A DNA stretch of 64,000 nt from an uncultured virus (IMG/VR IMGVR_UViG_3300025676_000011). Taxonomy: Duplodnaviria > Heunggongvirae > Uroviricota > Caudoviricetes. The translations under genes were made by a program, and so were the position numbers. The notes under the pieces were generated by a model that made no database searches, was not told where the DNA came from, and was given only the letters and a program-made list of their open reading frames with translations. The stretch spans positions 1-64,000 of the IMG/VR virus record IMGVR_UViG_3300025676_000011; one strand, written 5' to 3'. The stretch's first letter is position 1; each line of letters begins with the position of its first letter. Below, in pieces: positions 1 to 64,000 of the stretch.

Positions 1-668
1 ACTTCTTTTGGAGCTGGTAATGACCTTACTGATTTAATCTTCTTAAAAGACTCTAATATACTAGATATGGATTTTATATTTGCCATATAAAGTTGATAAG
101 GTATTTTTTCACCATCAGTTTCCTCATCATCAGTTTCCTCATCATCAGTTTCCTCATCATCAGTTTCCTCCATTTCTTTAAGTTCTGCTAAAAATTCAGT
201 TAACTTTTCTAAAACTTCTTGTCTATCACCTTCACTTTCATCAGAGTATAATACCACTTCTGTTATTGCATAAATAGTTTCAGTTGTAACTCTTATTATT
301 TCATCTAAATGATTTTTACCTTCCGCTTCAGGTTCTTTTATTGCTTTTATTAATTTCCCTATTAAAATAGAAATAGACAACATATCAATTTCTTTATTTG
401 TTGCTTCATCAATCTCAGCTCCGTTTAATTTAGCAGTATCTACTAAATAATCAAATTGTGTTTTTAGTCTTTTAATAACAGAGTCTATTCTAACTAAATC
501 TATTCCTATTTGAGCCTTTCTAGCAAATGAGTGTAACATTCTTCCTAATAATGAGTCTCCCCATGCTATATCATTGGCGAATGGTCCTGCTCCTGAAACA
601 ACAGCTTCGTTAACGACTTTATATTTTGCTGACTTTAAGTATTCAGTTCTACTTGATAGATACTTCAT
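1..668 (-). CDS. Partial hypothetical acidic protein that runs off the window edge; probable virion-internal protein
   Basis: Not in the ORF track. ATG at 668 (MKYLSSRTEYLKSAKYKVVNEA...), frame open to position 1, contains EETDD repeats, TATATA late-type motif upstream. Confidence 0.8.
   Translation of the reverse strand, partial: MKYLSSRTEYLKSAKYKVVNEAVVSGAGPFANDIAWGDSLLGRMLHSFARKAQIGIDLVRIDSVIKRLKTQFDYLVDTAKLNGAEIDEATNKEIDMLSISILIGKLIKAIKEPEAEGKNHLDEIIRVTTETIYAITEVVLYSDESEGDRQEVLEKLTEFLAELKEMEETDDEETDDEETDDEETDGEKIPYQLYMANIKSISSILESFKKIKSVRSLPAPKE
113..170. repeat. 15-bp tandem repeat, about 4 copies, encoding EETDD on the minus strand
   Basis: CATCAGTTTCCTCAT at 113, 128 and 143, partial copy at 158. 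Confidence 0.95.
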
Positions 669-740
669 AAAAGAGTATTATTTTTTATTATATATTATTT
701 CTACATACTCTATTTTTATTTTTATTGATATTTATCTATA

Positions 741-857
741 AAAATTAGGTTTATCAATATATAATTACTATATTGTGTATAGAAACAATAATAATGAATT
801 AATAATAAAGAAAAGTAATAAAAAATTAGGTTACTTGGTATATTATCCTTATATTGT
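741..857 (+). promoter_or_regulatory. Two tandem early-type promoters, TTAG-N20-TATATTGT (variant of the Bacteroidota -33/-7 promoter)
   Basis: TTAG at 745 with TATATTG at 769; TTAG at 826 with TATATTG at 850. A near-identical element lies on the minus strand at 59540-59575. Confidence 0.7.
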
Positions 858-886
858 ATTATAATCATTAAATAAAACAAACCACT

Positions 887-1240
887 ATGAAAAACAACAT
901 AATTTGCATCGACCTTACTAAATTCAACAACGAGAAACTTAAAGAAGTTTCTAATGAATTAAACTTATCTTATGATATTGTTTTAAACAATAAGAAAAAG
1001 GGATTCGCTAAAATTTACTTAAAAGGTATTGAAGTTATAGCATTCACAACTAAGAAAGATAAAGGAAACATAATCTTTATGGAATCTTTCAAACTTGGAT
1101 TATTATTTATGGATTCTTTCGAATTAACTGATGAGCCAATTCAGTTCGAATTAGATTCAGTTTTAGAAAAAATCACAAAGTATGGAATTGATTCTTTGAG
1201 TAAAAAAGAGAAATATTACCTTGATAACCTTTCAAAATAA
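887..1240 (+). CDS. Hypothetical protein with a C-terminal DUF6576-like helical motif
   Basis: C-terminus LDSVLEKITKYGIDSLSKKEKYYL. Confidence 0.65.
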   Translation: MKNNIICIDLTKFNNEKLKEVSNELNLSYDIVLNNKKKGFAKIYLKGIEVIAFTTKKDKGNIIFMESFKLGLLFMDSFELTDEPIQFELDSVLEKITKYGIDSLSKKEKYYLDNLSK

Positions 1241-1269
1241 GGAAAAAAACAGGAAATAGTTAATATATT

Positions 1270-1297
1270 AAAAAACCGGGATATTTCCCGGTTTTTT
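1270..1297. terminator. Rho-independent terminator
   Basis: AAAAAACCGGGA-TATT-TCCCGGTTTTTT hairpin with flanking A and T tracts. Confidence 0.85.
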
Positions 1298-1409
1298 AAT
1301 TTTAAATAATTTTTTTTATTTACATAGTCGATTTTATTAAAAAAAAGAGGGCGGTATAATTTTCTATAAAAAATGTCGAATATATAAAGATGTAAATAAT
1401 TATTAAATT

Positions 1410-1709
1410 ATGAATTTTCAAGAACTAAAGTATAACGGTAAGACTTATACAGAATACAATCAAATCATTAAAATTATTAAAGAAGAAGGATTCTATTGGT
1501 TAATAGACTCCGAGACTGATGGTGCTATTTTAGAAATAGAGAATAACACTCTTATATGGCACGAAGGTATTTATATGGTTGGTGATTGGGAATATGGTAT
1601 ATTCAAAAATGGAGGTTTCTACGGCAATTGGAAAAATGGTATCTGGGAGGATGGATATTTTAAGGGCAATTGGGAAAGTGGAATAAATTTATCAAAAAAT
1701 AATGTTTAG
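1410..1709 (+). CDS. Hypothetical protein with W/F-x-x-G pentapeptide repeats
   Basis: WHEGIYMVGDWEYGIFKNGGFYGNWKNGIWEDG. Confidence 0.7.
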   Translation: MNFQELKYNGKTYTEYNQIIKIIKEEGFYWLIDSETDGAILEIENNTLIWHEGIYMVGDWEYGIFKNGGFYGNWKNGIWEDGYFKGNWESGINLSKNNV

Positions 1710-2166
1710 TATTATGAGAAGAAAAAAAGATTTACTTAAAGAATTATCAGAAATGACTTATGTTAATGATAAAGTTGTGATTAATAAAGATAGTGGTGGG
1801 TGGTTTTTTGAAATTGGTAAAGAAGTAACAACTGATGTCGCTGAAGCGGCGGTTATTCTTATGAGAGATTTTGGTTATAATCACCCAGTTTGGGAAACCG
1901 ATATTATTGATGTTGAAATTGAGGAGCTAACACCTGAGAAAAGTTTGTTTTGGTTAACAGGTGGTTATAAGGAGTGGAGAAGTTTAGAACATTATAATAG
2001 ACCTTGGTGTGATTGTTATTTAGACTTTCAGGAAGAATTTGGATTTTTGATTATAAATATTGTTAAAAAGGCTAATACGATGGGAGATATTAGAGATGGT
2101 TTTATTAGATATTTGAATTTGCCTGTCTTGTATGACTTTGCTATTGGTAAAGATTTTGTGAAATAA
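1702..2166 (+). CDS. Hypothetical protein (start may be the later Met, MRRKK)
   Basis: ORF track; coupled to the upstream gene and followed by a terminator. Confidence 0.75.
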   Translation: MFSIMRRKKDLLKELSEMTYVNDKVVINKDSGGWFFEIGKEVTTDVAEAAVILMRDFGYNHPVWETDIIDVEIEELTPEKSLFWLTGGYKEWRSLEHYNRPWCDCYLDFQEEFGFLIINIVKKANTMGDIRDGFIRYLNLPVLYDFAIGKDFVK

Positions 2167-2169
2167 TAT

Positions 2170-2200
2170 AAAAACCCATCAATTTGATGGGTTTTCTTTT
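2170..2200 (+). terminator. Rho-independent terminator
   Basis: AAAACCCATCA-ATT-TGATGGGTTTT followed by a T tract. Confidence 0.8.
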
Positions 2201-2214
2201 TTTATATATACAAT

Positions 2215-2451
2215 ATGGAATATAAAAGTGTATGTAGAAACCCTTGGTGTAAAGCACATTTTATCTATAACGATATTGATATACAAGATATTGATGGTAA
2301 GAAATTATCACCAAGTCAGTGTAAAAAGTGTGAAAGTTTTGATAGTGAATTGAGTGGTGGTGTTACTTGGACGGATAAAGAATATGAAGGGCCTCGGGAT
2401 GATGGAAAACCTCATGAGATGAGCTATAAAGTAACAAATTTTAAATTATAA
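2215..2451 (+). CDS. Small Zn-ribbon-like protein
   Basis: CRNPWC and CKKC cysteine pairs. Confidence 0.65.
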   Translation: MEYKSVCRNPWCKAHFIYNDIDIQDIDGKKLSPSQCKKCESFDSELSGGVTWTDKEYEGPRDDGKPHEMSYKVTNFKL

Positions 2452-2452
2452 T

Positions 2453-3304
2453 ATGGGTGCTCATTTTTTCGATATAGATGTATTAGTTGATGTTAATAGT
2501 AAGGTTTGGGTTATATCTAAGATAAAACCAGATATTCCTGTTATTAAAATTTCAAAACATGAATTTAAACTCATAAAAAGGGGCATTTATAAGAAATATA
2601 AACAAAACCTTAATATAGGAGGAAAATCATATTGGTTACCAGAAGATTTAATGAATAACCTAAAGGTTAGGTGTAAAAATTTAAAATGTGATATAACAGA
2701 TTTATCATTTTCGATGCAAGAATTTATGAACCCGTTAGTTATAGATCACTTAGAATTTAAGGTACTGGTTGAACACTTTCAACAATTGAAAAATACTAAG
2801 GATGATATTTATATTATTTGTTCAAAGAACACAGAAAAGAATTATAAAAAAGTAGTTGATACGTTAATAGAAAAAATGGCTGATTTTGGTTTGGTTATTA
2901 AGGATTTCTATTATTTATCAGAAACATTCTATAATAGAGATAAAGATAATATATCACATACTAAAGTTAAGTTACTATTACAACACTTGATTGGTTATAG
3001 AAGCGAGAGTGATAAATTTATCGATGAGGAAATAACACAATATGATAGAGTTTATTTTTATGATGATGACTCTAGTGTGATTTCATTGGCTAATGATTGT
3101 AACAAAACATTCGATTTCATTGTTTCAAACACAGAAGATTCAATAAAATCTAACATAAAAGATGTTGTTAAAGAGGATGATAAAATAATTATTGTTAATA
3201 AAGTAACAAATAATAAAGTAAATCCTTTTATAACCAAGGAGGTTTTAATAGAATGGAGTAATATAAAGAAAACTTTCGAGAGTTTTATCTACAAAAGAGA
3301 TTAA
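2453..3304 (+). CDS. HAD-superfamily-like hydrolase
   Basis: N-terminal FFDID motif I and YFYDDD motif IV. Confidence 0.55.
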   Translation: MGAHFFDIDVLVDVNSKVWVISKIKPDIPVIKISKHEFKLIKRGIYKKYKQNLNIGGKSYWLPEDLMNNLKVRCKNLKCDITDLSFSMQEFMNPLVIDHLEFKVLVEHFQQLKNTKDDIYIICSKNTEKNYKKVVDTLIEKMADFGLVIKDFYYLSETFYNRDKDNISHTKVKLLLQHLIGYRSESDKFIDEEITQYDRVYFYDDDSSVISLANDCNKTFDFIVSNTEDSIKSNIKDVVKEDDKIIIVNKVTNNKVNPFITKEVLIEWSNIKKTFESFIYKRD

Positions 3305-3955
3305 TTATTTCTTTTTCTTATCTTCTTCTTTACCGGTCATCGCCCTTTTAATTAAATCATTCAATTTTCTATTATCCATTACTTCACCACCTTCATCCTT
3401 TACTCCTTCATCGGCAGCGTGAGCGACTTGTGATTTAAGAACATCTGGACTTTCAATATCATTCAAGCCTAAATCGCTTCTTAGTGTTTTGTAGAATTTT
3501 TCAAGATCTGTTCTTTGTGTTGATAGAAATTTAGAATTTTCTCTTATCTGACCAATTGTTTGATTGACAACTTCGTGCATTCTAGCTGAGTTATCACCGT
3601 TATCTACCTGCCTTAGTTGATTTAAGAAGTTTTTACGAGTCATTTTAGAAAGAAATATAGCCTCGGCATAAACTAAAGCATCTTCCCTCATTTTTGTTTT
3701 TATGTATGAGTGTTCTTTTAATTGTGGTACATCACTTAGATATAAATCTACAAGTGACTCTAAGACTTCCATTGATTGTTGTGATGAAACACTTAAATCT
3801 GAATCGTAATCATATATCTCTATTTCTCCTAGATCTGGTAAGTCCTCGGGTTTAGCTAAGTGGTCAGATATATCAAAATTGAAATCATTACTTTCTGACT
3901 GAATTTGGTCAAATTCATCTTGTAATCTATTTCTTTCATTCTCACTTTTAGACAT
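3305..3955 (-). CDS. Probable terminase small subunit (T4 gp16-like)
   Basis: SARMHEVVNQTIGQI resembles the gp16 helical core; the gene is divergent from the large terminase. Confidence 0.5.
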   Translation of the reverse strand: MSKSENERNRLQDEFDQIQSESNDFNFDISDHLAKPEDLPDLGEIEIYDYDSDLSVSSQQSMEVLESLVDLYLSDVPQLKEHSYIKTKMREDALVYAEAIFLSKMTRKNFLNQLRQVDNGDNSARMHEVVNQTIGQIRENSKFLSTQRTDLEKFYKTLRSDLGLNDIESPDVLKSQVAHAADEGVKDEGGEVMDNRKLNDLIKRAMTGKEEDKKKK

Positions 3956-4000
3956 AGAGGTGGTTTTTTACAATATATATAAAAAAAATATGCTTTCTTT

Positions 4001-6133
4001 ATGGCTAAGGAACAAGTACAGAGACAAATGATATTCACAACCATTCTGGTTGATGATGCTACTGATAAAATAAATGATGGTGTTGTTGTTAAGAGATACC
4101 AGAACCCTTGGCTAAAAAGTGAAGTTGGTTTAAGAAGAGCTGGTGTTACTTTTAAGATGACTACTACTGAACAACAAGAGTATATTAGATGTGCTTTGGA
4201 TGTTCACTATTTCACTGAAAAATATTGTAAGGTTAAAACAGAGGACGGTAGTGTAGGTAATATAAAACTTCGAGATTATCAAAAAGATATGATGGATAAT
4301 TTTGTTAATAATAGATTTAATATATTAATGGCATCCAGGCAGGTCGGTAAGACTATATCATCCTCTATTTTTATGTTACATACAATTTTATTTAATAATG
4401 ATAAGAATGTGATGATAGTTGCGAATAAAGGTGATACTGCGGTTGAGATTGTTGATAAGATGAAATCTATTTATACTTTATTACCTTTCTTTCTAAAGCC
4501 TGGTATAAAAACCTGGAACCAGAAATCATTAACATTTGAGAATGGGTGTAGGATAAAGACATCTGCTAGAACAAAGACACCTGCGATTGGTTTTACTATT
4601 GATGTTTTATATCTTGATGAGTTTGCTCATATACCATCCAATATTATAGAACCATACTACACGGCTGTATTTCCAACTGTATCAGCAATTAAGAATTCTA
4701 AGATTATAATAACATCAACACCCAATGGTATGAACTTATTCCATAAATTACTTACTGATGGTGAGAGACCAGATGGTGATCCTAGAAGGAATAACTTTAA
4801 AGCTCATAGGGTTTATTGGTATCAAGTACCGGGTAGGTTTGTTACTTATGTTAGATTGAATGATCATAAATTATATGAACAGGGTATTGATAAGGAATAT
4901 ATTTTAAAATTTCTTCAAGAAAACCTTGGTGATATTACTAAAGTTGATATGTCTTATAATATTGATTTACAAAAAAATATTATAAGTGTACTTAATAATG
5001 ATAAATGCTCTGATGATGATATTAGATCATTGATGATAGTAAATTCAAAGGACGAGGAGATTCCTTTATTTTCTGTTGCTGAGTTAACAACTTGGAAAGA
5101 AGAAGCTATTAAGGATATTGGTGGAGAAGATGCTTTTAACCAAGAGTACGGTTTGAGATTTATCAATGCTAGTAAATCTCTATTAAATGAGTCTATTATA
5201 GATGATTTATTAAAGTCTAAGAAAAATTATATTCATGAGGAAATTTCAGAATTTGAAAAACTTAGATTTAGTTATAATGAATTAAGATGGGTTGATGATG
5301 ATGTTTACCTACCATTAATGAGAAAGGATTATAAAATTGTATTATCTGTGGATATCGCCGAGGGTTTAGGACAAGATTATTCAATAATAAATATATTCAG
5401 AGTTAATAATAAGACAAAGGAAGTCATAGATAACCAAAAGGCAGCATATACATCAATTGTTGATTTCTTTAAATTAGAACAAATAGGTATATATAGGAGT
5501 AATTTAGTATCTGTTAAGCAATTGGCTGAGATTTTATATCTTATTGCCTTTGAGTATTTTAATCCAGATAATGTTAAAGTTGTTTTAGAATTAAATAATT
5601 ATGGCAATACATTATTAGCTGAGCTACCACATGTTTTTGAGGGTAATAATGATTATGGTTCTTCTATTTTTGTTAGATATAAACATAGAGCTGATGCTAA
5701 CGAAGAGAAGGTTGGGTTAAAAGTTGGAGAAAATAAAAATTTATTGGTTAAGGATTATCAAGACTTAATGATATCTAAGGGATTCTCAATTAATAATGAG
5801 GAAACAATTAGAGAGATAACAACCTTTGTTAAACACACAACAACTGCTGGTAATACCAGATATGCTGCTGATGTAGGTCATGATGATTGCGTTATGACTA
5901 TTGTTAACTCAACATCTATATTTAAAAAGAGTGAATTTCGTGAAATGGTTGAGGAATGGTCGAGTAAATTTACAGATAGAGATCTTATGTCTTATATAAA
6001 TGGGTGCTTGAAAAACTTTGATTATGTTGAGGGTGTGGATTATGGACAAGTACTAAAGGTTAGAAGAAATTTCCAAAATCGTAATAAGAATACTGGATTA
6101 GATAATAACATTGGTACTTGGTTTGGTCAATAA
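4001..6133 (+). CDS. terL: Terminase large subunit (T4 gp17-like)
   Basis: LRDYQ Q-motif, SRQVGKT Walker A, LYLDEFA Walker B, ITSTPNG motif, VDIAEGLGQDYS and HDDCVM nuclease motifs. Confidence 0.95.
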   Translation: MAKEQVQRQMIFTTILVDDATDKINDGVVVKRYQNPWLKSEVGLRRAGVTFKMTTTEQQEYIRCALDVHYFTEKYCKVKTEDGSVGNIKLRDYQKDMMDNFVNNRFNILMASRQVGKTISSSIFMLHTILFNNDKNVMIVANKGDTAVEIVDKMKSIYTLLPFFLKPGIKTWNQKSLTFENGCRIKTSARTKTPAIGFTIDVLYLDEFAHIPSNIIEPYYTAVFPTVSAIKNSKIIITSTPNGMNLFHKLLTDGERPDGDPRRNNFKAHRVYWYQVPGRFVTYVRLNDHKLYEQGIDKEYILKFLQENLGDITKVDMSYNIDLQKNIISVLNNDKCSDDDIRSLMIVNSKDEEIPLFSVAELTTWKEEAIKDIGGEDAFNQEYGLRFINASKSLLNESIIDDLLKSKKNYIHEEISEFEKLRFSYNELRWVDDDVYLPLMRKDYKIVLSVDIAEGLGQDYSIINIFRVNNKTKEVIDNQKAAYTSIVDFFKLEQIGIYRSNLVSVKQLAEILYLIAFEYFNPDNVKVVLELNNYGNTLLAELPHVFEGNNDYGSSIFVRYKHRADANEEKVGLKVGENKNLLVKDYQDLMISKGFSINNEETIREITTFVKHTTTAGNTRYAADVGHDDCVMTIVNSTSIFKKSEFREMVEEWSSKFTDRDLMSYINGCLKNFDYVEGVDYGQVLKVRRNFQNRNKNTGLDNNIGTWFGQ

Positions 6134-6138
6134 AAATA

Positions 6139-6420
6139 CTAATTTACTTCCATAGTTACTGATAACCCAGCACTTTCCAATTTATCTTTCATTGTTGAAA
6201 TAGTTTCTAAGTCTCCGTACTTTACATCACAGATTCCTTTGAAGTGTACAAGATGAGCACATTGATTAGCTTGTTCTTGTTCATGGTCACAAACCTTCAT
6301 TAAACAAGTGATTACCCAATCAAATGAATTGTGATCATCGTTATGTAAATCAAGTCTAAATGGTTTAGAAAGTATTTCATCTACCTTAGTCTCACTTTTT
6401 TTCTTTGTAATAGTTGCCAT
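6139..6420 (-). CDS. clpS: ATP-dependent Clp protease adaptor ClpS
   Basis: LHNDDHNSFDWVITCLMKVC...A...VHFKG signature. Confidence 0.9.
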   Translation of the reverse strand: MATITKKKSETKVDEILSKPFRLDLHNDDHNSFDWVITCLMKVCDHEQEQANQCAHLVHFKGICDVKYGDLETISTMKDKLESAGLSVTMEVN

Positions 6421-6445
6421 TTTTATTATTTCCTTTTTGTATATA

Positions 6446-6961
6446 TTAATATGTATTTGTTATCTTATTTACTATATCAACAACTGTTACCTCACAATCT
6501 TGTTCACTAGCCCATTCTCTGAACTTTACAAGGTGTTCGTGTCTATCATCATACATGATGAAATTATCACAGTTTGTTTTTTCAATTAATTTTTCGAAAA
6601 GTTTGGTTTTGAATTTGAATGTATCTCCACCATCATTTAAGTGAATTTCATCAAATGATAAATTGTGTTTATTTAGAATTTTTTCAACATTTCCTCTCAT
6701 TCCTGGTGATTTTTCTAATCTACCAGTTGCCATTATTATGTAGTTATCCTCATCTGATACTGCTTCAAGATATCTTTGATATACCCATTCATTTTTATCA
6801 ACTTCGAAAACATCATTATCCAAAGATTCCGATTTACCCCACCATCCAACATATGGCCATGTCATCTCGGTCTTTTTCAACCAAATATCTTTACCTTCAG
6901 TCGGCATTGGTGAGTGTACTAATGTACCATCAAAATCGAAACAGTATAATGTTTTTGTCAT
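6446..6961 (-). CDS. HAD-family phosphatase (RNA-repair / polynucleotide 3'-phosphatase type)
   Basis: FDFDGTL, ATGR, FK and YDDR motifs. Confidence 0.8.
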   Translation of the reverse strand: MTKTLYCFDFDGTLVHSPMPTEGKDIWLKKTEMTWPYVGWWGKSESLDNDVFEVDKNEWVYQRYLEAVSDEDNYIIMATGRLEKSPGMRGNVEKILNKHNLSFDEIHLNDGGDTFKFKTKLFEKLIEKTNCDNFIMYDDRHEHLVKFREWASEQDCEVTVVDIVNKITNTY

Positions 6962-7000
6962 GTTGTTATATATTTATTTTGTCATGTTGTTATATATTTA
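6953..7000. repeat. Exact 24-bp tandem duplication covering the HAD gene start
   Basis: TTTTGTCATGTTGTTATATATTTA at 6953 and 6977. Confidence 0.95.
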
Positions 7001-7003
7001 ATA

Positions 7004-7035
7004 CAAATATAAGTAAAATCCTTGAATTTTTCAAA
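7004..7035 (-). promoter_or_regulatory. Bacteroidota-type housekeeping-sigma promoter for HAD-clpS
   Basis: The minus strand reads TTTG-N20-TATATTTG. Confidence 0.75.
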
Positions 7036-7089
7036 TAATACAAGGAGATAATTTGTTAATTTATATATACACCAAAATAAAAAAGTTTT

Positions 7090-7503
7090 ATGAAGTTAGA
7101 TATTAAGTCAATTCTCATATTAATACTTCTAGGGTTTACACTTATATTTGGGTATAAGTGGTACTTTAGTACTGATGGTGAGATTGGTGAAAAATTAGAC
7201 CAATTACAGGAAAGGTATGATGAGATTGAATTAAAGAAACAAGAATCTAATAAAAGGTTAGAAGATAATTCCTTTATTATAGATTCTTTGATGTTAGTTG
7301 ATAGTCTAAATGGTGAAAAAATTGCATTACTAGAATTTAATATTAGAGAAGCTGAGGATAAAGCTACCGAAAGCGCTGATAACCTTAGTAGGATAAAAAG
7401 AGAATTAGCGGATACTAGAAAGAAGATAGAAGAATTAAAGAAAAATCCACCAAATAGAACAGGAGACGATTTACTTAATTCTATAAAAAATAAAACGAAA
7501 TAA
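7090..7503 (+). CDS. Membrane-anchored coiled-coil protein (possible spanin-like lysis component)
   Basis: N-terminal hydrophobic helix followed by a long coiled coil; late-type motif upstream. Confidence 0.45.
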   Translation: MKLDIKSILILILLGFTLIFGYKWYFSTDGEIGEKLDQLQERYDEIELKKQESNKRLEDNSFIIDSLMLVDSLNGEKIALLEFNIREAEDKATESADNLSRIKRELADTRKKIEELKKNPPNRTGDDLLNSIKNKTK

Positions 7504-8003
7504 TGAAAAGTTTATTAACATTGTTGGTTGGGTTATTAATTTCTATTAATGTACTTTCACAAGAAATAGAATATCCTAGATATGAATTAGATTCTTTGGG
7601 TCAAAGTGTTGTTGTTATGACAATAGAACAAGCTCAAAAGCTTGATAATAATTCTGATTTATTACAACTATTTGAGCAGTTAAATGTCCAGATTGGTAGT
7701 TATGATTCGGTTTGTGTTAAGGCGGTTAATGATAAGAATATTTTGATATCAGAACAAAAAGTTTTAATAGAACAATTAAACACTAGTATTGATACTAAGG
7801 ACACCACAATCGAAACTTTACAAAAACAAGTAACTGAGTATCAGTTAAGGGAGGTTATGTTTAATGATCAATTGATAAATCTAAAGGATCAGATAGATTT
7901 GAAAGATAAACAGATACGTGAGATGAAAACTAAGATGATAATAGGAGGAGGTCTCGGAGGTCTCGCTATTGTTGGTTTAATAATATCTATATTATTACCA
8001 TAA
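7503..8003 (+). CDS. Signal-peptide, coiled-coil, C-terminal TM protein (possible lysis partner)
   Basis: Hydrophobic N- and C-termini; stop/start overlap with the upstream gene. Confidence 0.45.
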   Translation: MKSLLTLLVGLLISINVLSQEIEYPRYELDSLGQSVVVMTIEQAQKLDNNSDLLQLFEQLNVQIGSYDSVCVKAVNDKNILISEQKVLIEQLNTSIDTKDTTIETLQKQVTEYQLREVMFNDQLINLKDQIDLKDKQIREMKTKMIIGGGLGGLAIVGLIISILLP

Positions 8004-8065
8004 TTAAGTTGTAAAAAACGGCTTTTAATACTTAATATATAACTTATAAAAAAATTCTATTAAAT

Positions 8066-8659
8066 ATGAAGCATATTAGAACGTATGAAAAATATCGTAT
8101 TGTAAAGAACAGATCTGAAATTATCAAAGAAGCTGTTCTACAAGTTAATGATATTTATAAAGTAAAGACAATGATTGATATTCCTCAATCTTTGATTAAC
8201 TCTTATGTTAAGAAAGTTAAAGAAACTACTGGTAAGAACCTAAGACAATTTTTTGGTGATGTTGACATCGCTGAGGAAATTGTTAAATATATTAATATGA
8301 ACAATCTTGATATAGAGAAGATTCCAGGTGGAGCTTTGATGGGTGGTCAAGAAGAAACACAAGTTCAGCAAGCTCAACCAGAAGCACAACCACAAGCTCA
8401 AATGCAACCTCAGGTTCAACCAGAAGCACAACAAACACAACCACAAGGTGAGTTTGAAGAGCCACAAGCAGATGCTCAAGTACAGGCTCAAGATGGTCAA
8501 GTACAAGTTCAAGCAGATGGTCAAACACAAGTACAAGATGGTCAAGTACAGGCTCAAGATGGTCAAGTACAGGCTCAAGATGGTCAAACACAAGGTCAAG
8601 TACAAGGTCAAGCACAAGACGAAGATGAAGAAGAGGACGAAGAAGAACTTCCACTTTAA
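8066..8659 (+). CDS. Hypothetical late protein with a Gln-rich repeat and acidic tail
   Basis: MKHIRTYEKY N-terminus, QDGQVQA repeats, EDEEEDEEE tail. Confidence 0.8.
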   Translation: MKHIRTYEKYRIVKNRSEIIKEAVLQVNDIYKVKTMIDIPQSLINSYVKKVKETTGKNLRQFFGDVDIAEEIVKYINMNNLDIEKIPGGALMGGQEETQVQQAQPEAQPQAQMQPQVQPEAQQTQPQGEFEEPQADAQVQAQDGQVQVQADGQTQVQDGQVQAQDGQVQAQDGQTQGQVQGQAQDEDEEEDEEELPL

Positions 8660-8682
8660 TTTATAGAAAATATTAAAAAATG

Positions 8683-8714
8683 AAACCCATCAAATAAACT
8701 TTGATGGGTTTTTT
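8683..8714 (+). terminator. Rho-independent terminator
   Basis: AAACCCATCAAA...TTTGATGGGTTT followed by a T tract. Confidence 0.8.
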
Positions 8715-8732
8715 ATTTAATATATACTTACA

Positions 8733-9347
8733 ATGAGATACCTAAAGGCATATGAGAATTATAATACTGATACAACACTTATAATTGTTGATGTTCAAAA
8801 ATCATTTAAGAAATTCTTTTCTGAGATGTACATAAATAAATTAAAAAAGTATTGTAATGAATTTGTCAATGTTTATCAAATCTGGGATAACCATACAGAT
8901 GGTAAAATTGTTGATAAAGACTACTTATATGATAAAAATCCTGAAATTCCAATACATGATGATTTATACCATTTTCCTAACCAAAGTGAGTTAATCGAAA
9001 AGAGATATAATTATGATGTAGATGCTGATTTTTATAAAAAAATTCTAGATAAGGAAGTTTATAAAGAGATTAGTGATAAAGAGGATAATAAACAATTAAA
9101 AAAAGGTGACTTTTTCCGAACAAAAGAGGGAACTATTATAGTTTATATTGGTAATAATCATAAATGGTTCCAAGTTCCTATTAAATTATATAAACATCTT
9201 GTTGAATTAAGGGGTAAGAGTGTTATTATTGTTGGTGGTTCTGATTCTGAATGTTTGGAGGATATTATTACATCTGCTGAAAGTCTTGGTGTTAATATTA
9301 AAAGAGATTATAAGTATATCTACTCAGCAAATCATTGTCCTATCTAA
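8733..9347 (+). CDS. Isochorismatase / cysteine hydrolase family protein
   Basis: LIIVDVQKSF and VGGSDSECL catalytic motifs. Confidence 0.7.
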   Translation: MRYLKAYENYNTDTTLIIVDVQKSFKKFFSEMYINKLKKYCNEFVNVYQIWDNHTDGKIVDKDYLYDKNPEIPIHDDLYHFPNQSELIEKRYNYDVDADFYKKILDKEVYKEISDKEDNKQLKKGDFFRTKEGTIIVYIGNNHKWFQVPIKLYKHLVELRGKSVIIVGGSDSECLEDIITSAESLGVNIKRDYKYIYSANHCPI

Positions 9348-9721
9348 ATTACTGAAGCATAAACCTCATAGTCTTTGAGATTGAATGTTATAACCATATA
9401 CTCTTGGTGTCTATCTGGATCTTCGAAAAACTCAACTGTTAGCCCATAGTCTATACCATCTATTTCCTCTATATAATCTGATATTTGTGCTCTAATATCT
9501 CCTTCGATAGCTTCTGCTGATAATCTTGTTTCATATAATAGAGCTGGTAAATCTGCTCCGAAGTTTGGATCACCTAATAAATCACCTTTATTAGTGAAAA
9601 TGACCATTTCGTATTTTTGTACGATCACCCTAATCACATCATCCTCAATCATTTCTTTATCGGTGAATCTTGGGTGACCAGGGTAACCTATGTAGAAGTC
9701 TATAAAATTAATATCTGCCAT
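9344..9721 (-). CDS. Baseplate wedge protein, gp25/GPW-like
   Basis: FTNKGDLLGDPNFGADL...LLYE matches the gp25 T-x-x-GE/D...P-x-FG pattern. Confidence 0.75.
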   Translation of the reverse strand: MADINFIDFYIGYPGHPRFTDKEMIEDDVIRVIVQKYEMVIFTNKGDLLGDPNFGADLPALLYETRLSAEAIEGDIRAQISDYIEEIDGIDYGLTVEFFEDPDRHQEYMVITFNLKDYEVYASVI

Positions 9722-9753
9722 GTGTTTATATATTAATTTTTATATATACTCAT

Positions 9754-10323
9754 ATGAAATATCTGAAATTTTTTGAATCTTATAGAGGAACTGTATCTGT
9801 TAATAGAGATATTTTTATAAAGGTTTTATCTGATTATAGTAGTATATATGATGATGGTTTGGTTACACAATTAGAGGAATTGGGATTTGAGAGTAGTGAT
9901 GTAATTGCTGATATGATAGAAGATTCATTGAATAATGGTGATCGTATAAGTTTAGAGGCTATAACACTTTTAGTTGATGAGATATCAAGAGGTAATTCTG
10001 AGAGGAGCGCAAGTAAGTTACAGGATATTTATAATGAATGTGAATATCATTTAAATAATAGTACTGTTGATGTTATTGATAACTTGAAAGATATATTCTC
10101 TGAATATGTTGATGATAATAAAGCAATGATATATAAAACTGGTGATAAATCTGACAACCGATGTGTCGTTTTACTAAAACAGGTTGATGTTTTGTTAAAT
10201 ATCGATTTCGATGAAGTATTAAATAGGGTTAAAGAATTTGTAAACTTAAAACATATGGAATATGTTGGTAGTAAAGACCGAATTAAATTTGAGTTTTATG
10301 AAAGATATCCTGATGAAGATTAG
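9754..10323 (+). CDS. Hypothetical protein with capsid-targeting-like N-terminus
   Basis: MKYLKFFES; TATATAC upstream. Confidence 0.75.
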   Translation: MKYLKFFESYRGTVSVNRDIFIKVLSDYSSIYDDGLVTQLEELGFESSDVIADMIEDSLNNGDRISLEAITLLVDEISRGNSERSASKLQDIYNECEYHLNNSTVDVIDNLKDIFSEYVDDNKAMIYKTGDKSDNRCVVLLKQVDVLLNIDFDEVLNRVKEFVNLKHMEYVGSKDRIKFEFYERYPDED

Positions 10324-11279
10324 TTCAATATATCTCTTAACTTACCAATTATAGTCATCCCTAAAACAATAGGATCTGTGTTAGTCTCTAATTTTGACGA
10401 ATAATCTGATATTATATAATTACACTCGAATAACTTATCAACATTTTTACCTTGTTCCATAGACCATTTTATAAATGGTGTTCCTAATACTTTAATCATA
10501 CCATCTATTTTCTCAGGACCGAACATATTCATTAAGAAATGATAGATTTTTTCGTAATCCATTGATGTGTCATATATAGTCTTGTATAAATCTAACCTAA
10601 CCTTATTAGAAACATTAGATGATGATGTCGATTCTCCAGTTTTTATGTGTGTTTCAAGATCAACCATTATTTCTCTGAAATCTGGGAACTTCTTATTGAT
10701 AATAGTAACTAAACTTTCCTTTGATATTTCTTCTTCTTCTGTTGGTAATACAGTATTATTAATTCTCTTGTATATTGCTTGTTTTAGAAACTTTTCTTCT
10801 TCTAAATTCTCACAATCGAAGTTTAATCTAGGTATTCTGGATTTAATACCACCATCTATCTTATTTAAGTGATTGGTTGTTATTATAAACCTAACATTTT
10901 TACTATACTTTTCTATAAATGCTTTAAACCCATCTTGAAACTGAGCGGATGTTCTTTCAAACTCATCAAAAAATATATATTTATAATCTGATTCTGTTTC
11001 CATCATAGGTGAAAACTTACAAAAATCATCAATTTCATTTCTAAGTAAATCAATTGATGTCTCGATAGAACTATTTATTTCTAGGAATGGTTTATCCTTG
11101 GTGTATTTACCAATGAGTATTCTAGCTAAGCTGGTTTTGCCAGTTCCATAATTTCCATGAAAAATATAATTTCCATCAATTCCGTTTTCAAAATGCTTTC
11201 TGATTCTAGGTAATAGAATCACATCATCCATAGTCTTTGGACGCCATCTTTCCCATAATAATAATTTTTTTACGCTCAT
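10320..11279 (-). CDS. Sliding-clamp loader ATPase subunit (T4 gp44 / RFC-like)
   Basis: WERWRPKT, GNYGTGKT Walker A, FFDEFE Walker B, FIITTN, KSRI, FPDFR. Confidence 0.92.
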   Translation of the reverse strand: MSVKKLLLWERWRPKTMDDVILLPRIRKHFENGIDGNYIFHGNYGTGKTSLARILIGKYTKDKPFLEINSSIETSIDLLRNEIDDFCKFSPMMETESDYKYIFFDEFERTSAQFQDGFKAFIEKYSKNVRFIITTNHLNKIDGGIKSRIPRLNFDCENLEEEKFLKQAIYKRINNTVLPTEEEEISKESLVTIINKKFPDFREIMVDLETHIKTGESTSSSNVSNKVRLDLYKTIYDTSMDYEKIYHFLMNMFGPEKIDGMIKVLGTPFIKWSMEQGKNVDKLFECNYIISDYSSKLETNTDPIVLGMTIIGKLRDILN

Positions 11280-11341
11280 AACATGTATATTGATATTTTG
11301 TGATAAGTTTTGGAGAAGATTTAGTTTTTATATATACATCT

Positions 11342-12385
11342 ATGATAGGTGAAAGATTTAATATGGAGGATGTTTTCTTCCGAGATTTAACAGTTTGTGT
11401 TCTTGATACCTTAGAAGGTCAAGTTAATTGGGTTAATAGATTTTCTTCTGGGGATGTTTATGTAAAAGTACCTTTTTATTACTCATTGACGGGTGATGAG
11501 AGGTTTTTATTGGATACATTTCAGGATGATGTGGTTTCTGAAAATAGATTTGTTGAATTAAACACCGATATTATACCAAGGGGTCACATAACAATGACTG
11601 GATTTAATATTAATTCTGATGAATTCTCCAATCCTAATGTTTGGTTGAGAATGGTTGTCGAGAATGAGGTTGAGATAAGAAAGATTTTAGCTAAAGTTAG
11701 AGCAGTTCCTATTACTGTTAGTTATGATTTGGAAATATTACTTTCTAGTGAAGTAGATACGTTCAAGTGTAGTCAGGCAATAATGGATACTTTATGGTTA
11801 TATAAATTTATGTATTTTGAGCATAACTTTATGAATATAGATGCTGTTATATTAATGCCAGATGGTAATTCAATAGAAATGGCACGTGAAAAAAATATGT
11901 CTTCTGATAATAATATTAAGATGAAGGTCTCATTTGAGGTACAAACATATTATCCAGCTTTTAGAAAAGATAGATATAATGGTGTGGGTTATCCTAGGAA
12001 TTATGGTGATGGTATGACTGATTTAAATGGTCATACAATAGTAGATGGGTTTTCGGAGGGATTTGGTACTGATAACCCATCGAATTCTCCTGGACCGTTC
12101 GCGCCCGGAGGTGGTACTAATAACGTACCGAATTCTCCTTATGATTATATTGGTGGTCTAGATCCTAATATTAATACTGGTACTACACCATATGGTGCTA
12201 CTGGTAATTATACATACATTCAAAATCCTAATGGTTCCGGTGATCCTGATTATTATATCACACCTAAAAGAACTAGATGGTTTAATAATATACTAAGAGC
12301 TAGACAAAAATCTAGTATACCAATAAATAACCCAAATTCACAAGATCCTAATAATGGATCATCAGGAAATCCTTACACTCCGTAA
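11342..12385 (+). CDS. Tail terminator / sheath stabilizer (T4 gp15-like) with a Gly/Pro/Asn-rich C-terminal region
   Basis: KVPFYY...ERFL, IPRG and VPITVSYDLEI patterns. I prefer the ATG at 11342, just after TATATAC, to the track start at 11300. Confidence 0.65.
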   Translation: MIGERFNMEDVFFRDLTVCVLDTLEGQVNWVNRFSSGDVYVKVPFYYSLTGDERFLLDTFQDDVVSENRFVELNTDIIPRGHITMTGFNINSDEFSNPNVWLRMVVENEVEIRKILAKVRAVPITVSYDLEILLSSEVDTFKCSQAIMDTLWLYKFMYFEHNFMNIDAVILMPDGNSIEMAREKNMSSDNNIKMKVSFEVQTYYPAFRKDRYNGVGYPRNYGDGMTDLNGHTIVDGFSEGFGTDNPSNSPGPFAPGGGTNNVPNSPYDYIGGLDPNINTGTTPYGATGNYTYIQNPNGSGDPDYYITPKRTRWFNNILRARQKSSIPINNPNSQDPNNGSSGNPYTP

Positions 12386-12486
12386 ATATTTTACGATCTG
12401 TTAAAGGAATATATAAAAATGGTAAAAAATGACTTTTTACTATTAATATATAATAATAAGTAGAAAAAAAAATAATATTTTAAAGT

Positions 12487-13770
12487 ATGAAGAATCTTAA
12501 ACTCGAGTTGTTTAACTTCAAGAAAAATCTTTCACTTGATCAAGAAGACGTTGCACTTATTGTAGAGGGGCATATGAATGCTTGTAATGAGCATGCCGAG
12601 AAAGCAATAATTAATTCTCTTAATGAGAAATTAAGATCTTTCACGTATGATAGCGCTGTGAAGGGTCTATTGGAGAGTTTAAACGATGATATGTCAAATC
12701 ACGAACTAATATATGAATTAAAAAGTTTATATAATGTTCTTAATACCCAAAACCAAGGAGAGCTTTATAGACAACCAATTAATGTTCTTTTACAAACAAT
12801 CAATTTAGAATCTGATGAAGATAGAATGTCTAAGGTTTTGAATGAATTAGCTATTTATGACTGGGTTCCAGAAATTAAAGTATTTGTTCATAACTTAACA
12901 AAGTCTCCGGAGAAAAGAAATAACCTATTGAGTGGTGGTTCTGGTGAGTCAGTATTCACTATTGTTGAATCTGTTGAAGATGGTCACATCGCTTTAATTA
13001 AAGATTCTTGGTTCTTACTTACAGAAAATGTTATTGAAAAAACACTTTTAGAAAACCATGTTAAAAATGAAGAAGACTTAAAAAGTCTTAGAATGATTGA
13101 ATCAGCTATGAAATATGCTACTATCAGTGAAGATAGAGTTAATTTCAGAATATCTGAATATCTAACAATTGGTCTTTCTGTTAGTAAAAAAGGTGGTATC
13201 TTTATTAATGAAGATGAATTAAATGAAGAAACTACATTAGAAAGTCTTTTCTCATCTCCAATTGTTCCTATTGTTAACAAAAACTTTTACCCTATTTTAC
13301 TTGAGGTATCTCATAATATGGATAAATTTGTTGAATTGGATGTTGTTAAAAAGATTAATAACTTAATCAACCCTTATTTAGAGTGTTTTGCATTCAATTA
13401 TAAAAACACTACTTTCTTATATAGATGTGATGAGAGATATGGTAATTCATTCTTTAAGTATGAATCAGCTATCGAACTTGTTAATGAAGTAAGAAATGAA
13501 CTTAATTATGATTTGACATATTTTTATGAAAATAAATTAGATGGTGAGTTAATCATTAAGAGAAAGCTTGAAGATAAAGAAAGAGAAATCACTCTTAAAT
13601 TAGAGGATGTCAATTTCAATATTGAAAAGGTTAAAGGTTCTATACAAATGATTGGTGAATCGGAAGTTTTATCAACAGCTCTTAATAACCTAGAGAAAAG
13701 AAAAGTAAATCTTGATGGTGAATTATTGGGTATTAAAGAAGTACAATTCAAAGAAGTAACTAAACTTTAA
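12487..13770 (+). CDS. Hypothetical late protein (possible head/core structural protein)
   Basis: 427-aa ORF with late-type TATATA motif upstream and a C-terminal coiled coil. Confidence 0.6.
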   Translation: MKNLKLELFNFKKNLSLDQEDVALIVEGHMNACNEHAEKAIINSLNEKLRSFTYDSAVKGLLESLNDDMSNHELIYELKSLYNVLNTQNQGELYRQPINVLLQTINLESDEDRMSKVLNELAIYDWVPEIKVFVHNLTKSPEKRNNLLSGGSGESVFTIVESVEDGHIALIKDSWFLLTENVIEKTLLENHVKNEEDLKSLRMIESAMKYATISEDRVNFRISEYLTIGLSVSKKGGIFINEDELNEETTLESLFSSPIVPIVNKNFYPILLEVSHNMDKFVELDVVKKINNLINPYLECFAFNYKNTTFLYRCDERYGNSFFKYESAIELVNEVRNELNYDLTYFYENKLDGELIIKRKLEDKEREITLKLEDVNFNIEKVKGSIQMIGESEVLSTALNNLEKRKVNLDGELLGIKEVQFKEVTKL

Positions 13771-13788
13771 TTATAAAAAATAAATATT

Positions 13789-13820
13789 AAAAAATCCTCA
13801 AAGAAATTTGAGGATTTTTT
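13789..13820 (+). terminator. Rho-independent terminator
   Basis: AAAAATCCTCAAA...TTTGAGGATTTTTT. Confidence 0.8.
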
Positions 13821-13828
13821 GTTTATAT

Positions 13829-13854
13829 AAACTTTTCATGATTTAGTCCTATAA
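13829..13854 (+). promoter_or_regulatory. Putative middle promoter AAACT-N16-TATAA upstream of the late sigma gene
   Basis: The same bipartite motif with 15-17 nt spacing recurs upstream of several replication genes. Confidence 0.6.
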
Positions 13855-13908
13855 CATGAAAGCATGAAAGAACAAATAGAGTTCTATAAAAAAATAAATG
13901 CTAATTAA

Positions 13909-14274
13909 ATGTACTTAAATAATAAAGATTTATATGTAGAGATTATCGTATCAAAAGCCCAAGGAAGATTAACCAGATCGGCTGAAAAAATGTTAGAACT
14001 TCTAGCTAAAAAAACAATCAAAAAAATGAGATACTACTCAAATGACGACAAAATGGATTGTTATCAAAGTGGGTTGTTGGATATGTTCCAAAACTGGTTC
14101 AACTTCAATGAGGAAAAATCGGTTAATGCCTTCGCATACTTTACAGAAGTCTTCAAGAGAGGTATTGCCAAGGGTTATAATGAACTTTATAAGAAAAAAG
14201 GTGATAACGAACACAAAATAAAATTAATCTCAATAGAGGGTTCTAATGATGGTCAAGGTATTCACTCTTTGTAA
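13909..14274 (+). CDS. Late-transcription sigma factor, T4 gp55-like
   Basis: YLNNKDLY N-terminus and NFNEEKSVNAFAYFTEV region-2-like motif; short, with no region 4. Confidence 0.75.
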   Translation: MYLNNKDLYVEIIVSKAQGRLTRSAEKMLELLAKKTIKKMRYYSNDDKMDCYQSGLLDMFQNWFNFNEEKSVNAFAYFTEVFKRGIAKGYNELYKKKGDNEHKIKLISIEGSNDGQGIHSL

Positions 14275-14295
14275 TAAGTCATCAAAGGTATTCAC

Positions 14296-14379
14296 ATGTT
14301 TGGTCGGATCTCCGAATTTGAGAGAAACCAAATAAGAAAACAGAAAATAAATAAGATACTAAAAAACCCACTCAAATAA
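14296..14379 (+). CDS. 27-aa micro-protein made almost entirely of the R-x-x-K-I-N-x-I-L motif
   Basis: Not in the track. MFGRISEFERNQIRKQKINKILKNPLK lies between the sigma stop codon and the terminator. Confidence 0.5.
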   Translation: MFGRISEFERNQIRKQKINKILKNPLK

Positions 14380-14395
14380 ATGAGTGGGTTTTTTT
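14361..14395. terminator. Bidirectional Rho-independent terminator
   Basis: AAAAAACCCACTCA...TGAGTGGGTTTTTT between convergent genes. Confidence 0.85.
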
Positions 14396-14413
14396 ATTTA
14401 ATATAAATTATAT

Positions 14414-15496
14414 TTATACTGAAACTGGTACTTCACTAAATATCGTCTCTAACATTCTTTCAGTAACTTGGTATGGGTCACAATTAGAAGCTGGTCTTCT
14501 ATCTTCAAAATACCCTTTCTTATCAACAATTGATTGTGCTGGTATTCTAATACTTGTGTCTCTCGTACTGTAACCGTGTGTAAATTCGTGTATAGTTGAA
14601 GTTTCATGTTCTCCTGTCATTCTCTTATCATTCTCTAATCCATATACTGCCATGTGCTCTTTGTGAGTTTCTTTTAATTTCATAACAGCTTCATCTATTA
14701 AAGATAATCCACCTTCTTCTCTCATTTCCTTTGTTGAGAAGTTAACGTGACACCCTGATCCATTCCAATCACCAGTCATTGGCTTTGGGTGTAATGATAC
14801 AATAACATTGTATTTTTCAGCTACCCTTTCTAATAAGTATCTAGATACCCACATTTGGTCACATCCATTTAGTGGTTTCACTGGTCCAATTTGATATTCC
14901 CATTGGCCTAACATAACTTCCGCATTTACTCCTGAGATGTCTAAATCAATTTCTATACACATATTCATATGATCTTCAACTATACCTCTACCAACAACAC
15001 TATCAGATCCTATACCACAATAATAATCTCCTTGTTGTCTTGGTTCACCTTTTTCGAATCCTAATGGTAGTGCTCCATTCGTTCCAAATGGATTTCTATC
15101 TTTCTTCGTTAAAGTGTATTCTTGTTCCCATCCAAACCAAGGTAATTCATCCTTTTCGATTGTTTCGTCTATACCTAGTTCTTCGATTTTTTCTTGTAGT
15201 TTGTTTCTGTGATTACTTTCGTGTTGTGTACCATCTGGGTTTAATACCTCACAAAAAACTAATTTGTTTTGGTCACCTCTAAATGGGTCCTTAGTTATGA
15301 AAACTGGATTTAGTAAACAATCTGTATTCTTCCCCTTTCCCGCTTCTGCTTGTTTTGTTGAACTTCCATCAAATGACCACATTGAGTAGTCTTCCACTTT
15401 TAAGGAATCCTTTGTTTTAATTACTTTTGTTTTACTTCTTAGTTGTTGTGGATTTGACCCATCCAACCATATATACTCTAATTTAATATTTTGCAT
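14414..15496 (-). CDS. glnA: Glutamine synthetase type II
   Basis: EYIWLDG, LRSKT, FDGSST, GVNAEVMLGQWEYQIGP, DWNGSGCHVNFST, GYFEDRRPASNCDPY. Confidence 0.95.
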   Translation of the reverse strand: MQNIKLEYIWLDGSNPQQLRSKTKVIKTKDSLKVEDYSMWSFDGSSTKQAEAGKGKNTDCLLNPVFITKDPFRGDQNKLVFCEVLNPDGTQHESNHRNKLQEKIEELGIDETIEKDELPWFGWEQEYTLTKKDRNPFGTNGALPLGFEKGEPRQQGDYYCGIGSDSVVGRGIVEDHMNMCIEIDLDISGVNAEVMLGQWEYQIGPVKPLNGCDQMWVSRYLLERVAEKYNVIVSLHPKPMTGDWNGSGCHVNFSTKEMREEGGLSLIDEAVMKLKETHKEHMAVYGLENDKRMTGEHETSTIHEFTHGYSTRDTSIRIPAQSIVDKKGYFEDRRPASNCDPYQVTERMLETIFSEVPVSV

Positions 15497-15592
15497 AAAA
15501 ATAGTTTTTGTTTTTGTTTTTATTTTTATTTTTACTTTTTTTTTAAACTTTGTTTACTTTTTAATATAAAAAAACATATATAAAATATAATT

Positions 15593-15889
15593 ATGAATAA
15601 AGTTATTTTACAAATATGGGAAGAATCAGAGAGGGGTCAAGGATCACGGCCTGATGGTTGCTCTTTACACATTGATTTAAATAATCAAAAAAAATATGTA
15701 AAGGATTCTTATGAAGATAGAAGTGGTGATGTTCCTGATACCTATGAAAGAATTGTTGGTGATCCAATAGAGGCTTTTATTGATGATGGTTTATTTGATA
15801 TTATCAATGAAGATAAAAATGTTAGATTATTTGAAAATGAGTTAAATAATCTAATAAAAATGGAAGAAATTATAATAAATCATGATTAA
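15593..15889 (+). CDS. Hypothetical protein
   Basis: ORF track; WEESERG.G.RPDGCSLH looks like a conserved motif. Confidence 0.75.
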   Translation: MNKVILQIWEESERGQGSRPDGCSLHIDLNNQKKYVKDSYEDRSGDVPDTYERIVGDPIEAFIDDGLFDIINEDKNVRLFENELNNLIKMEEIIINHD

Positions 15890-16223
15890 TGTATTTTACA
15901 TATTACCTATTTTATTCATTTTTATGAATGTTTATCATATGCTTAAGAATAAGCAATTAGATAAGAGATTTAGAGAAAGAGATATAATTGGTATGTCAAG
16001 ATTGGATATTATATATTATTTTACTAAAATTTCATATTGGATATGGGTACCAATTGGTTTCTTTACTAATCAACCAGAACTATTCTATGTATTATTTGTT
16101 TTGGGATTTTTGAAATTTCCCACTTACCATTTTAATAAAAATATTTTCAGGATCTATAATGATATATACCCAATTTTTTCTATATCCACACTAATTACAA
16201 TTTTTTTTCATTGGTTGTTTTGA
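15882..16223 (+). CDS. Hypothetical membrane protein
   Basis: Three to four hydrophobic segments. Confidence 0.7.
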   Translation: MINVFYILPILFIFMNVYHMLKNKQLDKRFRERDIIGMSRLDIIYYFTKISYWIWVPIGFFTNQPELFYVLFVLGFLKFPTYHFNKNIFRIYNDIYPIFSISTLITIFFHWLF

Positions 16224-17056
16224 AATTCGTACCATTTTTCAATATTAATAGATTCTGATACATCAAAGTTTTTAAAATTCTTAATTCTTGGTAATCTACC
16301 TTTCCATTTTTTATTTAAAAATAATAGTTTGTTTTTATCAATTTTACAATTTTTATTCGAAATACTACCCTCATTAAAAAGGTTTATCATTTCATCCATA
16401 CTTAATGTTTTATGTTTTTTGTCAAAATTTGGATCCGGATGCGACCATCCAAATTTTACTAACCAATTTAATAAAACTTCTTTACTATATTCTTTGTAAT
16501 CCTCTGTTGTTCCATTACCAGTTCTTTTCGATAGTTTTTTATTACCTTCGAATAAAAGACCAGCATGTGTTATTTCTGGAAATTGTTTATCAGACTCAAC
16601 CTCACAAATTTTATTCCATATTATTCTTTGTTTTATTTCATTAGAAATATGATCTACACCTCTTACTATATTTGTTACGTCATAATCATAATCATCTAAT
16701 ATAGAAGAGAAGTTATAGGTTGGGAATCCATTATTTCTAAGTATAACCATTTCATAACCACCCATATCTAACACATAACCCTTTTCAGTTTTCGTTCCGA
16801 TTTTCTCAGCAACTTCTTTATATCTGTCTAATCTTTCTGATTGTCTAAATGTTATATCACTATCCAAACCAAATTTATTCATTTGATCATAGATATAATC
16901 TATCCATTCTGGTTTATTTCTTTCTTGATCGGTGTCATCAATACGTAGTATGAAAGTACCATTGTTAGCTTTAGCCATTAAATAGTTTAGCAATGCTGTT
17001 CTTAAAGTTCCTAAGTGGAATTGTCCTGTTGGTGACGGAGCTACTCTTGTTATCAT
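16208..17056 (-). CDS. Minimal glutamyl-tRNA synthetase-like protein (catalytic domain only; GluRS / GluQ-RS-like)
   Basis: TRVAPSPTG-HLGT (HIGH motif), LRIDDTD, RQSER, PTYNF, IVRGVDH, KLSKR (KMSKS motif); no anticodon-binding domain. Confidence 0.85.
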   Translation of the reverse strand: MITRVAPSPTGQFHLGTLRTALLNYLMAKANNGTFILRIDDTDQERNKPEWIDYIYDQMNKFGLDSDITFRQSERLDRYKEVAEKIGTKTEKGYVLDMGGYEMVILRNNGFPTYNFSSILDDYDYDVTNIVRGVDHISNEIKQRIIWNKICEVESDKQFPEITHAGLLFEGNKKLSKRTGNGTTEDYKEYSKEVLLNWLVKFGWSHPDPNFDKKHKTLSMDEMINLFNEGSISNKNCKIDKNKLLFLNKKWKGRLPRIKNFKNFDVSESINIEKWYEFQNNQ

Positions 17057-17111
17057 AATAATATTATTTTTACTTATTAAGTATATATTAAAAATAATAT
17101 GAGTAAATTTT

Positions 17112-17633
17112 TTAACTAAACATTTTCAAATGATCTTCTGTTATTATAATAAATTCATAACCCTTTTTATTACACCAATTTATCATAGTTTCCCATTTAT
17201 TCTTGTTCTTATATGCCATTTTTAAGTCATACTCGAAGTTTTTCAACTTTTTAGTTCCTTTTTCAGGAACACTAAGTTTACCAGCATTAAGAGCGATTAC
17301 CATATTATATTCCTTTTTAGGTTTTACTTCAACAACTACTTGTTTTAGTACACCATTTACCCTCATTTCATAATAGAAATCTACATAATACGTATGTTTT
17401 TTAACTTTAGCATCTCCATTTTCAAAATGTGTCATTTGGTAAGGTATATTTAAACATTCGGCTCCCCACATTGTTACTTGATCATTATTATCTAACCAAA
17501 ACATTATTTTCTTTTCCCAAGAACTCCTATAATAAAGTCCACGTTCAGCATTTAACTTTATCACTTTATCTTTATTTTTTGGTATATAATTACCACCATG
17601 ATATTTAGAATTATTTGGTTTCGAGTTTAACAT
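17112..17633 (-). CDS. Head completion nuclease (T4 gp4 / TnsA-like PD-(D/E)xK)
   Basis: YRSSWE, W.AE...IPY, YYVDF, VEVKP, NKNKW, F.IITE. Confidence 0.85.
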   Translation of the reverse strand: MLNSKPNNSKYHGGNYIPKNKDKVIKLNAERGLYYRSSWEKKIMFWLDNNDQVTMWGAECLNIPYQMTHFENGDAKVKKHTYYVDFYYEMRVNGVLKQVVVEVKPKKEYNMVIALNAGKLSVPEKGTKKLKNFEYDLKMAYKNKNKWETMINWCNKKGYEFIIITEDHLKMFS

Positions 17634-17672
17634 TATGATTATAATTTTTTTTATATATAAAAGAAAAATGTC

Positions 17673-18389
17673 TTGATGGGTGAATTAGCAGAAAGAGTTA
17701 AAATAAATTTATTGGTTAATGGTAATGGCATTCCGGATAACTTCAAAAATAATTCTTTATTTTTTTATAATAAATATCAAGAATCTACTAAGGAGGTTCT
17801 AGGAGTTTCTGTTACTGATATACAACCTGGAGGGTTTTATTTTATACACTATTTAGATACCTCTAGTTGGATGCAATTTTCTCCAGTTTTTGTATCTGAT
17901 TATAAGAAATTCTCAAATAAAATTATTATATTTGCTATCAACTTTAACTTTATACCTATTGAGGTTAGAACATTGTTATTTGATCAGTATGTTAGTGAAC
18001 AAGACTTTGAGAATGATGCTTTATTAAAAGTTGATTATAAAGGTGTTTATGATAAATTAAGAGATTTGGGTTTTGAATATGCTATGGTGGAGTATGATGC
18101 TTCAAGAGTTAAATTAGTACATAAAATAGAATTAGACCTATTACCAAGATTTTTATATTCACAACATCCTAAAAATATTTATGACCCTAAGAAGTTAATA
18201 CAAATATGGGATGCTAAGATAGCTAATAGGGATGAGAGACATAAAGAAATGATGATGGCTAGTATAGATGAATTCTTTGATATAAATAATGATATATCGG
18301 AGAAGTATGGTGTTCTTAGAAACCACGTTTCTAGAATACGAAATAATATGAAGAAGTATGGACCGGGAGGTTCTAACACATGGACTTAA
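17673..18389 (+). CDS. Possible DNA end protector (T4 gp2-like)
   Basis: FSPVF and AINFNFIP motifs; divergent from the gp4-like gene and close to portal. Confidence 0.5.
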   Translation: MMGELAERVKINLLVNGNGIPDNFKNNSLFFYNKYQESTKEVLGVSVTDIQPGGFYFIHYLDTSSWMQFSPVFVSDYKKFSNKIIIFAINFNFIPIEVRTLLFDQYVSEQDFENDALLKVDYKGVYDKLRDLGFEYAMVEYDASRVKLVHKIELDLLPRFLYSQHPKNIYDPKKLIQIWDAKIANRDERHKEMMMASIDEFFDINNDISEKYGVLRNHVSRIRNNMKKYGPGGSNTWT

Positions 18390-18401
18390 AAAATAATAAT
18401 A

Positions 18402-18752
18402 ATGAGAATTTTCAGAAAAAGTAAAAAAGAACTTAGTGGTGATGTAAAACCTATGGGTATTAAATATACAATAGAAAGACCAAGTGAGTCTGATATTGCT
18501 AACTTACAGAGGCAAAGAGAAAATATGAAAAAGCCAATTACTAATAAGGTTGATAAGATGATTTTACAGGATATTTCGGATAGATTATATGGTCCTGATT
18601 CTGATGATTATATTAAATCGTTGAATAAATTGAATAAATTATTTAAACCTAGAGCTGGAAAATCATGTAATGATTTCTTTGATCCAGATATAGTGGAGAA
18701 TGTCAAGAAAAACCAGAAAAAAATAAATGAAATAATAAAACACGAGTCTTAG
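18402..18752 (+). CDS. Hypothetical protein
   Basis: ORF track; followed by a terminator. Confidence 0.7.
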   Translation: MRIFRKSKKELSGDVKPMGIKYTIERPSESDIANLQRQRENMKKPITNKVDKMILQDISDRLYGPDSDDYIKSLNKLNKLFKPRAGKSCNDFFDPDIVENVKKNQKKINEIIKHES

Positions 18753-18765
18753 CTCGTGTTTTTTT
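18737..18765 (+). terminator. Rho-independent terminator
   Basis: AAAACACGAG...CTCGTGTTTTTTT. Confidence 0.8.
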
Positions 18766-18825
18766 GTTACAGGAGGTAGGTGTTAAAATTAATATATAAC
18801 TTAAATTTTTAAATTATTTTAATAT

Positions 18826-20523
18826 ATGCCATCATATAATAACTTTAACGGAGCAGCAGGAGCAGATTCTAACTTCGCTGCTAGTAATTCAGCAGTTGAG
18901 AATAAAGGACTATTTAGTCGTATTCTAAGAAACCTTTCAAATTATGGTATGAACTATGATGATATGATCATCAGAAATCAAGTTGGTATCGGTATAAATG
19001 AGGATCCATATTCAGCTAGAGGTAATTCGATGTATGATTTCTTTAGTCAGAGAGCTGTGGCTTCTGTTTTGAATAGAAAGTCAATACCTTATCTAGATAA
19101 AGCATATGGTGATAAGAGAAGAATACTTAGAGAGTATTCTATTAAGGATGAAATAAGAGATTTTGTGAGTACTATATCGGATGAGTCTATTGTTTTTAAT
19201 GATGATGTTGCCTTTTGCTCACCTAAATCACTATCAAATGAATATCCACAAGAAGTAAGAGATAAGTATCAAGAATATTTCGAAAAAATATACAATAAGT
19301 ATGGATTTTCTGATGGTATTAGTGCTTGGGATATGATGAGAGATTTCCTTATTGATGGTTATATAGCTATTGAGATTATATATGATGATAAGAAAAAGAA
19401 TATTGTTGGTTTCAATAGAATGAGACCAGAAACTTTAGTACCTGCTTATGAACCAGCTATTGGACACTTATGGATACAATTTCCAGAGGATCCACAATTA
19501 AGGAGAATATTTTTAGATTCACAAATAGTTTATATATCATATTCAACACAGAATGATTATTCAGAAACTTCTTATGTTGAAGGTTTGATAAAACCATATA
19601 ATCAATTAAAAATATTAGAACAAACTAGAATAATGTTCAATGTTATAAACGCTACTCTTTATCAAAAATTTACAATTCCTATTAAAGGATTGTCTAGACA
19701 AAGAGCAGAAGAACAAATAGGTCAGTTAATACATGATTATTCAGAAGAAGTTGAGTGGGATGATAGTCTAGGAACACTTACTATCAATGGTGCTAAGCAC
19801 TTACCTTACAATAAACAAATATGGTTTCCTGAGGGAGATGCTGGTACTCCTAATATGGAGATGGTTTCACCAGAAGGTCATGATTTGAATGATGAAACTA
19901 TGTTATCTTGGTTTTATAAGTCTCTTAAAAGAGCTTCTAAGATACCTATATCTAGATTCGAAGGTGAAAATGGTGGTGGTAACCTTTTTGGTGACGCTTC
20001 TGAGATGACTAGAGATGAGATTAAATTTCACAATTTTATTAGTAGATTAAGAGCTAACTTTAAAGAACTTATTGTTAAGCCACTTAAATTACAAATGTTA
20101 ATTGAGTTTCCTGAATTAACAGAGGATGAGGTATTTACTAATAGAGTTGATATTGACTTCTATACTAATCAAATATTTGAAGATTGGAAGAAGATAAATA
20201 ACTTAGCTAAGAAATCAGAAATAGTTGGAACTTTATTAGGTGTTATGAGAACAGATGAAAAACCTTATTTTCACATTGAGTGGATAATGGATAATATATT
20301 CAAGCTTACTCCAGAGGAGAAAGCTGAGAATGACAGGTATTGGGCTCGTGATGCTGGTGAAGGTGTTGGTTCTGGTGAAGAAGGCGCTGAAGGCGGAGAT
20401 GATGGAGGCGACTTTGGTGAATCTGGTGATGTTGGTGGTGTAGATGATGCTGGTGGTGGAGATGATGGTGGAGATGCTGGTGGAGATGCTGGTGGAGATG
20501 ACGGTGGAGAATTTGAATTCTAA
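18826..20523 (+). CDS. Portal protein (T4 gp20-like)
   Basis: FLIDG, SYVEGLIKPYNQLKILE, L.RASKIPISRF and EMTRDEIKFHNFISRLR; Gly/Asp-rich tail. Confidence 0.92.
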   Translation: MPSYNNFNGAAGADSNFAASNSAVENKGLFSRILRNLSNYGMNYDDMIIRNQVGIGINEDPYSARGNSMYDFFSQRAVASVLNRKSIPYLDKAYGDKRRILREYSIKDEIRDFVSTISDESIVFNDDVAFCSPKSLSNEYPQEVRDKYQEYFEKIYNKYGFSDGISAWDMMRDFLIDGYIAIEIIYDDKKKNIVGFNRMRPETLVPAYEPAIGHLWIQFPEDPQLRRIFLDSQIVYISYSTQNDYSETSYVEGLIKPYNQLKILEQTRIMFNVINATLYQKFTIPIKGLSRQRAEEQIGQLIHDYSEEVEWDDSLGTLTINGAKHLPYNKQIWFPEGDAGTPNMEMVSPEGHDLNDETMLSWFYKSLKRASKIPISRFEGENGGGNLFGDASEMTRDEIKFHNFISRLRANFKELIVKPLKLQMLIEFPELTEDEVFTNRVDIDFYTNQIFEDWKKINNLAKKSEIVGTLLGVMRTDEKPYFHIEWIMDNIFKLTPEEKAENDRYWARDAGEGVGSGEEGAEGGDDGGDFGESGDVGGVDDAGGGDDGGDAGGDAGGDDGGEFEF

Positions 20524-20540
20524 AAGATATTTAAAAAAGG

Positions 20541-20572
20541 AAACCTCTTAAAATTAATTAAGAGGTTTTTTT
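20541..20572. terminator. Bidirectional terminator
   Basis: AAACCTCTTAA...TTAAGAGGTTTTT between convergent genes. Confidence 0.75.
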
Positions 20573-21026
20573 ATGCCGCAGTTTTTGGGTCGGGTATATC
20601 AAAGTAAAATTGTGTTACGCTATTACAACTTGGAAGTTTCATTTGTTTAACTTCTAGTAAACACCCCGATTCTAATATGTTTTTTAATTCTTTACCTTTT
20701 GGTGTATCTAGAACTTTTAATACTATTTTTAACTCATCCACTTTATTATTCGTTATGATAAAAGACATTGACCTAACAAAAAATGATATACTTTTTAATA
20801 ATATATCAGAATATTCTGGTTTTCCTAAACTACCATATACCGGACTATTTATTTTTGATATTTCGGTTACGTCAAATCCAATCCTTTTACCTTCGTTTAA
20901 TAAAACATTAAGTTTTATCTCACGTTTATATTGTATCCATTGTGGAAATTTAGTTAGTAATCGATCATAGTTATTTAACTCAACATCATTTCCTAAAACA
21001 ACATTATATTCTAGTAAATCATCCAT
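20571..21026 (-). CDS. Degenerate prohead-protease (gp21)-like protein carrying the R-x-x-K-L-N motif
   Basis: VYGSLGKPE...KVLDTPKGKELKNILESGC aligns by eye with VYGEFDHPD...KLLSTYWGKEAKALVDDGC of the protease at 23512; the catalytic His and Ser motifs are absent. Confidence 0.65.
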   Translation of the reverse strand: MDDLLEYNVVLGNDVELNNYDRLLTKFPQWIQYKREIKLNVLLNEGKRIGFDVTEISKINSPVYGSLGKPEYSDILLKSISFFVRSMSFIITNNKVDELKIVLKVLDTPKGKELKNILESGCLLEVKQMKLPSCNSVTQFYFDIPDPKTAA

Positions 21027-22930
21027 TACATTTTTATGAAATCTATTTGTTTCTTTTCTAAATCAACACCATTAACTATGATAGTTATCTCATCACCTAA
21101 TCTGATTCTATCCCCAACATCATTAAAGATTTGATAGTTTTGTGTGTCTATATTATAATTACCTTCTAAAGATTGGTATCTTATCATACCCTCACATTTA
21201 CTTTCTGTTAATTCAACATATAATCCCCAATCAGTTACACCAGAAACTATCCCAGTGAATACTTTCCCAATTTTATCTAAAAGATATTCGGCTTGTTTGT
21301 ATTTTATAGAATCTCTTTGGGCTCTGGATGCTATCAATTCTCTACTTGAACACCATTTAGCCTCATCTTCAACTTTAGTAGGGTTTCCTTGTTTCTTATT
21401 ATGTAAGAAATCAAGTAACATTCTATGTGTCATTAAATCCGGATACCTACGTATTGGACTTGTGAAGTGTGAATAGTGTGTGAATCCTAATCCATAATGT
21501 CCTATGTTTTGTATTGTGTATGTTGCTTTAGACATACATCTAGTTACAACCGTACTTAACATATTTTCTTCTGGTGTTCCTTTAACATCTTGTAATAACT
21601 TGTTTATAGATTTTTTAAGATCTTCAGATTCGCCTTCTATTTTGAATTCGTGACCAAAAGTCTTACACACATTTGATAATGCTGTTAACTTCTCCATATT
21701 AGGAGTATCATGTACTCTAAATACATTAGTTCTCGAATTACTTGATAATAGTTTAGCAACAGATTTATTAGCTAGTAACATAAATTCTTCAATTAATTTA
21801 TTAGCTTCTTTCTGTTCTTTGAAATAAACACCAATTGGTTTCTTATTATCCTCTGCTAATTCGAATCGAACTTCCACACCACCCATCTCTAATGAACCGT
21901 CTTTAATTCTTTTCTTTCTTATTTTCTTAGCTAATGTGTTTAGATGATTAATCATCAATGGATAAACACTACCATCACCTGTGTATTTTTCATCATTACC
22001 CTCGATTATCTCTTGAGCATCCTCATAAGCAAATCTCATATCAGAATGTATGACTGTTTTACCGTGCCATTCTTTAACAATTTTACCATCCGAGTCTAGT
22101 GTAAATACAACTGAAAATGCTAACCTATCTTCATTAGGTTTTAATGAACATATTCCATTACTAAGTCTTTCTGGTAACATAGATACACATCTATCAACTA
22201 GATACACAGATGTTGCTCTTTCATAAGCTTCATCATCTAATTTAGTACCAGGTTTAACATAGTGTCCAACATCAGCAATATGTACTCCTACTTCAAATCT
22301 ATTATCATTCATTACTTTAAGTGATAATGCGTCATCAAAATCACGAGCATCTACTGGGTCGATTGTTATTGTTGTTGTATCTCTCATATCTCTACGAGAT
22401 TTTATTTCCTTTTCGGTTATTACTTCTGGTGTGAGTTCTGATTCGTTTATAACATCTTGTGGAAAATCAACTGGTAATCCATATTCATACATTATCGAAT
22501 TCATCTCAGCGTTATTATCACCAACATCTCCTAATATCTTAGTTATCTTAGCTTGTGGGGATTTACTATCTACCCACTTTGTGAGTTCGACTATAACCTT
22601 TTGGTTATCTTCCGATTTTAATCCACCCTTGATATAGAAATCAACTGGTATTCTTTTATTATCTGCTATAACAAATGTTGATTTACCATTAATATGTACC
22701 TTACCAACGAATTCTTTCTTATTCCTTGATATTGTGTTAATTACTTTAGCTTCTAATTTCCTATCACCCCTAAATACTTCTACAATTACTTTATCTAAGT
22801 GTAAAGCATTTTTAGTATTCTTCTTATAAATGAAAATTGATTTATCGTTTATTGTGATTGTTGCGTGTCTGTTTGTTGAGAACTCTATTTGACCTTCGTA
22901 ACGTTCTCCTTCTTTTATATTATTATTCAT
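21026..22930 (-). CDS. rnr: Ribonuclease R (RNB family exoribonuclease)
   Basis: TIDPVDARDFDDALS, VHIADV, IEEFMLLAN, HFTSPIRRYPDL, C-terminal S1 domain. Likely start is MNNNIKE at 22930. Confidence 0.93.
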   Translation of the reverse strand: MNNNIKEGERYEGQIEFSTNRHATITINDKSIFIYKKNTKNALHLDKVIVEVFRGDRKLEAKVINTISRNKKEFVGKVHINGKSTFVIADNKRIPVDFYIKGGLKSEDNQKVIVELTKWVDSKSPQAKITKILGDVGDNNAEMNSIMYEYGLPVDFPQDVINESELTPEVITEKEIKSRRDMRDTTTITIDPVDARDFDDALSLKVMNDNRFEVGVHIADVGHYVKPGTKLDDEAYERATSVYLVDRCVSMLPERLSNGICSLKPNEDRLAFSVVFTLDSDGKIVKEWHGKTVIHSDMRFAYEDAQEIIEGNDEKYTGDGSVYPLMINHLNTLAKKIRKKRIKDGSLEMGGVEVRFELAEDNKKPIGVYFKEQKEANKLIEEFMLLANKSVAKLLSSNSRTNVFRVHDTPNMEKLTALSNVCKTFGHEFKIEGESEDLKKSINKLLQDVKGTPEENMLSTVVTRCMSKATYTIQNIGHYGLGFTHYSHFTSPIRRYPDLMTHRMLLDFLHNKKQGNPTKVEDEAKWCSSRELIASRAQRDSIKYKQAEYLLDKIGKVFTGIVSGVTDWGLYVELTESKCEGMIRYQSLEGNYNIDTQNYQIFNDVGDRIRLGDEITIIVNGVDLEKKQIDFIKM

Positions 22931-22940
22931 ATTCCTTTTA

Positions 22941-23354
22941 TTAGGAAATATCGTTTTGTTTATTATCGCGTTTGGATATGTTGTCAACACCGTACTTATC
23001 TATAAGTGTTTTTTTCATTTTTTTCAATATTTTATTGTTTTGTATTGGATAGTCAACACCGTAATTTTCTCTTAATGATTTTTTCCTTTTTGATTCTGAG
23101 CATTTTCTACAAGAGTATTCACCCCAGTTATTATCATATTTAATATAGTTCTTGAATATTACATCCTTTTCGATTCCACATTTATCACACTTACACTTTA
23201 TTTTATAGTGGGATCCTTTGGATAGTAATTCAACTGGTATTATTAATAATTCACCAATTGTAACATCACTATATCCTAGATTTTCATAGTATGAATAGTT
23301 TGCTTCGCTTATTTTAACTTTTATCTCTCTAGTTATTATCATAAAAAACCTCAA
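22941..23354 (-). CDS. Zn-ribbon plus YGV-repeat protein (homing-endonuclease-associated DNA-binding type, no nuclease domain seen)
   Basis: CDKC and CRKC pairs, then ENYGVDY and DKYGVDN repeats. Confidence 0.55.
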   Translation of the reverse strand: MRFFMIITREIKVKISEANYSYYENLGYSDVTIGELLIIPVELLSKGSHYKIKCKCDKCGIEKDVIFKNYIKYDNNWGEYSCRKCSESKRKKSLRENYGVDYPIQNNKILKKMKKTLIDKYGVDNISKRDNKQNDIS

Positions 23355-23432
23355 AATTTTAATTATTTATTAAATATGTGTTGTCCTCTTCCCGTACTCA
23401 CCAAACCTTCTTTAATAAAAGATTATAGAGCC

Positions 23433-23485
23433 TCTGTAAAGAATCCACCTTTGTTATTTTTAGAATTTACATTGTCAATATATAC
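23433..23485 (+). promoter_or_regulatory. 19-bp conserved element plus TATATAC late promoter of the protease-scaffold gene
   Basis: TCTGTAAAGAATCCACCTT at 23433-23451 and TATATAC at 23479; same element and spacing upstream of the capsid gene. Confidence 0.75.
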
Positions 23486-23511
23486 TAAGAAGCAAAAAAT
23501 AATTATTTTAC

Positions 23512-25653
23512 ATGAAACCGGTTTTAATAGTAGAAAATTCACAAAACCAACTTATTAGAGAGAGTAACTCTGCTAATAAGGGGTACACATTAGGTGGTAC
23601 ATTCACCGAATTCGGTGTCAAGAACAGAAATGAACGTATTTATTCGGCTGATAAATTTTTACCAGCATTGAATGAAATGAATGAACGTATAAGTGGCTTA
23701 GGTGCTGTTTATGGTGAATTCGATCATCCAGACGTTTTTGACACATCACTCTCAAGAGCCTCGCATATTATCACAAAGGCAAGTTATATCCAAGAGAAAA
23801 ATATCGTAGCGGGAGAGATTAAATTACTAAGTACTTACTGGGGTAAGGAAGCAAAAGCACTTGTCGATGACGGGTGTCCTGTATTCGTTTCTTCAAGAGC
23901 TGCTGGTATTACTGAATCTGATGGTTCAGTTTCCCTTAAAAAATTATTTACTTATGACATTGTTGCTGACCCAGGATTTGCGTCAGCTAAAATGGATGTT
24001 AAGGTACTTAATGAGTCATTGGGATATAATGACGAAAAATCTAACTTTAGGATATATGAAATGTCCGATGAGTCAAAAATAAATGAGTTATTCAATATGA
24101 ACAAAAATGAGTTTGTAACAAAAAAACAATTGACTGACTACTCTAACTACTTAGTTAACGAATTAGCATCAACTAAGAAGACAGTTAATACAGCCATTAC
24201 TAAAGGTAATGTAGCTCCAAAGAAATTGGAACAATTATTAGAGTATTATGAAGAGTTAAACAACTCTAATTCAAAAGTAGCTAAGTATCTTGATTATTTA
24301 TCAGAAAAGGTACAAATAGTAGTTAATGAGAATAAATCATTAAAGAAGACAACTGAGAAATTAGTTAAACATAATGATTATTTAGCAGAAAACTTAGAGA
24401 AATCTATTAATTACGCTGAGTATTTAGGTGAAAACTTAGATAAGAACATTGATTATTCTGAGTATTTAGCTGAGAATTTAGACAAGAACATATCTTATGC
24501 TGAGTATTTAGCTGAGAATGTTGATAAAAACATTTCATATTCTGAGTATTTAGCTGAGAGTTTAGATAAGAACATTGCTTATTCTGAATATATCGCTGAG
24601 AATTTAGACAAAAACATCGCTTATTCTGAGTATATCGCTGAGAATTTAGACAAAAACATTGCTTACTCTGAGTATATCGCAGAAAACGTTGATAATAATA
24701 TCGCTTATTCTGAATACTTATCTGAGCATGTTGAAGGTAACATTGCTTACTCTGAGTATATCGCAGAACATTTAGATGATAACATCGCTTATTCTGAGTA
24801 TGTAGCAGAGAATCTTGACAAATCAATTAATTATCAAGGATTGATAGTTGAGAGATTAAACGGAGATAAATTATTTGAATCTGTTGAAGGATCTGAAAGC
24901 TTCCCATCTCTAGACGATGCTGGTTTTGAAGCTTTTGATGATGAAGAAAACAAAGATGAAGAAAATTGTAATCTTGAAGTATCATTAGATAATAATGATG
25001 AAGAAAATGGTGTTGAAGAATCTGTTGAGAATACAGATGATTACGCAACAGAAGAAAACAAAGATGAAGAAAATAAAGATGAAGAAAACAAAGAAGATAA
25101 AACTGAAAGCCATGATATGGTAAACGGTGATAGTGATTCTGAATTATCTGAATCTATTGATAAACTAATTGAAGAAGCTAAAAAACGAAAAGTTTCTGAA
25201 ACAACAGATGTGAATTTCTTGAAGTTCATGTCTAAATCACAAGTTGACAGCTTTTACGCTTTGTCAAATGACGAACAAGAGTCAGTTAAAGTCCATATAA
25301 ACGAAAGAGACTACTTTACTCAAAAAGATGTTTTGTTATTGATATCTGAAGCACTATCAACTAAGAACGAATCTCTTGAAGAGAGAATAATCAGATTGAT
25401 GCCTGAAAACACAAAGCCAATCTGGGAACAATTAAACGACACTTCTAAGAAATCTATCTTGTCACAAGCTAGATTATATCCAGAAGACGTTTTAACTACT
25501 GAGGCACAAGTTGAACATTTTTGGTCAACTAGAAAGCTAAAGACAAATGAGTCTGTAACAAAGAAACTTGTATCACATGAAAGCCTTATCCAAGAAGATA
25601 AACTTTCAGATAATGATGTTCAAGCGATAATGGAAAGATTCAAAAATATTTAA
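23512..25653 (+). CDS. Prohead protease (T4 gp21-like) fused to a scaffold/core domain
   Basis: KNRNERIY, GEFDHP, VSSRAAG and YDIVADPGF motifs, then coiled coil, 14-aa repeats and an acidic linker; directly upstream of the capsid gene. Confidence 0.9.
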   Translation: MKPVLIVENSQNQLIRESNSANKGYTLGGTFTEFGVKNRNERIYSADKFLPALNEMNERISGLGAVYGEFDHPDVFDTSLSRASHIITKASYIQEKNIVAGEIKLLSTYWGKEAKALVDDGCPVFVSSRAAGITESDGSVSLKKLFTYDIVADPGFASAKMDVKVLNESLGYNDEKSNFRIYEMSDESKINELFNMNKNEFVTKKQLTDYSNYLVNELASTKKTVNTAITKGNVAPKKLEQLLEYYEELNNSNSKVAKYLDYLSEKVQIVVNENKSLKKTTEKLVKHNDYLAENLEKSINYAEYLGENLDKNIDYSEYLAENLDKNISYAEYLAENVDKNISYSEYLAESLDKNIAYSEYIAENLDKNIAYSEYIAENLDKNIAYSEYIAENVDNNIAYSEYLSEHVEGNIAYSEYIAEHLDDNIAYSEYVAENLDKSINYQGLIVERLNGDKLFESVEGSESFPSLDDAGFEAFDDEENKDEENCNLEVSLDNNDEENGVEESVENTDDYATEENKDEENKDEENKEDKTESHDMVNGDSDSELSESIDKLIEEAKKRKVSETTDVNFLKFMSKSQVDSFYALSNDEQESVKVHINERDYFTQKDVLLLISEALSTKNESLEERIIRLMPENTKPIWEQLNDTSKKSILSQARLYPEDVLTTEAQVEHFWSTRKLKTNESVTKKLVSHESLIQEDKLSDNDVQAIMERFKNI
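24391..24810 (+). repeat. Ten coding 42-bp tandem repeats (consensus NLDKNIAYSEYIAE)
   Basis: Seen in both DNA and translation, with synonymous variation between copies. Confidence 0.95.
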
Positions 25654-25655
25654 TG

Positions 25656-25708
25656 TCTGTAAAGAATCCACCTTGGTAAAAATCAAGAATTTGTGGGTTT
25701 ATATATAC
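25656..25708 (+). promoter_or_regulatory. 19-bp conserved element plus TATATAC late promoter of the major capsid gene
   Basis: TCTGTAAAGAATCCACCTT at 25656-25674 and TATATAC at 25702. Confidence 0.75.
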
Positions 25709-25738
25709 ATTAATTAAAAAAAATAAAAAAAGAAAATT

Positions 25739-27469
25739 ATGTCACACATTAGAATAGACAAACAAAAAGCTATGAAGAAATGGTCTCCAGTATTAGAGAA
25801 CATGGGAGTTGCTGGTGAAGATAGATTGGATTGGATGTCAGAATATGCTGAATTTCACTCAATCAATGAAAACGCTTACGCAAACGCTTCAAACGTATCG
25901 GGTATGGGAGCTGTAGTAGCTGCACAACCTAATTCATTAGCTGGTAACACAATTGGCAATTACGCTGACTCAACTGGTTCAGGTGATGTTGGTCAAAACC
26001 TTTTACCGGTAGCGATGAAAATAGCAGCTCAAACAATCGGTTTAGATTTAGTAGCTGTTAAACCTTCTCCAGGTCCAAAAATTGATTTATTATATATCGA
26101 CTTTAGATATGATGATGCTCATTTAGGAGATTCAGACGAAAGACCACAAGTCTTTAAGATTGCACCAAACGCTACATTTTTAACTACTGGTGCTGGTGGT
26201 ATGACAGCAGTTATCGCTGGATTAAGAGCTCAATTAGCTACGAATACAATCACTGAAACAGTTGGTGGTTTAACTGGTAGAATGTGGAATGATATCACAG
26301 ATGGTTCAGATGTAGTTGTAGAACCAACACCTTCAAAAGAAGGAAAAGTTGAATTTTTAGGATTCTCTAGAATTGATGGTTATCCAATGTTCAGAGCTTA
26401 CAGACAGATGAATACATCTCACACAGATGTTGGTTCAGCTCAAGCAAACTGGGGATTTGACCCGACTAGAAACACATTTAGTCCTACAATGTCAATGGCT
26501 TCTCAAATTACTGATTTAGGAGATGTTACTTTAACTGATGAGCCTACTATTGAATTAGTATCAGCTCTTGAAGATCACATTCCTGGTTTCTCTGCAAACT
26601 GGATGTCGGATGCTACTGGCCCTGCTGGTAACTATCCAATGGATAGAGAAATGGACGATAAAAGATACTCTGGTATCATCGGACCAAAAATTAGTTCTAA
26701 AACAGTTGCCGTAGGTACTATTGAAGTATCTTCAGCTCTTAGAAGAACTGAAATTGAAGATATCAAAGCTAACACTGGTATGGATATCGTTCAAAAAATG
26801 GAGTCAATTCTTGTTAATGAATTATCTCAAACAATCTCTAAGCAAATTGTTGCTAAGATATTTGAAATGGGTTCACTTAACAGATTATCTGCACCAGCTT
26901 ATGTTGGAACAGCACCGGCACCATTAGCGGGACAAACAATCTTTGACTTAAACACAGCTTATGCAACTGTTGCTGCTGGTAATGGAAACGTTGGTGGTGA
27001 AACTACACACGCTGTTCAAAGAAAGCTTGTAACTAAGATAGCTCACGCTTCTAACTACATCGCTACAGAGGGACGTGTTGGTCCAGCTCAATACCTTATT
27101 ACAAATGGGGGATTAGCAGCAGCACTTTCTGATATCTCTGGTTATACAATTAACCCAGTGAAATCAAAAATCAATGGTCAAGGTCAATTATACCCAGTAG
27201 GTTCAATTGGAGATATTTCAATATATGTTGATCCATATATGAGATATAACGACAATAGAATTGCTCTTGGTAGAAAGAACAATCCAGATCAACCAGGTAT
27301 TATTTTTGTACCTTACTTAATGGCTCAGTCTATATCTGTAATTTCTGAAGCGACTTTCGCTCCTAGAATGTTACTAAGATCTAGATACGCTGTAACAGAA
27401 GTTGGTTGGTTCCCACAAAAACAATTTATGACTATCGAAGTTACAGATGTGAATACACTTCTTAACTAA
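25739..27469 (+). CDS. Major capsid protein (T4 gp23-like)
   Basis: KKWSPVLE N-terminus, DLVAVKP, ILVNELSQTISKQI, IYVDPY, GIIFVPY, TFAPRMLLRSRY; follows the protease-scaffold gene. Confidence 0.92.
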   Translation: MSHIRIDKQKAMKKWSPVLENMGVAGEDRLDWMSEYAEFHSINENAYANASNVSGMGAVVAAQPNSLAGNTIGNYADSTGSGDVGQNLLPVAMKIAAQTIGLDLVAVKPSPGPKIDLLYIDFRYDDAHLGDSDERPQVFKIAPNATFLTTGAGGMTAVIAGLRAQLATNTITETVGGLTGRMWNDITDGSDVVVEPTPSKEGKVEFLGFSRIDGYPMFRAYRQMNTSHTDVGSAQANWGFDPTRNTFSPTMSMASQITDLGDVTLTDEPTIELVSALEDHIPGFSANWMSDATGPAGNYPMDREMDDKRYSGIIGPKISSKTVAVGTIEVSSALRRTEIEDIKANTGMDIVQKMESILVNELSQTISKQIVAKIFEMGSLNRLSAPAYVGTAPAPLAGQTIFDLNTAYATVAAGNGNVGGETTHAVQRKLVTKIAHASNYIATEGRVGPAQYLITNGGLAAALSDISGYTINPVKSKINGQGQLYPVGSIGDISIYVDPYMRYNDNRIALGRKNNPDQPGIIFVPYLMAQSISVISEATFAPRMLLRSRYAVTEVGWFPQKQFMTIEVTDVNTLLN

Positions 27470-27490
27470 ATAGTTAAATTGAAAATACCG

Positions 27491-27520
27491 AAAAAAGACT
27501 CCTTGTGGGTCTTTTTTCTT
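27491..27520 (+). terminator. Rho-independent terminator after the capsid gene
   Basis: AAAAAGACTC...GGGTCTTTTTT. Confidence 0.75.
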
Positions 27521-27543
27521 TTTAAATAATTTATATATACACT

Positions 27544-27933
27544 ATGATTAAAAAGTATAATTATTTCTTTGAGTCTAAGAAGACTAAGTTCCCTAATATT
27601 AAGAAAGTTGAAGTAGAAGGATTCTTTATTCATATAGGTAGAGACTCCAAATCTAACGACCACTTAACATTTAACGTTGCTGATGATAAAGACATCTGGA
27701 TGCACGCTAAGGGTGTTCCTGGGAGTCATGTTATTATAAGAGTTAGAGAAAACTTACCAACTCAAGAAATACTAAGATATGTTGCTGAATTAGCTAAAAA
27801 GAATAGTAAAGCTAGTAAAGAAGATAATGTAACTGTTGTTTATTGCCAAAGAAAATTTGTTAAGAAAGAAAGTGGTATGAATGAGGGTCAAGTAAGAGTT
27901 GATTATATCAATGCCTACGAAATCGTAGTTTGA
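27544..27933 (+). CDS. Stand-alone NFACT-R (RqcH/NEMF RNA-binding, DUF814-like) domain protein
   Basis: IGRDSKSNDHLT, DIWMHAKGVPGSHVII, AAKNSK-like segment, V.Y..RKFVKK...GQV. Confidence 0.85.
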   Translation: MIKKYNYFFESKKTKFPNIKKVEVEGFFIHIGRDSKSNDHLTFNVADDKDIWMHAKGVPGSHVIIRVRENLPTQEILRYVAELAKKNSKASKEDNVTVVYCQRKFVKKESGMNEGQVRVDYINAYEIVV

Positions 27934-27970
27934 TATTTAATATATAAGATTAATAAAATAAATTTTTATA

Positions 27971-29326
27971 ATGGCAGGAGAAACTAAAAGAGTAAAATTT
28001 TCGGATAAATTACTAAAGATACTTAAAAGTATGGAGGATAATAATAGTTATCTAGCTTTTGAACTTCTTTGGATGAATGATCCAACTGCAAAATATCATA
28101 ATGGCCTTAATATAACAAATGTTGATTGTGGTACAGATAAATCATCAGATTTTAATTTCACTGTTGTTATTGGTGGTAAGAAAAATATAATGAAAATTGG
28201 TAAATTCATTAGATATTACTTTTCTAATCTATTTAGTAGTGATGAGATAACAAAATTTGCTCATGCTTTCAATAGAGTGAAGAATGGTGGTAAGGCTGAA
28301 CAATCTGGTAAAAAAGTTGAAATACCTGAGTTTAGTTATAATCCAAAAGACCCTAGGTCTACATTCTTATCACTTGTTACAGAAACATACCCACACCCAC
28401 ATGAGGAGAAAGTTATGAAATACTTACCAAAAGACTTAGATAAAGATGAATTTGGTAATTATTATAAAGTGATTCCTGGTGATGATACTACAATGTTTAG
28501 TTCTCACCTTGATACGGCTGATAGAAGTCCAGTTCCTACTAACCTATTCACTAAAGAGGTAGATGGGGATGAGATAATCTATACTGATGGTAGTACAATA
28601 TTAGGGGCTGATGATAAGTCTGGAGTTACTGTTATGATGTATATGATGGTTCATAATATCCCAGGTATTTATTATTTCTTTATTGGTGAAGAAAGAGGTG
28701 GTATTGGTTCTAATCAATTAGCTGATGTTTATGATAAATTTGATTTCCTAAAAAATGTTAAGAAATGTATTTCTTTTGATAGAAGAAGAACAATTTCTGT
28801 TATAACACATCAAATGGGTGGTCGTTGTTGTTCTGATGCTTTTGGTACAGGACTTTGTAAAGAGTACAATAAACAAGGACTTAACCTTTCATTGGATAAT
28901 GGTGGCGTTTATACTGATTCTGCTTCATTTATGGATATTATTCCTGAGTGTACTAATTTATCTGTTGGTTATTTAAATGAACACACAGGTAGAGAAGAAC
29001 AAAACATGACATTTTTAATACAGTTGTGTAAAACTTCTATTAATGTTGATTGGGCTGGATTACCAGTTGCTAGAAAAGTAGGTTTGAACCTTGATTTAGT
29101 GCAGAAGCACAAATCTTTAATTGATGTTATAAAAAATGCAGTATTTGAATTAGAGGTGAAGATGGTTGGGTTTGAGGATAAAATATATATAAGAATAGAT
29201 TTAGATGATACTAATCTAGTAACTGTTTATGATACTTTGAATATTGTACAAAACTTACTTGATAAACATAAAGTAGATAGTATGTGTATTTTTACTGAAA
29301 CATATCTTAAAATAGAATTAACATAA
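27971..29326 (+). CDS. M20/M28-family Zn metallopeptidase with N- and C-terminal extensions
   Basis: SHLDT, LGADDKSG, GEERGGIGS, SFDRR, YTDS, GYLNEHT. Confidence 0.85.
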   Translation: MAGETKRVKFSDKLLKILKSMEDNNSYLAFELLWMNDPTAKYHNGLNITNVDCGTDKSSDFNFTVVIGGKKNIMKIGKFIRYYFSNLFSSDEITKFAHAFNRVKNGGKAEQSGKKVEIPEFSYNPKDPRSTFLSLVTETYPHPHEEKVMKYLPKDLDKDEFGNYYKVIPGDDTTMFSSHLDTADRSPVPTNLFTKEVDGDEIIYTDGSTILGADDKSGVTVMMYMMVHNIPGIYYFFIGEERGGIGSNQLADVYDKFDFLKNVKKCISFDRRRTISVITHQMGGRCCSDAFGTGLCKEYNKQGLNLSLDNGGVYTDSASFMDIIPECTNLSVGYLNEHTGREEQNMTFLIQLCKTSINVDWAGLPVARKVGLNLDLVQKHKSLIDVIKNAVFELEVKMVGFEDKIYIRIDLDDTNLVTVYDTLNIVQNLLDKHKVDSMCIFTETYLKIELT

Positions 29327-29327
29327 T

Positions 29328-29822
29328 ATGAAGAATATTAAGAATTATAAGAAGTTCCTAGAAAAGGAAAATATAAGAGAGGATGAGAACTCATATCTTA
29401 ATGATGATATTAACGATCCTTGGGGTGATCCAAGTGATAGATGGTCTGATCGGTCGGATTATGATGATGAGGGTTACCAGTATCTTAATGGTGGTGAGTC
29501 TAGATCTAGTGAGGATGATAATGATGATAGAGATGATGTTCAACATTTACTTTACTTGTTAAGAACAATGTTTAAGAACAATGGTATTGAGGTTGAAATA
29601 GAACATAAGAACTTAGATATTATGATATATTGTGTTATGAATAGAAAGGAAAGATTAAAAGATGTTATTAATGTTTTAGATGTGGCTAATAAATTGAAGA
29701 AGGATGTATTACCACAATATGATTGTGAGTTTGAGATGTGGGAAACTAGAAAAGGTAAACCAATGTTAACCTTTAACTTCTTTTATGATGAAGGTTTGAA
29801 CGATGATCGTGTTCCATTTTAA
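29328..29822 (+). CDS. Hypothetical acidic protein with capsid-targeting-like N-terminus
   Basis: MKNIKNYKKFLEKE. Confidence 0.75.
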   Translation: MKNIKNYKKFLEKENIREDENSYLNDDINDPWGDPSDRWSDRSDYDDEGYQYLNGGESRSSEDDNDDRDDVQHLLYLLRTMFKNNGIEVEIEHKNLDIMIYCVMNRKERLKDVINVLDVANKLKKDVLPQYDCEFEMWETRKGKPMLTFNFFYDEGLNDDRVPF

Positions 29823-29892
29823 CTATAAACAATCCATTTTAACAACTTTTAAATATTTTAGTATATTATATATACATTAATTACAAACACTT

Positions 29893-30272
29893 GGGGGTGT
29901 CATAGAATAGATTCGCAGAGTAAAGGTAGTTATGCAGGTATCGGATTGTTAAATACCCGATTAATAAATTAAATAACAAAACAGTAAACGGAAACGTAAC
30001 AGAAGTAGCAAGCAAAGAAGATTTAGTATTTGCTCTACAAAACAACCTACTTAACGTAGGGGAGTTAGTTGAAGCTTAATAGAGGAAACTCTTGAAAATT
30101 TAACAACTGATTTACACAGTTAAAAAGGTAAGACCGTTATTTGATAATTTTTAGAAGTCTTTTCAAAAAAATTATCTAGTTTGAAAGTTTAGAAAAACTT
30201 TCTAAGCCTGTAAATGAATAATTATTGTTAACTGAGGAAGACACGATGGGCAGTACATCGTCATCTCCACAA
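29893..30272 (+). ncRNA. ssrA: tmRNA (one-piece)
   Basis: Acceptor stem GGGGGTG / CATCTCC-A with G3:U70; TAAGCCTGTA and GAC before the T-arm; pk1 pairings ATCGG/CCGAT and TTGTTA/TAACAA; tag frame 29990-30079 ending TAA TAG. Confidence 0.88.
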
Positions 30273-30304
30273 GAGCCGATTGAATACTTTCAATTGGATT
30301 TTTT

Positions 30305-30337
30305 AACCTCACTTCCTACATGGGAGTGAGGTTTTTT
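30305..30337 (+). terminator. Rho-independent terminator after tmRNA
   Basis: AACCTCACTTCC...GGGAGTGAGGTTTTTT. Confidence 0.85.
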
Positions 30338-30401
30338 AATGCTATAGAACTATGACGTATTGTTTTTGATAAACTAATCTATTATTTTAAATATAATAGT
30401 T

Positions 30402-30878
30402 ATGATTAATAAATTCGAAGGTCGCTGGAGATTTCTATCAAACTTCTATCCGTGTGTGGTAGAACACCAAGGTATATCATATCCATCAAATGAACATTAT
30501 TATGTTGCTATGAAAGTGACGGATGAACAATTTATTAATGGTAGATATTATACCGCTGGTGATTTCAGAGAAATGATAGCGACAATACCAAGTGCTGCTA
30601 TTGCTAAAAAGTTAGGACAGAAAATAAAGGTTCGTAAAGATTGGGAAGTTAAGAAGATTGAATTTATGAACTGGGGTGTTAGAGAAAAATTTAATAACAA
30701 CTCAACTCTTCGAGAATTATTATTATCAACTGGTGACGATGAACTAATCGAGGGTAATTTTCATAAAGATACTTTTTGGGGAGTTTGTAATGGAAAGGGT
30801 AAAAACCATCTTGGTAAAATTCTTATGGAAGTAAGAAGAGAGTTGAGAGGTGAGAAGAGAGTTGGTCTGTTTATTTGA
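30402..30878 (+). CDS. NADAR (YbiA-like) family protein
   Basis: FLSNFY, EHYY.AMK, AKKLG, R.DW, KF, LLSTG..ELIEGN..DTFWG, G.NHLGKILMEVR. Confidence 0.9.
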   Translation: MINKFEGRWRFLSNFYPCVVEHQGISYPSNEHYYVAMKVTDEQFINGRYYTAGDFREMIATIPSAAIAKKLGQKIKVRKDWEVKKIEFMNWGVREKFNNNSTLRELLLSTGDDELIEGNFHKDTFWGVCNGKGKNHLGKILMEVRRELRGEKRVGLFI

Positions 30879-30972
30879 ATAAAAAAGGGAAACTTTTGAT
30901 AAGATTGCTTCTATAACTAAAAGTAAGAAAAAATATAGAAAATAATTTCTAAAAAATATAAAACCAATAAAA

Positions 30973-31944
30973 ATGTCTGTTATTAGCTATTTTGGTGGCA
31001 AGTCCTCAAAGGTCTTCCATCAGTTCATCAACACAAGAATACCAAAAGATGGTATCAAAACTTATGTAGAACCATTCTCAGGTGCAATGGGAACGTATAT
31101 GGATGACCCAAATCTTAAATTCGATACAGTTGTTTATAATGATAAGAACCGCCACCAGGTGAACTTATATAAGTGTTGTCAAAATCCAACAGAAATGTTG
31201 ATACATATAGATAATCTAAAGAGTGGTTTATTACACACAACAGAAACGGATCCAATAAAAAATTGGGATTTTTATAAAGCTATTTATAAGACATTTCAAA
31301 AGAATGATTTCTTAGATGATATGGATTTTGAGATTGGGGATTATGAAAAAGCTGCTATGTATGCTTTCTTAATTACATCAGCTCATAATTCAGTTTATCC
31401 AAGAGGAGCAGGGTTTAATGGTTATAAGAAGAATAATGGCAAACTTAAAATAGAAGCACTTGTTAATAAACTAAAGAAGGGTAAGTACACAGAGAAATTG
31501 GAATCAATTACTGAGTTCTATAATATTGATTTTGAGGAATTGATAAACAAATATGATTCAGTAGATACATTTCTTTACTTAGACCCACCTTACGCTAGAT
31601 TTGACGAGGCTAAAGGAATGGATGATGCTAGGAGACTATTCTGGTATGGATGTGATGATGAAGGTGTCTTTGGACCCGAATCACATAGAAGGTTATTAGA
31701 AATGCTTAAAAAGACTGATTGTAGATGGTCATTATCTTATTATTACTTTCCTTTATTAGAAGAATTATTACCAAGAGACCAATATAACTGGGTTGAGAAA
31801 GAAGTATTTAGAAGTTCTGCTCATGGTGGTAACAATTCGGATAATAAAAAGGTACAAGCTAAAGGTGTTGAGATGCTTATTATGAATTATAATCCAGAAA
31901 CGGGAGAAAAAATCACTAATAAGGATGTCGAATGTGAACTTTAA
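30973..31944 (+). CDS. Dam-like (D12 class) DNA adenine methyltransferase
   Basis: YFGGKS, YVEPFSG, YND, YLDPPY, E.LIMNY. Specificity cannot be read from sequence. Confidence 0.88.
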   Translation: MSVISYFGGKSSKVFHQFINTRIPKDGIKTYVEPFSGAMGTYMDDPNLKFDTVVYNDKNRHQVNLYKCCQNPTEMLIHIDNLKSGLLHTTETDPIKNWDFYKAIYKTFQKNDFLDDMDFEIGDYEKAAMYAFLITSAHNSVYPRGAGFNGYKKNNGKLKIEALVNKLKKGKYTEKLESITEFYNIDFEELINKYDSVDTFLYLDPPYARFDEAKGMDDARRLFWYGCDDEGVFGPESHRRLLEMLKKTDCRWSLSYYYFPLLEELLPRDQYNWVEKEVFRSSAHGGNNSDNKKVQAKGVEMLIMNYNPETGEKITNKDVECEL

Positions 31945-32677
31945 GATTGTTGATATTTTCGAGAGTGTTAAGGATGATATTTTTTCAATTCAACCATATT
32001 TATCTATTAATAATAATCTAAAAAATTTCACTACTAATACATTTAGTTTATCAATTCCGATGGAATTGGATGGGTTTGGTGTTGATACTGATGCTGAGAT
32101 GATAAGTCTTATTAGGATTGAGATGAATCAAAGTATTTATAAAACAATTTTGAAAGAATTATTCAATACTTCAAAATTTGATTATATAGATATTTCTAAA
32201 ACTGTTAATACTCACCAATCTGTTAATGATATTATTGATTTTTTATCTATTGATTGTATAGATAAAAAATATAAGTATTTAGTTACGAATACTTCTATGG
32301 CTAATTCAATAGGTGATAGTTCATTATTTAACTTTAAACCAAGTGCATCGGTTGTAGAATCTCAAGGTTTACCATATTTATTTGGGTCTTTGATTAAATA
32401 TGATGTTTATATAGATCCTTTTATGAAATTTGATGATAATAGAATTTGCTTATTTGATTCTTGTGAGATTAATATAGAGAATATAAATCAAACTGTTACA
32501 TCAGCGGCCACATTTGCACCTAAGATGATGATAAGTTATGATGTGGCTTTTAAAATAGCAGACTCTAAGGTTATATTTGTTTTAGATGGTAATGAATCAA
32601 GTAGTTCTTATAAGCAATATAAACAATTACAGCGTGATATAAAAATAAATTCTTTATTAGATGGCTCAACAGATTAA
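31925..32677 (+). CDS. Truncated major-capsid-protein paralog with C-terminal RDIKINSLL motif
   Basis: EMNQSIYKTI, YLVTN, GSL..YDVYIDPFMKFDDNRI and ATFAPKM are collinear with the C-terminal half of the capsid protein at 25739. Confidence 0.8.
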   Translation: MSNVNFKIVDIFESVKDDIFSIQPYLSINNNLKNFTTNTFSLSIPMELDGFGVDTDAEMISLIRIEMNQSIYKTILKELFNTSKFDYIDISKTVNTHQSVNDIIDFLSIDCIDKKYKYLVTNTSMANSIGDSSLFNFKPSASVVESQGLPYLFGSLIKYDVYIDPFMKFDDNRICLFDSCEINIENINQTVTSAATFAPKMMISYDVAFKIADSKVIFVLDGNESSSSYKQYKQLQRDIKINSLLDGSTD

Positions 32678-32882
32678 TAATACATTCCAGGTGAATTCGG
32701 CTTCTAATAAAAATGCTATTGTGGTTGATCCAGATGGATACACAACTATTGATAAATTAATACTTGTTGATCAAAAAGATGGAACTAAGTGGGATTTTTC
32801 AATTTATGATGGTGAGGTATTAGTTGAGCCACATGGTAAATCAGAAAAAAGAGAATATAGAATCAATAAGGTTATTTCTTAA
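32661..32882 (+). CDS. Small beta-rich hypothetical protein with C-terminal REYRINKVI motif
   Basis: ORF track; overlaps the upstream gene. Confidence 0.65.
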   Translation: MAQQINNTFQVNSASNKNAIVVDPDGYTTIDKLILVDQKDGTKWDFSIYDGEVLVEPHGKSEKREYRINKVIS

Positions 32883-33330
32883 TTAATTTAATCTTTAAGT
32901 TACCATTTCCTTTTATTAGTCTATGATAAACACCCATAGGTATTTCTACAATACCCTCAATTACTTTTGGAAGTTGATTATCGATTTGAATCATCCAATC
33001 AGTTTCATTTATAGACTCTATAATTCTATCTTCTCTATCACGATGCCAAATAAATTCACCTGAATCAGTTTCTTGTTTAAATTCTCTGATAAATGTATTC
33101 TCTGATAACTGTTCTTCAATAAATGGTAATACAACGTCTGGGTTTTCATTTTGCCATTCTTTCAAAGCTTTCATATCAAATTCTTTTAATTCATTATCAT
33201 ATCCACATTGGTGACATAAATATTTTCTATCATCATTTATTTCAATTTCCCAATTCCAATCACAGTTATCACAAGTAATTTCTTTGATTTTAGCGATTTC
33301 GAATATTTTATATGTTTCTAAGTGTTTCAT
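32872..33330 (-). CDS. Zn-ribbon plus cupin-like protein
   Basis: CDNC and CHQC; WHRDREDR...IPMGVYHRLIKG cupin-like His motifs. Confidence 0.65.
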   Translation of the reverse strand: MKHLETYKIFEIAKIKEITCDNCDWNWEIEINDDRKYLCHQCGYDNELKEFDMKALKEWQNENPDVVLPFIEEQLSENTFIREFKQETDSGEFIWHRDREDRIIESINETDWMIQIDNQLPKVIEGIVEIPMGVYHRLIKGNGNLKIKLIKK

Positions 33331-33350
33331 TTATTATAAATACTAATATT

Positions 33351-33920
33351 TTACCAATACCCAGGGTAGGTTCGCCCATTCCAAAGATGTCCGTATTTCG
33401 TGAGACGACAAGCCCAATATCCAGCAGTTGTTCTATCCTTTTTGGTTGAGCATTTATGTCTAGCCGCGAAGCTCTTTCTAGCATCTGGGTTACTAACTTT
33501 AGCTGTTAGTCCACCATGTACATCTCCAAAGGCAAGTTTTTTAACATTACCAGTCTTTGGGTTTTTAACATAAACGTGATATTTCTTAGTCCCGCCTCTT
33601 TTAGGATAATTTAATTTAACTTCTTTACCCTTATACTCTGCTTCATTTAATTCTTGAATATTTTCTATTGGTAAATCAAGTGGTACTAATTCATTATTAA
33701 ACACTCCGAACCTACCAATATCTGTTGATTCGAATAATTCATTATCTATATCACACAATTCAACAGTATTAGAATCGAATAACTTTCTAGCTTCTTTTAT
33801 TACTTCATAAAAAGCATCTGAACCAGGTCTAAAAACATTTTCAGTTATAGGTTTAGAACTATCTAAATGGTATTTTAGATTCTCTGATATTTCTTTATAT
33901 TGATTAAATTTGTGTATCAT
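33351..33920 (-). CDS. Conserved phage hypothetical protein with a basic C-terminal domain
   Basis: KKYHVYVKNPKTGNVKKLAFG...RKSFAARHKC...AGYWAC, a pattern I recall from T4-like phages. Confidence 0.7.
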   Translation of the reverse strand: MIHKFNQYKEISENLKYHLDSSKPITENVFRPGSDAFYEVIKEARKLFDSNTVELCDIDNELFESTDIGRFGVFNNELVPLDLPIENIQELNEAEYKGKEVKLNYPKRGGTKKYHVYVKNPKTGNVKKLAFGDVHGGLTAKVSNPDARKSFAARHKCSTKKDRTTAGYWACRLTKYGHLWNGRTYPGYW

Positions 33921-34336
33921 TCTTCTACTTCATTTTCACCATCACTTGTAAATTCAGAGAAGTTAATAACACCAACACCATCACTCTCAACACATTCGCA
34001 TCCGGGGCATCCACATTCACAGCCAGCTTCTCCGGTGCAATTATCACAACAAGCACAATCTCCTGATAAAGTTTCATCACTTTCTTCTTCTAATTCATTC
34101 TCCATATCAATATTCTCAATATTCTCAATATTATCGATGTTAATCGTTATGAAGTTTTCAAACTTAACAATCTTATCCATTTCTTTTTTAAATGCCTTAT
34201 CAACCTTTTCTTGGTCCTCAACAGATGTTGTGAATCCAGGTTCAACATCTTTATCAACTAGTTCTTTAGCATCAAATGTAATTTCTTGTGTTTCTTCTTC
34301 TTTTTTGGCTTCATTAAACCTTTTAATCTTTTTCAT
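33917..34336 (-). CDS. Acidic protein with a metallothionein-like Cys cluster
   Basis: CACCDNCTGEAGCECGCPGCEC. Confidence 0.7.
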   Translation of the reverse strand: MKKIKRFNEAKKEEETQEITFDAKELVDKDVEPGFTTSVEDQEKVDKAFKKEMDKIVKFENFITINIDNIENIENIDMENELEEESDETLSGDCACCDNCTGEAGCECGCPGCECVESDGVGVINFSEFTSDGENEVEE

Positions 34337-34344
34337 AGTTTTAA

Positions 34345-34551
34345 TTATTTCTTTTGGTACATTCCTTCCAGTACTTGGTACATAGCATCAACAACTCCAT
34401 AAGAGTCAACTCCGAAGTCACCTTCATATTTTTCAGCAATTGAGATTATATCCTTTTCAAGTTCTTCCCATTTATCTCCAGATCTTTGTTTTTTTAGAAC
34501 ATCATCCCAATTAAACTCTTCACTTTCGTTAAATTTCTTTAAGTGTTTCAT
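34345..34551 (-). CDS. Small hypothetical protein with capsid-targeting-like N-terminus
   Basis: MKHLKKFNES. Confidence 0.75.
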   Translation of the reverse strand: MKHLKKFNESEEFNWDDVLKKQRSGDKWEELEKDIISIAEKYEGDFGVDSYGVVDAMYQVLEGMYQKK

Positions 34552-34952
34552 TATTTACTACTTATTTTTTTAATTATCTGAGCACATTTTTCATACTCTT
34601 CTTTATCTTCATATTCAGTTAGAAACTCTCTTAATTGTTGAGTATCTGCCAATTCTAATTTTATTAGAAATTTAATTTCCTTTAATTCATCGAAGTTTTT
34701 TATTTCATGGTCAATTATTTTATCAACAATTTCTCTATCAAATTGTGACATTCCCATAAAATCATTCCAATCATTAATATCATTATCTTTTAAGAATTCT
34801 AAAATGTTAAATAAACAAGTATCTAATCTTGATTTTTTAGATGACTTATTTGTTTTTTTCTTATTAAATATCTTTCTAAAGAATTCTTCGTTTATAAATT
34901 CCATATAGCTATCGATTCTTATCATTACATATATATTAATTTTCTCTATCAA
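34551..34952 (-). CDS. Hypothetical protein with C-terminal UVR (UvrB/C)-like motif; likely start MIRIDSY at about 34925
   Basis: LREFLTEYEDKEEYEKCAQIIKKI. Confidence 0.6.
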   Translation of the reverse strand: MIEKINIYVMIRIDSYMEFINEEFFRKIFNKKKTNKSSKKSRLDTCLFNILEFLKDNDINDWNDFMGMSQFDREIVDKIIDHEIKNFDELKEIKFLIKLELADTQQLREFLTEYEDKEEYEKCAQIIKKISSK

Positions 34953-34995
34953 GAAATGTAAAATTAATATATAAACAAAACCGGAATGTAAATAG

Positions 34996-37900
34996 ATGTC
35001 AAATCATAAGAATCTTGTATTTTTCAATAAAGAAGGAGACTACTTAAACTTTAATTATAGTGAATCTAATGATAGATTCGAAGGAGATATGCTCTTTCAC
35101 GAAAATTCAACAGATACGTTTAAGACTTATGGTCTTTATACTATGGAAAATATACCATCTTTTGAGTTTGAATTACCTGGTGAATTAACAACTAAAAAGT
35201 TTCAATTATTTAATGAATATGGTTTAAACCTATATGGTGCTAAGTATGATGACCAAGATATAATAAATATCGAACCGGTTAATAACGATCCCTCTTTCTA
35301 CTCTAAATGGATATATGGTATTGACTTTGAATCAAAATTCCCAACAGGAACACTTATCAAGTTTAATAGTCCTTTATTTGAGTTTAATAATATTAACCAA
35401 ACATATGCTGTTGTTAGTAGTAAGAAAAATGCTATTATGATTATTGGGCAGATGGATAATGCTACATTTGAAAGTACTTACTATTCATCATATATTGATG
35501 TGAATAGTTATGATAATAAAACGATAACGGGAATTAATGCTGTTGGTGTTTATAATTATATAGATTCTTCTTATGATAATAATTTATCTGATTGGTCAGA
35601 GCCGGATTTTTATGATGAATATTATGTTGGTAAGAAATTAAATTTAGTTAATACTGAATTTAATGATTCGGTAGTCTCTGTTGAGAATATAGATGTTACA
35701 GATCAAGTTCATTTTGAATTCTCAACAAACAATTCTAATTTACCCGATGATTCAAATTTTATAATAGAAGTTATAACAAAAACTGATATACCTAAGGTGT
35801 ATGAAGGAGGGTTAAGTATAACTACTGATAGTAGAATCTATATAAATAACGTTTTTAATTACCCACATATACTAAAATCTGGTACGGAATTCAAAATTAT
35901 AGGATCTGTTGATAATCAAAATTTTTTAAGAGTTTCTAATATACCAACATTTGCTGGTAACACACAATTAACATATTATGCTACACAGTCTCAAGTTTTA
36001 TTCAATAATAGAATATATGAATGTGTAAAAGGTTATACACAAAGCTTTGCATCACAAACAACATCCTTTGTAACACCTTTAAATACTAATTATTGGTCTA
36101 ACCCAACTTATGTTAAAGTTGAACAGTCCACGGTTGCAGAATCTTTATTATCTGCTCAGATATATTTAACAACAGATAGATATTATTTTTATACTGGTTG
36201 GACTAGTTCAGCTGCTGTTACATTAGCGTCTGCTGCTGATAAATATAAAGAAGATCTTAAAATATTTAATATTGATTTATTTTATAAAAATAATACATTA
36301 AAATCTGATTTAATTTATCCTAGTGATTATGCTAAAGTTAACTTTTATCATAGTGAAATAGGTGCTACCTATTCCATCGGCTCTGAATTAAAAACTTCTG
36401 AGAGATTGGTTGAGGTTGAAGAAGAATTAAATTATGAATTAAATTATGATATATCTGAGAATTTCAAATATAATATTGTTTTTACTGATATTGATGAATT
36501 TGGTATACTGGTCGAGGTCAATAAAATGATATATGATGAAGAAGTTGCCTTTATTTATACCGGATCAATCATTGATATGGAAAGAACAATAGATAGAACT
36601 TTAAGATCTTGGTTATCACGGTGGTATTTAAGATTATTATCATTAGGTATAATAGCTGAATTAAAATATGTAGGTAATTATACTTCTGTATTTTATAATT
36701 CAATTGTTTTGAGAACAGAATATCCTAATGTTCCACTTGATATAAATAATGTTGAGGTTGGTATAACAGCAAATTATCATATAGAACACTCTAGAGTTTT
36801 GTTCGATGACATGGGACCATTTTTAAATATCATAATAAATGATGAATCATATTCACAACAAACAATTTATAGTGGATTACTTCCGGATATCCCATCTACT
36901 TTATCAGCTTGGATGGAAAAACATTCTGAGATATTAGTCAGCTTCGAGATTTTCGTAACAAATATTAATAATTTATTGAAATTTGATATTAAGCATTTGG
37001 GTAGAAGACTAGATTATACAATAACTACTGGTAAATTAAATATACCGGGTTTACAAGATTATATAATAACAGAAAAGATATTAGGTAATCATGGTATGTT
37101 AATAGCTTCTAATGAGGTTTTACTACCTGATACATCATTAACATCATTTGAGGATTCTGGGTTCGCTACGGGTATGGTATTTGCTATAAACAATACATAC
37201 CATCCATATGTTAATCAAGATTTTAATATACAATTTTTAGACCCACAGGTGCTGAATTTGAGTTATCAAGGACCTTTTTGGGGATTAACCGATAGTATTT
37301 GTAATTCATCAGCTTTTGTTACATTAGCATTTGATTATGGTTTTGGCCAAACTGGTTGCCAGCCAATAATTGTACCAACTCAATCTGAGGGTGGTGCGTT
37401 TGGCGGAGGTGATGATGGTGCTTCTCCAGGATTACCAATGAGCTCCTTCGATTTGAATATGTTCTCTTTATCATATAATCTGAATGAATATGTGGTTAAT
37501 GAATATGATTTAAATTCTTTCTCTGGGACTACCGGATTAGTTGATATTAAATATGTTCAGTTATCTAATTCTATGTATGCTTATGGAGATGAATTAGTTG
37601 TTATAGATGCTTATATAGGACAATATATAACAACAGTTGCTTTACCAGGTAATACACAAAGTATAGAGGTTGAATTTAACCCTATAAATAATTATCTTTA
37701 CTGTTTATCTAAAAACAGTATTTATGTTGTTGATCCTCTTATTAATACCTTGATTAACACAATTTCTTTATCTAATGACGCTTTTGATATCGGGATGAAT
37801 CCAATAAATGGTGATGTTTATGTTACATATGATAATATACCATATATTGATATTTGGGAATATAATAATTTAACTAATATACCAAATCATAATCTGACAA

Positions 37901-40863
37901 CACCATCACCATTAGATACTAAGACGGGAAAAATGGTATTTAATGATTTTGAAGGTGATATGTATATTACAACTAATGCTGATTTGGTAGTTAGAATAGA
38001 TGGTTTAACAAGAACATTTCAGACGAGTTATGGTGTTACTGGATTAACACATTCGATTTTTTATGAACCGGTTAATGAGGGTATATATGTTTATGGATCT
38101 GCTAGTTTATGGAAAATAGATAATGGCGCTACACAATCGATTGCTTTACCATCACAAGCATTCAATGATGTTATATTTAATAATATAACTGGTGAGATGA
38201 ACGTATCCGATTCATCTACAAATTTTACTAGAATGAATTTAGATACTGATTTTTATTTACAAACCGGTGTTTCTAATTATGGGTATTTAATGATAAATCA
38301 ATTTGATGGTGATGTTTATTTATCATCACAAACATATGATAATATACTGGTTTTGGATGGTGTTGATGGTACTGTTAAATATACCGCTCCTGTGAGCGCA
38401 CAGACGACAAAATTAGTTTATAATCCTGAAAGAAAATCTATATGGGCAATACAGCCATCTATAAACTCAGTCGTTGAGCTTGATGTTGAGCTTGGTGGTG
38501 TTATAAATTTATTACCACCAACATATGATACAATTGAGGATAATCAATACGGTACTTTGGATCCAGATTATGAACAAAGAGAAAGTATTTGGTTAAAAAC
38601 CAGAGATTATATGAGAAGACCGAGAGAAAATTTTGAGGGTGATGTCTCTGTTAAGTATTATTGGAGGTGGCTTTCTGATAATGTTCCTCAATTCTTCTTA
38701 TATGATTTTAGTGGTATTCAATTAGATAGAACCACAACTGGATCATATTCTTATATTGGTGAAAGACCTTTAACAGAAGTAGTTCTTAATAAATATCCAA
38801 ATAGTGATATTAGTAAGGTATCTTTGTCACAATACCAACAAACTATATTCGATAAGGTCGAACAAACATTAAGTTATGTTGATGATGAGGATGATATTTC
38901 AACTGATGTAGAACCTTTGCAATTATTTTTGGGATTCAAATCTGAAAATCCAGGTGCTTTAAGATCTGTATTGCAATTGTATAAGAAAGAAGAAATTTAT
39001 TTCGATATTATATCGGATACTGTGAATAGTATTACACTTGAAACTTTGGATATTAATAATGAGAATAAAAGAGGTCAATTAACAATATTAGAATCATCAA
39101 TTGAAACATTTACTAAAAAGGGATTAAAACCTGGTCAACATATTGTTGTTTATTTAAAGGATACTATGAATGATGAAAATCAGTATATATCTGGTAATAA
39201 TGGTATTCTTTTGAAGGTTAGGGAGGTTTATACCAAGACGTTAGTTGTGGATTTCTTTAATCTATCTTATGACTTCATAGAGTATGAAAATACTGTTATA
39301 TCGGATTATCCATTTGTCGGTACTAATACTTATTTAGATTTAAGTATAAAGGTTGTTGATAGAGAAATAGGTAGGTTCACAACCTATGCTGAGACAGAGG
39401 AGGAAGATATTCGATTTAAAGTAGAATTGGGTAATGTTGGTAAATTAATTGGTCCAAATGAAGTTTTTATATTCAAGGAGTATGATATATTAGAGGGTGG
39501 TATAGACTGGCCTTATCTCAATAAGAAGAGAAAGGAGATGTTGATGATGAAACATTTGATATATCCTTATATCGGAGCTTATAAGTCTATTATAAATGCG
39601 ATTAATTACTTTGGTTATAATGATTTACAATTGAATGAATATTATAAAAATGTTGATCCAGCTTCCGAGAATTTCTCTAAGTTGTTTAAGGTTGAAATAC
39701 CTGATATATTTGATAATAGTGTTGATGGTTGGGAAGAAAATGACTTCATAAAACACACAATGCCGAATAATAAATTTGATGGTACAAATTTATTTAATTT
39801 AACATATTTTATAACAGATAAAGAGGGTAATAATGTACTCAGTTATAGTATTGATGAAATTATTATAAAATTACAAGGATTGAAATTTTGGCTTAAGAAT
39901 AATATTATCCCATTGACACATAAGATAATGGATATAACAGGTAAATCTTATATAAATAATGGTACTTATATAGTACACAAGGTACATGATGTTAGAATAT
40001 TTAATATAAATCAAGAAATGACACCGATAACATTTAAATTAAATGAGTCTTATTTATCTCCTGTTAATAGTGGATCTACTGTTTATGATTGTGTTCTTGA
40101 TTTTTATTCAATAATACCTGGAGTTGGTGCTGAGATTACACCATCGGAGACATTATTAGAAAAGCCTAAAACTTTTAATGGTTCTAATTTGGTTCTTCCT
40201 GATTATTTTAATATTAAAATAAGAACTTATAAAACTTATAAAGAATGGGCTCCTTTTAAAACTTATATTACCGGTGATAAGGTTACTTATTATGATAAAT
40301 TATATGAGTCTGTTATTGATAACAATAAGGTTAAAAATCCTAGAAAATATGAAAATGCTACTGAGTGGAATGCTACTGATGGTTACCAATTAACTAATAT
40401 AGTTCAATATAGAAGAGATTTTTATGTTTATAGTGGTTTAGGTAATACACAATCAATCATCAGTCCTAATTTAGATCCAGGAAATTGGTTAGATGTTACT
40501 GAGTGGAGGCAACTTGATTATGATCCTGTACAGACTATAAATGAATTTAGATCTGGTGATGATTTGTTACCATTTAATTTCATTATTGATTCAAATATTG
40601 ACCCGTTTATAGTCATTGAAGTTACATCAGATAATGGATATGGTAGTGTTTATAGTGATAAAAAAAATTATGAAATTAGAGGATTGAAAGATTTAACAGA
40701 ACCATATAATCCTATTGATCCAATTGGTCCTTTTGAGCCAATACCACCAGTTTATGGAGAACAACCAGCAATTCCTTTCCATGGTGGGCATGGAAACCCA
40801 CATGGTGAGCCACCAGTACTACCACCACCCGGCCGTGGAGGAATTCCAAATATTTCGCCGTAG
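34996..40863 (+). CDS. Large virion structural protein (baseplate/receptor-binding-like) with beta-propeller repeats and CBM5/12-like motifs
   Basis: 1955 aa; repeated F/YNP.N..LYV/IY blades; WAPFKTYITGDKVTYYDKLYES; IGAYKSIINAINYFGY; late-type motif upstream. Confidence 0.6.
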   Translation: MSNHKNLVFFNKEGDYLNFNYSESNDRFEGDMLFHENSTDTFKTYGLYTMENIPSFEFELPGELTTKKFQLFNEYGLNLYGAKYDDQDIINIEPVNNDPSFYSKWIYGIDFESKFPTGTLIKFNSPLFEFNNINQTYAVVSSKKNAIMIIGQMDNATFESTYYSSYIDVNSYDNKTITGINAVGVYNYIDSSYDNNLSDWSEPDFYDEYYVGKKLNLVNTEFNDSVVSVENIDVTDQVHFEFSTNNSNLPDDSNFIIEVITKTDIPKVYEGGLSITTDSRIYINNVFNYPHILKSGTEFKIIGSVDNQNFLRVSNIPTFAGNTQLTYYATQSQVLFNNRIYECVKGYTQSFASQTTSFVTPLNTNYWSNPTYVKVEQSTVAESLLSAQIYLTTDRYYFYTGWTSSAAVTLASAADKYKEDLKIFNIDLFYKNNTLKSDLIYPSDYAKVNFYHSEIGATYSIGSELKTSERLVEVEEELNYELNYDISENFKYNIVFTDIDEFGILVEVNKMIYDEEVAFIYTGSIIDMERTIDRTLRSWLSRWYLRLLSLGIIAELKYVGNYTSVFYNSIVLRTEYPNVPLDINNVEVGITANYHIEHSRVLFDDMGPFLNIIINDESYSQQTIYSGLLPDIPSTLSAWMEKHSEILVSFEIFVTNINNLLKFDIKHLGRRLDYTITTGKLNIPGLQDYIITEKILGNHGMLIASNEVLLPDTSLTSFEDSGFATGMVFAINNTYHPYVNQDFNIQFLDPQVLNLSYQGPFWGLTDSICNSSAFVTLAFDYGFGQTGCQPIIVPTQSEGGAFGGGDDGASPGLPMSSFDLNMFSLSYNLNEYVVNEYDLNSFSGTTGLVDIKYVQLSNSMYAYGDELVVIDAYIGQYITTVALPGNTQSIEVEFNPINNYLYCLSKNSIYVVDPLINTLINTISLSNDAFDIGMNPINGDVYVTYDNIPYIDIWEYNNLTNIPNHNLTTPSPLDTKTGKMVFNDFEGDMYITTNADLVVRIDGLTRTFQTSYGVTGLTHSIFYEPVNEGIYVYGSASLWKIDNGATQSIALPSQAFNDVIFNNITGEMNVSDSSTNFTRMNLDTDFYLQTGVSNYGYLMINQFDGDVYLSSQTYDNILVLDGVDGTVKYTAPVSAQTTKLVYNPERKSIWAIQPSINSVVELDVELGGVINLLPPTYDTIEDNQYGTLDPDYEQRESIWLKTRDYMRRPRENFEGDVSVKYYWRWLSDNVPQFFLYDFSGIQLDRTTTGSYSYIGERPLTEVVLNKYPNSDISKVSLSQYQQTIFDKVEQTLSYVDDEDDISTDVEPLQLFLGFKSENPGALRSVLQLYKKEEIYFDIISDTVNSITLETLDINNENKRGQLTILESSIETFTKKGLKPGQHIVVYLKDTMNDENQYISGNNGILLKVREVYTKTLVVDFFNLSYDFIEYENTVISDYPFVGTNTYLDLSIKVVDREIGRFTTYAETEEEDIRFKVELGNVGKLIGPNEVFIFKEYDILEGGIDWPYLNKKRKEMLMMKHLIYPYIGAYKSIINAINYFGYNDLQLNEYYKNVDPASENFSKLFKVEIPDIFDNSVDGWEENDFIKHTMPNNKFDGTNLFNLTYFITDKEGNNVLSYSIDEIIIKLQGLKFWLKNNIIPLTHKIMDITGKSYINNGTYIVHKVHDVRIFNINQEMTPITFKLNESYLSPVNSGSTVYDCVLDFYSIIPGVGAEITPSETLLEKPKTFNGSNLVLPDYFNIKIRTYKTYKEWAPFKTYITGDKVTYYDKLYESVIDNNKVKNPRKYENATEWNATDGYQLTNIVQYRRDFYVYSGLGNTQSIISPNLDPGNWLDVTEWRQLDYDPVQTINEFRSGDDLLPFNFIIDSNIDPFIVIEVTSDNGYGSVYSDKKNYEIRGLKDLTEPYNPIDPIGPFEPIPPVYGEQPAIPFHGGHGNPHGEPPVLPPPGRGGIPNISP

Positions 40864-40977
40864 TGTTTCGAATCCAAAATAATAGCTCATCAAAAGTTGA
40901 ATATTTTACCTAACGCTCGATTAATTTAATGGTACACGTTTCCAGACATATACGGTTTTTAGTAAAACTAAACATCA

Positions 40978-41012
40978 TAAAAAAACCCCATCATAAAAAT
41001 GATGGGGTTTTT
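40978..41012. terminator. Bidirectional terminator
   Basis: AAAAACCCCATCAT...ATGATGGGGTTTTT. Confidence 0.85.
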
Positions 41013-41033
41013 ATTTATTGTTTATTCTATTAT

Positions 41034-41714
41034 TTAGTTGTTTGGTTCAACAACGTTTGCTTCAACAACTTCCGATTCAACCTCTTTAGCTACTGGTGGT
41101 GCGATATTAACACCCTCTTCAAAAGAAAGTACCCAGTCTTGTATTTGAGTTGAAAGATTCTTAGCTGTAGCATCATAGTAATTAAATACTTTACTGATTG
41201 CTCCAATTCTACGTAGAACTTGTGCGAAGTAATAAGCTGCGTTTGTAAGTCCTTTTACTTTATGCTCTGATATTAAGTGATAGATATATGTTATCTCAGT
41301 TGCGTTTACAGGAAAAGATACTAGGTCTGTATCATTTGTGTATTTAGCTTCTTTCATACCACCTAATAATTCTGTTAGTTCGATAGCAAAGAATACAGTA
41401 TTTGTATCATATTCTAAATGCTTAAGAATTAAATCAGTTAAGAATTTATATTGTTTTCTGTTTAGGTGAAAATTATATTTCGCATTTGTCATAACAACCG
41501 ACAATTCTTTCCAAAGCATTTGTGAATTTTTATAAAGTTCATCTTTTTCTTCAGCGGATTTACCTTCACCATGATTATTTATCATATAATCATTGATTTC
41601 TTCTATTTTAGAATCAAGAGCTGATTCATTTTCAGGTGTTAATAACAGTTGTTCTATTTCATTTTCCATGAAAGTAACATCTGGTTTGATAACATTTGTT
41701 TCGATTTGTGTCAT
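41034..41714 (-). CDS. Hypothetical protein
   Basis: ORF track. Confidence 0.75.
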   Translation of the reverse strand: MTQIETNVIKPDVTFMENEIEQLLLTPENESALDSKIEEINDYMINNHGEGKSAEEKDELYKNSQMLWKELSVVMTNAKYNFHLNRKQYKFLTDLILKHLEYDTNTVFFAIELTELLGGMKEAKYTNDTDLVSFPVNATEITYIYHLISEHKVKGLTNAAYYFAQVLRRIGAISKVFNYYDATAKNLSTQIQDWVLSFEEGVNIAPPVAKEVESEVVEANVVEPNN

Positions 41715-41744
41715 ATTAATTAATTTATTTTTTATCTATATTTA

Positions 41745-41999
41745 TTATACTCTTTCTGTGTAAATTGTTTCGTCAAATATTGAATTTAATGATTCTAATT
41801 TATCTTTTGAGTTTGTATATTTTTCAATCCATTTATCATGTTCATCCATTAAATCAGAATGTTCACCTATAGCTACTAAGTTGTTTACATATAGTGAAAG
41901 GTTAGCTCTTGCTTCTTCCATTTCTGCTTCATACTTTTTTCTTAAAGCTTTGATGTAGTTATATCCTAGGTTTTCACCTTGTTTTATCTTGTTTTCCAT
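41745..41999 (-). CDS. Small coiled-coil hypothetical protein
   Basis: ORF track; AIGEHSD motif between helices. Confidence 0.75.
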   Translation of the reverse strand: MENKIKQGENLGYNYIKALRKKYEAEMEEARANLSLYVNNLVAIGEHSDLMDEHDKWIEKYTNSKDKLESLNSIFDETIYTERV

Positions 42000-42000
42000 A

Positions 42001-42432
42001 TTAAACTATAAATTCTTCGTCACTTTTAGCATCCTTTTGTTGCTCTTGATACAATTCCTCAACTTTATTAGCTCTTGCTACTTTTTCCACACCATATTTG
42101 TTTACTAATCCAGAGAATGTATTAAGGTCTGTTCTAACTAATTTAATTTTACCAGAATCGATGTTAATATTAATTTTATCAATTTCTTGTTCGAATAAAA
42201 TTGTTATTGATTCATCATCATAAGCAGTTAATAAATCTTCATTGATTGAAATCAATAATTCCTTATCCATGATTGCTACATACTTATCTGGTATTTTACT
42301 CACGTTGATGATTGCTTTTTGTTTCTGGTCTCCTTGAAATTGAAATTTCATTGATACAGGGAATGACTTTTTATTGAAAATCTCATAAAAGTCGCTTATT
42401 GTGTCTTCCGACAGTTCGTAAAATCTATCCAT
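42001..42432 (-). CDS. Hypothetical protein (possibly a degenerate phage metallopeptidase fold)
   Basis: ILFEQEIDKI sits where an HExxH would be expected, and D...F..LV.KYG follows. Weak. Confidence 0.45.
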   Translation of the reverse strand: MDRFYELSEDTISDFYEIFNKKSFPVSMKFQFQGDQKQKAIINVSKIPDKYVAIMDKELLISINEDLLTAYDDESITILFEQEIDKININIDSGKIKLVRTDLNTFSGLVNKYGVEKVARANKVEELYQEQQKDAKSDEEFIV

Positions 42433-42486
42433 TGTTTAATGTTTTTGTTTTTATATTATAAGGTGTATATATGAAAAGTTTACTAT

Positions 42487-42960
42487 TTATATAAATAAAA
42501 ATAGTAATATCGTTGATAAAACGACAGCAGTTGGTATTACTTTATAATATAAGTTATTGTAATACTTATCTGACTTAAAAATTGAAAATCCAACAACAAT
42601 TAAGTATGAGTATTTATCAACTTTATCAATCTTATAAACATCATAAAGTTCTAGTAGTCCTTTTGAAGATAAATACTTTGATAATTCTGATGTATATTCT
42701 TTTATGTAGGTTTCTGATATTTTATCTATATCTGCCTTTTTAAGTGAAAAATTTTCCCCTATTAAATCTTCTGGTACGTTAAGTACTGTGTAAATTCTCT
42801 TAGCACTATCAATTCTAACATTGAATTTTGGCTCTAGTTCAAATTGTATTTCCTTTAAAATCTTTTTATAAGATCTAAAGAGTTTGATCTTTTTAAAGAG
42901 TGATATATTCTTATTCATAAATGTTATATCATTAATAATGTTTTTGTTTATGTGAATCAT
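42487..42960 (-). CDS. Hypothetical protein with a C-terminal TM helix
   Basis: ORF track; hydrophobic C-terminus. Confidence 0.7.
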   Translation of the reverse strand: MIHINKNIINDITFMNKNISLFKKIKLFRSYKKILKEIQFELEPKFNVRIDSAKRIYTVLNVPEDLIGENFSLKKADIDKISETYIKEYTSELSKYLSSKGLLELYDVYKIDKVDKYSYLIVVGFSIFKSDKYYNNLYYKVIPTAVVLSTILLFLFI

Positions 42961-42972
42961 TAATTTTAAAAA

Positions 42973-45900
42973 TTAGTTTAATTCCTCTACATTCTGAATC
43001 TTTCCATCACTCGCATCTTGTATAAATTCATCTATTGTGTTTGTTGATTTGTCAATATTTGTCAATAATCCTATTAATAAATCCAGTTGTTGTGGTATTG
43101 ATCTACCTTCTAAACCATACTTAGTTTTATCTGTAAGATTAGGTAACTTAACATTCTTTTTACCAACTGATTCTGGTTTATCTTCTCCACCCCATAATCC
43201 GGTAAATTTACCGAGGTCATCCATTGGGTGCCATCCACCATCATTCTCACTTTTTATTTGACTTAAATCATTTGCTAATTGATCAGTTTGAAGAGATTTA
43301 ACTTCCTTTAGCTTTTCCATGTTGATTGCTTCTAAAGCAATTCCAAATTTCTCAAAAGAGGTGGTTAATATATCATATGAATCCGCTAATACAACCATAC
43401 CACCTGCAATTCTCATTATTGGATCCTCTCCAAATCCAAATGCGCCAGCAACACTACCCAAGAAGGATCCTTCTTTTTCTTCGACTCTTGTTAAATACTC
43501 AGCTAATCTAGTATAGTCTATTATATTTCTGCTTAATTTCTTTATAAAGAGAGGGTCTATTTTAACATCAAAATATTTTTTATTTTTATAAAAAATATAA
43601 GCTGTGTTTGCCATAGCTTGTGCTACTCTATCAATAATACCCATATCTTTTTCAGTTCTAACCACTTCCGTTTTCGTACTCGTCTTAGCACCGAAACCAG
43701 CAAATCCTCCTGATTTACTACTTGTAGTTTTTGTTGAAGTAGTTACTAACATATCATCAAGCCATTTTCCCAACTTTGCGAATCCCATTACATTCGTAGC
43801 TATATTTGGTATAAATTTTGGATCTAGTTTAACTGCAAAATATCTTTTATTATCAAAAAGAATACGGGCTGTGTTTGCCATTGATTGAACACCACCCTCC
43901 AACATTGAGGAGTTCACAGAAAAACTGTATTCGCTGTATCCAGCCATAGTTAAATCATAAAATATATCTAAAAAGGAATTTATCGCCTTTCGAATACCGA
44001 TACCCCATGCTTCATCAGGATGATTTTGCCAATATTCTTTCCCAACACTCCCTAGTGTTTCTCCAGCACTCCTTATAGATCTAGCTATGATTCTTATCCC
44101 AGATCCTAGTGATTGTGCTACTTCCTCTTGGCTTGGTCCAGTCCATCCACCACCATTTGTCATCATCAGATTAAAGACTTCCGAGAACGATCCAATTGCT
44201 TCTGCAACACCTTTACCCCAACCTTTACCAGGAACATTGTCCTTTTTCCATATTTCTGGGATAGTGTCATAAAATATCCAACCCGCATCAACTATCGCCC
44301 TTGAAACCGATCGAATTCCGTAACTCATTGCCTTTATTGTCGTAACAGACGAAGAATACCAGCTCGTATTGTTCATAGCTTCAAATACTGGTGCAAATGA
44401 GTTAATTGCTGCTCCAACACCTTCTCCCCAACGTTTTTTTGGATAGTTTTTCTTAAATGCTGCTTTATTTTCTGCGAATATACCCGCTGCATCTATAATA
44501 GCATAAGATATAGATCGGATAGCTCTTTCCATATCAGCTACTGATGGTCCATTGGACCACCCTCCTTGATTGTTCAAAACCTCATATACTGGTGCGAATG
44601 CGCCAATTGCTGTTCCAACCCCTTCGGCCCAACGTTTTGATGGTCCATCCTTGAATTGGTCACTCGCTCCGGAAAATTTATCAGCGGCTGATATAATACC
44701 ATCAGAAACCGTTGTGATAGCATTCGTAAAATCATCAGGACCTACACCACTACCACCAAGTATTGACATTATAGAATTCATCTGCATCATTTTATAAATA
44801 GGCATAAATGCTCCTAATGCTATCGATATTCCTTCTGCCCACTCTTTTGTTGGACCACCTTTATAATTTCCCTTATAAAGAGTATGTGATACGGCTACTA
44901 TTGTATCTGCTATCGTCAACATCATACCCTGTGCTACTAAAAATGGATCATCTCCTCCGAAGAATGAAATAATAGCACCCGCTACACTCATGACACCCAA
45001 TGCCATTATAATTGGTGTAAATGTTAAATATAATAATGCTGTAGCTGTTGCCCATTCTAACATACCTGCATTATCATATTTACCCTTGGATAGAATATCT
45101 GATACTTTTGCTATAGTAGCAGCTACAACTAGTATAGCACCTAAACCAGCTAAAAATATTAGTGCTTGTGGACCAAATACCATCAGACCCAAGAGTATAG
45201 CGGCGGTAGCCATAACTGTCATAGCTAAGGCCACTCCGGCTAACCACTCTATACCTGGGTAGGTTTCATAAGTACCTAATGCTTGAATGTAATCCAATGC
45301 TACAATAGCAAGTGCTACAACTAGTATAGCAACTAAACCAGCTAAAAATACTAGTGCTTGTGGACCAAATACAAACGATCCTAAGAGTACAGCAGCGACA
45401 CCCATCGCTACCATACTTAAACCTACTCCGATTATCCAATCTAAACCTGGATATGTATCATAATTACCTAATGCTAAAATGTGTGATGTTACCATTACTG
45501 CTACCGCTATAATCAAAATTGCTAATCCACCTTTTAATAGATCAACAACACCCATCTTACTTAATACCTTCATTGGTCCGACTAATGCAATAGTAAGACC
45601 GGCCATTAATACACCAATTGCTGCTATTTTAAGTATTAGTCCCCAACTTATATCAGCGGTTAATGCTAAAATGTGTGATGATACCATAATCGCTATTGAT
45701 ATCAATGTAAAGAATATTGGTATTTTAGGGAGTGATGACCATTCCATTTTATTCATTGCTTTAACTATTTTTACCATCCCAAATGATAAAACAACAAATA
45801 ATATTGCTATAAGTACTGATGTAAACCATTGCATAAGACCCACTGGTTGTACTAAAGAGAGTGCGTATGATGCTCCTGCTATACCTAGTGCGATAGCTGG

Positions 45901-46797
45901 TAGAATTAATGGTAAGAAAATAGATGCTTGTATTAAATCTTTGGTACCCATTCCCTTAAATGCTTGTAACATATTTCTAATACCATATGATACTACTGCG
46001 AATATTGCCGCTATGAATATAGATGCTATTACTTGTGAGAATCCTATTGGTTGTACTAATCCTAATGCGTATGATGCGAGAGCAATACCTAATGCGATAG
46101 CTGGTAAAATCAATGGTAAGAAAAGAACAGATTTCACTATACTGGCCATTGATAGACCCTTAAATGCTCCTAATAATTTTCTAATACCAAATGCAATTAC
46201 CGAAAATACACCAGCTACAAAAACAGCGGTTATTGCTTGCATAAATGATATAGGCCTTATCATTGATAATGCGTAAGATGAAAGAGCTACTGCTATTGAC
46301 ATAAATACCATAGCTAAAGAAGCCAGAGCTATATCTTTTAATGAGGATCCTTTGGTCGCTTCCGCCACTTGAGCAAACGCGAATCCTATTGCTACCATAG
46401 CTAATCCTAAACCAATAGCTGATAAAACATCAACCGGTCCGACTAATTTCAACGCTAATCCTATTGCTAAAACAGCTACTGCTATTAGTAATATAGTACC
46501 AACACCTTTTTTAATACTACTTTCTTTCTTCTTATCAGTACCACTTTCCTCAATAACATCCTTAGATTTCTCTTTGGAAAGAGCTATTATTGTTTTCTGA
46601 TTGGTTAAAATTTCTTGAGTATCAGTTTTAATTGATTGTATACCTACGTTTATGGCTTCTAATTTCTTACCAAAATCACCTCCTTTTAATGCAGCGCCTG
46701 TTGCAGAAGCACCATCTTTCTTACTATCGAGAGCTGCCGCTATCATTTCTAATGAAACTGATAAATTGTCTAATGCTTTTAATAATTGCTTATCCAT
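42973..46797 (-). CDS. Tape-measure-like / membrane-interacting virion protein
   Basis: 1274 aa, Ala/Gly-rich hydrophobic helical repeats, repeated P.K.WAEGVG.AIGAFAPVY units. Confidence 0.6.
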   Translation of the reverse strand: MDKQLLKALDNLSVSLEMIAAALDSKKDGASATGAALKGGDFGKKLEAINVGIQSIKTDTQEILTNQKTIIALSKEKSKDVIEESGTDKKKESSIKKGVGTILLIAVAVLAIGLALKLVGPVDVLSAIGLGLAMVAIGFAFAQVAEATKGSSLKDIALASLAMVFMSIAVALSSYALSMIRPISFMQAITAVFVAGVFSVIAFGIRKLLGAFKGLSMASIVKSVLFLPLILPAIALGIALASYALGLVQPIGFSQVIASIFIAAIFAVVSYGIRNMLQAFKGMGTKDLIQASIFLPLILPAIALGIAGASYALSLVQPVGLMQWFTSVLIAILFVVLSFGMVKIVKAMNKMEWSSLPKIPIFFTLISIAIMVSSHILALTADISWGLILKIAAIGVLMAGLTIALVGPMKVLSKMGVVDLLKGGLAILIIAVAVMVTSHILALGNYDTYPGLDWIIGVGLSMVAMGVAAVLLGSFVFGPQALVFLAGLVAILVVALAIVALDYIQALGTYETYPGIEWLAGVALAMTVMATAAILLGLMVFGPQALIFLAGLGAILVVAATIAKVSDILSKGKYDNAGMLEWATATALLYLTFTPIIMALGVMSVAGAIISFFGGDDPFLVAQGMMLTIADTIVAVSHTLYKGNYKGGPTKEWAEGISIALGAFMPIYKMMQMNSIMSILGGSGVGPDDFTNAITTVSDGIISAADKFSGASDQFKDGPSKRWAEGVGTAIGAFAPVYEVLNNQGGWSNGPSVADMERAIRSISYAIIDAAGIFAENKAAFKKNYPKKRWGEGVGAAINSFAPVFEAMNNTSWYSSSVTTIKAMSYGIRSVSRAIVDAGWIFYDTIPEIWKKDNVPGKGWGKGVAEAIGSFSEVFNLMMTNGGGWTGPSQEEVAQSLGSGIRIIARSIRSAGETLGSVGKEYWQNHPDEAWGIGIRKAINSFLDIFYDLTMAGYSEYSFSVNSSMLEGGVQSMANTARILFDNKRYFAVKLDPKFIPNIATNVMGFAKLGKWLDDMLVTTSTKTTSSKSGGFAGFGAKTSTKTEVVRTEKDMGIIDRVAQAMANTAYIFYKNKKYFDVKIDPLFIKKLSRNIIDYTRLAEYLTRVEEKEGSFLGSVAGAFGFGEDPIMRIAGGMVVLADSYDILTTSFEKFGIALEAINMEKLKEVKSLQTDQLANDLSQIKSENDGGWHPMDDLGKFTGLWGGEDKPESVGKKNVKLPNLTDKTKYGLEGRSIPQQLDLLIGLLTNIDKSTNTIDEFIQDASDGKIQNVEELN

Positions 46798-46876
46798 AAA
46801 AAACTTTTATTTCCAAAGTATATATAAAAACTGGATACGTCTTCTTAATATATACATGTACAAATAATACATTATT

Positions 46877-47326
46877 ATGGGATTTAAAAAGTTAGTTAAT
46901 TACTACGTATTACGCAAATCTTTAAAAGAAATCGAGATGAATAGAATTTTAGAAAAAATATACAAGAAAATAAAAATTTCTACTAAAGAAAAGAAATTTT
47001 TGGATTTATATAATCGTACTACCGAAGAGGTTGCTAAGGATTTGATGTTCTTGTCTAAAAATGCAACTTCTAGAAAGGTTAAAGAAATATTAGAAAGAGG
47101 TAAGAAAGTCATTTGTGATTTACATGATAGGGATGGTAAAATTGGACTTGAGATACTTAGTATTGAGAATAATGTCGATTCTGTTACATGTGATGTTATT
47201 ATGAGAAATGAGACACATCAATTACATGATAGATTTTTATATAATATTATTTATAATAATATAAAAAAAGAGTATTCATTACAAGAACAAGACGAATATT
47301 ATGAAAAAATAGAAGCTACGAAATGA
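46877..47326 (+). CDS. Hypothetical protein with an N-terminal DUF6576-like motif
   Basis: MNRILEKI...ISTKEKKFLD. Confidence 0.55.
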   Translation: MGFKKLVNYYVLRKSLKEIEMNRILEKIYKKIKISTKEKKFLDLYNRTTEEVAKDLMFLSKNATSRKVKEILERGKKVICDLHDRDGKIGLEILSIENNVDSVTCDVIMRNETHQLHDRFLYNIIYNNIKKEYSLQEQDEYYEKIEATK

Positions 47327-47595
47327 TAAAGAAATTTAAACAATTTAATGAAGAAATATCTGGTACTGAATTGGTTGGTCCTATTGGTCCTGCTTATGGT
47401 GAGACGGGGTTACAGAATAAAACCATAAATTCACATGACACAAATGTTATTTATTCAGAGATGGATTCTAAGATATATACAATAGATGAATATAATGATA
47501 TTTATGGTGAGTACCTTAAATTTGGTGGATCTCCGTTAGATGGATTTACAAAAGAAAATATAGATATAATATTGGATTTTTTACAAACTAATTAA
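47323..47595 (+). CDS. Small hypothetical protein with capsid-targeting-like N-terminus
   Basis: MIKKFKQFNEE. Confidence 0.75.
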   Translation: MIKKFKQFNEEISGTELVGPIGPAYGETGLQNKTINSHDTNVIYSEMDSKIYTIDEYNDIYGEYLKFGGSPLDGFTKENIDIILDFLQTN

Positions 47596-47640
47596 TTTAA
47601 TTTATATATACATTTTGATAAAAAACAGAAATCAAAATTT

Positions 47641-48969
47641 ATGAGCAAGTTAGTAACATTAAACGGGTTAAATGATGAAGAAATATTAAATGATATATTC
47701 ATCGATGAGATAATTGTCCTTGAAGATATACAGGGAAGTAAAATATGGGTTAATTGGGATGGTAAGCATTTTAATATCAAACCTAAATCTATATCAAATG
47801 AGTCAATAAATCTAATTGACTTAGCAATGCAAAATTATTATAATCCGGCTATCAATTATTTAAATTCATTAGATGATAGAACAAAAAGCCTTTTAAATAA
47901 AAAATGGTGGTTTTGTTTCGAGTATTTTCCTGATGAGCAACCTGCTAATATAGAGTATAATAGAGTTCCTAAGAATAATCTTGTTCTTACAGCTATTTCT
48001 AAGTCTAGAAAATATGAATTTACTATTGAAGAGTTAGATGAGTATTCTAGATTATTTAATGTTGATGTGGTGCCGGTTATATATCAAGGTACTTTGACCG
48101 AAAGTATGAAAGAAGCGATAAAGTATTTTATTAATACTAGTGAGGATGATTTAGAGTATATTTTTGGTGAAAAGTCATTTGCATTCTTCTTTTATGGAAT
48201 ATTAAACCCATCAGTTAATAACTCTTTCTTAATGGATAATGAATTCCAAAATAATGTTGAGAAACTTATTATTAAGAGTAAAACAAAGGATATTTCATTT
48301 CAGTTATTAAATCCTTTATATAAAAGGTTGAGTGATGATAATCATACAGACTTTGTTGAGATTTATACATTAATATTAATTAATTTCTTGAATTTTTCTC
48401 AATCTATTAATTTAGAAGATATTAAATTGAAAGGTGATAGAAAAGATGAAGTTTACATATATTTAGTTTCTAAAATATTCAATGTTTATATATCGGAGGT
48501 CAAACAAGATTTACTTGACTTTGACTTTGTTGTTCCTGAATTCTTTGATAAGGATAAATTTAAGATAAATATTGAATTGATTAGTAATAAATTAACAAAG
48601 GATTATATAAAAGAGAGTGATAAATTAGAATATATTTTTAAGGTTATTCTTGGATCTTTCAACAAGAAAAGAAAGAAACCAATTGGTATATTCACTGAGA
48701 ATACAGTTAAGTTATTTAATAAATTTGTAGTTGATATCGATGATTATATCGATACTTATTTAGGAAAACTACATGAAATTGAATTAGGTAGATCTGGTCT
48801 ACTAGATTTCGGTGACTTCTTTGATATTCAATATGATACTGATGGAGAGGGTGAAGTTTATCCAGATGTTTACTCAGAGTTTTCTAAGACTGGTGGTCAG
48901 AACAAGAAGAAGAAAAAAGGTAAGGGTGGTAAATTCCCAATTGATCCAGGTAAAATTCCATTTAAATAA
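47641..48969 (+). CDS. RNA-ligase-like nucleotidyltransferase-fold protein lacking the motif I lysine
   Basis: EDIQGS in place of EKxDGS; FCFEY, VVPVIYQG, VEKLIIK. Confidence 0.5.
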   Translation: MSKLVTLNGLNDEEILNDIFIDEIIVLEDIQGSKIWVNWDGKHFNIKPKSISNESINLIDLAMQNYYNPAINYLNSLDDRTKSLLNKKWWFCFEYFPDEQPANIEYNRVPKNNLVLTAISKSRKYEFTIEELDEYSRLFNVDVVPVIYQGTLTESMKEAIKYFINTSEDDLEYIFGEKSFAFFFYGILNPSVNNSFLMDNEFQNNVEKLIIKSKTKDISFQLLNPLYKRLSDDNHTDFVEIYTLILINFLNFSQSINLEDIKLKGDRKDEVYIYLVSKIFNVYISEVKQDLLDFDFVVPEFFDKDKFKINIELISNKLTKDYIKESDKLEYIFKVILGSFNKKRKKPIGIFTENTVKLFNKFVVDIDDYIDTYLGKLHEIELGRSGLLDFGDFFDIQYDTDGEGEVYPDVYSEFSKTGGQNKKKKKGKGGKFPIDPGKIPFK

Positions 48970-49160
48970 TGATTGATATTAAAATGACCTCTGTCGAGGT
49001 AAAGGCCGAAGTACGCGAACTAAAATGTAAATATACTCGTGAAATGGCTAAGGATATACACTATTATAGTGGTTTAGATCCTTTTAGTATGGATAATAGA
49101 AGAACAACAAGAAAAGATTCGATTAATAATATTTTTAATATAACAAAACATGATAAATAA
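48969..49160 (+). CDS. 63-aa gp23 capsid-fragment-like protein with RKDSINNIF motif
   Basis: IKMTSVEVKAEVRELKCKYTREMAKDIHYYSGLD resembles the gp23 segment ..V.A..R.LKA..T.E.AQDL...G.D. Confidence 0.6.
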   Translation: MIDIKMTSVEVKAEVRELKCKYTREMAKDIHYYSGLDPFSMDNRRTTRKDSINNIFNITKHDK

Positions 49161-50412
49161 TCCGCCTATAAAGAATATGAAGGTATCAAAAAAATTATCC
49201 AGTACGGATTCTTCCAAAAATATAGTTGAAAAGCTAAACAAGAAAACTTTCCTATTACAATACTTACCATCCGTTTTAGAATACTTAGAATCAGAAAAAT
49301 ACATAAATTATAAAAATGAAAAGTTAAAAACAGCTTACTTGATCGATATCATACATAATATGGTATTAAAATATTATTTCAAGAAAGAGAATAAATTTGT
49401 TATAAATGCAACTATATTGAAAGATAAGTATGGATATCTTTATAATTATTATATCAATTATCTAATTGAGACCAAGATAATAAGTATGGTTTCTAATTAT
49501 AGGAAAGGTGTATCTTCTCGTAAATATTCACTAAATGCTAAAATCATCAAATCAAAGATTCAAAGAAGATATAGAAACAAAGATAAAGTCTTATTGAAGA
49601 AATATAAAAAGAAAGTAATGGATAGCATTGACTTCTCTGATAATGATGATTATTTGATAGGTAAAGATATCCGAGAGAAATTAATATCTGACCTTTTTTC
49701 CGTTGAGATTCAATTCGATAGAGCTATATTTTTCCTGGATGCATTAAAAGATGAAAAATATGATGTCTATAATAGAAATGTTTATTCTGTTGAGTGTGTT
49801 AATGATAAGCATATATTTTATCACTTTGATAGCTATGGTAGAATGCACACCAATTTCACAATACTTAGATCATTCATTAGAAAGAATTGTTTATTGATAG
49901 ATGGTGAGGAAACTTGTGAGATAGATATTAAAAATAGCCAACCATTATTCCTATCTAAATTAATAAAAGATAGTGATACTAAGTGGGTCAAGGAGGAAGA
50001 GTTTGAATTATTTAGAGAACTAACACTTAGTGGTAATTACTACCAATACATGATGAATGTATTGGGTATTAAAAATAGAAACGATGCTAAGGAATTAACA
50101 TACAAAGTTCTTTTTGGTAGAAACATTACTAGTAAGGCTGATATTGGATTTAGAAAGGCTTTCCCGACTATACACAATTTTATAAAATTATATAAAAAGG
50201 ATAATGGTAATTATAAAACGATGGCTTATGATTTACAAAAAGCAGAGTCGAATCTTATATTCAATCGAATAATAAGACGTATAATTGTATTATACCCAGA
50301 AATAAAAATGATAACGGTACATGATAGTATTGTTTTTCCTAAAAAATATAAAGACATTATTGATGATATCTTTGAACAAGAACTTGAAAATGAATTCAAT
50401 TTAACAAAATAA
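49150..50412 (+). CDS. Family-A-polymerase-fold protein without exonuclease, with a probable N-terminal wHTH
   Basis: GRMHT, EIDIKNSQP (motif A), RNDAKELTYKVLFG (motif B), LQKAES, TVHDSI (motif C). Confidence 0.7.
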   Translation: MINNPPIKNMKVSKKLSSTDSSKNIVEKLNKKTFLLQYLPSVLEYLESEKYINYKNEKLKTAYLIDIIHNMVLKYYFKKENKFVINATILKDKYGYLYNYYINYLIETKIISMVSNYRKGVSSRKYSLNAKIIKSKIQRRYRNKDKVLLKKYKKKVMDSIDFSDNDDYLIGKDIREKLISDLFSVEIQFDRAIFFLDALKDEKYDVYNRNVYSVECVNDKHIFYHFDSYGRMHTNFTILRSFIRKNCLLIDGEETCEIDIKNSQPLFLSKLIKDSDTKWVKEEEFELFRELTLSGNYYQYMMNVLGIKNRNDAKELTYKVLFGRNITSKADIGFRKAFPTIHNFIKLYKKDNGNYKTMAYDLQKAESNLIFNRIIRRIIVLYPEIKMITVHDSIVFPKKYKDIIDDIFEQELENEFNLTK

Positions 50413-50422
50413 TATATACAAT

Positions 50423-50584
50423 ATGAAAACTTACTATTTAAAATCAAAATTATCAAAAGAGGTTATAAGTAAATCAGTTTTTGAATCATTATCAATAGCT
50501 ATTGAGTATTTTTCTGAAGTTAAGAGATTAAACCCTGAAGAACTTCTTAAAATATACATAGTCAATGATAGTGAACTAAAATAG
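50423..50584 (+). CDS. Small hypothetical protein (53 aa)
   Basis: Not in the track. MKTYYLKSKLSKEVISK...; fills the gap and is preceded by AATATATAC. Confidence 0.6.
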   Translation: MKTYYLKSKLSKEVISKSVFESLSIAIEYFSEVKRLNPEELLKIYIVNDSELK

Positions 50585-50599
50585 TTAATATATACCTTT

Positions 50600-51139
50600 G
50601 TGATTGATTTAACTAACCCCAAAATATCATATATTGTGATATCATCTGAAAAGATTGATGATATTATGTCAATTTTGTATGCTAAAAATTATCAAATTAT
50701 ACCGATAAAGGGTTATTATCAAGGTCAATATGAGGATTCATTGATGGCTTTTGGTGTTGATAATGATGAGTTAAGAAAAGATTTGATTTTTTTACTTAAC
50801 CATTTTAGAGAGGATTGTGGTATAGTTAAATACTTTGGTGAGACCGGTGCTAAGAAAGTGTTCAAAGACGGCTCAGAGAAGCCCTTAGGTATCGTATTGT
50901 ATAATACAGACTCAGATAACATTTCATATTTATATGATGGTATATCGTTCTCTTTTGTTGAACAAGTTAGATATTGGAAACCTAAGAATAAAGAAGATTT
51001 TTCTGTTGGTATGTTAGTTGAATATATGAATAATAATAAGTGGTATGAAAAGGAAGTTATTAATCCATCAGAAGAATACCATAAGCTATATAAGCTTATG
51101 ATAAAGTATGATAAGATTAGAGTAGCTACTACTAACTAA
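50600..51139 (+). CDS. Hypothetical protein
   Basis: ORF track; AATATATAC upstream. Confidence 0.7.
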   Translation: MIDLTNPKISYIVISSEKIDDIMSILYAKNYQIIPIKGYYQGQYEDSLMAFGVDNDELRKDLIFLLNHFREDCGIVKYFGETGAKKVFKDGSEKPLGIVLYNTDSDNISYLYDGISFSFVEQVRYWKPKNKEDFSVGMLVEYMNNNKWYEKEVINPSEEYHKLYKLMIKYDKIRVATTN

Positions 51140-51935
51140 TCTCAAACCAAACAATTCGATTCTCGAATGTTGGTGTTTCTTTTATAAAATAAGTTTGATA
51201 ATTATCTCCGTTATTAACATTGTTAACAACATTTAATCCTGTACATCTCTCACCTTTTGGTCTTACTCCGATTACTTTACTTGGATTTATTTTACTTGAG
51301 TGTATTACTTGAGCCCCATTTATATTACCTATGATGTCATCATAATTATTTGATAAATTAAAATTATATGATGTTGATAATAAGTATTCTACTATATTAT
51401 CTCCTATAATAAATGCGGTAGCGGGACCTAAGTTACTTTTCATAGATAAAACATTACTAATAAATGTCATCTTTGTGATTATTCTTCTGGAATCAGCATC
51501 TGATTGTTCATTTGTTGTTAAAAATTTATCATTTTTTAATTTAAGAGTTACGTCTGTGTAAAATTTACATTTTTTCATTGGTTTACTTGTTAAAGTATCC
51601 AATGTTGATATAATATCATTATATAATAATGCTTCACTTATGAATTTTTTAGCAGTTACATTTTGCGACATCATTCTTGTTGAGAATGTTCCAATTGTAT
51701 CCAACCCATCATAAATACCTTGCGGTAACCAATCCATATCATCATATTCTTCTTGTTTTTCAGCAAGAACAGAATTTATAGATGATTGTCTATGTCTTCT
51801 TTTGAGTTCATTCATTATCCACTCATCATCAGATGATAAAGTATCCGTATAATAAATAACACCCTTGGGTAAAGAGGGTTTATTATTTTCTGTGTAATTA
51901 CATATCAATTTTATATTAGACAGCAAGGTGCTCAT
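51132..51935 (-). CDS. Divergent capsid-protein-fragment paralog with RQSSINSVL motif
   Basis: SRRIITKMTFISNVLSMKSNLGPATAFII...IGNING aligns with QRKLVTKIAHASNYIATEGRVGPAQYLIT...VGSIGD of the capsid protein. Confidence 0.65.
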   Translation of the reverse strand: MSTLLSNIKLICNYTENNKPSLPKGVIYYTDTLSSDDEWIMNELKRRHRQSSINSVLAEKQEEYDDMDWLPQGIYDGLDTIGTFSTRMMSQNVTAKKFISEALLYNDIISTLDTLTSKPMKKCKFYTDVTLKLKNDKFLTTNEQSDADSRRIITKMTFISNVLSMKSNLGPATAFIIGDNIVEYLLSTSYNFNLSNNYDDIIGNINGAQVIHSSKINPSKVIGVRPKGERCTGLNVVNNVNNGDNYQTYFIKETPTFENRIVWFEIS

Positions 51936-52683
51936 ATTTGTTTTTCATTCCTATTTTTGGTATAGATGCGTTTGTTATCTTTTGTATTTCTTCTTTACTC
52001 ATCTTGGAAGTTTTTTCTAATAATTGTAAAGTTCTTTGGTAATATCTATTATCAGGAGCCACTCTTTCATGGTATAGGTGATAACATCTAGCTTTTAATT
52101 CGGTGTGTTTCAAGAAGTGTTTAACTTTCATTGTTTGATAATCATCTTCACCACCCCAGCCTATAAAGTCTTCGTTCCACCCACCAATTCTTAATAAAGA
52201 ATCTCGTCTGAAAATTGCTATACCTCCTGAAATATTTATTTTTTGGTTATCTGTCTCACCTCTACCAGGTCTATTAATATTAACAACCTGTTCCAAAGGT
52301 AGATTGGACTCCTGTGGATTTAGATCAACCACGGAATGATATGGACTAACCATATCATATTCTGTTAATGCCTGGAGACCCTTTATGAAATCTTTTGGAT
52401 TCATAACTAAATCAGAATCACCACAAACAATTATGTTTGAGTTGGAGTGTTTTAATCCTATATTAAATGCCCAAGACCTATTATAAGGCATTTTTGATTT
52501 TATGAAAATATGCTTACATCTTAAATTTAAGTGTGATATTTTTGAGTGTTTATCTTGTTCTACAAGAATAATTTCTGATCCTGAAAAGGAGTTAGCCCAA
52601 TCCAGTGTTCTTCTTAGGTTGTTTAACCTATCTATTGTGTGTCTATATCCTATTATAAACGTGAATTTGTATGATTGTTGCAT
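51916..52683 (-). CDS. Glycosyltransferase (GT2/GT7 galactosyltransferase-like)
   Basis: LVEQD, YNRSWAFNIG, DSD (DxD motif), GGWNEDFIGWGGEDD, HLYH. Confidence 0.85.
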   Translation of the reverse strand: MQQSYKFTFIIGYRHTIDRLNNLRRTLDWANSFSGSEIILVEQDKHSKISHLNLRCKHIFIKSKMPYNRSWAFNIGLKHSNSNIIVCGDSDLVMNPKDFIKGLQALTEYDMVSPYHSVVDLNPQESNLPLEQVVNINRPGRGETDNQKINISGGIAIFRRDSLLRIGGWNEDFIGWGGEDDYQTMKVKHFLKHTELKARCYHLYHERVAPDNRYYQRTLQLLEKTSKMSKEEIQKITNASIPKIGMKNKYEHLAV

Positions 52684-52788
52684 TAAAAAAGTTATTTTTT
52701 ATTTATATAAACACTTATAGCTTTTGTTTTATAGTTCTTAACTAAACATTATATAAATATTATTCTATAATACTTTAAATCTTATATT

Positions 52789-53193
52789 ATGGATAAAAAA
52801 GTAGGAAGATTTGAAAAAATATTTTTTCCTGAACTAAATATAAAAGTGGATTCTAAAATAGACACTGGTGCTTATAGCGTTTCTTTACACGTTGAGGATA
52901 TCAACGAAGTGGATGGTAAATTATACTTCTGGGTTGGTGATGAATCTAATAAATTCATATATGATGATTTTAATATTATTAGTGTTAAGAGTTCTTTTGG
53001 TAAAAATCAAAAAAGATATTCTATAAAATTGAAGATGCATCTGGGTAAACTTACCTATGATGTTTTCGTATCACTGAGTGATAGAAAAAAAATGAAGTTT
53101 CCTTGTTTGATAGGTAGAAAATTTCTACATAAACACGGATTTTTGGTAGATGTGAGAAAAAAGAATTTACATGATAGAAATAAAAAAATGTAA
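52789..53193 (+). CDS. RimK-associated retropepsin-like (putative ATP-dependent Zn) protease
   Basis: KIDTGAYSVSLH, VKSSFG...R, LSDRKKMKFPCLIGRKFL. Confidence 0.85.
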   Translation: MDKKVGRFEKIFFPELNIKVDSKIDTGAYSVSLHVEDINEVDGKLYFWVGDESNKFIYDDFNIISVKSSFGKNQKRYSIKLKMHLGKLTYDVFVSLSDRKKMKFPCLIGRKFLHKHGFLVDVRKKNLHDRNKKM

Positions 53194-53710
53194 TTATTTT
53201 ACTGGTGATAATAGCATCTCTGATGGTATTAAAGATATTGTTAATTTTTTAGAATTATCAGGCAGAAATTATTTGCTATTAACTCCACCTAAAAATAGTG
53301 ACATTGATAAATCAACACAAACAAATACAATAAAATATTATTTGGATAATCAATTACACTTTAATAACTTTGTTGAGTTTGTTGATATTATAGAAAATGA
53401 AGGCAATTTATTTAGGGTTGATTTGTTGGTTTTGGATTTTTGGCATTTAACACCTATTGAGATATCTATTTGGAAAAAAGAAATTGATAAATTGGGATTA
53501 GACCATTTGATAATAGCTAAAGAATATCACTATAAATCTACTGATGATGTTACAGACTATCATCTTAGAAGAGAGTATAAAACGGTTGGTAAAAATGAAT
53601 TATTTATAACTGATAATATAAATAAATGGACATCAACTTTAGAATCTTTAATAAAATCTTATAGAAGAGATAAGAAAATCAATGATATATTTGGTGGAAC
53701 TGATAATTAG
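53171..53710 (+). CDS. Hypothetical protein (possible degenerate RecA/P-loop fold) with C-terminal RDKKINDIF motif
   Basis: VDLLVLDF is Walker-B-like; no intact Walker A. Confidence 0.55.
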   Translation: MIEIKKCNYFTGDNSISDGIKDIVNFLELSGRNYLLLTPPKNSDIDKSTQTNTIKYYLDNQLHFNNFVEFVDIIENEGNLFRVDLLVLDFWHLTPIEISIWKKEIDKLGLDHLIIAKEYHYKSTDDVTDYHLRREYKTVGKNELFITDNINKWTSTLESLIKSYRRDKKINDIFGGTDN

Positions 53711-53721
53711 CCCTATATTTG
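53690..53721 (+). promoter_or_regulatory. Bacteroidota-type promoter TTTG-N20-TATATTTG
   Basis: TTTG at 53690 and TATATTTG at 53714. Confidence 0.75.
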
Positions 53722-53745
53722 TTATTAAATATAAACTAAATATAT

Positions 53746-54828
53746 ATGAGAACTAGACGAAAATTTATTAAACTAACAAAGTTTACATATCCATATGGAA
53801 CCGAAAATCAATTAAAAAAATTCTTACCGAAGGGATATACAGAAGATGAGCATGGTAATTTCTATTTGAAGATTGGTGATAAACCATCTACTATGTTTAC
53901 TTGTCACCTTGATACGGCTTGTGCTGAACAAGAAAGAGTTAATCATGTATTTCGTGGTAAGTTTGTTGGTACTGATGGGACTACAATTTTAGGAGCTGAT
54001 GATAAAGCCGGAATGGTTATTATCTTATCACTTATCGAAAAAAAAGTACCTGGACTTTATTACTTCTTTATTGGAGAGGAAGTTGGGTGTATTGGTTCAA
54101 ACGCACTTTCCGGAACTTGGTTAAAAACTGAATTCTCTGAATACATTACAAAATGTGTATCTTTTGATAGAAGAGGTACTACTTCTGTTATTACAGAACA
54201 ATTGTATGGTAGATGTGCGTCTGATGAATTCGCAACTGAACTTTCACTTAGATTAAATAATGTTGGTAAATTTAATTTCTCACCTGATGATACTGGAGTT
54301 CTAACAGACTCAATTAACTTTATGGATTTTGTACCGGAGTGTACTAATATATCTGTTGGTTATTATAATGAACATGGTGGTGATGAAATCCAAGATTTGG
54401 ATTTCTTGAAGAAATTAAGTAAAGCTGTTTGTGAAATTGATTGGGAAACACTTCCAATTAAAAGAGATCCAATATCTGATTTTGATGATGATGATGATGA
54501 TTTACATGAGTATGAAGAAGATGGTAAATTCTCAACAGAGTTCTATTCATACTTTAAGAGTAAAGAAGATGTGAAGAAAATGTATATATCTATTAATCAT
54601 ATAGAATCCGAAAAAGCTGAAATACGCAATTGGTTATATGTGAGTGGTTCTTATCCTGGATTTACTGATATTTTATGGAATGGCCATAAATTAAGAGTTA
54701 AAATTAATGATGATATAGAAGTTGTTGGTGATAGAATTGAGTTAATTGATTTGATGCCGGAATTAGGATCTGTTCCTAAAAGTCAATTAAGTGCTAGTGT
54801 TAAAAAATATAGAAGTATTGTGATGTAA
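53746..54828 (+). CDS. M20/M28-family Zn metallopeptidase, paralog of 27971..29326
   Basis: CHLDTA, LGADDKAG, GEEVGCIGS, SFDRR, LTDS, GYYNEH. Confidence 0.85.
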   Translation: MRTRRKFIKLTKFTYPYGTENQLKKFLPKGYTEDEHGNFYLKIGDKPSTMFTCHLDTACAEQERVNHVFRGKFVGTDGTTILGADDKAGMVIILSLIEKKVPGLYYFFIGEEVGCIGSNALSGTWLKTEFSEYITKCVSFDRRGTTSVITEQLYGRCASDEFATELSLRLNNVGKFNFSPDDTGVLTDSINFMDFVPECTNISVGYYNEHGGDEIQDLDFLKKLSKAVCEIDWETLPIKRDPISDFDDDDDDLHEYEEDGKFSTEFYSYFKSKEDVKKMYISINHIESEKAEIRNWLYVSGSYPGFTDILWNGHKLRVKINDDIEVVGDRIELIDLMPELGSVPKSQLSASVKKYRSIVM

Positions 54829-55353
54829 TCAGATTCTTTTATCTGGACTTACAAAATCATTATAGGTGTCTGCCTTTACAACGAGGTAGGCATCTTCTAG
54901 TTCATACCAATTTCCTTCATCCACATCATCACCTCCTAATCCTCTATTAGCAACATCATCAGTAAAAACTTTGAACTTATAAATTGAATAACCACCATCA
55001 AAATAAACAGCGATAACTTCATCACCGTCCTTAACAGAATCTCTTTCATCAGAAAGTTCTTTTAATTCATTAACATCAATTTCACTTGATCTTATTTTTT
55101 TGAAATCTTTTCCTAGATTTTGATGAACTTGTTTAGATATTAACTTAGCCATTTTCTCTTGAAGGTCACCCAATTCAAATGATTGTCCTGGTGTTATATC
55201 TCCTGATACTGTATCAAATTCTCCGTGTATATCAAAAAATAAATCATTAATTTTATCTTCTAATAAATCTAATGTATATTTATAAATATCATCCTCTGTA
55301 TGAGAAACCTTTTCAAAAGACTCAGTTATATATTCTGACCATTTTTTAATCAT
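54829..55353 (-). CDS. Hypothetical acidic protein with capsid-targeting-like N-terminus
   Basis: MIKKWSEYITES. Confidence 0.75.
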   Translation of the reverse strand: MIKKWSEYITESFEKVSHTEDDIYKYTLDLLEDKINDLFFDIHGEFDTVSGDITPGQSFELGDLQEKMAKLISKQVHQNLGKDFKKIRSSEIDVNELKELSDERDSVKDGDEVIAVYFDGGYSIYKFKVFTDDVANRGLGGDDVDEGNWYELEDAYLVVKADTYNDFVSPDKRI

Positions 55354-55502
55354 AATTTAGGGGTTTTATATTCTGGTTTATTTGCTATTATTAACATCTG
55401 TCCAGTTGTTAACTCATTATAATTCCAACCATTCTTTTTACAAAAGCCTATTATAAACCTCTCTCTTAGTATCGATTTTCCTTTATTTGCTTTCTTTTTC
55501 AT
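55350..55502 (-). CDS. Small hypothetical protein (50 aa)
   Basis: Not in the track. MKKKANKGKSILRERFIIGFCKKNGWNYNELTTGQMLIIANKPEYKTPKL; ATGA overlap with the next gene. Confidence 0.65.
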   Translation of the reverse strand: MKKKANKGKSILRERFIIGFCKKNGWNYNELTTGQMLIIANKPEYKTPKL

Positions 55503-55504
55503 AA

Positions 55505-55912
55505 TTAAATTAAAAATATATATATGAACACTTGTAAAGAAACACCAAATAAAACCATTGGTGTTTTCTTTTTATCTTGTTCTGAAGGTGGTAAATGCAC
55601 ATGTGTCTCTGTTATTGAATTTTTATCCAATTTTTTAATTGTTTGTTCAAATATTATTCTATGAAAATACTTGAACATAAAAATTTGTGCTATTATAAAT
55701 GGTATTGATACCCATCCAATTGTATATGTTAATAATGTCCCAGTCGTTAATAACACTAAAAATCTTTGAATATTGAATATTTTTTTAGCACAAAATTCAG
55801 AACTCCTTTTATTTTTACTCTTGATATGTTCAAAAAAACCTTCCCGTAAACCTTCCGACATAGAATAAAGTATCCAGATTAAGTTTGTTATTGTTATTGC
55901 TATAAAATCCAT
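55505..55912 (-). CDS. Hypothetical membrane protein
   Basis: Several hydrophobic segments. Confidence 0.7.
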   Translation of the reverse strand: MDFIAITITNLIWILYSMSEGLREGFFEHIKSKNKRSSEFCAKKIFNIQRFLVLLTTGTLLTYTIGWVSIPFIIAQIFMFKYFHRIIFEQTIKKLDKNSITETHVHLPPSEQDKKKTPMVLFGVSLQVFIYIFLI

Positions 55913-55931
55913 ACTTATAAACTTCTGCTTT

Positions 55932-55963
55932 TTTGTATATATTAAATATAATAACTATATTTG
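55932..55963 (+). promoter_or_regulatory. Bacteroidota-type promoter TTTG-N20-TATATTTG
   Basis: TTTG at 55932 and TATATTTG at 55956, 4 nt before the ATG at 55968. Confidence 0.7.
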
Positions 55964-55967
55964 TTGT

Positions 55968-56426
55968 ATGTTTGAAATAAAAGGTAAAATAGTATTCGAT
56001 CCAATCGATAAAACTAAGAAGCACTCTAAGCAGTCTTCCTGGAAGAAAGTCGTTATGATCGAGTTCAAGGATGATACTTGGTCTTACTATTCTTGGTTTT
56101 TAAAAAAAAGATTTGGACTAGTCTTGAATAAACCACTTCGAGGAACCCACTTTACTATTATTAACGATATTGTTGATGATGTAATATACAAACAAGCTAA
56201 GAAAATGTTTGATGGTACTGAAATAACAATTCAATACGATCCAACAAATATACGTTCTAATGATAAAGGTCACTGGTGGATAAAGGCTTATTCTGATGAT
56301 GCTATAAATATAAGAAGTGTTATGGGATTGGGTGATCCTTATTTCGGTTTCCACATTACTATGGGATTAGCTACTAACACACAATTAGAACACTCTAAAT
56401 ATATTAAACAATATTTGAGATTGTAA
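55968..56426 (+). CDS. 2H-phosphoesterase-family protein
   Basis: Two H-x-T motifs (GTHFTI, GFHITM) about 70 aa apart in a 152-aa protein. Confidence 0.65.
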   Translation: MFEIKGKIVFDPIDKTKKHSKQSSWKKVVMIEFKDDTWSYYSWFLKKRFGLVLNKPLRGTHFTIINDIVDDVIYKQAKKMFDGTEITIQYDPTNIRSNDKGHWWIKAYSDDAINIRSVMGLGDPYFGFHITMGLATNTQLEHSKYIKQYLRL

Positions 56427-56455
56427 ACTAAAATAATAATACCACTATAATCTAT

Positions 56456-56932
56456 GTGGTTAATAATCTAAGAAATATAATTATTGGTGATACCAATGTA
56501 GGAAAATCTACTTATTTGTATCAAATAGCAAACACATTAAATAAATGTGGGTATTCGGTATGCCTTATTGATGGTGATGGGTCTGGTATATCAAACCCTA
56601 TTGATAATGATGTTATAAACCTTGTGAATAAGAATGATGTTAGGTTATTTAAGATGGTAAATAATATTGATGATATTGATGTTATTTTAATTGATGATAT
56701 TGGATATTTATCTTCTGAGTGTATATCTGAGGTTTCTGATAGTAAAAAGGTTATTATATCAATTTGTTTCAAGGACTGGGGATCCAAACTGAATAAGTTT
56801 GTTGAAAAAAGTGAAATATTTAAATTGACTAAGACAACAATTGAGTATAATAATTCTATTATAGATAGAAATGGATATTTATTACAATCAATAAGAGAAA
56901 CAAAACTAAAATACTTATTAAATGAAAAATAG
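56456..56932 (+). CDS. Small P-loop NTPase-like protein with C-terminal RETKLKYLL motif
   Basis: GDTNVGKST Walker A and VILIDD Walker B. Confidence 0.65.
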   Translation: MVNNLRNIIIGDTNVGKSTYLYQIANTLNKCGYSVCLIDGDGSGISNPIDNDVINLVNKNDVRLFKMVNNIDDIDVILIDDIGYLSSECISEVSDSKKVIISICFKDWGSKLNKFVEKSEIFKLTKTTIEYNNSIIDRNGYLLQSIRETKLKYLLNEK

Positions 56933-57980
56933 TGTGGATAAACAGTATATAGATTTTCTAAAATATATACTTGAAAATGGTGAATTAAAAGAAGATAGAA
57001 CCGGAACCGGAACCATTTCAATATTTGATTATTCAATGACATTTGATATGTCAGAGGGTTTTCCGTTATTAACTTCTAAGAAAGTTTTTACAAAAGCTGT
57101 AATACACGAGCTAATATGGTTTTTGAGAGGTGATACAAATATAAAATATCTTGTCGATAATGGTGTTAATATTTGGAATGGTGATGCCTTTAAGAATTAT
57201 ATGAAGAATTCTAGTGAATTTAAGGGTGATTGGCCAGATACTATGATTGATTTTATTGATAGGGTTAAATCTGATGGTGAATTTGCTAAGAAATGGGGAG
57301 ATTTAGGCCCTGTTTATGGTAAACAATGGAGAAACTGGAAAGGTTATAAGAAAGTTGTTAATGGTTGGGAACATAATTCTCCTTCTAGTTGGAAGGACGT
57401 TCCTCAGGTAGACCAAATAGCCGATTTAATAAGAGACCTTAAAAATAATCCAGATTCTAGAAGGCTTATGGTCAGTGCTTGGAATCCTGGAGAGCTTGAT
57501 AAGATGGTTTTACCACCTTGTCATTATGGGTTTCAGTGTTATACTAATAAAATGACACACGATGAAAGAAGGGAATGGTGGTGTTCGTCAATAAATAAGT
57601 CTTTAATATATTCACAGGATATGACTGATGATATGTTAGATGATAGAGAAGTACCTAGAAAAAAATTGAGTCTTAAATGGAATCAAAGATCAGTGGATTC
57701 ATTTTTAGGATTACCATTTAATATAGCATCATATGGTATATTATTACACCTTTTAGCTAGAGAGGTTAATATGGTTCCAAATCAATTAAAGTTTTCTGGT
57801 GGTGATTGTCATATATATACTAACCATGTTGATCAAGTAAAACAACAATTAACAAGAGAAACATTTGGTTTGTGTAAAATAGAATTAAATAACATTTCGA
57901 TAGATAATTTATATTTTGATAATATCAAGATTATTAATTATGAATCATCTGGTGTTATAAAAGCACCTTTATCAAACTAA
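56922..57980 (+). CDS. thyA: Thymidylate synthase
   Basis: DRTGTGT, FPLLTSKK, LGPVYGKQWR, LPPCH, QRSVDSFLGLPFNIASY, HIYTNH. Confidence 0.97.
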   Translation: MKNSVDKQYIDFLKYILENGELKEDRTGTGTISIFDYSMTFDMSEGFPLLTSKKVFTKAVIHELIWFLRGDTNIKYLVDNGVNIWNGDAFKNYMKNSSEFKGDWPDTMIDFIDRVKSDGEFAKKWGDLGPVYGKQWRNWKGYKKVVNGWEHNSPSSWKDVPQVDQIADLIRDLKNNPDSRRLMVSAWNPGELDKMVLPPCHYGFQCYTNKMTHDERREWWCSSINKSLIYSQDMTDDMLDDREVPRKKLSLKWNQRSVDSFLGLPFNIASYGILLHLLAREVNMVPNQLKFSGGDCHIYTNHVDQVKQQLTRETFGLCKIELNNISIDNLYFDNIKIINYESSGVIKAPLSN

Positions 57981-58025
57981 TTTATTATTAATAGATGGGT
58001 TTAAAAATTAAAATTAAAAATATAA

Positions 58026-58520
58026 ATGAGTAATTTAGCAAAACAATATGAATATTTAGAAAAACTTGTTGAACAGGTTAAAGATATGGATACTGATGAA
58101 TTATCAGATGAGGTGGATAATGAATCTTCTACTAAGGTAATTGAAGAACAAAAGATATTTTTTTGGATTAGACTTTATTTAAGTGAGGAAGATCCTAATG
58201 TTAAAGTTGGTGATGATATCACAATAGAATGGGTACATACGGGTGAGAAGTTAAAAACTAAATTTGCTGCTTATGGTAAAGAAGGTGTTAATAAAGACCA
58301 AGGTGATGAAATGACAAATTATAACCCAGAAGATGATAAAAGAATACTTTGTTTGATGATAGATACTAAAATGATTAACTTCAATGATGATTTACCTTTT
58401 ATAAGAACATTATTTAAGACTGGTTATCATTATGAGTATCAATTAGTGAAAAGAAATGATTTAACATTTACTAATGATAGAAGTGGTATTATGTTGGATT
58501 ATTTTGATTGTGATTTTTAA
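58026..58520 (+). CDS. Hypothetical protein
   Basis: ORF track. Confidence 0.75.
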   Translation: MSNLAKQYEYLEKLVEQVKDMDTDELSDEVDNESSTKVIEEQKIFFWIRLYLSEEDPNVKVGDDITIEWVHTGEKLKTKFAAYGKEGVNKDQGDEMTNYNPEDDKRILCLMIDTKMINFNDDLPFIRTLFKTGYHYEYQLVKRNDLTFTNDRSGIMLDYFDCDF

Positions 58521-58629
58521 TAAAAGTGTATTTCATACTTTATATATACTTTAATTAATTATATCCCGAAATATCAAGGAAACGAGTTTTTGGATATAAT
58601 ATATACAGTATAAAAAATTATATTTTAAT

Positions 58630-59025
58630 ATGAAATATTTAAAGACGTTTGAAAATTACTCTCCAGTAAATGAAGAGGAAGAAGGAATAAGAAAGTTCTT
58701 TACTGGTCATGACAGTAGTGATGATAGAGATAAGGCTATGGTAGCTTTCAATAAAGCTTTAGATGATGCTGAAGAAGCTGCAAATAAAAATCCAAAGGGT
58801 TATTCGTTTAACAGAGAACGTTTAGAAAAAGAAGCTAGTGAAAATAACTATAAAGGTGGATTAAGAATCCAAAGAGGTGGTAGAAAAGACAGATCACCCG
58901 GTCAAGCATCCGCTAATTCGAGTAGAATGTACGTTGTTTATGACGATGGTGTTACTGGATTTGTAGATGTGTTTGTAAAACCAGCAGCTGCTAATAGAAA
59001 AGATAGTGGATTTAATAGACCATAA
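58630..59025 (+). CDS. Hypothetical late protein with capsid-targeting-like N-terminus
   Basis: MKYLKTFENYSPVNEE; AATATATAC upstream. Confidence 0.78.
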   Translation: MKYLKTFENYSPVNEEEEGIRKFFTGHDSSDDRDKAMVAFNKALDDAEEAANKNPKGYSFNRERLEKEASENNYKGGLRIQRGGRKDRSPGQASANSSRMYVVYDDGVTGFVDVFVKPAAANRKDSGFNRP

Positions 59026-59046
59026 TTCATAAGGAGTTAAATAAAT

Positions 59047-59076
59047 AAAAAAAGGGACTTTTGAGTCCCTTTTTTT
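59047..59076. terminator. Bidirectional terminator
   Basis: AAAAAAAGGGACT...AGTCCCTTTTTTT. Confidence 0.85.
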
Positions 59077-59085
59077 ATGCCTTTT

Positions 59086-59502
59086 TTATGATGCTGTTGA
59101 TGATAAAATATTTTTATCAATTTTATCTAGTGAGTCCATACCAGTTTCATTAATCTTATCAAGTATATCATCAATCGAAGTCGTTTCTACTCGAAAATCT
59201 TCAAATAGGTAAGGTGTTAATTTCTCTACTTCTGGATATTTTTTTTGTGTCTTACCCTTAATAACCGAATCAGTTACATCAAGAACATCAAATTCAAATC
59301 CGTATTTTGTGAAAATATTAGCAAATGTATCAACTTTATAATCATTTAGTCTAATAAAGACATCATCATTTTCTGTGAATCCTACATATTTTACATCCTC
59401 AGGATTTAAACAATTAGTAAAGTCATTATATATTGGGTGTTTTACATCCTCAATATCGACAAGTTTCGTGAATTTTAGTAAGTAAATTTTGTTAGCTTTC
59501 AT
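59086..59502 (-). CDS. Hypothetical protein with a C-terminal DUF6576-like motif
   Basis: IDDILDKINETGMDSLDKIDKNIL. Confidence 0.65.
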   Translation of the reverse strand: MKANKIYLLKFTKLVDIEDVKHPIYNDFTNCLNPEDVKYVGFTENDDVFIRLNDYKVDTFANIFTKYGFEFDVLDVTDSVIKGKTQKKYPEVEKLTPYLFEDFRVETTSIDDILDKINETGMDSLDKIDKNILSSTAS

Positions 59503-59539
59503 AATAGTGGTTTTAATGAATATCTTAATTGATATACTA

Positions 59540-59575
59540 CAATATACGAATAATATATCAATTAACCTAATTTTT
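59540..59575 (-). promoter_or_regulatory. Early-type promoter TTAG-N20-TATATTGT
   Basis: The minus strand reads AAAAATTAGGTTAATTGATATATTATTCGTATATTGTA, near-identical to 821-858. Confidence 0.7.
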
Positions 59576-59699
59576 AGTAAGTTATTTTTAATATAATTAC
59601 TTTATATATTGTCTAATAAATATACACATATTATTTCGATAAACAAAACATTTCATAACTTTTCTCTATAAATTATCTATAATAAATTAAAATAAGAAT

Positions 59700-61238
59700 A
59701 TGTTAGTCGAAACTCAATATTTAACACATAGTAAAAAATTAGTAGTAAGTTACGTTGATAAGACGGGCGATATAAAATTAAAATATTATAATTGGGATAA
59801 TCCAATGAAATATGTTTCTTGTGAAGATACTGATAAGCAAAAGCATCCAAAGTTTAAATCTTGGGATGGTAAGAATGTTAAGCAAATAGAGGTTAATCAC
59901 CCAGATAGATATGCTGTTTATGAATTCTTAGATGGTTTACCAGAGAGTGAGAGAGAAGAAATATTCGAATTTAATTTACCTAAAATATACTTTATTGATA
60001 TTGAGACAGAAATTGTTGATGGCTTTCCAGAAGCTGCTGATATTTATAAGGAGGATGCTGATGGTAATAATATCCTTATAAAGGAGGGAGCTTGTACTAG
60101 AGTATTATCTATATCGATAGTTTATGATGATAAAATCATTCTATTGGGATTAAAGGATATGCCGGAAGATATGCAGGAAAGAATAATAACAAATACCAAT
60201 GAATATTTCAAAGATGTTGGTGGTGTAGAGTATAAATTTAAGTATGTCAAATATGAAGATGAGTTTGATATGTTATATGCTTTCTTTCATAAGATGGTTC
60301 CTAAGATGCCACTACTAACTGGTTGGAATTTCCTTAAATATGATTGGTTGTATTTAGTTAACCGTTGTAAAAAGATATCAAAATGGGTAAATGGTAAAGA
60401 ATATACCATAAATCCAAATGTTTCATCTTTAACAAAAAGATTAAATAAGAAATGGGGTACTGAATATGAAGTTCCTGCTCATAGGATGATTTTTGATTAT
60501 ATGCAGTTGTATGAGATATGTGATACATCTATTAAAGTAAAGGAATCATCATCTTTAGATTTCGTTTCGAGTAAATTAGTTGGTGTTGAAAAGATTAAAT
60601 ACACTGGGTCGTTACAGAAGCTATATGAGGATGACTTTGAAACATTTATGTATTATAATGCTGTCGATTCTGTATTGGTACAAAAAATACATGATTCAAG
60701 AAATTATATCTCTATTATTTATGCGATTTCTTCATTGTCTAAAATCAGAATAGTTGATGTTGTTTCTCAAATGAATAATGCTCTTGGTTCATTAGCTATT
60801 ACAGAAGGCGTTTTGAGAAACAGATTTCGTGAAATGGATAACATAGTATTATTCAAAGAAGAAAAGGGTGATGCTGAATCCACAATCGCCGGCGGATGGG
60901 TTAAGGATCCTGTCGTGGGTATGAATGAGTGGGTTGTGTGTTACGATTTTGCTTCCTTGTATCCAACTACACAAAGGCAATTTTATATATCACCAGAGAA
61001 CTTTGTGGGTATCCAAGATAAAGAGGATAAGGCTAAGTGTGCTAATGGTAGACCGATTGAAGATAATATGGTCGTCTGTGTAAACGGTAGTGTTTTTGAA
61101 AAAAGATTATCACCTACACTTAGGATGTTGGAGGATGTTTATGGTGATAGAAAGAAGAATAAGAAAATAATGATGGTTAAGAAAGAAGAACGTAAAGATA
61201 TTCTTGATCAAATAGCTGAATTAGAAGGAGAGATATAA
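59700..61238 (+). CDS. Family B DNA polymerase, N-terminal subunit (exonuclease plus motif A) of a split gene
   Basis: DIETE (ExoI), GWNFLKYD (ExoII), YNAVD (ExoIII), GGWVKDP, DFASLYP; ends in the fingers helix without motifs B and C. Confidence 0.88.
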   Translation: MLVETQYLTHSKKLVVSYVDKTGDIKLKYYNWDNPMKYVSCEDTDKQKHPKFKSWDGKNVKQIEVNHPDRYAVYEFLDGLPESEREEIFEFNLPKIYFIDIETEIVDGFPEAADIYKEDADGNNILIKEGACTRVLSISIVYDDKIILLGLKDMPEDMQERIITNTNEYFKDVGGVEYKFKYVKYEDEFDMLYAFFHKMVPKMPLLTGWNFLKYDWLYLVNRCKKISKWVNGKEYTINPNVSSLTKRLNKKWGTEYEVPAHRMIFDYMQLYEICDTSIKVKESSSLDFVSSKLVGVEKIKYTGSLQKLYEDDFETFMYYNAVDSVLVQKIHDSRNYISIIYAISSLSKIRIVDVVSQMNNALGSLAITEGVLRNRFREMDNIVLFKEEKGDAESTIAGGWVKDPVVGMNEWVVCYDFASLYPTTQRQFYISPENFVGIQDKEDKAKCANGRPIEDNMVVCVNGSVFEKRLSPTLRMLEDVYGDRKKNKKIMMVKKEERKDILDQIAELEGEI

Positions 61239-61242
61239 TTAA

Positions 61243-61881
61243 TTACTTGACCTTAATAGGTTCCCAATTTAAATTTGGAAGTCTTTCTTTTATAACCTTA
61301 GTTGCTTTTCTTAAAAATTTTGAATTATCATCATAGAATATAACTTTATTAACACCAGTTTCTTTAACAAGTTCAACTATTTTGTGACCTTTCCACTCAC
61401 CCGCATTTTTTATTCTGGTTGGTAACATATGTAATCCATATTTTGGATATTCAATTCCTAACTTTGATAAAACGGATATTAACTTTTCTTTTATTACTTC
61501 TGGTCTAGCTGTTACTATACATTTATTATCCACCTTATTATATAGGTCAATTAGTGGTTTTAATTCTGTTGGTAAACTCTCATCTGTTTGTGAAAATATA
61601 TTTGGAGTTACTAGATATAATCTAGATTTTTTTCTAACCCAGTTTCCAAATTCTTTATATCTATATGTTGGGTCGTCAAGATATATGCGACCATTTTCCC
61701 ATTTTAAATCTTCGATTTTACAACCTGATCTTCTAATAGAAATATCTAATAGGTCTTTGACTGAATAACTCTCCTTTAAGTATTTTAGAGCTAGTTCCTC
61801 AAAACTAGGAGTCTCTACTAATGTATCATCAAAATCAAATACATATAAGGTATCATATTCTTCAAATCTGTTAATCCTCAT
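61243..61881 (-). CDS. HAD-family phosphatase
   Basis: FDFDDTL, VTAR, WKG, FYDD. Confidence 0.78.
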   Translation of the reverse strand: MRINRFEEYDTLYVFDFDDTLVETPSFEELALKYLKESYSVKDLLDISIRRSGCKIEDLKWENGRIYLDDPTYRYKEFGNWVRKKSRLYLVTPNIFSQTDESLPTELKPLIDLYNKVDNKCIVTARPEVIKEKLISVLSKLGIEYPKYGLHMLPTRIKNAGEWKGHKIVELVKETGVNKVIFYDDNSKFLRKATKVIKERLPNLNWEPIKVK

Positions 61882-62050
61882 AAAGAACTTCGTTAATTAT
61901 ATCCGAAAGCATATCACCAAACATAAATATACATTTATTATAAACGATTTTATCATCAGTCTCTCCTAGACCAATCAAATTTTCGATATATATTTCAATG
62001 TCTTCTTTTGTTGTGTAAGTTCCGAATTCGTCATAAAAGTGCGGTATCAT
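61871..62050 (-). CDS. Small hypothetical protein (59 aa)
   Basis: Not in the track. MIPHFYDEFGTYTTKEDIEIYIENLIGLG...; overlaps the start of the HAD gene. Confidence 0.6.
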   Translation of the reverse strand: MIPHFYDEFGTYTTKEDIEIYIENLIGLGETDDKIVYNKCIFMFGDMLSDIINEVLYED

Positions 62051-62155
62051 AAAATATTTAGGTGTTTTCTTATATATTTATATTACTTCTTAAAAAAGTA
62101 CATTTTACAACTAAAGTCTAAAAAAAGATATAATTTTTATAAAATAAATTATTCT

Positions 62156-63823
62156 ATGTCTCTAAAAAAAGATTTATCCAAATACAAACCTAGAAAAGAA
62201 CAACAAGAAGCTTTAGAATTTATTGATGGTCAATTCAATGCTGATCCTCTAAAGAAATTCTTTCTACTTAATTTACCAGTTGGGACCGGTAAAAGTCACT
62301 TAGCTTTGATGATATCAGAATGGTATCGAAAAAATGTTAACCGAACAGCTAGAGTTGATATTATAACTAACAGTAAAATATTACAAGATCAATATGCTGA
62401 TACTTATAAATCAATATCCGATTTAAAGGGTAAAGATAATTATGAGTGTGAGCAATACTCTTGTTCTTGTGCTCAAGGTGCTGAGTTTAATAAACTTAAT
62501 AAGACTACTTGTGATTCTTGTCCATATTCAAATTCTAGAGAATCTTATATGGCTGGGGGTATTTCATTGACAAATTTCTATCTTTATATATTATACGCTA
62601 TGTATAATCCTAAGATGATGGAGAATAGAGGGGCTAGGGTATTGGTGGTCGATGAAGCTCATGATTTTGATGATGTTATGTCTGATTTTGTTTCTATTAG
62701 AATGACAGAGGGTATAATTAAGAAATTTATGTTTAGTGACGAAAAGAATCTTATTAAGAAATTAAAAGCTGTTCGTAACATAGAACAGTATGTTTCATAT
62801 CTTAGAATATTAAATAGTGAGATACTATCAACTGTTGAGAGTATGGAAAAGGGAATTGGTTCTAAGAGTAGAAATGTTCGAGAAGATAAGAGAGATCTTA
62901 AATTAAGTAAGTTATTTAAATCTAAAAATTCGGATGTTAAGGTAATGCAATTAGTTAATGATTTGAGACAGTATCAAGTCAAGATAGAACTTTTCTTAAA
63001 AGAGTTCAAGGAGAATCCAAATAACTGGGTGCTTGAATCTAGATATAATGAAAAGTTAAGGCAAAAAGAGTTATCATTAGAGCCTATTTGGGCTTATGAC
63101 TACTTAGATAAGTATGTATTTAGTAATTATGATATGGTTTTTCTTATGTCTGGTACTATTTTGGATAAGAATTTATTCTGTCAGTTGAATGGTTTAGATA
63201 TTAAGAAAGCAGCTTATTACTCAATTGAGTCTCCATTTCCATTAAAGAATAGACCACTATATTATATGCCTCTTGGTAAGATGTCATATAAGAGTAAAGA
63301 GGAAACATTCAAAAGATATATTCCATATATTAAGAAGTTATTGAGTAAGTATGAGGGTAAGAAAGGTATTATACACACCAATTCATTTGAATTAGCTAAT
63401 TGGATACAGAAATCAATAAAGGATCCAAGATTGGTTTACCATGATTCATCCAATAAAGATGAAGTTCTAAAGATGCATTTTGAGAGTGATGAACCAACAG
63501 TTATTGTTAGTCCAAGTATGGGTACTGGTGTTTCGTTTGATGATGAAAGAGCTAGATTTCAAATAATCGCTAAGGTTCCTTATCCTAGTTTAGCTTCTCA
63601 GAAGAATAAATTGAGACAAAGTAATAACCCGGATTGGTATGCTTGGAAGACGGTTTCTGGTATAATACAGATGAGTGGTAGAGCAGTTAGGTCAAATACT
63701 GACTACTGTGATACGATTATAATCGATGGTTCTTTTGGTGATGTTATTAAACATAGTTCACACTTCTTACCACAATGGGTACAAAGTGCGGTCAAACGTA
63801 TTAATATAAAAATAGAAGCCTAA
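62156..63823 (+). CDS. DinG/XPD-like SF2 helicase with a Cys cluster
   Basis: PRKEQ, PVGTGKS, DEAH, MSGT, GVSF, KVPYP, QMSGRAVR; Cys-rich CEQYSCSC...CDSCPY. Start MSLKKD at 62156 preferred. Confidence 0.88.
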   Translation: MSLKKDLSKYKPRKEQQEALEFIDGQFNADPLKKFFLLNLPVGTGKSHLALMISEWYRKNVNRTARVDIITNSKILQDQYADTYKSISDLKGKDNYECEQYSCSCAQGAEFNKLNKTTCDSCPYSNSRESYMAGGISLTNFYLYILYAMYNPKMMENRGARVLVVDEAHDFDDVMSDFVSIRMTEGIIKKFMFSDEKNLIKKLKAVRNIEQYVSYLRILNSEILSTVESMEKGIGSKSRNVREDKRDLKLSKLFKSKNSDVKVMQLVNDLRQYQVKIELFLKEFKENPNNWVLESRYNEKLRQKELSLEPIWAYDYLDKYVFSNYDMVFLMSGTILDKNLFCQLNGLDIKKAAYYSIESPFPLKNRPLYYMPLGKMSYKSKEETFKRYIPYIKKLLSKYEGKKGIIHTNSFELANWIQKSIKDPRLVYHDSSNKDEVLKMHFESDEPTVIVSPSMGTGVSFDDERARFQIIAKVPYPSLASQKNKLRQSNNPDWYAWKTVSGIIQMSGRAVRSNTDYCDTIIIDGSFGDVIKHSSHFLPQWVQSAVKRINIKIEA

Positions 63824-63852
63824 AAAAAGAGACTCGATTGAGTCTCTTTTTT
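63822..63852. terminator. Bidirectional terminator
   Basis: AAAAAAAGAGACTC...GAGTCTCTTTTTT. Confidence 0.85.
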
Positions 63853-63870
63853 GTTTTATATATCTGTTAA

Positions 63871-64000
63871 TTATTTCTTTTCTATTGTTACTTCATAATA
63901 AGTACCATTTCTACCACCTACACTAAGTACTGGAAATTTCTCTTTCATTTCTTTGAGAATTTCCTCATCAAAAGGCATATATACATAAAAAGCTTCTTTA
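63871..64000 (-). CDS. 3' end of a gene entering from beyond the window
   Basis: Open frame ...KEAFYVYMPFDEEILKEMKEKFPVLSVGGRNGTYYEVTIEKK*. Confidence 0.6.
   Translation of the reverse strand, partial: KEAFYVYMPFDEEILKEMKEKFPVLSVGGRNGTYYEVTIEKK

Follow-up and report, generated by a model that had tools for sequence, protein, structure and literature searches.

The window analysed here, a stretch of 64,000 nucleotides, belongs to a 77-kb fragment from a T4-like phage of the 'Mahaphage' type, whose closest complete relative is the 635-kb genome LR745206. Scattered through it are open reading frames (ORFs) that share one short peptide, referred to below as the tag. They are listed in Table 1, named by their first coordinate, together with the late sigma factor gene and with the true capsid protein and prohead protease genes, both untagged as an earlier sequence-only reading had held. 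All the peptides quoted in that reading are present where it placed them. The genome has ~29% G+C, and Lys, Ile and Asn are abundant in its proteins.

Table 1. Tagged ORFs and related genes of the window
Feature	Coordinates	Strand	Residues	Tag coordinates	Tag	Remarks
Short gp55-like late sigma factor	13909..14274	+	121			Directly upstream of the tag-only ORF
Tag-only ORF	14296..14379	+	27	14335-14361	IRKQKINKIL	Between gp55 and an intrinsic terminator
Orphan, weak tag variant	18402..18752	+	116	~18711-18737	NQKKINEII	HMM score 4.9 bits
Protease-like protein	20571..21026	-	151	20898-20924	KREIKLNVLL	Tag near N-terminus
Prohead protease fused to repeat-rich scaffold-like region	23512..25653	+			Untagged	Best tag-HMM score 2.0 bits (noise)
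True major capsid protein, gp23-like	25739..27469	+	576		Untagged	No tag-HMM match
Compact capsid-like protein, predicted HK97 fold	31925..32677	+	250	32633-32659	QRDIKINSLL	C-terminal tag
Orphan	32661..32882	+	73	32850-32876	KREYRINKVI	C-terminal tag; overlaps 31925
Weak gp23-like piece, then tag	48969..49160	+	63	49110-49136	TRKDSINNIF
Compact protein, predicted HK97 fold	51132..51935	-	267	51765-51791	HRQSSINSVL	Divergent tag-like helix near N-terminus
Orphan	53171..53710	+	179	53666-53692	RRDKKINDIF	C-terminal tag; top HMM score, 18.5 bits
Putative small P-loop NTPase	56456..56932	+	158	56894-56920	RETKLKYLL	C-terminal tag variant

The tag has the consensus h-R-[DE]-x-K-[IL]-[ND]-x-[IL]-[LIF]; it is an amphipathic helix of ~12 residues, usually followed by 0-8 residues before the stop codon. 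When the window is translated in six frames, the strict motif R..[KRS][IL]N.[ILV][LIF] gives seven matches, and five lie at most 7 residues from the end of the open frame. The whole 76.9-kb record also yields seven, against 0.12 expected (93 ORFs from a greedy, uncurated caller; 200 within-protein shuffles), and four lie at most 12 residues from the C-terminus, where the same shuffles predict 0.01. LR745206 holds 46 strict matches, against 0.84 expected (sd 0.87, maximum 4; 200 shuffles), with 37 of the 46 at most 12 residues from the C-terminus (0.06 expected). Counted at the DNA level, the pattern occurs 44 times in LR745206, 38 times in LR756502 and 4 times in the 77-kb record of the window, while reversed-pattern controls give 0. 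A slightly broader pattern marks 108 of the 965 LR745206 ORFs, and tagged genes occur in every 25-kb bin of that genome. In 90 of the 108 the tag is C-terminal and in 18 it is internal or near the N-terminus, so a free protein end is not needed. The tag is therefore real and far commoner than the family of eight ORFs originally described, with ~90-108 members per 635-kb genome. Its placement at the extreme C-terminus, described as usual in the same reading, holds for most members, with 20571 and 51132 as exceptions in the window. A further genome, LR756504, has tags in a looser dialect only.

An independent HMM trained solely on LR745206 tags ranks 53171, 31925, 32661, 20571, 56456 and 48969 at the top of the window (18.5 to 9.1 bits). 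These six ORFs are solid, whereas 18402 and 51132 (~0 bits) are weak variants and 14296 is a tag-only ORF, as had been noticed. In LR745206, the counterpart of 14296 has 53 residues and lies in a different frame relative to gp55. Many substitutions and indels separate the two upstream of the tag, and the three substitutions in the tag codons are all synonymous. ORF 14296 is probably a real tiny gene. The weak ninth member, 18402, has an orthologue with the variant RQRKINDSI (dN/dS 0.53).

The 20571 protein aligns with residues 65-122 of the prohead protease of the window (BLASTP E = 1.25e-4). In this alignment 20571 has GKP at the DHP block of the protease and no VSSRA block; both blocks presumably hold the catalytic residues of the S77 prohead protease. 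The conserved His and Ser blocks of this serine protease were thus not found in 20571, where Lys stands for His, and the protein is probably catalytically inactive, as proposed before. Its tag is kept in two orthologues (LR745206 and LR756502; dN/dS 0.57), and in the single LR756504 row aligned to it (L006) Lys replaces the Arg of the tag.

Two of the tagged proteins are predicted to adopt the HK97 fold, on models of moderate confidence whose listed Foldseek matches are all capsid or encapsulin shells. For 31925 (AlphaFold pLDDT 67.5), 201 PDB chains match at E<=0.001, among them those of T4 gp23 and gp24, of small phage capsids and of encapsulins, and the sequence resembles residues 439-546 of the capsid protein of the window (BLASTP E = 2e-13). 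For 51132 (pLDDT 73.2, pTM 0.71), 124 chains match at E<=0.001 with T4 prohead gp23 first; its tag lies within helix 35-57, and 13 homologues all share K45, R49, I53, L57 and E59. Neither reaches the Pfam Gp23 gathering cut-off of 24.4 bits, the scores being 11.1 bits for 31925 (six-frame search) and 17 bits for 51132, there only through its LR756502 orthologue. The third gp23-like protein, 48969, also stays under this cut-off (PF07068, E = 1.1e-4, 22.1 bits; six-frame search E = 3.7e-5), and its orthologue gives a weak Gp23 match too. Homology to head proteins had been claimed for four of the eight ORFs as truncated or dead copies. It stands for the two folds, the weak gp23 piece and the protease-like domain, but 31925 and 51132 look like whole compact folds rather than broken ones.

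Two reduced P-loop folds had also been suggested. For 56456 this is weakly borne out, with Walker A and B motifs visible in the sequence and CbiA, ParA and AAA_24 matches all under the Pfam cut-off; its orthologues carry the tags RELKLNTLL and RELKINNVL. In contrast, 53171 gave no family or lead in PHROG, Pfam or Atlas. The latter gene is flanked by those of a retropepsin-like protease and a peptidase, and is tagged in both of its orthologues.

The bodies that bear the tag are unrelated to one another. When the tag is masked, the 108 tagged LR745206 proteins fall into 107 BLASTP components, in other words 107 unrelated families, and 97 of the 100 scanned have no PHROG family. The idea of a modular tag on unrelated bodies is thereby upheld, the common partner that went with it being presumed. 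Conservation is concentrated in the peptide. The named positions of the blocks QLQRDIKI.S.LD (31925, nine homologues) and EKR..RI.K.IS (32661, eight homologues) are invariant in alignments at 58-94% identity, and orthologues at ~30% identity are still tagged. For all eight window ORFs of at least 45 residues, the orthologues found in LR745206 and LR756502 retain the motif or something close to it (14 of 14). Third codon positions of the tag hold little information, and its choice of Arg, Leu and Ile codons is roughly that of the genome overall. Such synonymous variation, with retention of the tag while the body diverges, denotes selection at the peptide level. The dN/dS ratios of the tagged window ORFs (0.19-0.57) differ from the value near 1 that decaying pseudogenes would give and that had been named as fatal to the idea.

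Late-type transcription units were recognized by the motif [AT]ATATATA[AC], inferred from nine structural-gene upstream regions; a looser T4-type late motif did not discriminate between gene classes. C-tagged genes tend to avoid late units (15 of 90, against 272 of 829 other genes, P = 0.0017). Of the 53 tag-bearing units, 15 have a host-type TAnnTTTG box upstream, compared with 40 of the 323 others (P = 0.005). Since an exact TATAAATA box lies upstream of the unit holding 51132, some tagged genes may be late. The carriers are unrelated, mostly small and fast-evolving orphans, mainly outside late transcription units.

The best explanation, which we regard as probable though far from settled, is that the tag is a portable docking handle for one common reader; both the docking role and the single reader are what we infer from this body of results. 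A lineage of ~635-kb T4-like phages would attach the tag to about a tenth of its proteins, and the tag would tether each body to one shared hub protein, belonging to the phage or to its Bacteroidota host. A minority of the bodies would be two mini HK97 folds, sub-threshold gp23 pieces and a protease-like domain that appears catalytically dead. A bolder version, unlikely as it stands, is proteome-wide tethering: some 100 early, rapidly diversifying small proteins with their own target-binding bodies, miniature capsid-fold and dead-protease modules among them, would plug one C-terminal helix into a single hub, either a clamp-like platform or the phage Clp protease. As interchangeable adaptors, they would bring components of the host or of rival phages to one machine, and the tag-only mini-protein, encoded beside the late sigma factor gene, could compete with them, switching the system off.

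By analogy, the T4 clamp-binding peptide is the closest precedent within T4-type phages. The review PMC2988020 presents it as portable and interchangeable. Like the tag, it is short and lies at the extreme C-terminus of unrelated proteins (gp43, gp33 and gp55), which it brings to one hub through a core h-D-x-h-h (PMC2988020). The tag could then be the variant of this lineage, hanging ~100 proteins on the clamp of the phage or host like PIP boxes on PCNA, a view that we consider rather unlikely. Its position and h-[D/N]-x-h-h core recall the T4 peptides (...SLDFLFG, ...SLDFLYEAND and ...TLDFLL in the T4 record), a clamp loader is encoded at 10320-11279, and two helicases and one RNA ligase contain tag-like copies internally. 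Furthermore, T4 gp55 has 185 residues and ends in its clamp-binding peptide (T4 record), whereas the shorter gp55 of the window has neither a T4-type clamp peptide nor the tag at its C-terminus, and the tag-only ORF follows directly. However, this ORF shares the frame of gp55 only in the window, and there downstream of two stop codons. The tag is also basic rather than acidic, adds an invariant Arg and a Lys, sits on ~100 orphans, and its HMM gives no score with the T4 clamp peptides, which lack that Arg. The canonical clamp clients of the relative are untagged, since its DNA polymerase (C-terminal half, ...VVMDIFGGFK) and a 133-residue protein of unknown family, which we guess to be gp33 (...KLDFLFD), keep T4-type acidic peptides. 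No clamp gene was recognized.

A protease tether, on the whole unlikely, would use the tag to dock proteins, or targets bound by them, onto an AAA+ protease, either to clear early proteins on schedule or to degrade chosen targets. The C-terminal peptide of SspB docks on ClpX in this manner. In such adaptors a terminal docking peptide likewise links one machine to a binding body that varies. The lineage has Clp components, with two to three ClpP genes, a 701-residue ClpC-like ATPase and, in the window, a ClpS gene (6139-6420), and the carriers are mostly small, fast-evolving and non-late. However, the ClpC-like protein lacks an N-domain for tether docking. The tag is a structured helix that can also be internal, unlike a classical terminal degron, and LR756504 has Clp genes yet the looser dialect only, so the distribution of Clp does not follow that of the tag.

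The connection with head proteins, from which the sequence-only reading built its interpretation, is supported for a real subset of tagged bodies, namely the two HK97 folds, the sub-threshold gp23 piece and the protease-like domain. That reading saw them as baits mimicking virion proteins to titrate host capsid or protease sensors, or to poison rival phages, with the tag recruiting a common effector. In its favour, the six-frame search (record of the window and LR745206) gave five Gp23 matches besides the true capsid gene, and all five fall in tagged ORFs, where the base rate is ~10%. Two further small ORFs with weak Pfam Gp23 matches, one in LR756502 and one in LR756504, carry tag variants, and a scaffold-repeat piece (LR745206, 460435-460686) is tagged, as is the protease-like protein. 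Yet head-like bodies make up only ~6 of the 108 tagged LR745206 proteins, and the statement that half the family are head copies reflects local sampling. These bodies evolve fast and share ~30% identity or less with the capsid protein of the phage itself, hence they would be poor mimics, and the two supposed fragments, being complete HK97 folds in their models, could just as well serve as minor or vertex proteins of the capsid. The bait interpretation is accordingly improbable in itself and the earlier reading as a whole partly supported.

Slightly less credible still is a cargo signal that brings proteins inside the prohead or a small shell of mini HK97 proteins. Encapsulin cargo-loading peptides are C-terminal, common to unrelated cargo and read by an HK97-fold shell protein, itself untagged, whose gene neighbours those of the cargo; the T4 capsid targeting sequence (CTS) is N-terminal, cleaved and acts in late prohead assembly. 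Several features would fit a shell: head-like proteins are among the tag carriers, 32661 overlaps the mini HK97 gene 31925 in an arrangement kept in three genomes, 31925 matches encapsulins, among others, in its fold, and its orthologue is confined to strict-dialect genomes. But the tagged genes are scattered throughout the genome, both mini HK97 proteins are themselves tagged, and LR756504 is tagged without an orthologue of 31925. The likeness to the T4 CTS, which PMC3012670 describes as one conserved short peptide on diverse, unrelated and fast-evolving internal proteins, is limited by the mainly C-terminal position of the tag and its avoidance of late units. A separate N-terminal tag suits the CTS role better: it is found on 46 of 965 proteins, 34 of the 46 in late-type units, and ends in Glu, like the putative propeptide site of the capsid protein.

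Finally, a chance or composition artefact, for all the A+T-rich coding and its Lys, Ile and Asn, or a promoter, terminator or start-region signal read in frame, is refuted by the shuffles (46 against 0.84), the reversed-pattern controls (0 against 44), the free synonymous variation, the variable distance to the stop codon and the 18 internal tags.

A literature search returned no description of such a tag, and the word 'C-terminal' is absent from the main text of the paper reporting these genomes. Huge phages carry mostly orphan genes, and the tag assigns ~100 of these in each genome to a single functional class; the tag peptide provides an experimental handle, usable as bait for finding the reader. 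The tagged mini capsid-fold and dead-protease proteins show the reuse of head genes in the tag system. If the reader is a clamp- or protease-like hub, phages would have their own counterpart of PIP-box or adaptor-tether logic, at a scale unreported for viruses of bacteria. As to candidate readers, a MoxR AAA+/vWA pair was sought in four records, where no PF07726 match reaches 27 bits; weak matches fall in the ClpC-like gene and in a phrog_1297 ATPase, and the sole vWA signal, also sub-threshold, lies in a 483-residue protein that, by eye, we take to be Ro60-like.

The C-terminal tag, a short helix motif of the strict pattern R..[KRS][IL]N.[ILV][LIF], is a real, selected and portable helix, putatively a docking element, present on about a tenth of the proteome. 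A sequence-only reading of the window had described it on eight otherwise unrelated ORFs (named here by their start positions), and shuffle controls bear out both its excess over chance and its terminal bias. The six-frame translation of the window contains seven strict matches, five of them at most 7 residues from the end of the frame. In the full record, with its 93 ORFs, 7 strict matches were observed against 0.12 expected, and 4 C-terminal matches against 0.01 expected (200 shuffles). The closest complete relative, LR745206, was analysed over its entire sequence (965 ORFs of at least 45 residues from a greedy caller) and yielded 46 matches against 0.84 expected, with 37 of the 46 lying within 12 residues of the C-terminus (0.06 expected). 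With a broader pattern the number rises to 108 proteins in this genome, and the tag is C-terminal in 90 of them.

Constraint acts on the peptide, since third codon positions in the tag are low in information and the Arg codons AGA, AGG, CGT and CGA are used at approximately genome frequencies; the same codon variation excludes a motif at the DNA level (promoter, terminator or start region). The tag is retained in orthologues whose bodies have drifted to ~30–35% identity. In the QLQRDIKI.S.LD block of 31925 the named positions are invariant across nine homologues at 58–94% identity, as are those of the EKR..RI.K.IS block of 32661 across eight homologues. An HMM trained exclusively on tags of LR745206 places 53171, 31925, 32661, 20571, 56456 and 48969 as its best six in the window's record; 18402 scores weakly and 51132 approximately zero, and the helix of the latter has five positions invariant across 13 homologues. 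Relative to LR745206, the eight tagged ORFs have dN/dS values of 0.19–0.57 versus ~0.1–0.2 for most untagged neighbours, with dS near saturation. The tagged genes are fast-evolving rather than neutral wreckage. ORF 14296 has 27 residues and its LR745206 counterpart 53, with many changes and indels upstream, and all three substitutions in its tag codons are synonymous. Fusion of this tag to the preceding gp55 through recoding was rejected, because the relative frame of tag and gp55 differs between the window and LR745206 and, in the window, two stop codons separate the genes. The gp55-like late sigma factor is itself short (121 residues versus 185 in T4), lacks the clamp-binding end and is 100% identical to its LR745206 counterpart despite saturated synonymous sites.

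A paralogous family with a conserved end is excluded because the 108 tagged proteins of LR745206 form 107 BLASTP components once the tag is masked. No PHROG family was found for 97 of the 100 tagged LR745206 proteins scanned (E ≤ 1e-4), and a Pfam scan of 107 (E ≤ 0.01) gave above-cut-off domains in three only, namely two helicases and an RNA ligase, in which the tag copies are internal. Pairing of neighbours via their tags was also rejected, adjacency being only modestly enriched (23 neighbour pairs versus 14.3 expected, P 0.008) and 68 of the 108 tagged genes being solitary.

Spread across genomes was compared with a back-translated DNA pattern, alongside a reversed-pattern control (control counts second): LR745206, 44 and 0; LR756502, 38 and 0; the window's record, 4 and 0; LR756504, 1 and 1; LR756501, 2 and 1; LR756500, 0 and 1; Lak-B5 and PTm1, 0 and 0 each. 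The strict DNA pattern is thus nearly absent from the last five genomes, yet several small proteins in the 100 kb of LR756504 examined have a looser variant, R-x-x-[KR]-I-x-x-L-L, at their C-terminus. Because of this looser dialect, presence/absence profiling does not discriminate among candidate readers, i.e. the presumed common partners that dock the tag.

Some carriers are related to head proteins. ORFs 31925 and 51132 align with the capsid protein of the window (E 2e-13 and 0.012, respectively) and 20571 with its protease (E 1.25e-4). As had been proposed, 20571 appears to be a protease-like protein devoid of catalytic residues, the protease's DHP block reading GKP and the VSSRA block being absent; equally in line with the earlier reading, the tag HMM shows the true capsid protein and protease to be without the tag. 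However, 31925 and 51132 had been taken for capsid fragments, a view that their structure models overturn. The model of 31925 (pLDDT 67.5, its other four models being poor) matches HK97-fold shells in 201 chains at E ≤ 0.001, encapsulins among them, with a TM of ~0.5 to T4 gp23 and gp24; that of 51132 (pLDDT 73.2, five models spanning 69.7–73.2) matches such shells in 124 chains at E ≤ 0.001, the top one being T4 prohead gp23. On these matches both proteins are predicted to be complete, compact capsid folds. An unbiased six-frame search with Pfam Gp23 in the window's record and LR745206 found five additional weak matches, all in tagged ORFs, and two small ORFs of LR756502 and LR756504, supported by a sub-threshold Gp23 match alone, both carry tag variants. 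A survey of all small proteins partially paralogous to large ones gave 13 cases, four of them head-derived; the canonical tag occurs in two of these four only, and none of the nine others matches the pattern, although one has a tag-like peptide at its end. Head-derived carriers are a genuine subset, but a small one and not the half initially claimed, and the model in which head-protein mimics act as decoys while the tag recruits a common partner is one possibility among several. An Atlas search with 53171 and a PDB sequence search with 56456 gave nothing usable. The prohead protease forms a fusion with a tandem array of about a dozen 14-residue repeats (Y-S-E-Y-I-A-E-N-L-D-K-N-I-A) plus an acidic tail, and an 83-residue tagged protein of LR745206 copies three of these scaffold repeats.

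Among candidate readers, Clp components are present in the lineage (two to three ClpP genes, a ClpC-like ATPase without N-domain, and ClpS); an excerpt of Iyer et al. (PMC7824862) mentions Clp-type genes and no tag. The window also has a cluster of proteolysis-related genes comprising ClpS, a retropepsin-like protease and a pair of peptidase paralogues (48% identity), one of which has a late-type box upstream. For the sliding clamp, the clamp-binding ends of T4 gp43, gp55 and gp33 have an h-D-x-h-h core in common with the tag, and T4 clamp-binding peptides are portable according to part of PMC2988020. However, the tag HMM gives no link between the T4 motif and the tag, and T4-type ends are kept by the relative's polymerase and by a 133-residue protein of unknown family. 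No clamp was found with PF02916 on the window's record (control genomes gave no match either), with PF09116, with T4 gp45 as query, or with PHROGs on 119 proteins of 195–275 residues. A MoxR/vWA pair is rejected, no MoxR gene being above cut-off and the sole vWA signal, in a 483-residue protein, being sub-threshold.

Timing was approached with a late-type box, [AT]ATATATA[AC], which we inferred from the upstream regions of nine structural genes; a looser motif, TATA[AT]ATA, fails to tell the gene classes apart. C-tagged genes are rarer in late-box units (15/90 versus 272/829 other genes, P 0.0017), and a TATAAATA box is present in the unit to which 51132 belongs. TAnnTTTG, presumably the Bacteroidetes promoter element, is commoner upstream of units with C-tagged genes (15/53 versus 40/323, P 0.005).

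A second, N-terminal tag, approximately M-K-[YH]-L-K-x-F-N-E, or with S as a further residue, occurs in 46 of the 965 LR745206 proteins and in 14 of the 93 ORFs of the window's record, and never on one protein with the C-terminal tag. Beyond the window, the 483-residue protein with the weak vWA signal, which on reading by eye we take to be Ro60/TROVE-like, is followed by an array of small N-tagged genes. N-tagged genes are strongly tied to late-box units (34/46, P 4e-8), and in one N-tagged protein the Gly/Ser-rich stretch after the Glu is that following the I-N-E site of the capsid protein. From these two features the N-terminal tag looks like a counterpart of the T4 capsid targeting sequence (a concept found in part of PMC3012670), in which case the C-terminal tag would serve another role.

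The window (G+C ~29%) spans positions 1–64,000 of a viral record 76.9 kb long, whose completeness was judged to be 19%, and contains T4-type head, neck, replication and late-transcription genes together with auxiliary genes. Its capsid protein is 78% identical to that of LR745206 and 73% to that of LR756502 (unannotated records of 635 and 642 kb), ~52% to those of LR756504 and LR756501, and ~30% to those of Lak phages; gene order is colinear with positions 165–265 kb of LR745206. PMC7162821, which reports genomes of this kind, assigns its largest genomes, all >634 kb, to a 'Mahaphage' clade with predicted Bacteroidetes hosts.

Positions of the features discussed
Feature	Sequence	Position	Strand
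Terminase	window
Portal	window
gp23-like capsid protein, 576 residues	window
Clamp loader	window
Prohead protease fused to repeat-rich scaffold-like region	window	23512-25653
Short gp55	window	13909-14274
DNA polymerase, N-terminal half	window	59700-61238
DNA polymerase, C-terminal half	LR745206	130568-131992
ClpS, PF05618 retropepsin-like protease, phrog_4191 peptidases	window	6139-6420, 52789-53193, 53746-54828, 27971-29326
Glutamine-synthetase-like protein (auxiliary)	window	14414-15496	-
Glu/Gln-tRNA-synthetase catalytic domain, truncated (auxiliary)	window	16208-17056	-
NFACT-R RNA-binding protein (auxiliary)	window	27544-27933
NADAR domain protein (auxiliary)	window	30402-30878
N-terminal-tag genes (starts)	window	8066, 8733, 9754, 27544, 47323, 58630
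N-terminal-tag genes (starts)	window	33351, 34345	-
N-terminal-tag genes	record	64212-74922
N-terminal-tag genes	LR745206	genome-wide
483-residue protein	record	71131-72582
Tagged protein with scaffold repeats	LR745206	460435-460686
Orphan, 1955 residues	window	34996-40863
Orphan, 1274 residues	window	42973-46797	-
Protein with shared end peptide	window	887-1240
Protein with shared end peptide	window	59086-59502	-

The family B DNA polymerase is encoded in two pieces, the C-terminal half lying ~100 kb away in the relative. Two giant orphan proteins have no match in PHROG and Pfam searches, and the larger is well conserved (81% identity, dN/dS 0.14). Finally, two otherwise unrelated proteins have a similar end peptide (...I-D-S-L-S/D-K...-L), which weakly matches Pfam DUF6576 (26.9 bits versus a cut-off of 27.3).
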